A stretch of DNA of 60,000 nucleotides from Mobula hypostoma (Eukaryota), in the NCBI RefSeq assembly GCF_963921235.1, contig NC_086108.1, forward strand, positions 51,896,001 to 51,956,000. The letters run 5' to 3'. The position numbers and the translations under genes were made by a program. Below the pieces are notes generated by a model that was not told where the DNA came from, did not search any database, and saw only the letters and a program-made list of their open reading frames with translations. This document shows, piece after piece, positions 1 to 60,000 of this stretch. Position 1 is the first letter of the stretch. The number at the start of each line of letters is the position of its first letter.

Positions 1-118
1 ATTTACAAAAAAATACAAATGTATAAAATCTACAACATACACAATGTACACAGTATTATCATACAGCACTTTGCAAGCTAATATACAGTAGGAGTGTTAC
101 AAATGTTAAAATACCACT

Positions 119-931
119 TGTCACGTACCCTGTGATGGGTTAAAGAACCAGCAGAAATGGCAAACACCTTGGAGTCTGGTATTGCTGTTAACTAGTGCTC
201 ATTTATTAGTAACTACGCAATACAGTAATATAAAATCAGATAAATCAAACAGGCTAGCAAAGTTCATGCATATATAAGTGTGGAAATATAAAAACCAAGC
301 TTCTTCAAGCCTAGGGGGTTAAATGGATACAGTCTCACGAAGATGGATAAATGAAATCAGTTCAGTTTGTGGTATTGAGTTGAGTAGTGATGGAGAGAGA
401 GAGGTGTCGTAGTTGTCCGAGTAAGCTGATGCCATCGACTATTCCGGTTGTCCTCCGAAACTTCCAAGTTAGCCAAACTTGACCAACTTAAGTGCACCAT
501 CTTCAAGTGATAGTCCACCAACCCAGGCAAAGGTTAGACACACGGGTAGACTCCACAGGGTCGCTCTTTCACGCACTAATAATCACAGATCGATCCCTCA
601 CAATTGATCCTCAGTCCCATAATTGTGGGCACCTGAACAATAGTGGTAACTTCACCACACCTTAGTGCGTCTGCGTGTCCTGTGAAACAAGCAATTACGC
701 TGGTTTAAATACTGTTGTGCTGAACACCAGCTGTCCATCAAGTAGCTCCTCTCTCTCTCTCTCTGTAGGAACTCAGAAGCTGGCAGTGTCCTTGCAGAAA
801 TCCCAAACAAACTGTGAGCAGTCTCCGTCTCTCCCTGTCCCTCTCCCTCGTTGTTTGTGCTGTACAGCTGCATGCTCTCTCTCTCTTTTTAAAAGCACAG
901 TCCATAATGAATAACTCAGGATATAGTCACA
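119..931 (-). mobile_element. 3' LTR of the adjacent Gypsy (Gmr1-type) element
   Basis: Minus strand begins TGTGAC (931) and ends GTGACA (119). AATAAA lies at 202-207 on the minus strand. It is preceded by a short purine-rich tract (AATGGAGTG) and lies directly downstream of the pol ORF. Confidence 0.65.
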
Positions 932-1019
932 CACTCCATTAAAAAAAATTACATTGTCTATCTAGATGTTGAATGTACAGTCAGCATTATCTTTACCTTT
1001 AATATGAGTTATCAAAATA

Positions 1020-2072
1020 TTATACTCCTGTAACATCAAACTTTGTTGCTGAATTGGAGTTTGATTTATTTCCATAACCATTTTCCTTAACCAAGCCCGG
1101 ACCAACAACATAACCAAGGTAAGTCACAGTGGCATGACCAAATTCACTTTTAGCTAAGTTAATAGTTAAGTTAGCTTTTGAAAGCCTTTCAAATAGCTTC
1201 TCCACTGCAGTAATATGTGCTTCCCAAGTATCATTTCCTGTAACTAAATAATCAATATAGGCATCTGTATCTGTTAACCCATGAATCACAGAATTCATCA
1301 TCTGCTGGAAAGTACCTGGTACATTCTTCATCCCAAAGGGAAGAACATTATATTCATATAACCCAGACGGGGTTACAAATGCAGAAATCTCTCTACCGCT
1401 ATCTGTCAATGGAACACACCAATAACCTTTTAACAAATCAATCTTTGTAAGGAACTTTGCTTTTCCCACTTTATCCACACAATGATCCACTCTAGGGATT
1501 GGATATGCATCAGTTTTTGTTACAGCGTTCACCTTCCTGTAATCTGTACAAAACCGAATACTACTGTCTGGCTTAGACTCCATAACACACGGTGAACTCC
1601 AATTTGAATTAGAAGGTCTAATAATATTATTCTCTAAAATATACTTAATTTCTTGTTCAGCAGGTTCACATTTTTCCATGTTCATCCGATATGGATGTTG
1701 CTTTATGGGTTTGGCATCTCTAACATCTACATCATGTGAAGCCACTGTGGTTCTTTTAGAAACCTCTGGAAATAAATCCCTATATTTAAAAATTAACTGC
1801 TTCATCTGCTGCCTCTGCTCTGGCTGTGAATGAGCTAATTTCTCTTCAATATTTTCCAGAATTGTTGAGTTTGGTAGCCTGGCAGAAATAATGTTGGGTT
1901 TAAAATGAGTTTCAGATGAATCATCCATTAAGTTCCTAGTGGGATCAGACTCATTATTATTCACCACAACAGTCATAGTAGCAGACTGTTTCTCATAATA
2001 TGGTTTTATCATATTTATATGACAAAGCTGTGTTGGTCTACTTTGATTTGGTGTTTTTATCACATAATCCAC
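1020..2072 (-). pseudogene. Ty3/Gypsy pol fragment, Gmr1-like order (integrase C-terminus followed by reverse transcriptase); RNase H missing
   Basis: RT motifs PIKQHPYRM, WSSPCV, RFCTDYRKVN, YPIPRVD, IDLLKGYW and PFGMKN are present, with catalytic YIDD mutated to YIDY. The N-terminal YVIKTP...LCHINMIKPY resembles the end of a Gypsy integrase. Confidence 0.88.
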
Positions 2073-2689
2073 ATCATACCTTCACAGTTTATCATAATGT
2101 TCTCATCAGCACTTTCGTTGCTCTTGCAGATCATGGACCCTCTTTTTCTTCCCCCCTCTGTACATTCAATATACTATCACCCAAGTTGCTGGCATATTCT
2201 CTTCAATAGACCCAAGTCCATACTGTCAGTCAAAAATGCCTTAAGTACTATTCAGTTCTGATGCTGCTGACTTACTGATGATACTTGGAAAAATAATTCT
2301 TTCTATAAATTTTGTTTACACTAAGCATAATCTTGAGTGACTCTTTGGGTTTAATTATGCAGTTGCAGAAAACTGCTCTTGTTCTTAATTCATTTAGTGA
2401 ACTTCATATTGCATCTCAGAAATATCTCAAATCTTTTCATATAAAAAAGATAAACCCTGAGATTCAGTAACATTTTGATAAAAGGTTGTTGACCTGAAAT
2501 CTTATTTTTGTTACCCTATCGTCAGATGTTACCTCATCTACAGGGTATTTGTCAGTAATCTGTATTTAATTATTGATTGATGAAAATTTTATACCCCTCT
2601 ATTAAGAAAGTCTGTCTTGATGAATGGTCTTGGCCCAAAACATCAACTGTTTTCATTTCTAAAGATGCTGTGTAATCGACTGAGTTTTA

Positions 2690-2945
2690 TTTAGAGATAC
2701 AGTGCAGAACAGGCCTTCAAGCCACACCACCCTGTAACTCACCTATTTAACCCTAGCTTAATCACAAGACAATTTACAATGCCCAATTAATATACTAACT
2801 GTTAGTCTTTAGACTGTGGGAGGAAACTGGAGCACATGGAGGAAACTCATGTTGTCATGGGGAGAAGGTACAAAATCCTTAAAGTCAGCTGCCAGAATTG
2901 TACTCTGAACTCCAATACCCCAAGCTGTGATAGTGTTGTGCAAAC
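2690..2945 (-). mobile_element. V-SINE (HE1-like), degenerate
   Basis: GACTGTGGGAGGAAACTGGAGCACATGGAGGAAACTCA is the reverse complement of the V-SINE central domain. Similar to the copy at 25050. Confidence 0.7.
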
Positions 2946-3083
2946 ATCCTCCAGCATTTTGTGTGAGTTACTCTGGGTTTCCAGCATTTTCAGAATCTTT
3001 TGTGTTTTTAAATTCTGGAGGAGTTTTTACCACAGATTTTTCACCACTTTATACCTCATTTTGTTTGTTAAAATTAGCAAATA

Positions 3084-5000
3084 CAGTGGATCTGATTAAT
3101 AGGGACACATTGGGATCAGTATGTTTTGGCCCAATTAAGCAGCTGCCCAATTAGCTGGTTTCATGGAAATAGTTAAAAAAGGTATATTAAAAAAAAGACA
3201 AACTACTGTTTAACTGAGTAGCAAATATGTATTTAAATGAAATACAGAACAAATTACACCACTACAATACTATAAAACTGTGTAATTCTTCCTAATGGCT
3301 ACCATCAGAGAAATTTGAGTGTACACTGCTGTTCTTTTGATTGACTCTAAATGAACAAAATCAGTGCAGATACCTAGTGCAGATAATAGACAGCCTCATA
3401 AAATGCTTTTGACGATTGTATCCTCCAAATCTTAATTTTCATTGTAACATTCAAGATGATTGTGGATACCTTCAAATTCTTTGTAGTTCCTAACTTGTTT
3501 AAGTGGTAAAATTGTTTCATTTTTGCTCCTGACCATTTCGGGAAACCCAAGCTTGAATGCTTGAAACTGTGGTGTGCAAAATGGTCCTGAATTGTCTTGC
3601 TGCTTATTTCTCACCAGCTACCACTGACTGTGAAAGGTTAACCCTTGCACTCAGTTATTCAGCTGTTGAAGAAGATGCAAGTAGATTTTCTTTGTTGCTT
3701 TGAGAATGTGGTACACCAAATTTCCATGATACAATGTCTTTTTTATGATTCCCATATCCATTGGCTGCACCAAGGATATTGTATTGGCAGGCAGAAATTT
3801 CATCTGTGCGTTCCTCAAACATTCTACATTGGGGTGTGCTGCACAATTGTCAGCAAGCAGAAGAACTTTGCTTGGTTTCCGCTGTAGCTCCATATCTGAA
3901 TTCATCAATCAGCCACTTCTTAAAGATTTCAGAAGTCTTCCATGCATTTTATTAGCATAATACTCGATTGATAAACTATCCATTCTTCTCCCCTTAGAGC
4001 ATCAAGGTTTAACGCTTTTCCCAAAAACAACAATTTCCTTTCATCAGTTCCTGATGTATTTGAACAACACAGCACAGTTATATGATCAGTTGCTTTCTTT
4101 GAACCCGATAGTGTTACATGTTTGTAGCAAAGGGAACAATTTAGTACAGTGTGATTTTTAAAAAAGGCCTATTTCATTGACATTGTGAATATCATCTGCA
4201 CAAAATTTTTGAAACAAGTTGGGGAGTTTGTAGATCCTTGTGTTTTTGTACTTACAACATCAGCACTACCTTTCTCAGTATGTGCTTTCTTGAATTTAAT
4301 ATGATGCCTATTGAGAAAACCAGCCATCTGTTGCTTTAAAATCTTTGTGACCCAGCTTCTTGGCTAGCTATTCTTGTTTGTTTTTTTTAACATTGGTCCA
4401 TTGACATGCACACCTTGTCCAGTTACAATGGAAAGCTATTGATTGAGAGCCTCTTCAACATGTGGACCCCCTTAACTTTACATTTTAATTTTTGGGATGT
4501 TCCCTGTTGTCCCTCTCATAATGCGCATTCTTCTCGCAGTTTATCTTGCTGATGTATCAAGCATGCAATTGTAGATTTCGGCACTCCAGTTATATTTTCT
4601 AGCTGATGATGGCGAATAGCTTTTAATTTGGTCCAGTCAGGTTATTTTTTCAGCTAGTGTCAAATCTTTTCATGGCACCTCGGCAAGGGTCTCAAAAATT
4701 TTTTTTGATGTCAAAATAAAATAGATGTCAAAAATCACTGCTTTTTGAATCGGCGTTCATTGGCCCAAATAGCTAATGTAACACAAGCATACACGACTGT
4801 TCGCTGTAAGCTCGGTGCAGTGTCTAACAACCACACAAGTGCATGTGACTGACCATCTCCTGCCCCAATTAAGCGGCATATTTCCCAAATAAAAGAAGGG
4901 AATCCTGGCTATTTTTGCAATTTGTTTTTGATCTTTAAGAGTTCTCCCAAATAACCAGCTGCTTTGATTACTTGATAGCCCAATTAACCAGAATTCACTG
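3084..5000 (-). mobile_element. pogo/Tigger DNA transposon, decayed, approximately full length
   Basis: TA then CAGTGGATCTGATTAATAGGG at the left and CCCAATTAACCAGAATTCACTG at the right form imperfect TIRs. ORF 3651-3908 has pogo DDE motifs LLADNCAAH, FLPANT and QPMDMGII. Confidence 0.85.
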
Positions 5001-5106
5001 CAAAGGAATGTTAAACCAGGGGCCTTTTTTAGCACCACGGACCGGTTTAATATTGACAGTATTCTTGCAGACTGACCGGTGGGTGGGGCGGGGGGTGGTG
5101 TTCAAG

Positions 5107-6933
5107 TAGGGTTAAACTCAGCTCAACATATCTTTTACAGTTAGGGTTGCCAACTTTCTCACTGCCAAATAAGGGACAAAAGTAGCAGTCAAATACGGGA
5201 CACTTGTGTTTACCCTGAGAAAGACTACCATGACCATGAAGCCTTGCGCGGGTACCCGTGTGCTCATGCGTGACGTGCGCGTATGTGACATGTGCATGTG
5301 CATACGTGCCAATTTTTTCCCCACAAATCGGTTTTGGCTTAATCTTCCCGACTACACTGTACATACATTATTTCTGCTTTATATAGGCTGTGTCTTTATC
5401 ATATCATTCCTGCTTTTACTACAAACCCCATTGCCAGAAAAGTTGGGATATTTTCCAAAATGCCATAAAAACAAAAATCTGTGATATGTTAATTCACGTG
5501 AACCTTTATTTAACTGACAAAAGTACAAAGAAAAGATTTTCAATAGTTTTACTGACCAACTTAATTGTATTTTGTAAATATACACAAATTTAGAATCTGA
5601 TGGCTAAAAAACACTCAACAAAAGTTGGGATAGAGTTAAAATAAGATTGAAAAGTGCACAGAAAAGTCATGCTAATGTGACAATTATAGCCACCTGGGCT
5701 CGGGAGTACTTCGGAAAACCATTGTCACTCAACACAGTCCGACGCTGCATCCAGAAATGCAACTTGAAACTGTATTACGCAAGGAGGAAGCCATACATCA
5801 ACTCTATGCAGAAACGCTGGCGAGTTCTCTGGGCCCGAGCTCATCTCAGATGGACTGAAAGACTGTGGAACCGTGTGCTGTGGTCAGATGAGTCCACATT
5901 TCAGCTAGTTTTCAGAAAAACGGGCGTTGAGTTCTCCATGCCAAAGATGAAAACAACAATCCAGATTGTTATCAGCGAAAGGTGCAAAAGCCAGCATCTG
6001 TGATGGTATGGGGGTACATCAGTGCCCACGGCATGGGTGAGTTGCATGTATGTGAAGGTACCATTGACTCTGAGGCGTATATTAGGATTTTAGAGAGACA
6101 TATGTTGCCATCAAGGCGACGTCTCTTCCCGGGACGTCCATGCTTATTTCAGCAGGACAATGCCAGACCACATTCTGCATGGGCTACAACAGCGTGGCTT
6201 TGTAGGCACAGAGTGCGTGTGCTTGACTGGCCTGCTGCCAGTCCAGATCTATCTCCTATTGAAAATGTATGGTGCATCATGAAGAGGAGACTCAGACAAC
6301 GGAGACCACGGACCGTTAAGCAGCTGAAGTCTTGTATCAAGCAAGGATGGACAAAATTTACAATTGTAAATCTACAATTAGTATCCTCAGTTCCAAAACG
6401 ATTAAAGTGTGTTATTAAAAGGAAAGGTGATGTAACACAATGGTAAACATGCCTCTGTCCCAACTTTTGTTGAGTGTGTTGCAGCCATCAAATTCTAAAT
6501 TTGTATATGTTTACAAAATACAATTAAGTTGGTCAGTAAAACTACTGAAAATCTTTTCTTTGTACTTTTGTCAGTTAAATAAAGGTTCACGTGAATTAAC
6601 ATATCACAGATTTTTGTTTTTATTGCATTTTGGAAAATATCTCAACTTTTCTGGAAATCGGGTTTGGTATATGTTAGTGTTATTTTAGGTTTTATGTGTT
6701 ATTTGGTATGATTTGGTAGGTTATCTTTTGGGTCTGGGAATGCTCAAAAATGTTTCCCATATAAATTAATGGTAATTACTTCTTCGCTTTACGCCATTTC
6801 CGCACGAAAAGTTTCATAGGAAAGCTGTACCTTAGCAGCGGAAATACTGGACAAGGGCGGTCCTGTATGGGACAAACCAATTTAGCCCAATATACGGGAT
6901 GTCCTGGCAAATACAGGACAGTTGGCAACCCTA
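5107..6933. mobile_element. hAT-type element nested in E1 (TAGGGTT TIRs)
   Basis: TAGGGTT at 5107, TAGGGTTGCCAAC at 5142 and GTTGGCAACCCTA at 6921-6933; perfect 8-bp TSD TGTTCAAG at 5099-5106 and 6934-6941. Confidence 0.75.
5422..6667 (+). mobile_element. Tc1 transposon copy A, internally deleted and frameshifted
   Basis: TA-flanked ~200-bp TIRs (CAAACCCC..). Transposase fragments contain WSDES, FQQDNARPH and SPDLSPIENVW. Same family as 30880-32483 but lacking about 355 bp that include the start codon. Confidence 0.93.
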
Positions 6934-7861
6934 TGTTCAAGTTCAACAGTGCGTGACAGGAAATGAGGAAAGGTGCAGCTGACTCATATCGTTTCCTCAC
7001 GGCCCGGTAGCACATGCTTTGCGTCCGGTACCAGTCCGTAGCCCAGTGGTTCAGGACTGCTGTGTTGAAGTATGCCACATTTAAAGAGGATTTTATTGTA
7101 AAACATGTACTTGAATGATTATGTGTATTGCCTTTAGCAGAATAGAAAAATATAATTTCTGTTAACTCTTAGTAGGTTACGTGGAAAGACAATTTGAATG
7201 TTTCTTTAGATTGTGATCTTCATGTTTTGCAAAACCATCCCTGCTGAAACATTGATGTGTCCGATCCTTCCCTGGATTTTGCTTAACCTGATGAGTATCT
7301 GCCTGTGTATTTTTCAGTTTCTTTAGTTTTCCAGTATCTCAATTTTTGCTTCACATATATTATACTGCCATTTCTTATGGTCTTTATTGTTCTTTGCATA
7401 GATTATATCCCCATGTTCTGCAAAAACACTAGTAGAAAAATATAAAAAAAGCAAGCAGATTCTCAATAAACAGAATTAAAGTAATATTATTGTAGTCAGT
7501 TTAACTTTTACTGAGCAGGGTGTCTGAAGAGGATAAAGGGGAATATTGATATTTATTCATGACTCCAGAAGCACTTCAGTCATGAGATAAAAATGGAAAA
7601 AAACTGATATTGATGTGAGTACAAACTTACTAAGTCAGGAGAAAGTGATACTGCTTTTTCTGATCCTCCTAACTCCCAATGGCATTTCTTATATCTTTCT
7701 GTAATCAATGACATCATTACCAAGGGAACACTCAAGTAAAAGGCTTCTGGAAAAGCTTTGCAAAAATGTGCACATAGAGGAAATAATTCCTATCTTGCAA
7801 AAATGCCTCATGCATTCTATGCAGTGATGATCTATAGAATTTGTTTGCCTATGTGCCTCAG

Positions 7862-7908
7862 TCCATATACTCATCTTGATCAGAAAGGTGGTTTACCTCG
7901 ACAAGAAG
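7862..7908 (+). CDS. Candidate small internal exon of an unidentified host gene
   Basis: Consensus donor AAG|GTAAGT at 7909 and a weak acceptor TGCCTCAG. Open frame PYTHLDQKGGLPRQE in non-repetitive sequence. Confidence 0.25.
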
Positions 7909-9510
7909 GTAAGTATTCTTCTAATGCTGATTTTGATGTCTGTGGCAGAAACCTTAGACCAAGTATGCCTGCCCGGGGATGAGCCCCTGAGAGGCAGTAG
8001 CTGCTTGATTATTAGATTAATGTGCCTGTGTGTATCAGTTACACAATATGCTCAGATCATTGTGAAAAGATGCTGAATAATTGATGGAGATGGAGCTGCA
8101 AACATTACTTTCAAAATTTTCTTTCTGAGTGATCCTGACTTCTGACTTATTCTTCCTTTGTTCCTTTTTAAATGTTACTCACTTGGGACTAGGCATATGA
8201 TACACACCAGTAAGGAATGCTCAGCAAGCCATTTCCTGCTGTGATTTTGTTCTGGATCACATGCCCTTCCAAGAATGGTTCTTGATGTTAAATTTTGTAG
8301 TTATAAAATCTCAAGTGTTTTTTGGCTTGTGAAAAGTAATGGGTAATTAATAGCCAATTGGAAAATAAAAGCAGTCATTAGTCCATTCCAGAACTCCCCA
8401 TACAAACAAGAATTTCATTTGGTAGCAATCCATTCAACTGATGGGGACTGTCTTGTGCTGTGAACACAGGCTGAAATGCTGTGAGACAAAATATGCTGTA
8501 ATCACAGTTAATATGATGATGGTACTGTACTCATGTACAACAGTTCCTGTTGTCAGCCAGGCAGGGCTGCACACTTGAGCTCTACAGAAGTAGCAGAATC
8601 AGAAAGATTTATCAATAGCAGTCTTAGTAGAAAGGGCTAAATCGGCCATTTCATTTATGCAGCTTATCTCCAGGAGAAGAATGCGAATGCTGCAAGTGAC
8701 TTTCTGAAACTGACTAGAGCAGAGAATAGATCTTGAGGGGAAGGGAAGGCTTGCTAGTCAACATATATTCAGCACTGGGCAAAAACTGCTCTCAGCACAA
8801 TCTTAAACAGCTTTTTAACAGCTGTATGATTCAAGGACATTTTTTACAAACAGTACAGGGGGCAAAGTGTCACTGCTGAACAAACAAATTAAGACTGGTT
8901 CCAATTAGATAATTTTGAGGGCAATTTAGGTTTTCTGCTGGTGGTTGGCAAGTTCCATAATGGTGTGATATAGCCCGAGTAACTAATAATTGAGAGCAAT
9001 TGATGTTCTCATCCAGGTAGTATGTACTTTACATAATCAAAGCTTCTGCAAAGAAAGCATAAAGCTAATAAATGTGATTTGCTATTATTGCAAAAGTTTA
9101 AAATTTGTGTAAGGTAAGCATTTAAAATATGCTTTAGTCTTTTTTTTTTGGGGGGGGGAATGATTATGACCAGTTCTGAGTTCTGATTCTTTGATCTGTT
9201 GCAGCAATTTTGAGAACCCTCTAAATCTACATGTGAAATTTTACTTAAATATCATGCTTCTCAGTACATGAAGTCACAGTTGTAATTATTTTTTGAAAGG
9301 GGTGTATGTAAGCCAATTAATCAGAAAAGATCTTTAGTATATCTTTGATTAAAATAGTTTTAAAACTTGGACTTAAATTTACGATGTGCCCTTTTTGAAT
9401 CTGAGTTTTGAATTTCAGGACTGAGGTAAAACTCATAAGAAGATATTGCAACACACATAAAAGTTGCTGGTGAACGCAGCAGGTCAGGCAGCATCTCTAG
9501 GAAGAGGTGC

Positions 9511-9546
9511 AGTCGACGTTTCAGGCCGAGACCCTTCGTCAGGACT
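9511..9546 (-). ncRNA. Minimal type I hammerhead ribozyme
   Basis: Minus strand reads AGTC-CTGACGA-AGG GTCTCGG CCT-GAAA-CGTC-GACT: CUGANGA and GAAA cores, stem I AGTC/GACT, stem II AGG/CCT, GUC cleavage triplet. Confidence 0.85.
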
Positions 9547-10365
9547 AACTGAAGGAAGAGTGAGTAAGGGATTTGAAAGTTGGAGGGGGAGGGGGAGATC
9601 CAAAATGATAGAAGACAGGAGGGGGAGGGATGGAGCCAAGAGCTGGACAGGTGATAGGCAAAAGGGATACGAGAGGATCATGGGACAGGAGGTCTGGGAA
9701 GAAAGACAAGGAGGTGGGGGAGGGACCCAGAGGATGGGCAAGGGGTATATTCAGAGGGACAGAGGGAGAAAAAGGAGAGTGAGAGAAAGTGTGTATAAAA
9801 ATAAGTAACAGATGGGGTACGAGGGGGAGGTGGGGCATTAGCGGAAGTTAGAGAAGTCGATGTTCATGCCATCAGTTTGGAGGCTACCCAGACGGAATAT
9901 AAGGTGTTGTTCCTCCAACCTGAGTGTGGCTTCATCTTTACAGTAGAGGAGGCCGTGGATAGACATGTCAGAATGGGATGTGGAATTAAAATGTGTGGCC
10001 ACTGGGAGATCCTGCTTATATTCCGTCTGGGTAGCCTCCAACCTGATGGCATGAACATCAACTTCTCTAACTTCCGCTAATGTCCCACCTCCCCCTCGTA
10101 CCCCATCTGTTACTTATTTTTACACACACATTCTTTCTCTCACTCTCCTTTTTCTCCCTTCCCTCTGAATATACCCCTTGCCCATCCTCTGGGTCCCCCC
10201 CCCACCTCCTTGTCTTTCTTCCCGGACCTCCGGTCCCATGATCCTCTCGTATCCCTTTTGCCTATCACCTGTCCAGCTCTTGGCTCCATCCCTCCCCCTC
10301 CTATCATTTTGGATCTCCCCCTCCCCCTCCAACTTTCAAATCCCTTACTCACTCTTCCTTTAGTT

Positions 10366-10401
10366 AGTTCTGACGAAGGGTCTCAGCCTGAAACGTCGAC
10401 T
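10366..10401 (+). ncRNA. Minimal type I hammerhead ribozyme
   Basis: AGTT-CTGACGA-AGG GTCTCAG CCT-GAAA-CGTC-GACT; core intact, one U-G wobble in stem I. Confidence 0.8.
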
Positions 10402-12404
10402 GCACCTCTTCCTAGAGATGCTGCCTGGTCTGCTGCGTTCACCGGCAACTTTTATGTGTGTTGCTTGAATTTCCAGCATCTGGAGAATTCCTGTTGTTTG
10501 CGTAAGAAAATTTTGCAATACTGTATCTCCCACGTTTCAAGAGGTTGTTATGAAAGACATTAAGGTAGCATTTGAGAGGCAAAGAAGGGAAATCCAGAAC
10601 TTAAGGGCTTTGGCACTTGAAGGTACGACCATCAGATATGCAACAATTAAATCTGGAATGACTAGGAGTTTAGAATTTAAGATATGTTGGAATCTCAGAG
10701 GCTTACGGAGCTGATGAAATTACAAAGATTAGGCTGGAGAGACCATGGAAAGATTTGAAAGCTGGGATAAGAAATATAAAATTGTGATACGGCTTATGTA
10801 AGGCCCTGTATGGATTAGCAAACAAGAATTATGGTAAATCCGGGGACTTATTTTCAGTTATGACATAAACTACGAACATTTCAATGACTTAAAGTTTATG
10901 GTGAGTAGAATGGAGCAGGGCAAACAGTTGGAATAATTGAGACAGTGAAAATACCATGCAGTTCTTGATCCTCCTAATAGTTTGTGTCTCAGAGTTAGAT
11001 TCTTGCTGCACAGTATCGTAATCCTCCTTCCTCACCTTCTCGATCATGTATCACCCTCAGAGTAAAGTTTTTTTTTATATAAGTTTAAAAATAGTTTTCA
11101 CTTGAAATTTGCCGTGTTTAGTAAGTAATATTCCATACTCACTCTGCCTATAAGATTTAAGACTTTATGTACTGCAATGAGCTCACTTCCCTTTAAGTAA
11201 TCCATCATCTGCCTGTATATTTTGCCATCCAGGCATCAGATTTGAACCCTTTTTATGGAGATCTGCCAAACCTATTATAAATTTCTCTTTGAGGTATTTA
11301 AGTGCATTCTAGTGATGGAGACAGCTCTAAAGTTTGATGCTTTCTGTTCTTGCCAGTAAACATCAGTCCTTTCTTGCCAGTAAAAATACTTCTCAGGACC
11401 TATTCTTAGTCCTGACTGCAGACATAAATCAAAAACAAAATAAAACTGCCCTTTTATTCAACACACTGAATTATGATTTGGTTTCATTAAAGTCAATTTA
11501 AGAAAGATTTTAAACTTGGCTAGGAATTAAAATATTACACAAGTGCAAAGCAGGACAGAGAACTTGTGTTCTGCTCCTAGTTTGGACCACTCTTTTATTT
11601 GTAGGAAATATTTAAAAGATCTATAGGAAGTCTTGCCTGGGGACAACACAACAGACTGGAAACCCAGGAAAACAGAGTCTACATTTAATGGATCATTCAC
11701 TTTAATGGTTGGAATATTGTAGGCAATACCTCAGAAATGCTAATTCAAACATAGTCCAGTTCCAAGGAACTTCAATGAACACATATGTAAATGTGCACTA
11801 AAAATAAAAAAAAGTGACTTTTGGATTCTACCAATGCAAACCCTAATCTAATTTACCAGAGATAATTCAATAACCTGAAAATGAACTGGCATTCATCATG
11901 CTTTGTAATATTGCAATAATGAACTACATTAAATTGCATTTAAACCTTTTATTATATTTTGGCTTTCCTGGCCAGAAGCAATGTGAGCACTTTATCTAAT
12001 TGCTTCCTGTGCATGATGACTGGAAGGCACACTGCAGTTTTACAGAGGCCAAGGGAGAATTAAGAGCTGCATTACCAGACATTTAAACTGGTGCATATAT
12101 CTTGGTTAATACAATCGTTTAAAAAAACGTTCTTTGTTTCCAAGTAGACTGTATGGCAAGTTCCTTTGTTTGAAGAATATTAGTGAACTAGGAACTGTCT
12201 GAAGAGATCTGACTACTTCCATATTTTTTTTCAGAGCCATTTGCAACTAGCTATTTGAATTCCTAAACATTGAGTGTCTAATCGAACATAATTGCTAGGA
12301 TACCATGTCAAACAAAATAACACTGTTTCTACTTCAGAAGTAATTTATTCACTGACAATTATTTCAGAGAAAACCATCTAATAAAATAGCAACCTAATAA
12401 TCAG

Positions 12405-13430
12405 CAAAACATATGTCAGCTGTTTTTTTATCGATTACAGCTCGGCTTTCAACACCATTATCCCCTCACAGCTAATCAACAAGCTTCAAAAGCTGGGTCT
12501 CTGTACCTCCAGCAACTGCATTCTTGACTTCCTTATTGGGAGACCACAGTCTGTGCAGATCGGTAGTAACATCTCCTTGCTGACAATCGCCATAGGCAAC
12601 CTGAAGTATGTGCACTTTGCCGGCTGCTCTACTTGCTCTACGCCTGTGTGGCTAGACACAGCTCAAACAACATCTACCAATTCATTGATGGTACTACTCT
12701 TGTTGACAGAATTTTATGAGGTTATGAGGAGGTGTACGTGAGTGAGATAGATTGATTGGTTGAGTGGTATTGCAACAACAACCTGGCAATCAAGACCAAG
12801 GAATTGATTGTAGACTGAAGGGAGTGAAATCTGAGGAGCACACACTAGTCCTCATTGAGGGATCAGCAGTGGAATGGCTGAGAAGCTTCAAGTTCCTGGG
12901 TGTCATCATCTTAGGTGATCGACTGTATCCTGGGCCCAACACATTAATGTATTCATGAAGACTCTATTAGGAATTTGGGGAGATTTGGGGTGTCAACAAA
13001 AACTCTTGCATATTCATACAGTGGAGAGCACTTTGACTGGTTATATCACAGCCTGGTATGGAGTCTCCCATGCACAGCATCGCAAAAGACTGCAGAGGAT
13101 TATAGACTCAGCACAGTCTTCCCCACCTTTTGAAGACACTTTCAAGAAGGCACCATCCATCATTAAAGGCTCTCACTATCCAGGACATTCTCTCATCATG
13201 TTACTACCATAGGGAAGGAAGTACAGGAACCTGAAAACCCACATTCAATGTTTTAAGAAGAACTTCTTCTCTGCCAACAGATTCCTGAACCGTCCATGAA
13301 CACTACCTTGTTAATTGTCTCTTGCACTTTTTATTTATTGTAAAAAGGTAATTTTTATATCCTGCACTGTACTGCTGCTGCAAAACAATACAATTCACTG
13401 ACATATGCAAGGGTTAGTACACCTGATTCT
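12405..13430 (+). mobile_element. Rex1/Babar-like LINE, decayed RT and 3' part
   Basis: Reads [35 protein letters not shown], then FKFLGV and VESTLTGYITAWYG..RKRLQRI. Boundaries approximate. Confidence 0.75.
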
Positions 13431-13809
13431 GGTTTTGATATTCTTTCTACAAAAGTTACATATGCCCATAGGCAAGTGATTCTTGGTTTGTACTTGAGTT
13501 AACTAAATCTGAGTTGTGATGTAGTAAGGTTCTACGTTTGGATCTAAAGACTACTGAAATATTGAGGGTGGAATCTATTTTCTAAGTCCCATCCAATGAC
13601 TTGCTGGAAAATATTTATTTCGGGATAGCGAGTGAGGCCTAGAATAAGTAGTTCTCCGCTGTCAAAAAGCTTGATGTTTCTCAGCATCCAGATTCACAGT
13701 TAGCCAACTTGCTAGATAGTGGTTGGGAGATAGGTGATAAGTGTCCAATTTATTTCACCAACTCTAATGTCAGGTTAGCCCTTTAGGAAGGGAATGGTCT
13801 AAACAGGGA

Positions 13810-14085
13810 ATAGAACATAATAGTGTGTGCCTTTTGGACCATAGTGTTGTGCCAGCCTTTTAACCTAGTCCAAGATCATTCTAAGCCTTCCTTCATTTCT
13901 CTTTTATCCATTTGCTTATCTAAGAGTATCTTAAATGACTAATGTATACTGTATGCCTCTACCACCACCCCAGCAGCGATTTCCATGCACCCAGCGCTTT
14001 TAACCTACCTCTCACAACCCTCCTATACTTACTTCCAATCACCTTAAAATTATGACCTTTAGAATTAGTCATTGCTGTCCTCAGA
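13810..14085 (-). mobile_element. CR1 LINE 3' fragment, old
   Basis: ATAGAACATA tail and a minus-strand KGHNFKVIGSKYR..W motif typical of CR1 ORF2 ends. Confidence 0.55.
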
Positions 14086-15649
14086 AAACAGTGATTATTT
14101 TTTGTAAAATTGAACTTGTGCTGACTCAGTTTGCCAACATGCTTCAACATTTAATCCTCTACACATTCAGCATAATAAACCCATCTCACTGGCTGTTTTT
14201 GGAAAAATATTATTGTGCTCTTTCTCATTGTTTTGATTGAAGTGGTGGAACTAAATATGTCTCCTGAGTGTAACTTGTCTTTTAGAATTTAAAATAATTC
14301 CCTTGTATTATTGCTGCCAAATGCAGTACAGAATTATTGTTAATCTTCATATCTCTCTAACATAACTTCTGTGTGATGTCACAACAGCCGTGCACTCAAC
14401 ATGCGACATTAATGATAATAAAGCTGATTCTCTATTCTGTATTATGTTCAGTGAAATATTTTGACCCTGAAGATTATATGACGTTGCTTATGCCACCAAA
14501 GTTAGTACACACTGAGAAACACCTTGCAATTGCTCTCTTTTGTTCTTCAACCACTGTTATGGTAAAGGGAAATATCCAAGATGCTGGAAAGTTTGTGCCT
14601 AATTGTAATGGATGACTAAACCTTGCCCATTTGACGTGTTGAATGATGCATGCACAGTTCTTCCTCTAACCTCATTATGAGGTCTTTACAATCTAGTGAA
14701 TAACAACCACATTGTTGGAGGTCTGGTGTATGTTTAGGGGTAATGGCTGTGTGAGTATGTGGCATCATTTGAAGAACTGATTCAAGCCGTTCCAGTATCT
14801 ATTAAAGGAGGTGCTTGGTGCCTGATGTGGGTCATGAAAAGTCTTGTGAGATTACTGGAGGCCATGGAAGATCACATTGAGAAGTGGGGATGCAGATTTA
14901 AAAATTATCCTGAGGGAATTATTTTCAGTGTTATGGTGTATATAACTATAATGGCTTAGAAACATAGTCATGGAATTGAGAAGATAACATACTGTACAAA
15001 GTTATGCCACGAGTGCTGTCCCAAATGTGGGACAACTTGCAAAAAAATGTATTGGTTTCCCATTTGTCATCTAAGTCAGTGAATATTTACGTCACACTTT
15101 TCAGTAACAACTTCTTTGCAGTCCCACAGGATCAAAGATGATTTGTTTCACTATTGTGTGGGTGTTCTGGCTTGGCTAATGACATCATTGTGAGAACCCA
15201 TAGACTCTTCTACAGACGGAGCAGGAGTTACCTGAACAGATGGATCAGGTAGTCTTTGTGAAAGATGTTATGCTCTTTTTTGGCCACTGACGCAGGCCTT
15301 AATATGTTCCTGATACATGGACTTGAAATTCTCAATACCAACCTGAGAATGCGATCTCTACCATGAGCAGCCATGGGAGCCAATGACGATTGTGAATTTC
15401 TCTGAGGGAGCATTGAATATATCCTTGAATCCTTTCCACCTTCCACCTGGAACCTGACAGCTCAGAGGAGTGGGTCTGGTTTGGGAGTCTGGTGTCAAGC
15501 ATCTGTTCAGTGTGGTCTGCCCAAAGTAGACAACTAAGTGTAAGCCATGCCTCAGTCCTGCGGGTGCTGGCCAAGGAGATTTACTCATCCTTCCATTGAG
15601 CTTAAAGAATCTTGGCTGGAGCATGTTTCAGTATCTATCAACAATCTAG

Positions 15650-15930
15650 CAATTAAGAAAGGAAAAAGCAGTTAATGTTTTGGGGCGACATCCTTCATCA
15701 AGACTGGAAAGGAAGGGGGAAGAATCCAGAATAAGAAGGTGGGGAGTGGAATGAGTACAAGCTGGCAGGTGACAAGTGAGACTGGATGAATAAAGATGGG
15801 TCAGTGGGGGAGGGCAATGAAGTAAGTAACTAGAAGGTGATGGGTGGAAGAGCTCAAGGGTTAAAGAAGAAGGAATCTGACAGGAGAGGATAGTGGACCA
15901 TAGGAGAAAGAGAAGGAGGAAGGGCACTAG
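15650..15930 (-). mobile_element. Penelope-like 3' end remnant with decayed hammerhead
   Basis: Minus strand CCAGTCTTGATGAAGG..AAAACATTAACTG next to a purine-rich block similar to those at 24030 and 29960. Confidence 0.6.
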
Positions 15931-16803
15931 AATGAGCTGATGCTTCAGTCCTTCAGAGAATAAAAGATGAGGAGTGAAGGCGAGTGTCCAGGTACATGCT
16001 AATGGAGCCATGTCTTCTGCTTTGCCTTTAAAGCCAAAGGGTCTCTTTCTCTTGCAGAGCCTTTAAACGCAAAGGCCCTGTATACTCTTCACTGTCATTA
16101 AACTTTGGGTCTGACAATGTCCCTTTTCCCTGGGTTGAAGGAGATATGAGGCTACCCTGCAGATTTCATCTGCTGCAAGAAAATTCAAGCATAATCTTAA
16201 TAAGTCAGTGCTGTTTTTGGAAGAATAATGGATGAATGGATAAAACAGGTATAGAAGCATTCTTGAGTCATTGAAATTCGCTGTGCAACCAGCCAAGTGT
16301 AAGAGTAGGTGAAAGAGATTTTGGATAAAACTGGCCCTTGCCTGTTGTTCAGCTTATGCAGATGTCCATAATTGGTCTTGTGGCTCTGTGGTTTCCCCAT
16401 CTCCTGCCATGGTAGCAATTGTGTCAGTTTCACAAAGTGGAGAGATCCTGTGAGAGGAAGCTTGGCCACAGTGGTGGAACTAATATTTGTTGAGAGACAA
16501 CACATATTCTGAAAGGCTTTTGCCACACTTCAATTTGACATCTGGAAGAAAGTAAAGTGCTTTTTAAAAAATCATTTAGATAGAATGTCACATGCCAATA
16601 GTGTTTATGTGGGCCAATTGGCGAGATCCTATGCAATTACTAAGTCAAGTCATAGCTGATATCCTCCATCCACTGAAGAATTTTGAAGAGAATCAACAGA
16701 ATCAAAGATATTCACAAGATAGGACTTTTCCAATGTCTGTGCTCAATTGGAAATCATCAAAATAATCAGCAGCACCTGGTTATCAGAAAGAGCTCTAGTC
16801 ATA

Positions 16804-17270
16804 CACTCAGTGGCCACTTTATTAGGTGCACCTGCTCTTTAATGCAGATATCTAATCAGCCAATCATGTAGCAGCAACTCAATGCAGAAATGCATGCAGA
16901 TGGGGTCAAGAGGTTCAGTTGATGGTCGGATCAGATGTGAGAATGGGAATGATTGTTGGTGTCAGACAGGGTGGTTTGAGTATTTTAGAAACTACTGATC
17001 TGAGATTTCCACACACAACATTTTCTAGAGTTTACAGAGAATCATACGAAAAAACAAAATAAAACAGCCAGAGAGTGGCAGTTCTGTGGGTTAGAACACC
17101 TTGTTAATGCAGGAGGTCAGAGGAGAATGGCCAGACTGGTCCAAGTTGCCAGGAATGTGACAGTAACTCAGATAAACATGCATTACAAAAGTAGTGTGTA
17201 GAAGAGCATCTCTGAAGGCACGACATGTTGAATCTTGAAGTTTATGGACTACAGCAACAAAAGACCACAA
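16804..17270 (+). mobile_element. Short Tc1-derived element (third Tc1 family)
   Basis: Starts TA|CACTCAGTGGCCACTTTATTAGG and matches the inverted copy at 26350-26692. Confidence 0.7.
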
Positions 17271-17289
17271 ACACCCCGAAATACAAAAT

Positions 17290-17560
17290 TAGGGGATTAT
17301 ATAAGGTAGGTAGTTGAAAACTTTTCCCTGTAACAGCTAGAGGGCAGAAGTTTAGTGCAAGGAGTAAGAGGTTCAGAAGGGATCTGAAAAAAGTTTTTCA
17401 CTAATAGGATGGTTGCAATATGGAATGTACTGCCGTATTGGTATACTCTGAAGTTTAATGAATAACTAGACGAGCAGAAGAAAGGACTGAGGTATTTGAG
17501 GTAGGTATTTGATGGTCCAAAGGCCTGTTTCTGTGCTGTACAAGCCTATGATTCTATAGC
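17290..17560 (+). mobile_element. CR1 LINE 3' end, old
   Basis: Ends GGCCTGTTTCTGTGCTGTA..CTATGATTCTAT, the shark/ray CR1-type tail. Confidence 0.55.
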
Positions 17561-18399
17561 TCTATGAGTGTTTGTGGAGACATTACAATTTCCAGTCAAT
17601 GTTTCATTCTTTGCTGAAAGAAATTGATTTTAAACTAGACTTCATTAGTCCCACAATAAGCTGCAACACATTCATTCTGCATGGCTGTTTGAGCAAGTGT
17701 GAGATTGAAATGGTGACCATATTTGTTCTCATTACCATTCCATTGAGGGAGTGCCATCACCACAAGAGCTGCAACAGTTTAGGAAGGACCACCATCTGCT
17801 TAGGGTAGGGGTTTGGCATTAAATGTAGATTTCCAGGGGTCACTTGCTTCCTATGAAAAATTTAAAAAATGTTACTCTGCACCAGTTACCTCATTGCATG
17901 ACCATTTCACTCACTCAACCGTTCACCCATCATGAACTGCTCCAGTTCACTCCTCCTTAATTCACATCAGGTTTGAGTCAGGCTTTATTTGTAGCCATGA
18001 TTCCATTACTAACAATCTGCAGGATTTAAGACTTTTTAATTTGCTGTTTCTAGTTGTAATTAATTGAAAGCAGCATTCTGATGTTGTTTTAAACCATAAG
18101 AACAAATCCCAAATGGTTTACTAATCTCTTCTGGGCACAAAGTTTAAACTACAAATTTTTACATCTTTCCAGTAGTACTTTACTCTGCATAATATACCAC
18201 ATACACTGCAGCTTTCAGGTTGATTCTTTAAATGCTTTATTCTTGATTTCCCCAATGGGTAGCAGAACAATGCAGTAATTTAATTGTAATGACCAAGAAA
18301 GCCTATGTTCACTTCTGGTCCATGCTGGGTTAGGTGATTTGACTTTGGGGGGAATTTTTAACTTCACTAAAATGAGAAGAGTAAAAGTAACCAGAGTTT

Positions 18400-19330
18400 A
18401 AAAAGAGCTGGGAGCAGGTGTAAACCATTCAGCCCCCTGAGCCTTCTCTGCCATTCATAAAGAAAATGACTAATATGTCTTACTTCAGTGCTATTTTTCC
18501 TCATAACATTTGATTTTGTTAATATCCAAAAATCTATTGACCTCCATTCTGAAGGAACTCAAAGACTAATCATTCCAGAGCCCTCTAGGGCAGAGAATTC
18601 GAAGATTGACCACCAAATGAGTGAAGAAGCTTCTATTCCTGTCAGTCCTACATGGTTTATCCCTGGTTATTGATCACTTAGCTCGGGAAATATCCTCGCC
18701 ATATCCAATATTGATCACTTAGCTCGGGAAATATCCTCGCCATATCCAACATTGAGTCTTCTAAAATATTATTTTTAATGAGATCATTTCTCATTCTTCT
18801 GAAGAAAATGAGATAATACATGCCTAATATGCTAATTCTTTCCTCATAAGGCCACTCCATGAATCTTTTCAGTGAAACTTCACTGCACTCTCTCAATGGC
18901 AAATATTCCTCTGTTTTTAGGTACGGAGCTATAAACTGTACAATATACATTCAGTGCAATTTCACCAAGGCCCTATATAATTTTAACAAATTTGCTTGAA
19001 TTCTGTAGTCAAATTCCCACACAGTATATGCCAACATGCCTTTCTACTTGCTTGCAGCACCTGCATATTGGCTTTCAGTGGCTCAAGTACAAAGGCACCC
19101 AGGTCCATTTGAACATCAATGTTCTCAGTCTAATGCTGTTTAAATAATACTCTGCTGTTCTCCTGTGTATCTGAGTGGGTAACCCTACAGTTTTCTGTTT
19201 TTCTACTTGGTATCTTCTTGTCCGGTCATTTAGCTAGTTTGTAGGGCATTGAAGCCCTTTCACATCCTAGTCACTGTTCATAATCCCACCTAGTATTATA
19301 TCGTCAGAATAATGGCAAATATAGCTTTTG
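18400..19330 (-). mobile_element. CR1 LINE 3' fragment, old
   Basis: Minus-strand YIVQFIAPYL..YEERISILG..RRMRNDLI resembles the CR1 ORF2 C-terminus. Boundaries approximate. Confidence 0.6.
18668..18749. repeat. Perfect 41-bp tandem duplication
   Basis: TATTGATCACTTAGCTCGGGAAATATCCTCGCCATATCCAA occurs twice, at 18668 and 18709. Confidence 0.95.
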
Positions 19331-19507
19331 GTCCACTCAGCTACAGTAACTACAGTTCTTAAATAGCTGGACCCAAGTATCAATACCCATCGTACCCCAT
19401 CGTCAAAGTCTGCTGGTCTCCAGGTTATGGTTTGCTGATTTCTTCTAGAATACAAGCATCCAGTGAAGTCTTTTTGTGTCAGGATTGGGATTGGTCTTGA
19501 TGATATG

Positions 19508-19745
19508 TGTTGTATATTTAATGCTTCAGTAATATTCGAGTAACATTGTAAATATATTTGATTAAGCATTCTTTGTTTACATAATTCATTACGGGTTGTA
19601 TGTAAAAGTGCATGAATGCCATTCGTCATTATGCTACTATGACATAAGTGCGTGCCTCACTAAAGCAAAAACAAAGCATACATGAGGTGTTTTTCTTTCA
19701 ATTAGTTTTGTGGGGAGTTTCAAAACATAACAGTGGTGACAAGTA
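19508..19745 (+). mobile_element. Gypsy 5' LTR (19508-19732) with PBS-like TGGTGACAAG
   Basis: TGTTG...TAACA termini; colinear similarity to the minus-strand LTR at 55093-55320. Confidence 0.7.
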
Positions 19746-19904
19746 AGTTTTAAAACAAACCTGAGACAACTTCCTATCTTTGAAGCATAGATTACTTGTA
19801 TTGCCATTTAAGAGTGAATCTGGGTGCACTAGGGAAAGCCTGGTAGGAACACTTTGCAAGATTATGGAAGGGACTTTATTAATCAATATTGGTTATTGTT
19901 AGCA

Positions 19905-20650
19905 ACCAGCTTGCATTTTGGGAAGTTAAACCAGGGCAAGATATACAGAGTTAAATGTCAGAGCCTTAGAGAGTATTGTAGAAAAGGGAGACGAAAGGGT
20001 GCAAGTACATAGTTCCTTGAATATGACAACACAGGTAGACATGGTGAGAGACCTTTCCACAGTTGCCTTCATCAGTTAAGATATTGTGTTTGAAGAGTTT
20101 GGATATAATGTTATAGCCATATAGGACGTTGGTGAGACTTGGAGTATTGTGTGCAGTTATGGTCACCTAGCTACGATGCTATGATTGATGTCATTGAAGT
20201 GCATAGAGTGCAGTAAAGTATAGCACCAGAACTGGAGTGCTTGAATTACAAGGAGAGACTGGATAGGCTGAGACAATTTTTTTCCCCTGGAGCAGAGGGA
20301 CCTAAAGGTTGACCTTATAAAGGTAAAAAAATCATGAGGGGCATGGATAAGTGGATGATCAGTTTTCCTAAGGTAAGGGAGTATAAAGCTAGATGACATA
20401 GGTTGAAGATGAAAGGAGAAAGACTGAAAGGGGACTTGAGCATATGAAATGTGCTGCCAGAAGAGATGGTAGAGATGGGCATAATTACAACATTTAAAAG
20501 ACATTTAGACAGATGCATGGATAGGAAATGTTTAGAAGGACATGGGCCAAACTAGGAGAGTTGGACTAGCTCAGGTAGGCAACTTGGTTGGCATGGACAG
20601 ATTGGGTCAAAGGGCCTATTTCAGTGCTGCATAATTCTATAAATCTATTA
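19905..20650 (+). mobile_element. CR1 LINE 3' part
   Basis: GGAGTATTGTGTGCAGTTATGGTCACC (EYCVQxWSP motif) and a 3' tail GGGCCTATTTCAGTGCTG..TTCTAT. Confidence 0.75.
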
Positions 20651-21467
20651 AAGTATACAAAGAATCCTTTGTATATTAAAGTATACAAGAATCCCTTGCA
20701 GATTAATCCCTTGTATATTAAAGTATACAAGAATCCCATGTAGATTAAGGTATACAAGAATCCCTTGTAATTACTCCCTTGTAGATTAAAGTATACAAAA
20801 ATCCCATGTAGATTAAAGTATACAAGAATCCCTTGTAATTAATCCCTTGTATATTAAAGTATATAAGAATCCCTTGCAGATTAATCCCTTGTATATTAAA
20901 GTATACAAGAATCCCTTGCAGATTAATCCCTTGTATATTAAAGTATACAAGAATCCCATGTAGATTAAAGTATACAAGAATCCCTTGTAATTAATCCCTT
21001 GCAGATTAAAGTATACAAGAATCCCTTGCAGATTAATCCCTTGTATATTAAAGTATACAAGAATCCCATGTAGATTAAAGTATACAAGAATCCCTTGTAA
21101 TTAATCCCTTGCAGATTAAAGTATACAAGAATCCCTTGCAGATTAATCCCCTGTATATTAAAGTATACAAGAATCCCATGTAGATTAAAGTATACAAGAA
21201 TCCCTTGTAATTAATCCCTTGTATATTAAAGTATACAAGAATCCCTTGCAGATTAATCCCTTGTATATTAAAGTATACAAGAATCCCTTGCAGATTAATC
21301 CCTTGTATATTAAAGTATACAAGAATCCCATGTAGATTAAAGTATACAAGAATCCCTTGTAATTAATCCCTTGTAGATTAAAGTATACAAGAATCCCTTG
21401 CAGATTAATCCCTTGTATATTAAAGTATACAAGAATCCCTTGCAGGTTAATCCCTTGTATATTAAAG

Positions 21468-22648
21468 CAGGGGTCCCCAACCTTTTTTGCACTGTGGACC
21501 GGTTTAATATTGACAATATTCTTGCAGACCGGCCGACCCGGGGGGGGGGGGTAGGATTGCCAATGGACAAGAGTAGCAGTCAAATACGTTGTTTACCCAG
21601 AGGAAGACTACAATGACCATGAAGCCTTGTGCGGGTGCCAGTGCACATGCGTGACCTGCGCATGCATGTACCTGCCGATTTTTTTTTTCTTCTTCTGCAA
21701 ATCATTCTTGGCGATTCTGTTCGGAGGGGGGTGTTAATCACGACTGGAATATAGGCGATAAGTGGCTAATACACTCAATTTTGTTTCTAAAAGGGTTTAT
21801 CTAACAAATTTAATATTAAACACAGCACACATTTTCCTCGCATGAATATAGTGATAAGTCACTTATCAGGGGAGCTTGAAGTAAGTGTTGAACGAACTTC
21901 CAGTAGAAGTGGTAGAGGCAGGTTCGATATTATCATTTAAAGAAAAATTGGATAGGTATATAGACAGGAAAGGAATGGAGGGTTATGGGCCGAGTAGGTG
22001 AGAGTAGCGTTCAGCACGGACCAGAAGGGCCGAGATGGTCTGTTTCCGTGCTGTAATTGTTATATGGTTATAAAGTAAATCGATAGCATCATAACATTTT
22101 AAGTAACGTTTGGATATTAAACACACAGCACATATTTTCCTCGTATGAACATGTAAAATCATTGCAACACACCAATATCGCTGTTATCAGTGGGAGCCCT
22201 GGGCTTGTTTCCCTGCAACGAGATGGTCCTATCGAGGAGTGATGGGAGACAGCGATACTCGAATGGGGTTCCTTATGGCCAGTCTATTCTGCAATTTAGT
22301 TTTCGTTGCATTCATTGCAGAAAACTCCGCTTTGCAGAAAAATGTTGGAAATGGAAGCAATGTTTTCAGTGCTTTCGTGGCTATCTCAGGATATTTAGTC
22401 TTGAGTTTGATCCAGAATACCGGCAGAGATGTTATGTCAAACATACTTTTCAGCCCGCCATCATTTGCAAGTTTAAGGAGTTGATCTCCTTCCCACGCTG
22501 ACATGGATGACGCGCCGGTAATGACTTCGCATGCGTAATGGCACGACAGGGAATGAGGAAAGGTGCAGCTGACTCATATTGCCAAATCATATTGTTTCCT
22601 CGCAGCCTGGTAGCTCATGCTTTGCGGCCCGGTGGTTGGGGACCGCTG
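21468..22648 (-). mobile_element. Non-autonomous hAT Charlie-like element E2
   Basis: TIRs CAGGGGTCCCCAACC / GGTTGGGGACCGCTG; perfect TSD TATTAAAG (21460-21467, 22649-22656). Minus-strand ORF 22229-22504 is a hAT dimerisation domain (FWIK..YPEIATKALKTLLPFPT..C..FSAM). Confidence 0.93.
21875..22075 (+). mobile_element. CR1 3' end carried inside E2
   Basis: AACGAACTTCCAGTAGAAGTGGTAGAGGCAGG..TTTAAAGAAAAATTGGATAGGTAT..CTGTTTCCGTGCTGTA, a CR1 terminal pattern. Confidence 0.7.
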
Positions 22649-22969
22649 TATTAAAGTATACAAGAATCTCTTGCAGGTTAATCCCTTGTATATCAAAGTA
22701 TACAAGAATCCCTTGCAGATTAATCCCTTGTATATTAAAGTATACAAGAATCCCTTACAGAAGATGGCTCTGTTCAAACCTGCAGTTCACCTGCCATTCT
22801 TTCAAACATTAACTTCTCCCTTTATCCATCAGATTCTCTTTATATCAAGTGTTTCCAACCTGGGGTCCATTGACTTCTTGCTTAATGGTATTGCTCCATG
22901 GCATAAAAAAGGTTAGGACCCCTGTTTTAAGTGAATTCTATTTGAGTAAGATAAATGATAGAAGCAAAG

Positions 22970-23830
22970 ATAATAGGAAATAGGAGCAGGAGTAGGCCAT
23001 TGGGGCCTGTCCATTTATCATGGCGGAATATTCATTTTAGTCCCGTTTTCTCTTATTTTGCATATCCCTTGATTTATTTTATACCTACCTCCCTTTATGA
23101 GTGTATTTTATGACAGCTTTTACTGCTTTCTGCAGAAGAGAATTCCACCAGTTCACCAACTTCAGAATGAAAAAATGTCTCATGATTTTGCTTCTAAATA
23201 GCATACTCCATACCTAGAGGCTATGACTCCTGGTTCTGAACACCTAGCCATCTGAAACATTCTCCCTTCATCTGTTCTTCCTTGTTCTGTTAAAACTTAG
23301 TAGAATTCAGTGAGAGCCCCTCCCATTTGTCTCTACTCCAGTGAGTATAGGCCAAATCGAAATAATCTCTGCTTGTATGCAGTTCCTTACGTTCCCAGGA
23401 ATCAATCTAATAAATTGCTATTGATCTGCTTTCCTCAGATATCAAGACCAAAACAGCATATATAATTCTATTTAGGGTCACATCAATGCCATGCACAGCT
23501 GCATCAAGGCATTCTTGCTCCTATACTCAATCCTCTTGCAATGAAAGCCAAGACCTTTCTTAACTGCTTTCTGAACCTGAATGTTTACTTTCACATTCAC
23601 TGATTCTCCCTTGTCAATTCAACTATTGCGTCTTCCAATAGTTTTGTAAAATATAATTTTTCTTTCATCTACCCACCCTGGATTTATCCAATCCTGTTAA
23701 TGCTTTCAAGTGTCCTGCTAGTGTATATTTATAATGGACTACACTATTTCCCACTACCAATGGTAAGCAAACTGGTCTATAATTCTCTGTTTTTCCCTTT
23801 CTTTTAAGTAGTCAGATTACATTTGTCACT
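22970..23830 (-). mobile_element. CR1 LINE 3' fragment, old
   Basis: AATAGGAGCAGGAGTAGGCCAT start and AGAGAATTCCA.. pattern of reverse-oriented CR1 ends. Confidence 0.55.
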
Positions 23831-23959
23831 TCCCCATTTGTGGGAATCAGTAGAAAATAACCTGCAATTTTCTGCTGCTCGCCTCCAGAGTTTAGGATTA
23901 GAAACTTAGGTATGATTTCTTAACTATGTACTCTTACTTGTGGAGGAAATCAGACAGCA

Positions 23960-24260
23960 AATCCCAACACAAACAAAATGCTGGAGGAACTCAATGGGTC
24001 ATGTAGGATTGATGGAAAAGAGTAAACAGATGAAGTTTCTGGCCAAGACCCTTCAACAGGACTGGAAAGAAAGGGGAGAAGTCAGTGTAAAGAAGTTGGG
24101 GAGGGGGGTGGAGGAAGTACAAGGTGGTAGATAGGTGAAACTTGTGGGGTGAAGTAAAGAGCTGGGAAGCTGATTACTGAAAGATAAAGGTTCTGGAGAA
24201 GGGGGAATCTAATAGGAAAGGACAGAAGACGATGGAACAAAGGGAAAGGGGAGGAGCAAA
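23960..24260 (-). mobile_element. Penelope-like 3' end remnant
   Basis: AATGCTGGAGGAACTCA..GGCCAAGACCCTTCAACAGGACTGG is a decayed hammerhead region followed by the purine-rich block. Confidence 0.65.
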
Positions 24261-25049
24261 TTCAAAACTCCAACTGTAAAGAGCTAAACAATGAAGTTGA
24301 GTAGCCACAGCCAGATCTGCTTGGTATCTGTGCCTCAGCCATAAGACACCTTGTAGATGTGAAGTTGAGAAATATAACCATTAAACTTGCCAGAAAAGGT
24401 GAATGAAAGTCTCTTGCTGTATAAGTGAAATTTACAGCATGATGAATAATTTCTACTAAACCTCCCAGGCACTTAAAATTTGTGATATAGGTATAAAACA
24501 TCACACTTTAGATTTTAAGTACATCTTGTTGAAAATATTAATTTATTTTCTCAAACTTTATTTTTAATATTTCTTGTAATCTTCCAGTTTTTTTCTTTCC
24601 TCTTTTTATGTGAAATGCTGTATATAATTTTATAGAAATATTTTAACACAGTTCCTGTTTTTAGGCTCAGCATCCCAGTAAGGACATGCTGCTGAATTCT
24701 GCTCCCATAGTCCAGGATGCCTTTTAAAGCTCCCACTCAGAATTATATTTCTAATAATCTGAGGTTCCTGTCATCGTATGCCCACAGAGTTTTGAAATAT
24801 TTGGATAGTGTGCTACAATTCTTGAGTGTTGTTTGTTTACTAGGCACCACAAAAGCCACCTTCAGTTCCATAATTTGACATGATATGTCCTAAATACCAG
24901 AAGGTTACTAACCAAAATTGTACTATGCATGACATGGTTTGTTGTTAGAATAATTGACTTGAATACAATGAAACCTTCTTGATGCTGCTAAGTCACAAGT
25001 TTTTGATCCAGATCTTAATCACTTTGTGAAATAGGAATAAACTCAATAT

Positions 25050-25322
25050 TTACAATACAGTGTGGAGTAGGCTCTTCCAGCTATGCCGGCCCAGCAACCC
25101 CACAACCCGGATTAACCCTAATCATGGGACAATTTACAATGACCAGTTAACCTACCTGGTACATCTTCAGACTGTGGGAGGAAAGCGGAGCACTCGGGGA
25201 AAACCCACACATTCTACGAGGAGGACATACAGTGGCTCTGTACAGAATGGCACCAAAATTGAACTCCAGAATTCCCCGAACTGTAATAGTGTCATGCTAA
25301 CCAGTATGCTACCATGGTGCCC
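25050..25322 (-). mobile_element. V-SINE (HE1-like), near complete
   Basis: Minus strand has a tRNA-like head (TAGCATACTGG A-box, GGAGTTCAATT B-box) and the V domain GTGGGTTTCCCCCGAGTGCTCCGCTTTCCTCCCACAGTC. Confidence 0.78.
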
Positions 25323-26349
25323 ATTTTTGGAAGCAAAATATAAAGGATGTCTGAAATCAGAAAAACAAAGGATGTTTGCAATACCCAGCAGGCCAGACAT
25401 TACTTGTGCAGCCTATACGTTAATTCCATTACTCTCTCCTCAGGTGCTGAATATTCCTCACATTCCTCAGAGTATTCTTCTAATGATTTGGAGCAGCATT
25501 ACTGCGTTTAAATGTGTGTGAATTTAACTCATAGAATTTTGTAAACCCTCTTTTCAGAATGCTGAATTGTCTATATGCTCTCAGCTATACAAGTAATTCA
25601 TGTCTACCTAGCACAATATTGAACAGCTGAATGCAAGTTTGCAGTTATCAAGTACAGAAGGTAACCCTCTCCCTATAGCAGCCAAGGGCTCACTCTTTTC
25701 AAGAGAACTGGGGGAGAAGTAACCTATGCCTTTTGAACTAATTGCCTCCAGGACACCATTAACCTAGATTTGGAACTGTGTTGTTGCTATCAGATTTTGC
25801 ATTTGCTTTGTGAGCGCACAGAAAACAGATGTCTAGAAAATGATCATGACACAATTGCACAGTAATAATTTATTTAAAAACTATAATGACATATTTATCT
25901 TGTAAATTTACATTACATAATGTATATGGACCAGAATAGATCTCAAATTTTATATCTGGCCAAGTCGAGTTAGCAGATTTCAACTGGGGTAGTATTTAAG
26001 GTAATATTGTGTACAACAAAATGGGGGAATTGTCATCCAAATTTCAGTTATTGATGGGGATAAAAACTGAGTAGGTTAAAAACTACTTAATGAAACAAAT
26101 ACATTTTAAATACTGTTCAAAATTAAGGTCTCAGTAATAATTTCCCTTCATACATATTAAACTTTACAACCTGATCAAACCTGTAGACTATCCAAGTATA
26201 AAATGGAAGTGATGGAACATTTAACCCACATTTTTTTGTCCCAAGCCTAGCCCCAGTTTCAGAAACAGCCCATGGAGCAATGGTGAATTACTTGCAACAG
26301 TTTCTGGATATCTTCATTGGTGTGTTCACATAATGAAATTTCTTTCGAT

Positions 26350-26692
26350 TACCCATTCTCCTTGACCTCTCATTAGCAAGTGTAGACCTGCTTCTCACTG
26401 GTAGGATTTTGTTTCTCTGTAAACTCTAGAGACTCTGTGGGTGAAAATTCCAGGAGCTCAGCAGTTTCTGAAATACATATACCACCCCATCTGGCACCAA
26501 CAATCCTTTCACGGCCAGAGTCACTTGGATCACATTTCTTCCCCATTCTGATGTTTGGTCTGAACAACAACTGAACCTCTTGACCATGTCTGCATGCTTT
26601 TATGCTCTGAGTTGCAGCCACATGGTTGGCTGATTAGATATCTGCATTACAAGCAGGTGTAGTGCTGTACCTAATAAAGTGGCTACTGAGTG
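26350..26692 (-). mobile_element. Short Tc1-derived element, 5' part
   Basis: TIR CCTAATAAAGTGGCTACTGAGTG|TA. The ORF contains MGKKCDPSDSGRERIVGARWGGICISETAELLEFS, a Tc1 N-terminal HTH. Confidence 0.75.
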
Positions 26693-28619
26693 TAGTTGCT
26701 GAAACCACAGAGTTATTGGTCAAAAGAGAAAGTAGAGAATTTTATGTATGTTAATGAAACTATGCTTGATCTGTTGAGCATTTCCAGCATTCTTCTGGTT
26801 TTGGGTCTTTGCAAAAGCTCTGATCTGTAATTCAAAGCTCTTATGTTGTTCCTTTCTTTGTGTTTTTGCTCTAACAGCTCTTATTAATCTGTCAACCAGG
26901 CAGTGAATAACCATAGTAATCCCAGCCTAATCCTATCAAGGATATTCCATTCTTCTCTCTATCCTTCACTCACCTGATCTGCAATTTAAACCTAACGTTT
27001 TCTCATTGTTACATTCTGATGAATAGTCTTGATCTGAAATCTAAAGCCTATTTTTTATGTATCACAGATTCAGCTTGACCTACTGAATGTTTCCATAATT
27101 TTATGTATTTACTTCAGTAAACTATGGGTAGTAGTTAACAAACACAGCTTTCAAAGTGGTGAAAACAAGATGGTGGAGGAACCCAGCTGGTCAGGCAGCA
27201 TCTGTGGAGGGAAATGGACAGTGGTTGTTTTGGGTGAAGACCCTTCATCTGGATTCATAAAGAGCTTACAAGAACAACATTGTAAGAAGATAAAACTGCT
27301 TTGTTAGGACATGCATGGTATTTAGAATATAATGCAAGAAGAGAATGATAACTGTAGAATGAATGTAAGTGACATGGAATTTTATTTTACTGGAACACTA
27401 ATGAGTTTACAATAGACCAATTGGTTCATGCATTTTTAAGTAAAACCCAGTTCACCTGCTTAAAGAATGGACAATAAAGCTACTAATACTTTCTTTATAT
27501 TGCAGGGACTACCTCAATGAAGACAGTGGCATACCTACCAAAGGTCCTGTGACAAGTAAGTAGATACAGCTTGTGTTTTAAGTCAGGTTTCATCAGTGGG
27601 ATACTGCCTCTAAACAAACTATTTGAACTAGTGAAAGTCAGCCAATATTGCCAGTCTGAGGTTAAATATTCGATTGTATGTTCTGAGCTTGGAACCTCAT
27701 CAACTGGACGCATAAGAAACAAATCCATCCAGGGTGTAAATCTGCAATTCTGTTTCTCATTATTTAGTACAACCATATAAAGTTAAAATTGTCTTCTAGA
27801 GAGAGATCCCCATTACATGAACATATACTCCATTAATAAAAGTGCAGTATCTTACATCTTACTATCTATTGGTATCCGGTGCAAGGATCAACCATCATGT
27901 GGGGAAGATTGATGATAAACCAAGTATATCTTCAAATATATAAAATATCAAAATAATTGATTGCAAGAAATAAAATGCAACAGTTAATTTGTTTTCATAA
28001 TGTTCCAGTGCACACCGCATGCTGCACACATAGCAGCAAATCACACAGCTCTGTCTGTGGGAAGATCAAGAACAGCAGTGACACGGAGGGAATAATGTCC
28101 TATTATAATTGCCTGCTGATCACTGCCAACAGTTATGCGGAGAGTCCTGGTGAAGCCCCGTTGGAAGTTTCTTAGCAGTATCCCTCTATTCACCCCACAG
28201 ACTCAACCAAAGAAACTGAATCTAGAGGCCAGAGCTGCCCCCTTCAGCCTCATTGTTTATGCTGATCTTGTCCTGGTTGGCAGCATGCATCCAGTTTTGT
28301 GTAGAGAATCCCAGACAGCACAGGGAAATTGAAGTTCTAATTTTTAGGGTTTGGGTATTGCTGGAGACTGTGCATTTATCACCTGTCTCTAATTAAATGT
28401 GGGAAGTGGTGGTGAGCTATTGCAAATTTACAAAACTTGTTGGTGCATGATTTGAAAGGGAACAAGGAGGTATTAAAGCCCTTGTTTTTTTAGGCCTATT
28501 ACCTCACAATGTCACCTGGGAACTAAGTGTATTCCATGTACAGCAAAGAGGAAATAAAGGGCGTTGGTCACCTGAAAAAGTGTGGTTTAAATGCATGAAT
28601 CCACAGGAACTACAGTATG

Positions 28620-28985
28620 ATTCAGAGTCAAATGTTGTACACAAATAAATGTACGCACAGATGTAATGACAAACTTACTTTCAGCTGCATCAGGCTCTTA
28701 GGATGATACAAGTAACATTGACAATAAATAAATGAGGTAAGCATAAATTATGAACAATTTTTACAAGAAGGAACACAATTAGAATTTTTTAAAAATGGTC
28801 CACTCTCGTGCAAAGTAGTCAAAATAGTCATAGTGTTATAAGCTGTAGTGATTAGCATTTTGCTAGTTGGTTCAAGAACTGAATGATTGAAGGGAAGTTC
28901 TTGAATCTGGTGGTGTGGGACTTCAGGCTTCTGTACTTCCTGCCTGATGGTAGCTGTGAAAAGATGACATGGCCCCGAGGGTGGG
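28620..28985 (-). mobile_element. Rex1/Babar-like LINE 3' end
   Basis: Reverse complement resembles the 13190-13430 tail (GGCCATGTCATCTTTTCACAGCTACCATCAGGCAGGAAGTACAGAAGCCTG). Confidence 0.6.
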
Positions 28986-29874
28986 AACTTTAGTGGCATG
29001 TGTGACCTTTACCTTCTGATGATCAAATCTAAAAGAAATAAGCGATTCTGATCTTTGGTAAAATCAGAATAAATGTCCCAAAAGGCAGTGATTGTAGATT
29101 GGAAATATTTTAAAATGGTATTTATTTTAAAAAAATTAAGGTAATGGCAGATATGGAGAAATGTAGAGAGAGTGAATTTAAACGATTGTTATACCTGATG
29201 GAGCAGGTTGAATGCTCTTTGCTTGTCCTAGTATATTTGCATGCACAAAGGAAGATGGAAAATTATTGAAAGGAAAATATTTTAATAAAGCTGTGAGTTG
29301 TACAATCTGATACAATTTTAATAAAATAGGTTTATAAAATATTATAATGTTTGCAATTTAAATAAAGCTGGTAAATTTGTCATTTGGGGATATCAAATAT
29401 TTTATATTGCTTATTTTAGTGATCCCTGGAGAGTGCATGCATTAAAAAAATATAAATATCTGATATTAACCAGATTGAGCATTGAAACTTGCATGCCACA
29501 TACTATGATTTTTTTAAGGGGTAATTATTTTCACAATTTTGGTCTTGTGTCACGTTAAGTATATTTTGTCTACTTCTGTATTATCACATTATAGCAGTTG
29601 TGACGTGTGAAGTTCCATTGTAATAATAGGCAACCTTCGTACAATATATTGAAATGAAAGTGACTACTAAACAGTTTAATTATCTTATGACTCCAGTTCT
29701 TGAATTAACTCATTTGATTAAACATGGATGCCATTAGTAGATGTTTCTTTTAATGAGTATTTCCAGTTTTTTTTGGCTAAGAAGCCTGCATAGTACACCA
29801 AGTTTGGCACATTTCCCTTTCATTTGTGAGATGTAGCTTGAACTCCTGTTCTGGGATATGACAGCCAAAAATGA

Positions 29875-30431
29875 ATAAACTGCAGATGCTGGAAATCCAG
29901 AAAAACTCGCACCAGATGCCAGAGAAACTCGGGTCATGCAGCAGCTGTGGAAATTAACAAACAGTTGACGTTTCGAACCAAAACCCTTCATCAGGACTGG
30001 AAAAGAAGGGGGAAGATGTCAGAATATGAAATTGGGGAAAGGGAAGGAGGACAAGCTAGAAGGTGATGATGGGTGAAGCCAGGTGGGTGGCAGAGCGGGA
30101 ATGAAATGAGAAGCTGAGAGGTGATAGGTGGAGAAAGTAAAGGACTGGAAAAGAAGGAATCTGATTGGAGAGGAGAGTGGACTATGGGAGAAAGGGAAGA
30201 AGGAGGGGCACCCAGCTTCCTACTTCCTTGGCTGCTCCCCCACCCACCTGGCTTCAACTGTCACCTTTTATATTGGTCTCCTTCCCCTCACCCCCCACCT
30301 TCTTAGACTGGAATCTCCCCCCTTCCTTTCCAGTCCTGATGAAAGTTCTTGACCTGATACATTGACTGTTTTTTCATGTTCAAAACTGCTGTCTGACCAG
30401 CTGAGTTCCTCCAGCATTTTGAGTGTGTTGA
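29875..30431. mobile_element. Older palindromic Penelope-like insertion P5 (tail on the left)
   Basis: The left arm starts with the tail CTGCAGATGCTGGAAATCC and holds a minus-strand hammerhead (29962-29998, CTGATGA..GAAACGTC). Orientation flips near 30210. The right arm has a decayed hammerhead (30332-30368) and ends at GTGTGTTG. Confidence 0.75.
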
Positions 30432-30879
30432 GCCGGAACTGAAGTTATTTTCAGCATTCTCAACCTACTTCCTAGTGAATGTGATGCCAATGCGTGTTGC
30501 TCCAAGACTTTGATATACATCTGCAACTCTTCCTCTCATCATCTCACACACCTTGAGACATGCTAGAAACTCTTTCAGGCATCAATGCTGAGTAGAGGAG
30601 CTTTTAAAGCATATATTCTGAGGAATCTTTTCTCATTCATATTTGTCCAGCTTACATGGTTGCTTTCATGAGTCTAGATGTGAGGAACTCCTTGCATTTG
30701 GTCCAAGTTCCCTTTTTCAACATTGTAGGATTTGTCACAAGCAGTACTTAAACTAGATGCTTGGAAAATTAGAAACTTGCTATTTCAAGGCAAATATGGT
30801 ACTTAAATCCCAATGTCAACAGAAACCCAGAACAAATCATATTAAATGATGGTGGAAGCTCCTATTCTCTTGATAACTA

Positions 30880-32483
30880 CAAACCCCATTTCCAGAAAAG
30901 TTGGGATATTTTCCAAAATGCAATAAAACCAAAAATCTGTGATATGTTAATTCACATGAATCTTTATTTAACTGACAAAAGTACAAAGAAAAGATTTTCA
31001 ATAGTTTTACTGACCAACTTAATTGTATTTTGTAAATATACACAAATTTAGAATTTGATGGCTGCAACACACTCAACAAGAGTTGAGACAGAGTTAAAAT
31101 AAGATTGAAAAGTGCACAGAATATTCAGGTAACACCGATTTGGAAGACTTCACATTAGGCAGGCTAATTGGTAGCAGCTGAGGTATCATGACTGGGTGTA
31201 AAAGTAGCGTCCATCAAAGGCTCAGTCTTTGCAAGCAAGGATGGGTCGTGGCTCACCCCTTTGTGCCAAAATTCGTGAGAGAATTGTTAGTCAGTTCAAA
31301 AGGAACATTTCTCAATGCAAGATTGCAGAGAATTTGGGTCTTTCAACATCTACAGTACATGATATTGTGAAAAGATTCAGAGAATTCAGAGACATCTCAG
31401 TGCATAAAAGGCAAGGTCAGAAACCACTGTTGAATGCGCGTAATCTTCAAGTCCTCAGGTGGCACTGCCTAAGAAACCGTCATGCTACTGTGACAATTAT
31501 CGCCACCTGGGCTCGGGAGTACTTCAGAAAACCATTGTCACTCAACACAGTCCGTCGCTGCATCCAGAAATGCAACTTAAAACTGTATTATGCAAGGAGG
31601 AAGCCATACATCAACTCTATGCAGAAACGCCAGCGAGTTCTCTGGGTCCGAGCTCATCTCAGATGGACTGAAAGACTGTGGAACCGTGTGCTGTGGTCAG
31701 ATGAGTCCACATTTCAACTAGTTTTCGGAAAAAACAGGCGTCGAGTTCTCCGTGCCAAAGATGAAAACGACCATCCAGATTGTTATCAGCGAAAGGTGCC
31801 AAAGCCAGCATCTGTGATGGTATGGGGGTGCATCAGTGCCCACGGCATGGGTGAGTTGCATGTATGTGAAGGTACCATTGACTCTGAGGTGTATATTAGG
31901 ATTTTAGAGAGACATATCTTGCCATCAAGGCGACGTCTCTTCCTGGGACGCCCACGCTTATTTCAGCAGGACAATGCCAGACCACATTCTTCACGGGCTA
32001 CAACAGCGTGGCTTTGTAGACACAGAGTGCGTGTGTTTGACTGGCCTGCTGCCAGTCCAGATCTATCTCCTATTGAAAATGTATGGCGCATCATGAAGAG
32101 GAGAATCAGACAACGGAGACCACAGACTGTTGAGCAGCTGAAGTCTTGTATCAAGCAAGAATGGACAAAATTTCCAATTGCAAATCTATGACAATTAGTA
32201 TCCTCAGTTCCAAAACGATTATAAAGTGTTATTAAAAGGAAATGTGGTGTAACACAATGGTAAACATGCCTCTGTCCTAACTTTTGTTGAGTGTGTTGCA
32301 ACCATCAAATTCTAAATTTGTGTATGTTTACAAAATACAATTAAGTTGGTAAGTAAAACTACTGAAAATCTTTTTTTTGTACTTTTGTCAGTTAAATAAA
32401 GGTTCACGTGAATTAACATATCATAGATTTTTGTTTTTATTGCATTTTGGAAAATATCCCAACTTTTCTGGAAATGGGGTTTG
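30880..32483 (+). mobile_element. Tc1 transposon copy B, full length (1604 bp)
   Basis: TA duplication at 30878-30879 and 32484-32485; ~200-bp TIRs CAAACCCCATTTCCAGAAAAGTTGGGATA. Confidence 0.96.
31241..32263 (+). pseudogene. Tc1 DD34E transposase, 340 codons with two late in-frame stops
   Basis: ATG at 31241 (MGRGSPL), HTH region, WSDES, FQQDNARPH and PDLSPIE with 34 residues between D and E. TGA at 32189 and TAA near 32222 precede the natural end ..TQW*. Confidence 0.92.
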
Positions 32484-32799
32484 TACACAAACCTGATCCT
32501 GATGATATCATGGCAAGATGTGATATCCTTATCCAGCTCTCCTACTAACTTTGCTCTCCAGGAACATCTGAATTTTAACATCTCATATTGTACATAACAT
32601 TACCTGTGAAATGTAAACTGTTACAAGGCAGGAGCTGGGGAGAGTAGATTGGGAGCAGTTGTTAATGGTAAAGACAACATCTGATGTGTGAGTCATTTAA
32701 AGATAGTTGGTCGGATTTCAGGACTAACATGTTCCTATAAGGAAGGAAAGCAAAGGTGGCGAGATTTGGGAATTATGTATGATGAGAGATGTTGCAAAT

Positions 32800-33560
32800 T
32801 TAGTCAAAAACAAAAAGTATATGTTAGGTTAAGGTACTTGAATAGGACAGAAACCTGGAGAAGTGCAAAAGAAGCAGGAAAGAAACTAAACAGAGAATCA
32901 GGAAGGCTACATGGGGTTGTGAAATGACATTGTTGTGTAAGATTAACGAGAATCCCAAGACATTTTATACATACTAAAAGCAGGGGGTAAACTGTACTTA
33001 ACATAAGTATTCACCAAAGAGGGCATGGAGGATAATAGGATCGGGGGGACAATGCTGATGTTCTAGGGCATGTTGCTACCAAGGAGCACACATCAAAGTT
33101 GCTGGTGAACGCAGCAGGCCAGGCAGCATCTGTAGGAAGAGGTGCAGTCGACGTTTCAGGCCGAGACCCTTTGTCAGGACCTGACGAAGGGTCTCGGCCT
33201 GAAACGTCGACTGCACCTCTTGACGAAGAGTCTCGGCCTGAAACGTCGACTGCACCTCTTCCTACAGATGCTGCCTGGCCTGCTGCGTTCACCAGCAACT
33301 TTGATGTGTGTTGCTTGAATTTCCAGCATCTGCAGAATTCCTGTTTGATACCAAGGAGAGGAGGTTTTGGATCTCTTGAAGAACATTAAGGTGGGTAACT
33401 TTCTAGGGCTTGATGGGATCTATCACAAGTTATCAAGAGAAATGAGAGGAGATTGCTGGGACCTTGACAGCAGTCTTTGTTTTCACTTCAGCACTGGTGA
33501 TGTTCCAAAGGATTGAAAAATAGCCAATATTGTTTCTCTATTTTAATACGAGCAATGGAA
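32800..33560 (+). mobile_element. CR1 ORF2 fragment, old, interrupted by P2
   Basis: GAGGTTTTGGATCTCTTGAAGAACATTAAGGTG..GATGGGATCTAT reads as EVLDLLKNIKV..DGIY, the CR1 pre-RT region. Confidence 0.6.
33087..33344. mobile_element. Mini palindromic Penelope-like insertion P2 with three hammerhead motifs
   Basis: Symmetry centre at 33179 (GTCAGG-A-CCTGAC). TSD TTGCTACCAAGGAG (33073-33086) / TTGATACCAAGGAG (33345-33358). The right arm has a 39-bp tandem duplication. Confidence 0.9.
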
Positions 33561-33594
33561 GCAAACTTGGAAATCATAGGTAATGGCGATCTGG

Positions 33595-33950
33595 AGCTCT
33601 TGTTTGCAAGCCATTTTAATTTCCCACCCCATTTCCACACTGAACTGTCAGTCCTTAGTGTACACTGCCAGAGTATGCGGGTAAACACAAACTGAGGAAC
33701 AGCACTCATATTCCACCTGGGTTGCCTATAAACCAAGGGCTTAAATGTGAATTCTCCAATTTCAGTGTAACTTGCTCTCCCTCAGTCCCTTTTCCCTCTC
33801 CTCATCTACCCAGTTCTTCCTACACACACACAAACTCTCCCAGCCATGATTACCCTGTTTCTTACTCTTCCTTCACATACTACTGCCCATCACCTACCGA
33901 CTCCTCCCACTGCTATTTTGTCTGAATGGATGGTGAAATGTTGATGCATT
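33595..33950 (+). mobile_element. Old Penelope-like GIY-YIG C-terminal remnant
   Basis: FASHFNFPPHFHTELSVL..EEQH is similar to the C-terminus in P3. Confidence 0.65.
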
Positions 33951-34397
33951 GTTGCTTTTTTAGGCGGTCCTGCGGGTTTGAGGATGGCTTTGTTCCATTC
34001 CAGTTCTTTGGCTGCTGAGCTGACAAATGATACGAATGTTTAACCACCTGTGGGGAAGGAAGGGCTTAATGAGTGGAGCACTCAATAAACACTTGGATTT
34101 TGAGATATTCTGGTGAAGGGACTTGAGGTTAACAGTACCACTCCAAATGCTGCTTCTCCAATTTGAATAGTCATGGGTCAGGGATAAGCATGAGTCAGTA
34201 AAAATATTACACCTTTTCAAGGAGGTGTAGAGCAGTGGTCCCCAACCACCGGGTCACAAAGCATGTGCTACCGGGCCGCAAGGAAACGATATGATTTAGC
34301 AATATGAAATGTTATGAGTCAGCTGCACCTTTCCTCATTCCCTGTCACGCCCACTATTGAACTTGAACGCATGCGAGGTCATTGGTGACCCAAGACG

Positions 34398-35034
34398 CAG
34401 ATTAGATTAGATTATGAGGACACGCAGTCCCCTTTTATTGTCATTTAGTAATGCATGCATTAAGAAATGATACAATATTCCTCCGGTGTGATATCACAGA
34501 AACACAGGACAGACCAAGACTGAAAACTAACAAAAACCACATAATTATAACATATAGTTACAACAGTGCAACAATACCATAACTTAATGAAGAACAGGCC
34601 ATGGGCACAGTAAAAAAAAAAGTCCAAAGTCTCTCGAAAGTCCCACATCTCACGCATACGGGAGAAGGAAGAAAACTCTCCCTGCCATGCCCGACCACAG
34701 TCCGACTCTAAGTCATCGGAAAACTTTGAGCTCTGGTCAGCCCTCCGACACCAAGTACCGAGCACCATCTCTGCCGAACGCTTCGACCCCAGCCTCGCTC
34801 ACCAGCAACAGGCAAAGCTGGGGATTTTGGGGCCTTCCCTCCGAAGATTCTCGATCGTACAGTAGCAGCGGCAGCAAACCGGGCACTTCAGAAATTTCTC
34901 CAGATGTTCCTCTGTGCTTCTCACGTCTGTCTCTATCAAATCAGAATTGTGCACGGTGTCCTACTTACAAATACGATATCATTTCACCGGAGAGCTGCGC
35001 GCGTTGCACTGCCATCTTCTCCTCCCGCCATGAC
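34398..35034 (-). mobile_element. Short non-coding retroposon with (AATCT)n tail
   Basis: 13-bp TSD GTGACCCAAGACG (34385-34397, 35035-35047). Minus strand starts with a GC-rich GGCGGGAGGAGAAGATGGC and ends with AATAAA..AATCTAATCTAATCT. Confidence 0.75.
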
Positions 35035-35458
35035 GTGACCCAAGACGTGCAAAGGAATGGGTCCATAACCCATTTGTGAATGTCCCCAGTGAATCATCCT
35101 TGACAGCATGGGAAAAAGATCAACCCCTCGAGCTTGCAAATGATGGTGGGCTGAAAAGTATGTTTGACATAACATCTCTGCCGGCATTCTGGATCAAAGT
35201 CAAGGTTGAATATCCTGAGAAAGCCACAAAAGCACTGAAAACATTGCTTCCATTTCTAACATCATATCTCTGAAGCAGAGTTTTCGGCAATGAATGCAAT
35301 GAAAATCACGGAATAGACTGGACAGAAGCGATTGCCGATTGCGTCGCCTCTGATCTGGGCCGACATTTACGTGCTGGGCAGCACCTAATCAATTAGCTTC
35401 ACACATCAAAGTTGCTGGTGAACGCAGCAGGCCAGGCAGCATCTATAGGAAGAGACGC

Positions 35459-35494
35459 AGTCGACGTTTCAGGCCGAGACCCTTCGTCAGGACT
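35459..35494 (-). ncRNA. Minimal type I hammerhead ribozyme
   Basis: Minus strand AGTCCTGACGAAGGGTCTCGGCCTGAAACGTCGACT, fully intact core. Confidence 0.87.
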
Positions 35495-35784
35495 AACTGA
35501 AGGAAGAGTGAGTAAGGGATTTGAAAGCTGGAGGGGGGGGGAGATGCAAAATGATAGGAGAAGACAGGAGGGGGAGGGATAGAGCCGAGAGCTGGACAGG
35601 TGATGGGCAGAAGGGGATACGAGAGGATCATGGGACAGGAGGTCCGGGAAGAAAGCCGGGGGGGGGTGACCCAGAGGATGGGCAAGAGGTATATTCAGAG
35701 GGACAGAGGGAGAAAAAGGAGAGTGAGAGAAAGAATGTGTGCATAAAAAAGAGTAACAGATGGGGTACGAGGGGGAGGTGGGGC

Positions 35785-36350
35785 CTAGCGGAAGTTAGAG
35801 AAGTCAATGTTCATGCCATCAGGTTGGAGGCTACCCATACGGAATATAAGGTGTTGTTCCTCCAACCTGAGTGTGGCTTCATCTTTACAGTAGAGGAGGC
35901 CGTGGATAGACATGTCAGAATGGGAATGGGATGTGGAATTAAAATGTGTGGCCACTGGGAGATCCTGCTTTCTCTGGCGGACAGAGCGTAGATGTTCAGC
36001 AAAGCGGTCTCCCAGTCTGCGTCGGGTCTCACCAATATATAAAAGGCCACATCGGGAGCACCGGACGCAGTATATCACCCCAGTCGACTCACAGGTGAAG
36101 TGATGCCTCACCTGGAAGGACTGTTTGGGGCCCTGAATGGTGGTAAGGGAGGAAGTGTAAGGGCATGTGTAGCACTTGTTCCGCTTACACAGATAAGTGC
36201 CAGGAGGGAGATCAGTGGGGAGGGATGGGGGGGACGAATGGACAAGGGAGTTGTGTAGGGAGCGATCTCTGCGGAATGCAGAGAGAGGGGGGGAGGGAAA
36301 GATATGCTTAGTGGTGGGATCCCGTTGGAGGTGGCGGAAGTTACGGAGAA
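35785..36350 (-). pseudogene. Penelope-like ORF 3' part: GIY-YIG endonuclease domain (5'-truncated)
   Basis: CKRNKCYTC..FTCESTGVIYCVRCSRCGLLYIGETRRRLGDRFAEH..VATHF..EEQHLI..GMN. The first ~21 aa of the listed ORF come from the inverted arm. Confidence 0.92.
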
Positions 36351-36729
36351 ACAGGTTGGAGGAACAACACCTTATATTCCGTATGGGTAGCCTCCAACCT
36401 GATGGCATGAACATTGACTTCTCTAACTTCCGCTAGGCCCCACCTCCCCCTCGTACCCCATCTGTTACTCTTTTTTATGCACACATTCTTTCTCTCACTC
36501 TCCTTTTTCTCCCTCTGTCCCTCTGAATATACCTCTTGCCCATCCTCTGGGTCACCCCCCCACCGTCTTTCTTCCCGGACCTCCTGTCCCATGATCCTCT
36601 CGTATCCCCTTCTGCCTATCACCTGTCCAGCTCTCGGCTCTATCCCTCCCCCTCCTGTCTTCTCCTATCATTTTGCATCTCCCCCCCCCCCCCCAGCTTT
36701 CAAATCCCTTACTCACTCTTCCTTCAGTT

Positions 36730-36765
36730 AGTCCTGACGAAGGGTCTCGGCCTGAAACGTCGACT
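36730..36765 (+). ncRNA. Minimal type I hammerhead ribozyme
   Basis: AGTCCTGACGAAGGGTCTCGGCCTGAAACGTCGACT; predicted cleavage 3' of C36761. Confidence 0.87.
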
Positions 36766-37849
36766 GCGTCTCTTCCTATAGATGCTGCCTGGCCTGCTGC
36801 GTTCACCAGCAACTTTGATGTGTGTTGCTTGAATTTCCAGCATCTGCAGAATTCCTGTTGTAATCAATTAGCTTGTTTATTTCGGCTTTATTCTTAAAGA
36901 TGTGCTGGGTGCGTTCTGGCCACCGCTGCACTCTTCGCAGCCCGGAGCTTTGGGACCACTGTTATAATTAACTTTTCACTATATTCATGCGAGGAAAATA
37001 TGCGCTCTGTGTTTAATGTTAAATTGGTTAGGTAAACCCCTTTAGAAACGAAATTGAGTTTATTAGCCACTTATAAGTGACTTACAGTTGACTTATCACC
37101 TATATTCCAGTCGTGATTAACACCCCCCCCCCCCCGCAACCCCGGTTGGCCGGTCCGCAAGAATATTGTCAAAGTTAAACCGTTTTGCGGTGCAAAAAAG
37201 GTTGGGTACCCCTGGTGTAGAGAACATCCTTAAGTCATTTCCTCGGTCCACCTAGTAATCTTCTGCCAAAATTGGAGTTTGAAGTATGTCAAGTGTCTGG
37301 TTCTAGGCACAGGGATGACATAACCTACCTATTAAAGAAGATAGAATATAGTCCAGGAATATTTATTCACTTATTCTGAAAATGGATTGGGAGAATTTTG
37401 TGGAAATATCATAGATGGTATGTCTCCAAGGGGACTGCCAACCCGACATCCGTCCACAGATCTTCTCCGCAGAGCAGTCTGATTTGGATTCTAGCTCCTG
37501 CTGCTGACTCTTAATTTACTGCCTAAAACCTCTAACTCTCTCATCCTTGTCTTCTCCCCCCACCACTAGTTTCACCATGCTGCTCCCATCCAAAACCATC
37601 TCAAAGAACCTAGAAGACAATGAAGTCTAAGCACGATCTTGAAGGAGACCATAGCTTAGCGCCATCTTGACTGGAAGTCATGTAATAACATGTAATTCTG
37701 CCTGTTATTATCAATTTCAGCAACAAACATCACTAATAGGTGAAAATGGTGTTTGCAAATCTATTTTAAAAAGTTGGGCATAAGTGAAATGAAAAGTAAC
37801 AAAGATTTTATTGAATTAAGAAACAACAGGAAGAAACGAGAACAACCAA

Positions 37850-38425
37850 AGTTTGTCTAACCTTTCCTTGTAGCTAAAACACTCTAATTTCAGGCAGCAT
37901 TGTGGTAAAACTCTTCTGCACTATCTCCATTGTCTCCACATCATTTCTGTCATGGGGTGACCAGAACTGCATGCAGTACTCCAAGTATGTTCTGACTGAA
38001 GTTTTACATGGTTGCAGCATGGCTTCCTTACTCTTAAACTTAACAGCCCTACATTTAAAAGCAAGCATGTCATACACCTTCTTTACCACCTTCTCCACCA
38101 CATTATCCACCTACTTAGCCACCTTCAGTGAACTATGAACTTGGAAGTACCTCAGTATACCTCACTGAGGATTCCCCTGTACCTCAATGCTATTAAGGGG
38201 TCATTCTCCTTTCATTTGATCTCCTAAGGTGCAACACCTCAAACTTGTCTAGATATAATTCCACCTGCTATTTCTCTGTCCATATCTGTAACTGATCTAT
38301 ATCCCACTGTCGTCTTTGATAGTCCTTTACACTGTCCACAACTCCACCAAACTTGGTGTCGTCAGCAAACTTGTGAATCCACCCATCTACATTTTCACCT
38401 AAATCATTGAGATATATCACTAACA
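37850..38425 (-). mobile_element. CR1 RT / C-terminal fragment
   Basis: IYLNDL..IHKFADDTKFGGVV and YLEYCMQFWSP motifs. Confidence 0.8.
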
Positions 38426-38674
38426 TATGGTCGGCAGCATATGTTGGCCTTTTTCGCCAGCTAACATAAGGTCCACAAATCTCATCCGAAGACAAATTCT
38501 TACCGCAGGATTCTGAAATGTCTGTTATTTTATTTGTTTTGTGTGATCTGTTTGATGAACATGTAATAAACTGATCAATGTGATGATTGAGTTATTGTAT
38601 CTACTACTGAGATATATACTGTGTTTTAGATGCTGCTTTGGAATGTAACAAATCTGTTAAGCCATACTCATTTG

Positions 38675-39150
38675 TAAAGATTCAAAGTACATTTATTATC
38701 AAAGTACGTATGCAGTGTACAACCCTGAAATTTGTCTTTTCAACAGTCTGTCATGACACAAAGAAAAACCATGGAACCAACCCATTGAAAGAAAAATATC
38801 AAACATCAAACCCCACTCCCCCCTGCACACAAAAAGATTGTGTAAACAGCAACAAAAAAGTAAGCCAAAAAGCAAAATGCAAATTCAAAAGGCACATTTC
38901 AGTTCAGTTCAATTCAGCTCAGTGTTCAAATGCTCAGTGCTCAGACCACCCTGATTCAAATATCGACCAAAAGTCATAACAAAAAAAAGTGACCAGAACT
39001 AGAAATAGAAACATCATAAAAACTACACTCCGCCTCGATTAAACCTTGCTCCGTCACAGCACCATCCGCCGACAGCTTAGAGGGCAAGAGAGATCACTCG
39101 AGCACAAGGATCATCCCTCAGGAGCAGCAGGAGAGAGAGCGAGAGCGCTG
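38675..39150 (-). mobile_element. Non-LTR retroelement 3' end, family uncertain
   Basis: GATTCAAAGTACATTTATTATCAAAGTA carries a minus-strand AATAAA and short tail, followed by A-rich UTR-like sequence. Confidence 0.4.
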
Positions 39151-40145
39151 TTCAGGATGATTGAATTTGCTTTATAAATATAACATTTTTCAGTATGTAT
39201 TGTTCTGTCACTGGAGCACTGGATATAAAAAATCATTTTGAACCTATGTAACCTCTGGCTAAAAGAATAATTGGGACTGAATAGGAATTTTTGAAGTGAA
39301 GTAAACTGTCTTCAGCAGTTAGCTAAGACAGGCTCACTACCAGTTCTCCTTGGTTTGCAGAGAGACATTGGGAGTTTGATAACATTGTACGTTGTACCCT
39401 CGTTTGAGTTGGAGAAGGACTTGCCAATACGGACAGGAATGAATATCCATCTGTAATTAAGTCAGGGCCTAGCAAAGGGAATAATTGATAAGGACTGGAA
39501 AGTACATCCATCTGTAATTAAACCTTGATTTAGCAGACTTTCTAATCTAAGTAATTAAGTTTTGCACCAACAGACTTGGTGGACGTACCAGTTCTAATAA
39601 CATCTTGCAACAGTAATATATGGGGCTTATGTATATGTATAAATATACAGCTGTAACCTGACTAAGTGGGCCCACTTGTCAGATGGTGGCAGTACTTGCG
39701 TGCCTTCCCTTCGACAACTGGGTCTCAAACTCCTGCAGGACGGTGCACAATAAACTGTTATGACGATGAGAAGCTGGTCTCCCGAGTTTTATTCAGATTG
39801 GACTTTAAAAGTACTTTTGTTAGAAGTTGCCAGTTTAAAGCTGATCAAAAAAAGCAATGAATTTGAACTCAATTAATCTGTTAAGTGTGCTATGCCTATA
39901 AAAACTGTTGTATCATGTAAAGCCCCTATTTTTCACCATTGCCTATCAGACACTTCATCTGGTTTAACATTGATGTCATTTTGGCACTTTACAGGACTAT
40001 TCAGCCTGACTACCTTAACGACAACTAGAGGTAGATCATAAAAGTGGCCTTTTCAGGATTACCCACATCCCATGGGGGGAAAAAACTATCCCCTAAGGTC
40101 ACCTAACTAGCATAAAGTGCTGAGCCATGACACAAAACTAACAGT

Positions 40146-40337
40146 CGACACACACAATGCTGGAGGAGCTCAGCAGGCCAGGCAGCATCTATGGAAAAGA
40201 ATGAACAGTTGAGGTCTTGACCTGAAACGTCAACTATTTACTCTTTTCCATAGATGCTGCCTGGCCTGCTAAGTTCCTCCAGCGTTTCGTGTAGGTTGCT
40301 TGGATTTCTAGCATCTGCAGATTTTTCAAATTTGTGT
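40146..40337. mobile_element. Mini palindromic Penelope-like insertion P4
   Basis: GCTGGAGGAGCTCAGCAGGCCAGGCAGCATCTATGGAAAAGA is inverted to TCTTTTCCATAGATGCTGCCTGGCCTGCTAAGTTCCTCCAGC, with the tail on the right. TSD CACAAAACTAACAGT (40131-40145) / CACAGAACTAACAGT (40338-40352). Confidence 0.85.
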
Positions 40338-40356
40338 CACAGAACTAACAGTGATA

Positions 40357-41962
40357 CAGTGCCGATGAAAGGTATTCACCTCCCTTGCAAGTTTTCATGT
40401 TTTGTTTTACAACATTAAATCACAGTGCAGTTAATTTGGCTTTTTTGACACTGATCAACAGAAAAATACTCCTTCGTGTCAAAGTGAAAGCAGATCTCTA
40501 CAAAGTGATTCTAAATTAATTAGAAATATAAAACACAAAACAATTGATTGCGTAAGTATTCACCCCCTTCAAGTCAGTACTTAGTAGATGCACCTTTGGC
40601 AGCAATTACAGCCTTGAGTCTCTTATCAGCTTTGCACATCTGGACACTGCAATTTTTCCCCGTTTTTTTTACGAAACTGCTCAAGCTCTGTCAGATTGTA
40701 TGGGGGATCATGAGTGGACAGTCCTTTTCAAGTCCAGCCACAGATTCTCAATTGGATTGAGGTCTGGACTCTAACTTGGCTACTCCAAGACATTAATTCT
40801 GTTGTTTTTAAGCCGTTCCTGTTTAGCTTTGGCTTTACGCTTGGGTCATTGTCTTGCTGGCAAACAAATCTTCTCCCAAGTTGCAGTTCTCTTGCAGACT
40901 GCATCAAGTTTTCCTCCAGGATTGCCCCCTATTTTGTTGCATTCCTTTTACTCTCTACCTTCACGAGCCTTCCAGTGAAGCATCTTCATGGCATGATACA
41001 GCCACCACCATGCTTCACGGTAGGGATGGTGTGGTTTTGATGATGTATGGTGTTTGGCTTACACCAAACATAGTGTTTAGTCTGATGGCCAAAAAGCTCA
41101 ATTTTGGTTTCATCAGACCATAGAACCTTCTTCCAGCTGACTTCAGAGTCTCCCACATGCCTTCTGGTAATCTCTAGCTGAGATTTCATGTGAGTTTTTT
41201 TCAACAGTGGCTTTCTCTTTTCCTCTCTCCCATAAAGCTGCAACTGGTGAAGCACCCAGGCAACAGTTGTATGCTCAATCTCTCCCGTCTCAGCCACTGA
41301 AGCTTGTAACTCCTCCAGAGCTGTCATACATCTCTTGGTGGCCTCCCTTACTGTTCCCCTTCTTGCACGGTCACTCAGTTTTTGAGGATGGCCTGCTCTA
41401 GGCATATATACAGCTGTACCATCGTCTTTTCCATTTCTTGATGATAGACTTAACTGGACTCCAAGCGACATTGTGACTTGCAAATTTTCTTGTATCCATC
41501 TTGTGACTTGTACTTTTCAATAACCTTTTCATGGATATTCTTGGAGTGCCCTTTTGTCTTCATGGTGTAGTTTTTGCCAGGATACTGACTCACCAGATAC
41601 AGATGTACTTTTATTACTTTCAATTGATACACCTTGACTGCACATGGTAATCTCCATTTAACTAGTTATGTGACTTCTAAAACCAATTGGCTGCACCGGT
41701 GATGATTTTGTGTGTCATATTAAAGGGGGTGAGTACTTATGCAATCAATTATTTTGTGTCTTATATTTGTAATTAATTTAGATCACTTTTTAGAGATCCA
41801 TTTCCACTTTGACATGAAAGTCTTTTTCTGTTGACCAGTGTCAAAAAGAAAGCCAAATTAAATTCACAGTGATTCAATGTTGTAAAGCAATAAAACATGA
41901 AAACTTCCGGGGGGGGGGGGGTGCGGTGGTGCCTGGTGAATTAATACTTTTTATAGGCACTG
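40357..41962 (-). mobile_element. Tc1 transposon, second family (IR/DR type), decayed transposase ~40574-41563
   Basis: TA|CAGTGCC..GGCACTG|TA. Long TIRs with internal repeats GTATTCACC(C/T)CCTT. MKTKGHSK..GYKKI and [21 protein letters not shown] motifs. Confidence 0.92.
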
Positions 41963-42366
41963 TATGTTGATATCCATTAAAGAAACCCCTGGTTTTTTGT
42001 TCCCATTGTGGAATTGCAAGTCTATCTCCGACCCCTTGCTGAGCAGTAAGTTGAAAGTGAGAATGTAATTCAGTACTAACATAACTTTACGTGCATCAGA
42101 GTTTTAGTTTTAGATAGCATTTCAGGTTATTGCAGAATTTCTGTTTAAATAATATACATTTTGCATCCATGTGATTCTTGTAACACTAGTATTGTTTCAA
42201 TATTTAGTTTCATATTTTAGCATGTTTTTATAATATTTTAAAAACAATTTTATAATTTTATTTCTATAATTTATAATTTTACAAGGTTTTTATAATATGT
42301 TTCAATATTTTGAATTATGGGACATTTCAGTTTCAAATGCAAGTCCCTTGTGCTTTCTTCTCTCAG

Positions 42367-42434
42367 CTCTTCTGAGAAACACGAAGGAGACTGGACTTCC
42401 ATTACAGACACACACACTAAGAGAATTTGGAAAG
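42367..42434 (+). CDS. Candidate 68-nt internal exon of an unidentified host gene
   Basis: Strong acceptor TGCTTTCTTCTCTCAG and donor AAG|GTAGGT in unique AT-rich DNA. Two frames are open (xLLRNTKETGLPLQTHTLREFGK or xSEKHEGDWTSITDTHTKRIWK). Confidence 0.5.
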
Positions 42435-43869
42435 GTAGGTTATCTCCATCATTTATCAGTAATATAGGAAGGTCATTTCTTGTGTTGGCTTGACATCCTT
42501 TTACAAAAAATGTTTATTTCTTTCAACACGTTGTCAAAGTCTATTTTAAATCATTCTGGATTGTTCATTTTTATTTAAGTGGGAGAGTAAGTACTCCCTG
42601 ATATTCATCTTAAATTAATCCGTCACCATTTTCTACTGAGATGCAGCATTTTAAATTAATTGTTGAATATGGAAATACGGCCATACATTACATGAATCTT
42701 TACTTCTAATTCAGGAAGTGGTAAGTATTCAGAGACCACCTAAACAAGAGATGCTAAAAAAACAACAAATTCCCAAATGACTGTTGAGAGGAAAACTGTC
42801 TGTTAAAGTATTGCAGTCATCTGTAATCCTTAATTTCCACATATATATCGTAATTGGAGGTGACCCCTGTTTTGTGTGTGGGGGGGGGCAGGGTGGTGGT
42901 ATTTGGTGGGTTGGTTTGTTGCATTTCTAGAAAATGGTTCATATCATAATTTTCTGTTACAAGAGGCCTATCGTTTGCATATGCATCAACAAACAGGAGC
43001 TGAAAATAATTTGTGTTGACTTGGATTTTTTCACATAAATTGTGTGAGAGGAAATTCTATTCTGCACTTCAAATTTCTGTGTAGTGCTTTGTGAATTCTT
43101 CAGAGATACGTTTGTATATTTCTAAATGTCTGTACAAGGGATGACTTATACAGTTTTCCTGCTGCATAAGAATTAGTTAATTCTCTAAAAGGAAGGGAAA
43201 GATAGGTCATCGTTGTTAGCTTGTTTGATGTGAATATCTCATTGTGCCATTAAGATAACTCCTCTTAGCCCTTACTATCCATGTGACCTACTTTGAACTG
43301 TGTGACTCTGTTATAAGCAGAATTGCATTGTCTTTGGATACAGTTTGGCACCTTCCAGTGTTATTAGTAAAAACTGCTTTGATCTGAGAGGGTTGACAGA
43401 AGAAATGGGTTTTCAGAAACAAAATCATTAGTTCTTGCAGTCATTGGTGTTTTCTGTTGGCAAGGGATTTCTTCATAAATATCTAAAATTTTATTTAAAA
43501 ATTCTATTCATTGTTTTCATTGTATTTCTCCAATGTAAAATTATTCTTCTGGAGTTCTTTATAGGTAATTAAGAAAGCAGGAAAATTTCAATGGTCATTA
43601 GGGGAAAAAGAATAATAAAATAATCAACAAAGTGAGGTAACTAGTGGTGCATAGTTAGAAAAACAGCAGGCGAGGTCATTGGAGTAGAGCAGTCCATAGG
43701 TTATATGCTATTACTGGGACCCCTAGAGATAATTCAGGCATTTGCAAAGCTCTAAGCCCCTCATTTATAAGTTTTAGAAGTAGTATATCTTTCACTAACT
43801 TCAGCCATAGCTTGCATTTTTAGAGAAACTCATGCTAGAATTTAGAGATGCACCATCTCTACTACAGAC

Positions 43870-44097
43870 TTTCAGAATCAGGTTTATTATCACCAGTATG
43901 TGTCGTGAAATTTGTTAACTTCACAGTAGCAGTTCAATGCAACATAATGTAGAAGAAAAAAAAGTAAAAATAAATAAGTAAATCAATTACAGTAAATGTA
44001 TATTGAATAGATTAGGAATTGTGTAAAAACGGAAATAATATATATTAAAACAGTGAGGTAGTGTTCATGGGTTCAATGTCCATTTAGGAACCGAATG
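43870..44097 (-). mobile_element. Rex1/Babar-like 3' end
   Basis: TCAGAATCAGGTTTATTATCAC..GTGAAATTTGTT..AGCAGTTCAATGCAA, the reverse of the tail type seen at 13360-13430. Confidence 0.6.
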
Positions 44098-44599
44098 ACT
44101 TTGAGGTTCCTTTTAGCCAATAAGTGAAGATCCTTAACCAGTGCAGTGAAGCTATTAATATTTTATATAATGAAGTTGAGAAAATTGGTTGTATTTCTGG
44201 GTATAATTTTAATTCCAGGTTCTAGTTTAACATGGATAATTTGAATCTACTTAACTTGTCATTGGATGTAATACCCACTCTGCTCCATTCCTCAATGTTC
44301 TTCGCAAACCACCTCTTCCTCTACATTCCCATGGCCTCTGCTTACTGAAATAAACAGAAAAATGCTGGAAGCACTCAGCAGGTCAGGCAGCACTTGTGGA
44401 TATTGCAGGTTGAAGACGTTTGTCAGAACAGACTCACTAATTGTTGCTAACTGAAACCTTCTCTCCCCTCACGGCTTTTGCTTCTCACCCAATTGTGCTC
44501 CTTACTCACATTCCAGAAGAATAGTGAGCCTTCCTAAAATTCAACAAAGGGATGTCAGTTCCTCTCAGTGCTAATTTTAATGGAAACTTTAGATAACTG

Positions 44600-45545
44600 C
44601 TACTGTTGGAAATCTGAATCAAAGGGAACACTGAGCCAGTCAGTCAGCATCTGTGGAGGGAGAAACAGAATTAACTTTTTAGGTCAATGTCTCTTCATCA
44701 GAACTGGAAAAGTGTGATTCATGTTGGGGGAGATGGTGGAGAAAACAAGGAAAATGTTTGTCATAGGATGAAGGGTAAGTTTGTCCAGGAGGCGTAATTG
44801 TTAGTACATGGCAGAGAAAAATTGAGAGAGAAAGGGAACTAAAGAATATATTTGAACTATGAGATACTGTTACTGGAAATCTGAACCAAAAGGGAATGTT
44901 AGAGATGCCTGGAAGATCAGACAATACTCATGGGGAGAGAGAGGGGTAGAAAGAACCCAAGTTGTCATAATCACTGGACGGTTTTATGCCAGAACTGGCC
45001 AGTTCTGATGCAATTAGGAAAGGCTGGATAGCTGTAATTGTTTAACATTGAATCCCAAGGGCTACGATATCCAAGGTGAAATATGAGATGCTGTTCGTCC
45101 AGAGTGTACTGGCATTACTCAGACAATGTAAAGGGTCAAAGACAGAGAGGTCTGAACAGAAGTACAATGGAAGCTTGCGCTCACCATTGTGGACTAAGCA
45201 TAAGTTCATTGCCAATCCATGTGCGGCTTCTCCAGTGTAGAGGTGACCACATTGTTAGCACAAGATGCAGTGTTTCAAATCTGAAGGAGTGCAACATTGC
45301 TACATTATCTAGAAGGCCTGTGATGATCTTGTGAGAAACTGTGGTTGGTGGAGATGGAAGAGTGAACCAGGTCCCTTTGGAAAATTTCAGAACTGAAAGG
45401 GGAGGAGAGGGAATGATGTGGCTGGTATTGTAATCTTGTTGAAGATGATGCATTGTCAGAGGAGGTAGGGAGGTGGAATGTGAGGGCAAGGGTAACTCCA
45501 TCTTCAGGACCGGCAATCAAAGGAAGTACAAGAGGTACTTTCAAG
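44600..45545 (-). mobile_element. Old Penelope-like element remnant
   Basis: Decayed hammerhead (CTTCATCAGAACTGG), purine-rich block and HHLQQD..HIIPSPPLS similar to the P3 ORF. Confidence 0.65.
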
Positions 45546-45579
45546 GAATGGTTTATTTGTCAATAGAACTCCAAAGGAA

Positions 45580-45960
45580 TTTCTGTTGACAAATTTCTAC
45601 TAATACACAGTGGAGAGCATCCACAGTGTTTGCTTCATGCCCAGGAACAGAAAAGACTACAGAAAGTGATGCATACAGCCCAGTCCATCACAGGCAAAGC
45701 CCTCCCTACCATTAAGTAAATTTACATGGAGTGCTGCCTCAAGAAAGCTACTACAATTGGGCAGGATTACAGAAGTCTTTGGTCCCACATCACCAGGTTC
45801 ATGGACAGTTATTTCTCTACAACCATCAGGCTCCTGGACCAGTATGGATAACTTAATTCACTACAACTCTGAACTGATTCTACAATCAACAGGCTCATTT
45901 TCAAGGACTTTTTGCAATTCGTGTTCTTCAAAATTTTGCACATCGTTTTTTTTGACAGTT
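45580..45960 (+). mobile_element. Rex1/Babar-like 3' fragment
   Basis: ACAGTGGAGAGCATCC..ACTACAGAAAGTGATG..AGCCCAGTCCATCACAGG, parallel to 13020-13290. Confidence 0.6.
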
Positions 45961-48251
45961 TTGCTTATGATGAGAGCCCTGTCAATTATGTTACAAGGGA
46001 GGCCATGGTTAGTTAAAAGGGAAGACATCTCAAAAGCACAAGTGTGCAAAATCTTATCATTGGGAAACACATCTGTGATGAACAAACTCAGAACATGTAA
46101 TGGAGTCCTTACAGGAAGCAGGATGAACGGAGATGATGTTGAAATAGCTGTAGGAACTTGTGGGCTTATAATGGCATGTATTAGATATTGTTTGCAAACC
46201 TATGCCCTGAGATGAAGTCAGGCATAAACCGTGTGGAGAGTGTGTGAAAATTGACAGAAAAAGGTAATGAAATCATTTGCTTACTACATTCCTGTTAAAT
46301 TCCCATTGGCAATAATTTAACTGTCATTAATCCATTGAAACTGCACAGAGTTTAACAAGTGCGATTTAATATATTCACTAAAGTTTAGTGCACAAAGGAA
46401 AGTAAATCACAAAGAATGTTCCATATAATTGATAGCTATTTGTAGTCCTTCTCATACTGGGGACCATAATTTGTTCAAAGGTTTGAACAGTGTGCATTTA
46501 CTGTCATCTCTGTTAAATTCAGTAACAACAAAAGAAAGAAACTGTTGAGAATTCTGGAAGTTTGAAATGTGCTTTGGTGGACTCCCAAATGTAACTGTTT
46601 CTTGAAAAGCAGATCTACAGATCTTTTTAACCTGTGTATTCAAGTTAATGTTTCCAGTCCATCTAGCGTGGAACCTCAGTGTAAATGCCTTATTGGTAGA
46701 TTATAGAGCATTTAAATTATGATAAAAATGTTGTATGTGCCAGCATAGTAACTTTTTTTTGTTTTAAACACAGTGCAACTATATCTGAGGAATGATGGTA
46801 GTAGAACATGTGGGAATGATTTACTAGAATGATACTAGGCATGAGTGTATGTTGTAATGTGAAGGGATGGAACCTGGTATTCCTCTTGTAGGATCAGAGG
46901 AAATTCAAGCACAACTTAAGATGGAGCATTGGTACAGTAGAGCTGGGGAAACATCGCCCTGGCAAGAATATTGCTAGCCGGAGGGCATAATTTGCTAAAT
47001 GGTGAATGAATAAGGGGTTTTGCTGGAGGATTGTTTTAAAGCAGCAAGTTGTTACGAGAGAGTATGCATTGCTTGGAGAGGTGTTGGCGCAGATTCAACA
47101 ACAATAATAACAACCCTATCTTCTGTTTATACAGCAAAATAGCAAAGGACATTTCTATGCACTTCACATAATAATCAAAGGACAAATGCTTCATGTCAGG
47201 CCATTCAAAGAAATATTAGATGATCAAAAATTAAGTCAAAGGGATAGATTTTAAATATCTTGAAGAAGAAAAAGATGTGTGGAATTTTAAAACTAGGCAT
47301 CTTGGGATTAGAAGGTAGGCAGCCAAAGTTAGAGCGATTAAACTTTGGGACAATTATAGGTTCAGAATGCAGAGACCTCAGATATTTGCAGGCAAGGAAA
47401 TTAGAGATGAGGGAGAAGGAAGACTTTGGAAAGGTATGAAAAACAGGGTAGAAATTTTAATTTCTTTTAAAAGCAAAGGAAAATAATATTGCAAGGTAAT
47501 AGAAAACGAGCATGGAGTGCTATTAATCAGATTGGTTTTTCAGAAACTGGCACAGATGTATAGTACTAATGACTTCCTTTTGTGCTGTGTTGTTCAGAGT
47601 CTTTTCTCTCTCAATCCTTCATGTTATTTTTTTTAAACTTCTCACAGCATGTCATCACACTGTAGCTATAATGGATAAGGTAACAAACTGACCAATTAAA
47701 AAACTGGGGATTTGGGAGTAGTGAGAATGTGGAAATTGCTACAGCAATGACTGGTTAAACTGAGTAGTATAGATGCATTTAAGGGAAATTCAGATATGAA
47801 TGTTAAGGAGAAAGATGTTTGATTGAGTCAGGTGAAGGAAGTTGACAGACGTATGTGGAGCATGAATGCCAGTATACAGCTGTTGGGTTTGGTGGTCTGT
47901 TTCCCTCCAGTAAATACTCTGCAACCTTTTAAATGTGTAGTTTTCTAATTGTCCTCAGGCTCTCATATATATTTTGTTATATAGGCTTACAGTGAATGCT
48001 TTCTTAAAGAAAATAAAAGGCAATGGAACCTACTTGAGGACTTTGAACACAGAAGACTGTTGTAATTTGGAATGATGGTGAATTATATAAAACAGATGTC
48101 CAAACATTTGAGCAAAAGTACATAGATGCTGAGAGTTCTATTAATAACTACTTTCTTTCAAAATACACAAAAATAATGTTCTCCAACATTGGGCTCAGAG
48201 TAGTAGAAAAGAAAGTAAAAGCATGGGATATAATTGGTCCTGCTCGTGAGA

Positions 48252-50720
48252 AGAACATAGAACACAGAACAGTATAGCACAGTACAATGTTGTGCCAACT
48301 TACATAAATCTATTTCACCATCAATCTAACCCTCCCCTCATCACAGCCCATAATCCTCCATATTTTTAGCACTATGTGCCAATCTAAGAGTCATTTAAAT
48401 GTCCATATTCTATTTGCCTGTATATCAACCCTGGCAGTGCTTTCCAGCACCTACCATGCTCTGTGGGGGGAGGAGGTGGGAATTACCTCTGACACCTCCC
48501 TTACGTTTTCCTCCACTTACCTTACATGGATGTCCTCTGTTACTGGCCATTGCTGCCTTGGGAGAGAATTGCTGCCTGAATACTATCTGTGCCTCTCATA
48601 ACACACCTCCATCATGTTGCTTCTCATCCTCTGTCAGTACAAAGAGAAATTCCCTAGCTCACTTAACCTTTCCTCCGAGGGCATGTTGTCTAATCCAGGC
48701 AGCATTCTGGCAAAGCTCCTCTGCATTCTCTCTAAAATTTGCATGCACTTCTTATAATGAAGCAACCAGAGCAGGACACACAACTCCAAGAGTTTTATAG
48801 AGTGCAAAATTACCTCACAACTTTTGAAATCAATCCCCCAACAAGTTAAAGCCAAGACATCATGCACCCTCTTAACCACTGTATCGGCTTTGAGGGATTT
48901 ATGGAGGTGGACCCCAAGATCCCTCTGTTCCTCTACACTGCAATGAATTCTGCCATTAATCTTGTACCCTGCCTTCAAGTTCAACCTTCCAAAGTGTATA
49001 ATTTCACACTTTTCCAGATTGAACTCCATCTGCCACTTCTCAGCCCAGCTCTGCATCCTAACCATGTACCATTGTAACCTATGAAAACCTTCCACACTAT
49101 CCACAACACCGCCAACTTTTGTGTCATTAGCAAACTTACTAAGTCATTTCCTTATCTAATTCATTTATATAAATCACAAAGAGCAGGGGTCCTAGAACTG
49201 ATCCCTGTGGAACATCACTGGCCACCAACCTTCAGGCAGAATATGCACCATTATTATCACTCTCTGCCTTCTGTGCACAAGCCAATTCAGTTCCATGCAA
49301 CCAGGTTCCCCTCGATCATATGCTTCATAACATTCTGAATGAACCTTGTCAAAAGCCTTACTAAAATACATATGCACCACTCTACCTTCATCGTTTTTTT
49401 CCACTTCCTCAAAGAATTCAATCAGGCCCATGGAGCACAACCTGTCCCTCACAAAGCCATGATTATCCCTAATCTGACAATGCTCCTACTAATGCTCATA
49501 ATTCCTGTCTCTAAAAATCTTCTCCAGCAGTTTTCCACCACTGATATAAGGCTCATTGGTCAATAATTCCCAGGATTATCCTGTTACCTTTTTTGAACAA
49601 GTTTATCAAATTTGTCATTCTCCAATCATCTGGTACGATTCCCATGGCCAGTGAGGATGCAACGATTATCACCAAAATCATAGCAATCTTTTCTCTCGCT
49701 TCCTGTATTAACTTGGGGCATATCACAAATAATCTTGGGGACTTACCTATCCCAAAGTTTTTCAAAAGTTCCAGCACATCCTCTTTCTTAACCTTGACAT
49801 GTTCCCAGTATATTAATCTGTTCTACATCTACTTTTACATTTGTCAAGGTCTCTCTCTCTCTCATGAATACTGAAGCAAAATATTCATTAAGGGCCACCA
49901 ATCTCCTTCATCTCTAAGCATGTTTCCTCTTCTCTCCCTGGCTGGTCAAGCCTTGCTCTCATCATCCTTCTGTTCTTTATGTGTGTTAGAACACTTCAGG
50001 GTTTTCGTTAATCCTACTCACCAAAGCCTTCTCATGTCCCCTAATTCCCTTCTTAAACTGCTTTCAGCTATCTTGTAACTTTCTGAAGCCCCATCTGATT
50101 CTTGTTTCCTCAACCTTAAATAAACTTCCTTCTTCCTGTTGACTAGATATTCTGCTTCTCTTGTCAACTATGGTTCCTTCACCCTACCATCTTTCCCTTC
50201 CTCAATGGAATAAACCTATCCAGACATCCATGCAAGTGCTCCCTAAACAACCTCCACATTTCTGTGTGTGCATTTTCCCCACATACCTCCGTTCCCAGTT
50301 TACACTCCGAAGTTCCTGCCGAATAGCATCATAATTCACCGTCCTCCAATTAGATACTTTCATCTGCTTCTATCCCTGACCACAGATACTGTGTGGTCAC
50401 TATCTTTAAAATGCTCAACCACTGAGAGATCTAACACCTGACCAGGTTCATTGCCTGGCACTGGATGTAGTATGTTTTTCCTTCTAGCTGGTTTATCCTC
50501 ATATTCTGTAAGGAATCTTTCCTGGAGACACCAAACAAAGTCTTCTCCATCTAAGCCTTTTGCACTAAAGAGATGCCAATCAATATTAGGGACGTTGAAG
50601 TAATCTATGACAATAACCCTGTTATTTTTGTACCTTTCCATAGTTTACTTTCTGATCTGTTCCAAAGTGTATAGAATACTCCCAATGGTGTGTTTGCTCT
50701 CTATTTCAGACTTCCACCAA
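48252..50720 (-). mobile_element. CR1 LINE, 5'-truncated, decayed
   Basis: WAEKWQMEFNLEKC, EQRDLGV, FSKAFDKV, VPDDWR and FNVPNIDW motifs on the minus strand; (AGAAC)n tail at the left. Confidence 0.88.
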
Positions 50721-50734
50721 GTTTGGTTCAGTAG

Positions 50735-53190
50735 GTAGGAGATTTCAACATGCAGATTGATTGGGGAAAATCAGGTTGGAAATGGATCTCAAGAGAGTGA
50801 GTTTGTTGAATGTCTACGAGATGGCTTTTTAGAGCAGTTTGTCATTGAGCCTAGTAGGGGATCAGCTGTACTGGATTGGGTGTTATGTAATGAACCAGAG
50901 GCAACTGGGGAGCTTAAGGTAAAAGAACCATTAGGAGACAGTGATCATAATATGATTGAGTTCAACTTGAAATTTGACAGGGAGAAAGTAAAGTCTGATG
51001 TAGCAGTATTTCAGTGGAGTAACAGAAATTAGTGCTATAAGATGAGTTGGCCAAAGTAAATTGAAAGGAGATGCTGACAGGGATGACGGCAGAGCAGCAG
51101 TGTCTTGAGTTTCTGAGGAAAATGAGGAAAGTGCATGATGGATGATTTCCAAAAACAAAGAAATACTCAAATGGCAAAATAGCACAACCGTGGTTGACAA
51201 GGGAAGTTAAAGCTAATGTAAAAGTAAAAAAAGAGGGCATACAACAAAGCAAAAATTAGCAGGAAGATAGCGGATTAGGAAGCTTTTTAAAAAAAAACAT
51301 ACAAAAAGCAAGTAAAAGAATCAATAGGAGGGAAAAGATGAAATATGAAAGCCAGCAAACAATATCAAAGTGGATAGTAAAAGCTTCCAAGTATGTAAAA
51401 TAAATAAATAAAATAAAATAAAATAAATAGTTGAGACTGGATATAGGACCTCTAGAAAATGAGGCAGGAGAAATAATAACAGGGACAAGGAGATGGCAGA
51501 TGAACTTAAGTATTTTGCATTGTTCTTCACTGTGGAAGACACTAGCAGTGTGCCAGATGTTGTAGTGTGTGAAGGAAGAGGTATGTGCAGGTACTCTTAT
51601 AAGGGAGAAGGTGCTCAAGAAGCTGGAAGACCTTCATAAGTCACCCAGACCAGATGAACTGCACCCTAGGGTTCTGAAAGAGGTAATGGTAGAGATTGTG
51701 GAGGCATTAGTAATGATCTTTCGAAAAATCATTGGACTCTGGCATGGTGCCAGAGGACTGGAAAATTGTAAATGTCATTCCACTCTTTAAGAAAGGAGGG
51801 AGGCAGCAGAAAAGTAATTATAGACCAGTTAGCCTGACCTCAGTGGTTGGGAAGAGGTTGGAGTCAATTGTTAAGGATGAGGTTATGGAGTACTTGGTGA
51901 CACAAGTTAATATAGACAAAGGACAAGTTCCTTAAGGGGAAATCTTGTCTGATGAACCTGTTGGAATTCTTTGAGGTGATTACAAGTTGGATAGATAATG
52001 GGGATGCAGTAGATTTTCAGAAAGCATTTGACAAGGTGCCACATATGAAACTGCTTACAAAATTGAGAGCCCATGGTATTACAGAAAAGTCACCAGCATG
52101 GTTAGAGCATTGGCTGATTGGTAGGAGGCAGTGAGTGGGAATAAAAGGATCCTTTTCTGGTTAGCTGCCTGTGACTAGTGCTGTTCCATAGGAGTTGGTA
52201 TTTGGACCGCTTCTTGGTTTTATGCTGAATATCAATTATTTAGATGATGGAATAGATAGCTTTGTTGCCAAGTTTGCAGATGTTACCAAGATTGGTGGAG
52301 GGGCATGTAGTGTTGAGGAAACAGGTAGGCTGCAGAAAGGACCTAGACAGATTAGGAGAATGGGTAAAAGTGGCAAATAAAATGCAATGTTGGAAAACGC
52401 ATGTTCATGTACTTAGGTAGTAGAAATAAATGTGCAGACTATTTTCTAAATGGGGAGAAAATAAAAAAATCTGAGGTACAAAGGGACTTGGGAGTCCTTG
52501 TACAGGACACCCTAAAAGTTAACTTGCAGGTTGATTGGGTGGTGAGGAAGGTAAATGCAATGTTGGCATTCATTTCAAGAGGTTTAGAGTACAAGAGCAG
52601 GGATGTGATGGTCTGGCTTTATAAGGCGCTGGTGAGGCCTCACCTTGAGTATTGTGAACAGTTTTAGGCTCCTCATTTAATATGAGTTGGCATTGGACAG
52701 AGTTTAGAGGAGGTTCACAAGAATGATTCCGGAACTTAAAGGGTTATCATACGAGGAACATTTCATGGCTCTGGGTCGGTACTCGCTGGAGTTTAGAAGG
52801 ATGACAAGGGATCTCATTGAAACCTTTTGAATGTTGAAAGGCCTAGACAGAGTAGATGTGGAAAGGGTGTTTCCCATGGTGAGGGAGTCTTAAGACAAGA
52901 GGGCACAGCCTCAGGATAGAGGGACATCCATTTAAAACAGATGAGGAGACATTTCTTTAGCCAGAGGGTGACAAAATTGTGAAATTTGTGACCATTGCTG
53001 TGGAGGCCAGGTCATTAGGTTTATTTAAGGCAGAGATTGACAGGTTCTTGATTGGACATGGCATCAAAGGTTAATGGGAGAAGGCTGGGGAGTGGGGCTG
53101 AGGTGGGGATAAAAGTATTCAGCCATGATTGAATGGCAGAACAGACTCAATGGGCCAAATGGCCTTATTCTGCTCCTATGTCTTGGGGTC
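50735..53190 (+). mobile_element. CR1 LINE (different subfamily), 5'-truncated, decayed
   Basis: GDFNMQIDW, LDWVLCN, LGDSDHN, VPEDWK..NYRPVSLTSVVGK, DFQKAFDKVPH, KFADVTKIG and LVRPHLEYC. Confidence 0.9.
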
Positions 53191-53194
53191 TCAA

Positions 53195-55320
53195 ACAATA
53201 TATTTTCAATATTATTCAAATATTATTGAAATATTAAATACACAACACTCCTCCCTGCTTAGCTATAAATTCCAACTTAACATTGAATGTATCTCAGCAC
53301 ATATACACATATAAATTACTGAGCCCTCAATTTTTTTCAGCTGTTTGTCCTGCATACTCCTTTTGAGATTGGGTTTGAAGAGATCCAAGCGTGAGCACAA
53401 GGTACAACCCAGGAACAGCATAGCTGGGGGGTTGTTGATTGTGGAGTGTGCTGCATTATGATATGTAAGAAGGAAATTGGCGAGTTTCTGATTCGATGTC
53501 AGTGTAGTATGTTCCGATGACAATTCACATCAAATCAAATCAACTTTAGTTATCATTCAACAATACGTAGATACAGCTGATCGAGACACCATTCCTCTGG
53601 GGCCAAGGTGCAAAACATTCAAAATGGGAAACAAACTTCAAATTAGTGAATAACACTCAAAATAGCGAGCAAAGAATCACTTGGAAAATAAAACATGTCA
53701 CTCAGGGTCTTGGACCATATACAATATCCAGTAATCAGTGGTACAGTCTCCCAGCAGTGTGCAGATGCATGCAATCCAACCTGTCATTCTACAACTCAAA
53801 CAAAGCACTGACAGGGGAGTCCAGGCCCTAGCCGAATGCAGACACCATACCGTGATGCTTCTGCGTCTCTCGCCTGGTCTTCAGTAGCAGGGAAGCCCAA
53901 GGCTTGAGGCCTAGTCCTCACTTCAGCTGAGGCTACATAGCTCCCATGTCATCTGTCCCTCCACCAGACAAGGGTAACAGGCTTCCGGCAACTTATATTA
54001 TCACTGTCCAACAGAGTCTTGCTATCGCAAGTGAAAAGACCGAGATAATTTCCCATGGTTATACTGCCGCAACTTTGATGCTTTCAAATAGTGGGCAGCA
54101 ACGTGGCCTCTGAACCCAAACCGGCTCCTCTGATATCCTGACCGTCTCCTTCTCCAACATCCCAGCCTTCTCCAGTTATTAACAGTGTGTTCCTTAGACT
54201 CTGGACAAACCTTTCCACCAACCCATTTGTAACTCAGTGCTGTGAGGCAGATGTAATATATCTTATTCCATTCATTTTCAGGAATGGCTGAAACTGTTTA
54301 GCAACAAACCGTGATCCATTGCCGCTGACTAAGTGTTCTGGAACACCAGTCCTTGGAAGAGGCTTCTCAACACATTAACAGTGTGTGGAGCTGTAGTGGG
54401 GGCTATTGGGAACACATATGGCCACATTGTAGCTGCATGTAATACTACCAAGAAATCTGTGCTTATGAATGATCTGGCAAAATCCACATGAATCCCCTGC
54501 CAGGGCAATGTTGGCCTTTCCTAGAAATGGAGAGGCACTTCTCTTGGCATCTTCTAGACATGTTGGCATCCAGAACAGTACATGGCAAGCTGCTCGAACT
54601 GTTGATCTGTCCTCGGTCACCAGACAAAGCTTTGAGCCAGTGCTTCCATTGTGACCACACTTGGATGTAGCTCCTCCTGTACTTTCATGAATCCAGCAAA
54701 GCTTATTTTGGCTGGTTTGGTTGGAGCAGTCAAACTTCTAAGGAAACTGTATGGTCTTCCACTTATTACATTCAGTAACACTGGCACTTGCGTTCCATTA
54801 GCCATTTCATGTGCTTCAAAATACTGCTCAATTCATTCAGTATACACAAATCACTTATCTGTTGTGCCATTGAATGCATCTGTCTTTCTGCTGTAGCCAG
54901 CTATTTCTGCTTACTTTATTTTATTTATTATTATTGTGATCACTGTTTATGAACCTGCCTATTTCAAATGTTTTCTTCCTCTTTTTGTTTATAAATTCAA
55001 ATGTCTCTTCCCTCCCGAAGGGGGAAAGAAAAAGACGCACTTCAGTGACAGGCAGTCATCTCAGGTTCATTATAAAACTTGCTTATTGCCACTTATGTTT
55101 TGTAACTCCATAAACTAATTGTAAGAAAAAATACTGGAGCCCAGGGATAAATGTATCTACTTTGTTTTTACCATAGTAAGTCATGCACTTCTGATGTGGT
55201 GGCATAATGACATATGCCATTCACATTCTTTTACGTATAACCCATAATGAATTATTTAAATAGAGAATACTGAATCAAACTATATATTTACAATATTACT
55301 AAAATATTAAATGCACAACA
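53195..55320 (-). mobile_element. Deleted Gypsy LTR retrotransposon (5' LTR 55093-55320, integrase remnants, PPT, partial 3' LTR)
   Basis: Minus-strand LTR start TGTTGTG at 55320 and again at 53247 after the PPT GGGAGGAG. Integrase fragments LH..ALAQSFVW and FLLTYHNAAHST..PAMLFLG. An unrelated insert lies at ~53525-54180. Confidence 0.78.
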
Positions 55321-56069
55321 GCAATCCAACAGGCCCAATGATTGCAGTTGGCTGTAACGTTTGTAGACTGAGTGTATGTGCAAGAGAATTTCCTTCAATA
55401 TATAAATGATTGATTTAAAGATTTTGTTTTTAATTTTTAAAAATTATTTTATTTTTAAAGTTCTTTCCTTTATAAGAGCTTTTGAATTATTTTTGATATT
55501 CATACATGTTCAATCTTTGTATTAGCTGAGTTGGAGTTAAATTGATTCTGAAAGCACTTTTAGGGTGGAATTTCCATTGATAGGAAAGTCCTTAAGCTTT
55601 TGAGGAGGATCTTCAAGATAAAATATGTGCATTTTAATATAAAACTGATAGATTTTCCATGTTTGATCAGTTTTGCAGTTTGTCAAACATGTCCAAGACT
55701 GCCACCCAGTGGGAAGACCCTGCTACTTCATACAGTCCCAATTCAAATATTTTTAATACGGGAATTCTAAGGAATGACATGGGTTTTTTAAGTGGTAATA
55801 TTAACACAGGCCCCGGTTTGCTAAATGAAATAATTATATTGCAATTCCACCTGCTATGTTTTTTTTTGCAAGTGACAGGACAAAATGTATATAGAGCTTG
55901 TATTCTGAGCATGAGTATTTAAAATTAATTTTTAACGAAGGGATTTATATAAAAGGAGCAAACCATGGAAATGTGCAGCATTTTCATCACAATTAGCATT
56001 GCAGAAATTAATAAAACTAATAATTGGGTGTTTGGAAGTTTGGTTGATCGCTGAGCTTGGCAAAATATT

Positions 56070-56110
56070 TGCAGACATTTTGGCTGCAGTCGAGAAGCCA
56101 TCATCAGTGC
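56070..56110 (-). ncRNA. Decayed hammerhead ribozyme of a second family
   Basis: Minus strand GCA-CTGATGA-T-GGCT TCTCGACTGC AGCC-AAAA-TGTC-TGC: stems I and II pair, but GAAAC reads AAAAT. Confidence 0.6.
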
Positions 56111-57324
56111 GCAGTTGGAGGGTGTTGTCTCCTCAAGAATGCCGGCTTATATACTCCTCCAGAGTCCGAATGGATATTGATTAGACATCGTGATCAGGTT
56201 GGCTGGTTCAAAACACTGTGAACAGTTTAGCAGTAGAAGGTTCTAACTGGCTAGCTTTGGGAGGGGTCTGTCAGAATTGTTTGCTCACTGTCCAGATCCC
56301 GAGATTACTGGCAATTCATTGAAAATAAGTTTTTATTTTTAATTTTATGTAAGCTTCATCCTGTGATTTGCAGAAATGTTTCAAATCACTTCTATGCAGC
56401 ACATTGCATTGAAATCCAATATTTATTATGTAGACATAGAAACAACCTAAACTGGCATGGTTGTAGCCTGGAATATATGTTGGACACCAGGACTCCTGAC
56501 CTTTCTTTACCCCCTCCCCCCCCCATCTGAATGAATAGAATAGATGGTTGATTTTCACAATAGGACAGCAGCAGTGACTCCCAACATTGCATTAACATTT
56601 TATATCTATGACAAAGGACTCGGCTGTACTGCCTCTGCTGGAACTTCTTTTTGTGACTGAGATGTGCATTGCAAAATTTGATGCCTGGGCAGCAAATACC
56701 CCCTAAAGCCAATTTGTTCTTTTAAAAATTGGATGTAACAAGATGGCACTGACAATACAGTAGTCCTTCAGCATATATATTATACCCCCTGTGTTACGGC
56801 TTTTAAGGTAATGGAAGTTTGTTCCTATGAAAGTCACCAATCATGACTAAAAAAATTCAGTCATGGAACTAGATTTGTACTTATGGAATTTATATGAGGA
56901 AAAAGTGCCAAAATAGGCACCAAAACACAAAATAACACAGATGATGTCAATTCTTGTCATTAGTTTGCATTACGGGAAATCACAGTTTGAACATTTTTCT
57001 AGGAAATCAATCCCTCCACAATGCAGAGGTGTGCTGCAGTTGGAATTTCAAGCCTGGGGTATTACCTAGAGGTTTGAGGCATTGGAAGTGAAAAGATGTT
57101 TAAAAGTGAATTGCATTATCAGCAGCCACATTTACCTACATGAGTGAAATTTTCCAATGGTATCCTTAACAAAGAGGATGGATATCTGTAGAACCACAAA
57201 AGGGATGTTAAGAATGACAGTCAAAAAAACGTGGTCACAATTGTTGAGATGAAGATTTTCAAGAGAATGCTGTTTCAGGACTATATGATAGTGGACATTA
57301 ACAAAGAGAGGATGAATAAAAACA

Positions 57325-57930
57325 GTAAGAACATTAAGGTGCATAAATAGGTCATTTGGCCTATCATGGTTGGTTTATGGTTTACAAAACCATGCTATTT
57401 TCTTCCCCACTGAGCTTTATTCCACTCATGCCATATATCTTGATTCCCATTATCTTTTGATTTCTGACTAGAAAGTACTCTGTGACTGAACTTCCACAGG
57501 CTTCTTGAGTAGACGATTCTAAAAATTCACCATCTTCTTCTTCTCAACTCCATCCTGACACCATTTCCCCCACTCTGAGACTATGATCCCTGGTTCTAGA
57601 TACACTGGCCAGGGAAAACTTCAATTTGATTTCTATCCTATCAAGCCAATTAAGGACTTTTGTATGTTTCAATGAGATTCCCTCACGTTCTTAAAATATG
57701 TACATGAGTGTATCAGCCAAGTCTGCTTGATCGCACCTCGTTTGACAAACTCACCTAGGAATCATTCTCATATCCTCACCCAAATGTGGTGTATCTTTAG
57801 CTAGGGAAAATGGATTGGTACACAATAATCCAAATGAAGTCTTACTGAATCTCTGTAGAAATGGAGCAGGAGGCCTATCATACTCATTTTTCACATATTA
57901 AAGGCCAACATGTTGTTAACTTCCCTAATT
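57325..57930 (-). mobile_element. CR1 LINE 3' fragment, old
   Basis: TAAGAACATT..ATAGGTCATTTGGCC start and CCCTGGTTCTAGA / GTTTCAATGAGATTCCCTC patterns. Confidence 0.55.
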
Positions 57931-60000
57931 ACTTGGTATTCGGAGATTTATGAACACTGAGGCAAGAGGCTATGGATCAGAAGTGTTGTAGGGCTCTAGG
58001 GCATGTCAGAGAAAGGTTGGATTGAGGCCATGGATCCACAAGGGTGGAAACGAGCAATTTGAATTTAATAAACCACAGAATTGGCAGCAGTATAGATCAG
58101 CAAACAAGCAGAACCACATGCAAGATAAGATAGTTGTAGCAGAGTTTAAGGTATCTTGGGTTTATGCAAGGTAGAGAGGTTAGTTGCAAAGCTCTGAGCA
58201 TGGTGGTCGGATATCATTATGCGGTAGGTATAAAGGTTTACATACAAGGGGGTGGGGAGCTGAGATTTGAAGCATAGAAATAAAAGTAACTAACTTGGTG
58301 ATGCATTTTTTTTTATAATCAGTTCAAGATTGAATATCATGAAATAGGCCAGATGGTGGCCAGGGAGGGATGGAGATAATTACAAAGAGCAGAGATGTTT
58401 TCAATAATATGACTGTTAAGATAGGAGGAAGTTATGACTTGATGCCAGACAATCATTCACAAAGCTTTGAGGCAGCTGATAGTTTATGTTTAATCAATGT
58501 GCAAGTGAAATTTGACCATTGTCAAAATGAACCTTGTATTCCAAGAAGGTACAGTTTTAGATCCATGGAATATGATCAGTTGTCTGAGTTTACTTTATGC
58601 CTCAGCACTACTGGGTGGTAAAATTCCTGCTGCTCATTGATTGAAAAGTTGAGGAGAATAGAAGGTGAAGTGGAATTGATGGCAAGGTGAGGAGAATGAA
58701 ATGGGTTAGAATAGGATTAGTATAAATGGATACTTGATGATTGGTTTTCCATCAACTCCCCCTCACCTTTCCAACAGTGAGCAGCAGTCAAAGGGCCACG
58801 TTTCCATGTTGTATGGTGTTATGACTCAGTTTTAAACATTGCATATTCCTACATCATGCTTCATTTGCCATCTTCTTGGCATCCCACTTAATCTGTCTAC
58901 TTTGTGTACTCTTTGCAACCTATGCACAGTTGGATTAATTATTATTTTCTTTGCATTAACAAATTACCTGCTAGTACTTTGTATAACTACTTGTATACAT
59001 GTAACTGTTTAGTATGTTTCCTAGTGGTCACAGTGTATATGCAGTTGTTCAGAGTGCCCCTCAGAGGTTATATTTTTATGTTTCTGGAAGATTCTCTTGG
59101 CATTGCATTATCTGAATAGGGGTTAGTGGTTTAGTTGACTCTTATCTACAAATTAGAATGAATTTTTTCTAATCTGTGGGGTATAAAAAGAGCTGACCAT
59201 GAGGCTCTGCCATGTTTGCCATATGACCCTTGAGGCCAATTTTTATGGATGGTCTGAAACAAGATGTTACCAAATGGCAAAGCTGACAAAACTGAATTGG
59301 AGCAAAAAGGCTGTTACACACAGTGAGCAAGTGCAAGCCACCAAACAAATGGAACGAGATTTTGAAATTGACCAAAATCATTATTGGTGGGCCAGTTACC
59401 TGTTGATCAACAGCACAGCTGCTGCAGGTAAGCTAACAGCCAATATCTTCACCATATGTATCACAGCAATCTCAGGTTGAGTCACATTTCTAAAGCCAAC
59501 TCCCTAGAACACTGTCACTTCTGTGGTAAGGGCAGACATTGGGCTAAAAGTTGTTAGCATAGAAAACAAGATGGACAACAGAGACAAGTTCAACAGCAAG
59601 ATGAAACCCCTGCTTTGCAAAGTTTGGACGATTCTAGTCTAATGGCACAGTTTCAACAAACAATAGTGGATATAATGAATGCATTGTTCCGGTTAAAAAA
59701 AAAGTGACTAGGCCCTTCCCTGCAACTTTTGCGCTTCATGATAGAAAAAAAAAGATAGCTTGTGTGTTAACTTATTGATTGGTTAATGAATGTGCTGAAT
59801 TCTTATTGGATTCAGAAGCTGAACTAGCATGTATTGCCAAATCTATTGTCCAAAGGTACAAAAAAGTTTTGACTGATATCCGTAAATGTACATATGATGC
59901 AGGAGGGCAGAGAGTTACATTACAGAAAAGCAAACTATTCGAGGTACAACTTGGTCCTCACCTATGGGAAATACATTTCTGGGTAGGAGATGTCTTGCAA

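Follow-up and report, generated by a model that had tools for sequence, protein, structure and literature searches.

Head-to-head insertions of a Penelope-like element with a tail on one arm only in a 60,000-nt window of Mobula hypostoma

Five short insertions in the genome of Mobula hypostoma consist each of two inverted arms of the same element, and they raise the question of how a unit with a tail at only one of its two ends is formed, and whether its arms came to the site in one event. The window, that is the whole stretch of DNA analysed, is 60,000 nt long and comprises positions 51,896,001-51,956,000 of the forward strand of NC_086108.1 (GCF_963921235.1). By self-comparison of the window and alignment of arm ends, five pairs designated as A to E were recognized, with inverted arms and 3' ends facing outward (Table 1), all of them where the initial annotation had placed head-to-head insertions. 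The tail is present on one arm only in 5/5 pairs, in agreement with what had been claimed, and the tail-less arms end at GTGTG followed by 0 to 4 nt. The tail is 34-43 nt long as measured in A, C, D, and E, while that of B is decayed and of similar length; the fixed short end described earlier was thus recovered, with a range somewhat wider than the shortfall of about 36-40 nt given there. A further pairing proposed by the automatic partner test, 27015-27086(+)/27258-27165(-), has tail-to-tail orientation and was not counted as head-to-head.

The form by which PLE insertions are recognized is an inverted 5'-truncated copy with a 30-40-bp tail at one end and a TSD. Here, the tail is one-sided in 5/5 units and a TSD was found in 4/5. 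The scores of the TSDs of A, C, D, and E were matched by 0.07-0.27% of 1491 random 40-nt pairs (p <= 0.003), which supports the four 14-18 bp candidates proposed before. The last 4 nt of the left TSD of A also match the continuation of the element. For B, a TSD was sought and none was found, the best match in the same random-pair test being 5 nt (p 0.72).

Table 1. Arms, hammerhead core motifs, and target-site duplications of the head-to-head pairs (positions in the window)
Feature	Position	Strand	Remark
A, tail-less (left) arm	9452-10017	-	carries GIY-YIG C-terminus; extends ~120 nt further 5' than partner
A, tail-bearing (right) arm	10015-10502	+	tail 42 nt; overlaps left arm by 3 nt, 10015-10017
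A, TSD	9436-9451/10503-10518	.	16 nt, 2 mismatches
B, tail-bearing arm	~29872-30212	-	old subfamily; outer end approximate
B, tail-less arm	30213-30430	+	71% identical to partner; without TSD
C, tail-less (left) arm	33087-33180	-	ends at 5' edge of hammerhead motif
C, additional ~40-nt hammerhead-core copy	33180-33221	+	putative backward template jump
C, tail-bearing (right) arm	33221-33344	+	tail 34-37 nt
C, TSD	33073-33086/33345-33358	.	14 nt, 1 mismatch
D, tail-less (left) arm	35400-36350	-	951 nt; 481 nt further 5' than partner
D, tail-bearing (right) arm	36352-36860	+	tail 36 nt; additional base at 36351, no microhomology
D, minimal hammerhead core motif	36734-36761	+	predicted cut after 36761
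D, TSD	35386-35399/36861-36874	.	14 nt, exact
E, tail-less (left) arm	40148-~40210	-	old subfamily; ends ~2 nt beyond predicted hammerhead cut
E, tail-bearing (right) arm	~40211-40337	+	tail 40-43 nt
E, TSD	40128-40145/40335-40352	.	18 nt, 2 mismatches; left side with 2 extra nt
Further core motif copies	35490-35463(-), 10370-10397(+), 9542-9515(-), 33181-33208(+), 29994-29967(-)

Judging by its sequence, the element belongs to the Penelope-like elements with a C-terminal GIY-YIG, is of the Neptune/Nematis type, and contains a minimal hammerhead motif. The left arm of D contains an open C-terminal ORF fragment at 35785-36348(-), which codes for 187 aa and terminates at a stop codon, with 385 nt between this codon and the short end. 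A GIY-YIG endonuclease (PF01541) was predicted on 35788-36348(-), immediately before this stop codon, with an E value of 6.8e-5, above the cut-off. Two Cys between the VIY and YIG motifs and His residues downstream were recognized by eye and fit the CCHH motif, whose two Cys between GIY and YIG are described as a canonical trait of C-terminal EN+ PLEs (PMC8557442). The endonuclease is preceded by a linker C-x4-C-x2-C at residues 55-63 of the ORF fragment. According to the same source, a CX2-5CxxC linker marks Neptune and Nematis and is missing in Penelope/Poseidon (PMC8557442), and with the linker present, this element does not fit the Penelope/Poseidon clade. In a protein search among longer proteins, 15 of 422 candidates matched, with ray and shark proteins as the most similar (93% identity in Mobula hypostoma and 83% in Hypanus sabinus; 57-93% among ray and shark relatives), and two weaker matches, P0012 and P0015, contain an RT (PF00078). 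The Penelope-like identity assigned initially fits the endonuclease, the ray and shark relatives, and the hammerhead motif. Every copy in the window has lost the RT by truncation, and the insertion products are dead on arrival because none contains it. A MITE or TIR DNA transposon, for which symmetric termini and a family-constant internal structure are the criterion, was rejected, as the termini are asymmetric by 34-43 nt and the junction is different in each pair.

Six arms contain the hammerhead core motif, and the cut predicted from it falls 63 nt ahead of the short end. A short fold of this putative hammerhead gives stems I and II with a z of -0.21. No hammerhead family was matched in Rfam, where nine matches up to E 5 were all below gathering scores; the best four, miRNA hairpin models aligned to palindromes or repeats, were considered generic and discarded. 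Min-HHRs have been reported for PLEs of the Neptune and Poseidon types in fish (PMC4209133). When the 3' end was folded as RNA, its stability did not exceed that of shuffles (z from -1.0 to +1.2). In A and D, the short end coincides with the border between the loop and the 3' stem of a small hairpin, an observation not counted as evidence.

Do the two arms of a pair belong together? In the young subfamily, they differ at 13/442 columns in A, 3/470 in D, and 2/90 in C. In the quartet of A and D arms with 433 shared columns, all 20 informative sites place the two arms of an insertion together and none unites arms of the same side, and quartets with C gave 2:0 and 3:0, again for grouping by insertion. 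Agreement of 20/20 sites argues that both arms of an insertion come from one template or source lineage, and later gene conversion could have contributed to it. The old arms of E are 84% identical to each other. The junctions are at -450/-571 with an overlap of 3 nt in A, at -470/-951 with an added base instead of an overlap in D, and at -90 to -94 with an overlap of 1 nt plus a repeat of the hammerhead core of about 40 nt in C, so that the junction microhomology is 3, 1, and 0 nt in A, C, and D, respectively. As the junctions differ among these three, the units were evidently made separately, each formed anew, and are not copies of one palindromic master. The tail-less arm is longer at its 5' side by 121 nt in A and by 481 nt in D, and the tail arm is the longer one in B and E; the unique spacer is held accordingly by the tail-less arm in A and D and by the tail arm in B and E.

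Contigs from four public runs were aligned to positions 32490-36351 only. A contig of organism C, a related species, matches the window as far as 33046 and again from 33348, a position within the right TSD of insertion C; in between it has 30 nt, where the window has 301 (33047-33347). It is therefore short by 271 nt, with 272 nt expected for insertion C plus one TSD. Insertion C is absent from organism C, and the empty orthologous site, of a kind that the initial annotation had proposed to look for, lacks both arms; it was read from the piece coordinates of one contig of one run, and this contig has two other length differences of 35-46 nt from the window. Contigs of organism B contain the tail junction of insertion C, its left junction being outside their coverage, and contigs of organism A contain both outer junctions, possibly from the source sample and so not independent. 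Insertion C appears to be older than the split of organisms A and B and younger than the split from organism C.

None of the contig records listed for 32490-36351 spans a whole palindrome. No site at which numerous molecules start or stop was listed for this region, and among the loose ends listed there were no pile-ups at the short end. Loose ends pile up behind 33342 (402, 391, and 314 records in X5, X6, and X9, respectively), which reflects a common tail variant running for about 10 nt and then T-rich flanks, and it is only a rough marker of the long end. In one run, 285,000 contigs matched a 3.9-kb stretch that holds the element and other repeats; very many young copies are present in the genome. 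A degenerate 24-nt pattern gave 0 matches in metagenome_contigs.

In the window, nhmmer found 22 hits. Eleven are in A to E, nine others (E<1e-3) belong to some 7 old loci at which no partner in head-to-head orientation is present, and two weak ones, with E of 0.46 and 8.7, were left out. Pairs were thus found at 3/3 loci of the young subfamily and at 5 of about 12 loci overall. The proposal that pairing is the dominant insertion mode over several ages holds for the young subfamily, but not for the overall count, in which B is moreover equivocal; partners of the old copies may have decayed below detection. The arms of B are 71% alike over 201 columns, and B-left and the unrelated copy G are 74% alike. 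As the B arms are no closer than unrelated copies, B is ambiguous as a single event and may represent two.

Each pair is probably the product of one event, in which both staggered nicks prime their own cDNA and the aborted cDNAs are joined. The target would be cut with a stagger of 14-18 nt, giving two 3' ends, and each of these would prime a cDNA, one at the tail end and the other 34-43 nt upstream. The template of both primings would be a single RNA, or else RNAs of the same source locus, and both cDNAs would then abort and be connected by end-joining with 0-3 nt of microhomology. From the geometry, the TSDs in 4/5 units, the empty site for insertion C, the arm variants common within an insertion, and the differing junctions, we infer a single event, including its staggering, priming, and joining. 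The two-primer reading put forward in the initial annotation fits these data and a published in vitro system (PMC11167929), although its mechanism is reached by inference and the architecture is not new.

That system is PAc, a Poseidon element of Anolis carolinensis (Frangieh et al. 2024), which nicked and extended both strands in vitro and for which a dimer was predicted and modelled (PMC11167929). Its RT starts at two internal sites with the tail between them, and the window pairs, which share its AT-rich targets, would resemble it in having two start sites that bound the tail and both target strands extended (PMC11167929). The main start site of PAc is 85-92 nt past the hammerhead cut, and the window ends are at 63 and 97-105 nt (PMC11167929). 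PAc differs in belonging to the Poseidon clade without the CX2-5CxxC linker, which the window element has, and its start region is AC-rich, while it is GU-rich here (PMC11167929). This difference in type counts against the transfer of the model, as does the sample of five pairs from one window. In the PAc report, no strand preference is described in vitro and the inverted unit is not derived from two starts (PMC11167929); the rule of one long and one short arm is unexplained by data without a strand difference in the start site.

An inversion within one TSD with cDNA primed from both target strands is also known from L1 twin priming (PMC12016303). There, however, the second start is variable and internal, the tail is poly(A), and the cDNAs overlap by a median of 12 bp where they overlap at all (PMC12016303), whereas in the window both arm starts lie in the last 40 nt or so of the element, and the arms have about 60-470 nt in common. 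With no poly(A), a fixed second start, and such overlap, the pairs do not fit an L1 twin-priming inversion, and the contrast with L1 drawn beforehand was fair (PMC12016303).

The single-event reading has its most serious competitor in an intermediate that primes itself or folds back, perhaps with an antisense template, and gives a symmetric inverted repeat, one tail of which is trimmed by the endonuclease at integration. This is less likely, but it covers the strict one-tail rule and the identical arms with no added assumptions. Fold-back with trimming was proposed in the Discussion of PMC3846280, where Arkhipova et al. (2013) prefer a model of self-priming with an antisense template; PMC8557442 attributes the tail to resolution by the EN, and the D. 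virilis EN requires the tail for recognition, as cited in PMC11167929. Against it, the tail ends of PAc coincide with RT start sites measured in vitro (PMC11167929), and the microhomology at the junctions of A, C, and D is weak for fold-back priming. The window data do not separate two-nick priming from fold-back with trimming. In a plainer variant, the tail-primed cDNA would simply fold onto itself and end about 36 nt short of the tail. The near-identical arms of the young copies would suit it, and so would B, E, and roughly C, in which the tail arm is longer or equal, but the surplus of 121 nt in A and 481 nt in D is on the tail-less arm and absent from the tail arm, and a cDNA primed at the short site would have no template for the tail. 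As the tail-less arm is the longer one in A and D, simple snap-back is excluded there unless one tail was removed later, and for the family it is very improbable.

If a second, independent insertion had hit the 5' end of an earlier one, or if a rearrangement had followed, this would account for B, with its missing TSD and arms 71% alike, and for the roughly 7 single-arm loci in the window. As an explanation of the set this is improbable, since a single TSD surrounds both arms in A, C, D, and E, the arms group by insertion 20:0, and the empty site for insertion C is without both arms. Least probable of all is an assembly or chimeric-read artefact. Palindromes are classic mis-assembly sites and the whole palindrome is in no listed contig, but the arms differ by 0.6-29%, TSDs surround four units, and both outer junctions of insertion C are in contigs of organism A (possibly the source sample) and its tail junction in those of organism B.

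The head-to-head architecture with one tail is itself known and textbook for PLEs (PMC3846280, PMC8557442), and the general PLE architecture is drawn in Fig. 2 of Craig et al. 2021 (PMC8557442), where we saw no count of how frequently the tail is one-sided. In Pen2a_Av and Pen2 derivatives of Adineta vaga, two pLTRs stand inverted and head-to-head, one of them ends in a 31-bp tail, and a single TSD encloses the whole unit (PMC3846280); this arrangement of pLTRs is the most frequent one (Arkhipova et al. 2013, PMC3846280). The window pairs share with them the inverted pLTRs, the one-sided tail, the unit within one TSD, and the frequent 5' truncation (PMC3846280), but TSDs are 8-10 bp there and 14-18 here (PMC3846280), and the units of the window are mostly short and RT-less. 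No published account was found that derives the inverted PLE unit from two start sites, in a search that had the 2005/2006 PLE reviews and Fig. S2 and File S1 of Frangieh et al. outside its scope; the latter two may display inverted pairs directly. The window adds a few small points: the TSDs are longer, the element is of the Neptune/Nematis type, and plain snap-back is excluded in A and D.

For PLE integration there are two published models, and counts of units with the tail on both, one, or neither arm, and of which arm is longer, would separate them. Under single-event, two-nick priming, the two-start rule known from Poseidon would apply also to an element of the Neptune/Nematis type, whose TSDs are longer. 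If each start were chosen independently, 5/5 mixed pairs would be expected with p of at most 0.03, and 4/4 without B with p of at most 0.06. Tentatively, the pairing of a long with a short arm may be obligatory: a dimeric RNP on a single RNA would occupy both start sites, with one subunit for each target strand, and the tail-primed subunit would displace the cDNA of the other. If so, two-ended priming would be the standard integration route of Neptune-type PLEs, and the genomic copies would be its direct readout.

The old Penelope-like element (PLE) copies B-left (the tail-bearing arm of head-to-head pair B), F, and G have a common 5' start position, and the sequences upstream diverge. Alignment of F with G stops at the same 5' point, independently of B. 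These copies may represent a non-autonomous unit of about 340 nt with a defined 5' end, or else a truncation hot spot.

Insertion C has three 5' stops, all no more than 4 nt apart, at the 5' edge of the hammerhead motif, and inside the insertion there is also a tandem repeat of about 40 nt of the hammerhead core. The left, tail-less arm of insertion E ends about 2 nt beyond the predicted hammerhead cut. Stalling of the reverse transcriptase at the predicted ribozyme is a possible source of the 5' stops in C and E.

Coordinates of the features in the window
Feature	Position	Strand
B-left, 5' start	30211	-
F, 5' start	24258	-
G, 5' start	15927	-
Hammerhead core repeat in C	33180-33221
Decayed older PLE piece	44356-44403	-
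Decayed older PLE piece	44630-44711	-
Decayed older PLE piece	45058-45456	-
Decayed older PLE piece	33567-33763	+
Tail-to-tail PLE-end fragment	27015-27086	+
Tail-to-tail PLE-end fragment	27258-27165	-
Old PLE end with tail	2610-2686 and 2947-3010
Inverted-repeat element, copy 1	5418-6666
Inverted-repeat element, copy 2	30876-32485
Tandem repeat array	20646-21467
Shorter related copy of array	22649-22761
AGATT-end element	34399-~35030

The decayed older PLE pieces include GIY-YIG remnants, and no inverted partners of these pieces were found in the window. Two old PLE-end fragments form a tail-to-tail pair, the reverse of the usual layout; its plus-strand member is a weak match (E 0.46). Another old PLE end with tail is apparently interrupted by an insertion of another repeat of about 260 nt.

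An element with terminal inverted repeats of about 215 nt, similar to a Tc1-type DNA transposon, is present in two copies about 95% identical, with copy 1 internally deleted. A tandem array is present as well. The high-copy element with an AGATT-repeat end sits within another repeat. Contigs that join the PLE tail (33342 or 33345) to 34399, four to six per run in X2, X5, and X6 and with side lengths of just 22-26 nt, hint at PLE insertion into repeats like the AGATT-end element.

Follow-up and report, generated by a model that had tools for sequence, protein, structure and literature searches.

Head-to-head insertions of a Penelope-like element carry a minimal type I hammerhead motif in the ray Mobula hypostoma

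Minimal hammerhead ribozymes (min-HHRs) occur in the pseudo-LTRs (pLTRs) of metazoan Penelope-like elements (PLEs) (Cervera and De la Pena 2014, PMC4209133). Single minimal motifs are described as inactive in that work, and dimers of PLE hammerheads are reviewed as able to cleave (PMC6765202). Genomic PLE copies often have an inverted, 5′-truncated partner, usually arranged head to head, with a 30–40-bp tail at one end (PMC3846280, PMC8557442). A CX2-5CxxC motif in the linker between reverse transcriptase and endonuclease marks the Neptune and Nematis clades (PMC8557442). For PAc, an element of Anolis carolinensis, the tail has been tied to two internal reverse-transcription start sites, and the PAc hammerhead needed protein to cleave (Frangieh et al. 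2024, PMC11167929).

Here we analysed a 60,000-nucleotide stretch of the Mobula hypostoma genome, referred to throughout as the window. On the evidence of sequence and comparison, the motif at positions 36730–36765 is a genuine minimal hammerhead motif and lies close to the 3′ end of a PLE. A literature search that was thin in subscription journals and excluded supplements found nothing on this ray PLE family or on protection by fold-back.

The hammerhead motif and its predicted fold

Four intact motifs were identified in the window, all by sequence and by a descriptor scan, and the focal copy also by alignment:

36730–36765, + strand: minimal type I hammerhead motif, focal copy, with predicted cleavage 3′ of C36761
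35459–35494, − strand: hammerhead motif identical to the focal copy, in the left arm of the same palindrome
9511–9546, − strand: hammerhead motif identical to the focal copy
10366–10401, + strand: hammerhead motif with a U·G wobble in stem I and one change in loop II

In the focal copy, stem I has 4 bp, or 5 bp if an outer wobble is counted, and the motif continues with CUGACGA, stem II and GAAA. Where stem III would be expected there is a self-complementary ACGU without loop III, and C17 lies at position 36761. CUGANGA, GAAA and UH thus follow one another in the order of the min-HHR core, and the ends are joined in helix I. The copy at 10366–10401(+) differs from the focal copy at two positions and keeps the fold. 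The palindromic 15.2–16.2 element without loop III, a further mark of min-HHRs, is ACGU in all four motifs.

A strict descriptor (core, stems I and II with a stem I of at least 4 bp, palindromic stem III) matched the window at exactly these four motifs and matched none of 30 mononucleotide shuffles. Sequence and descriptor therefore agree with the original prediction, which had placed a hammerhead core with a loopless ACGT stem III at these sites. The hammerhead scan that it had proposed gave a divided answer: the strict descriptor was positive, but an Rfam scan of the window returned seven matches at E ≤ 1, none of them from a hammerhead family. The loose core pattern alone discriminated weakly, with 16 window matches against 6.82 expected and 1 of 100 shuffles scoring as high.

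The register of stem II was examined in a structural alignment of 43 rows, made up of nine window motifs and 34 of 45 motifs from metagenome relatives (described below). Seven duplicates and four length-changed relatives were omitted, as were two identical window copies and the window copies at 33, 40 and 44 kb. With stem II drawn as GGGU/GCCU behind an unpaired A, which gives 4 bp closed by a 4-nt loop, 89.0% of cells paired across the 43 rows, compared with 65.1% for the AGG/CCU pairing originally proposed. The first pair of the latter register, 12–24, was unpaired in 36 of 43 rows, and the earlier register is thus one base off. The unpaired base between A9 and helix II, which the alignment supports, matches the bulge before helix II in the min-HHR consensus of PMC4209133.

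Pair 10.1–11.1 is G·U in the window subfamily and G-C in 32 of the 43 rows; the G10.1–C11.1 pair is called highly conserved, not invariant, in PMC4209133. Both departures of the window motifs from the stem II of their relatives stay standard pairs. Stem pairs changed on both sides in 14 cells (reached in none of 500 shuffles) spread over four pairs (a number reached in 146 of 500 shuffles), and these changes represent about two lineages. Pair 3–34, for example, is U-A in eight rows and C-G in 28.

In nearest-neighbour folding, with energies that omit the non-canonical contacts of the core, the monomer, the dimer and the solo arm all preferred non-active folds. For the right arm alone the predicted probability of forming stem I was 0.001, because upstream bases are predicted to pair with the core. 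According to the predicted folds, the core would be sequestered by these bases, which lie just 5′ of stem I (segment 36706–36748) and are complementary to it, also when the inverted arm is absent. The same segment resembles a pyrimidine tract ending in AG, like a splice acceptor, and in Penelope of Drosophila virilis an intron ends at helix I (PMC4209133). As a splice acceptor the site was rejected: there were no splice ends among the 15 listed of 2755 contig joints, and the relatives have no AG. By analogy with the motifs of PMC4209133, the zero-loop ACGU makes dimer-dependent cleavage plausible.

Head-to-head insertions of a Penelope-like element

Each palindrome consists of two 5′-truncated copies of the element with their 3′ ends facing outward. 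The components of the focal insertion, and the other head-to-head pairs of the window, are as follows:

35386–35399: target-site duplication, left copy, perfect over 14 nt
35400–36351, − strand: left arm, a 5′-truncated PLE copy (endonuclease end, 3′ UTR and pLTR), tail-less
35788–36351, − strand: 188-codon open C-terminal PLE ORF fragment with CX4CxxC linker, GIY-YIG endonuclease and CCHH residues
36352–36860, + strand: right arm, an inverted copy with 5′ truncation, shorter than the left arm and sharing 99.4% identity with it
36825–36860, + strand: 36-nt tail on the right arm only; family contigs end at 36856/36861
36861–36874: target-site duplication, right copy, perfect over 14 nt
9452–10502: second head-to-head insertion, arms 97.1% identical, with a 42-nt tail on the right
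33087–33344: third, tiny head-to-head insertion, arms beginning at the 5′ edge of the motif and 97.8% identical
29879–30430: decayed head-to-head pair, older and from a related subfamily, with about 74% complementarity between the arms and the tail on the left one
40148–40323: older mini head-to-head pair, with a tail on its right arm and arms that start within the hammerhead

The second insertion is flanked by a target-site duplication of 16 nt with two mismatches (9436–9451 and 10503–10518), and the third by one of 14 nt with one mismatch (33073–33086 and 33345–33358). In these three young insertions the left arms end at one common base, and the right arms extend 42, 34 and 36 nt in the order of their positions. 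The combination of 5′ truncation, inverted partner, one-sided tail and target-site duplication known from PLEs was present in all three. Palindromes with the motif on both strands had been predicted, and at 9 and 35 kb they are there, but they are not symmetrical, as a tail of 34–42 nt is found on one arm only. The young palindrome at 33087–33344 had been missed; its three motifs are all damaged, by a change of G8 to A in 33146–33181(−), a broken stem I in 33177–33212(+) and the loss of stem I and C3 in 33216–33251(+). The tandem partial motifs of this insertion were considered as a cis dimer and rejected, both being without an intact stem I. Within its right arm, 39 nt comprising the motif and its 3′ flanking sequence are directly duplicated (33181–33258), suggesting a template slip during copying.

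Arms are more alike within an insertion (97.1, 97.8 and 99.4% identity) than between insertions (92.6–96.8%), as would be expected if both arose in one event. The arms of the tiny insertions (33146–33212 and 40212–40225) begin at the 5′ edge of the hammerhead or inside it and not at the cut site; five of 15 listed public-contig joints also start at 35492–35494, the 5′ edge of the motif. Candidate decayed target-site duplications were found by eye around the two older pairs, at 29863–29875 and 30431–30443 (13 nt, three mismatches) and at 40129–40143 and 40336–40350 (15 nt, two mismatches). The 35-kb insertion landed in an older repeat (35094–35385 and 36875–37050) that is related to 22342–22510. 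In each of two DNA runs one contig joins 35373 to 36861; these contigs were not counted as an empty allele, because the joint is misplaced from the expected site and the flank is itself a repeat.

The ORF fragment at 35788–36351(−) lies at the centre of the palindrome and matches Pfam GIY-YIG (PF01541) at 23.5 bits, against a cut-off of 22.6. Endonuclease residues C98, C101, H120 and H136/H142 are conserved, and two cysteines lie between GIY and YIG, as in EN+ PLEs. The linker of the window protein, C55-x4-C60-x2-C63, conforms to the CX2-5CxxC of Neptune and Nematis. Among 485 candidates, 16 protein relatives were found at E ≤ 1e-20. The closest longer proteins were from Mobula hypostoma itself (93% identical) and Hypanus sabinus (83%), followed by sharks (62–66%). 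Reverse transcriptase is absent from the ORF fragments of the 5′-truncated window copies. Upstream of the endonuclease in relatives, P0005 and P0011 match RVT_1 below its cut-off and P0001 begins with a YIDD motif; in public contigs, loose ends at 36350 continue into upstream coding sequence (P0001). The element is thus likely to be an EN+ PLE, of Neptune type if the linker motif is taken to assign the clade. The hammerhead lies in the pLTR, where PLE hammerheads are found. The proposal of a minimal type I hammerhead belonging to a PLE is consistent with the GIY-YIG ORF, with the Mobula relative and with the motif in distant relatives.

Three ray gene models, named as a kinase-domain protein (P0003), a mucin (P0004) and a chitinase-domain protein (P0009), contain this endonuclease fragment. 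They are PLE copies read into gene models, through either exonisation or an annotation artefact. From one public DNA run, 274,883 contigs map to a 1.85-kb stretch with the PLE copy, a depth that is not a copy number. The family is young, with arms up to 99.4% identical, and very abundant in DNA contigs.

Repeats of other kinds are also present in the window. A Tc1/mariner-type transposon occurs in two copies (5418–6666 and 30876–32485) with terminal inverted repeats of about 215 nt, the second of which has a 327-codon open DDE_3 transposase frame at 31208–32188. A 353-codon frame at 1023–2081(−), probably a pol fragment of an LTR retrotransposon, has a reverse transcriptase domain and matches Integrase_p58_C weakly. 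A complex tandem array with periods of 42, 68 and 110 nt occupies 20550–21593 and 22607–22803.

Conservation in distant relatives and decay of copies

Metagenome contigs yielded 474 loci that encode a relative of the endonuclease; the best 80, at about 37–50% identity, served as distant relatives. A scan of metagenome contigs for the exact 32-nt motif gave no matches. The strict descriptor, with stem I of at least 4 bp, matched none of the 56 relative loci with enough downstream sequence, because stem I of the relatives has 3 bp. When stem I was relaxed to 3 bp after this null result, matches were obtained at 19 of 61 loci in the sense direction, at 1 of 61 in the antisense direction and in 1 of 610 shuffles; at the same 61 loci a stem I of at least 4 bp gave one sense match, one antisense match and none in shuffles. 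The relatives' motif keeps a constant position, about 85–155 nt behind the endonuclease; the matches share the full core, and ACGU is present in 15 of the 19.

When 141 nt of the window pLTR were aligned locally with one relative, only 51 nt around the motif aligned. Between lineages the core is therefore better conserved than its flanks; the original prediction had named a core no better conserved than its surroundings across family copies, together with a lack of cleavage, as grounds for rejection. All core nucleotides and ACGU are identical between the window family and relatives whose endonuclease is less than 50% identical. Across 61 copies of the relatives' family, the fraction of the majority base was 0.93 in the core and 0.87 and 0.85 in the two flanks, a difference that could be explained by a mixture of subfamilies. 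U4 is changed to C in nine of 45 listed motifs of the relatives, possibly an altered-core subfamily.

The relatives also share the geometry of the window copies. Of 23 antisense pLTR copies, 21 lie upstream of the endonuclease, corresponding to 21 of the best 80 of 474 loci, and no tandem pLTR was found upstream of the endonuclease among the same 80. Head-to-head insertion therefore characterises the clade.

The four listed young motifs have an intact core, but five of seven older window copies carry mutations in it (9 of 77 positions). Older, decayed pLTR copies with hammerhead remnants, from related PLE subfamilies, are found at 2612–2686, 15650–15706, 23967–24064, 27013–27105, 27165–27255, 44357–44431 and 44625–44706.

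Origin of the arrangement and comparison with described elements

The reading that best accounts for these observations, to which we give a probability of roughly 0.9, is that the motif is the pLTR hammerhead of a likely Neptune-type PLE, presumably retained in master elements for processing of their own RNA and copied into both arms by ordinary insertion. The motif is present on both strands because each insertion is two 5′-truncated copies placed head to head. By analogy with the insertions described in PMC3846280 and PMC8557442, this is the usual PLE product, and the arrangement is likely to be a by-product of how the element copies itself. The element's protein would nick AT-rich DNA, and reverse transcription would start at two internal sites 34–42 nt apart, as it does in vitro for the anole element, which would produce the tailed and tail-less ends. 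Selection on master elements would keep the hammerhead. In these it may process its own transcript either as a dimer, with two ACGU sequences forming helix III, or together with the element's protein. The truncated genomic copies would be passive. On read-through, their RNA would form a long hairpin in which the motif is hidden, but as a side effect, and the copies decay.

It is also possible, though we consider it improbable, that the motif is a structurally compromised relic that cleaves in no context and was amplified passively with the 3′ end of the element, an account that overlaps the PLE-hammerhead reading as to origin. The first pair of stem II is G·U and stem I has only 4–5 bp, and pairing of the core with upstream sequence and with stem III is predicted to out-compete the active fold. 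As reported in the text of PMC11167929, hammerhead mutants were without effect on insertion in vitro and no RNA-seq ends fell at the cut site; eight of nine Xenopus dimers are described as uncleaved (10.64898/2026.07.22.740005). Against a relic stands the identity of core and ACGU across lineages whose alignment fails outside the 51-nt block. Moreover, the two departures in stem II preserve pairing, and the nearest-neighbour energies that disfavour the active fold ignore the non-canonical contacts of the core.

The original prediction went further and proposed that fold-back could silence cleavage and protect a host pre-mRNA; in full, this reading has the motif able to cut read-through host transcripts and the inverted arm kept for its silencing effect. 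The physical part of this proposal is predicted to hold, because in folds of both long palindromes, transcribed in both directions, 36, 36, 35 and 35 of the 36 motif nucleotides pair with the other arm. Sequestration is already predicted in a transcript ending at 36765, when the motif has just been completed, and the antisense arm is transcribed first in either direction. All four intact window motifs sit in palindromes, and related retrozymes are reported to be under-represented in Xenopus introns (10.64898/2026.07.22.740005).

We regard protection of a host pre-mRNA as very unlikely. The window has 564 stop-free frames of at least 45 aa, and the 300 longest of these contained no recognisable host exon; those of the 300 that passed Pfam cut-offs were transposon-derived only, a result compatible with a long intron or with exons that are short. 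RNA transcribed across a palindrome contains one sense motif, so no cis dimer could form, and single minimal motifs were not cleaved in the assays described in PMC4209133. The solo arm is itself predicted to misfold, and older palindromes decay. The same geometry recurs in 21 of the 80 distant relatives, and Naiad PLEs, which are hammerhead-less, make the same inverted insertions (PMC8557442), as expected of the usual PLE product. The lack of an exon, the misfolding of the solo arm, the decay of older copies and the inactivity of published single motifs therefore leave host protection unsupported. A variant seems to us just as unlikely: in a genome crowded with near-identical copies, solo sense motifs would pair in trans between separate nascent transcripts and cleave host pre-mRNAs, and head-to-head insertions, in which transcription always reaches the antisense arm first, would be selectively tolerated in introns as self-silenced ribozymes. 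Were host-protective fold-back true, it would be a new selective force on the insertion geometry of retroelements.

The view of the palindromes as miniature inverted-repeat DNA transposons, or as hairpins of microRNA type, with a chance hammerhead match, which their long terminal inverted arms with flanking duplications and the best Rfam matches (microRNA hairpins at 33141–33217, generic and below gathering scores) might suggest, is refuted by the GIY-YIG ORF fragment at the palindrome centre, by the one-sided tail and target-site duplications, with arm and duplication lengths that differ between insertions, by the lack of descriptor matches in 30 shuffles and by recurrence of the motif at the same place in distant PLEs.

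The motif of the preferred reading, a PLE pLTR hammerhead, resembles the min-HHRs of PMC4209133 in its type I core, in a helix I that is short and a helix II preceded by an unpaired base, in its pLTR location and in a palindromic 15.2–16.2 without loop III. It differs in helix II, which here has 4 bp and opens with G·U in place of the conserved G-C. Opposite-strand motif pairs are 100–700 bp apart in PMC4209133 and about 820 and 1240 bp apart here. No cartilaginous fish was noted in the part of its text compared here, and its supplement, like that of the retrozyme preprint (10.64898/2026.07.22.740005), could list chondrichthyan motifs.

With the Neptune and Nematis PLEs (Craig et al. 2021, PMC8557442; Arkhipova et al. 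2013, PMC3846280) the element shares a C-terminal GIY-YIG with CCHH residues, the CX2-5CxxC linker, heavy 5′ truncation, an inverted head-to-head partner, a 30–40-bp tail at one end and a target-site duplication. Unlike those elements, the window copies have no tandem (direct) pLTR and no reverse transcriptase, and their tails reach 42 nt. Target-site duplications are 14–16 nt here, compared with the 8–10 nt cited for a rotifer PLE.

In PAc (PMC11167929) too, the hammerhead lies immediately 5′ of a tail whose extent is set by two ends, and the target is AT-rich, as seen here in the 35-kb target-site duplication. However, PAc belongs to the Penelope/Poseidon clade, whereas the window element is by its linker motif likely of Neptune type, and the PAc ORF begins at stem II, a position that here reads ACG in a frame that stops after 14 codons. 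In vertebrates, one chondrichthyan genome among them, type I hammerheads related to pLTRs are also found in non-LTR retrozymes (10.64898/2026.07.22.740005). Retrozymes are tandem direct repeats of hammerhead units, whereas the window copies are inverted and flanked by target-site duplications, and one has coding sequence; the sole direct repeat found was the 39-nt duplication at 33 kb.

Both min-HHRs in PLE pseudo-LTRs and inverted one-tailed insertions are already published. As it stands the finding therefore matters little in itself, being a known kind of element and not a device that protects host RNA. Nevertheless, a family that is young and abundant is a natural test bed for cutting by minimal PLE hammerheads in vivo, which a genome-wide analysis of orientation and conservation could therefore test.
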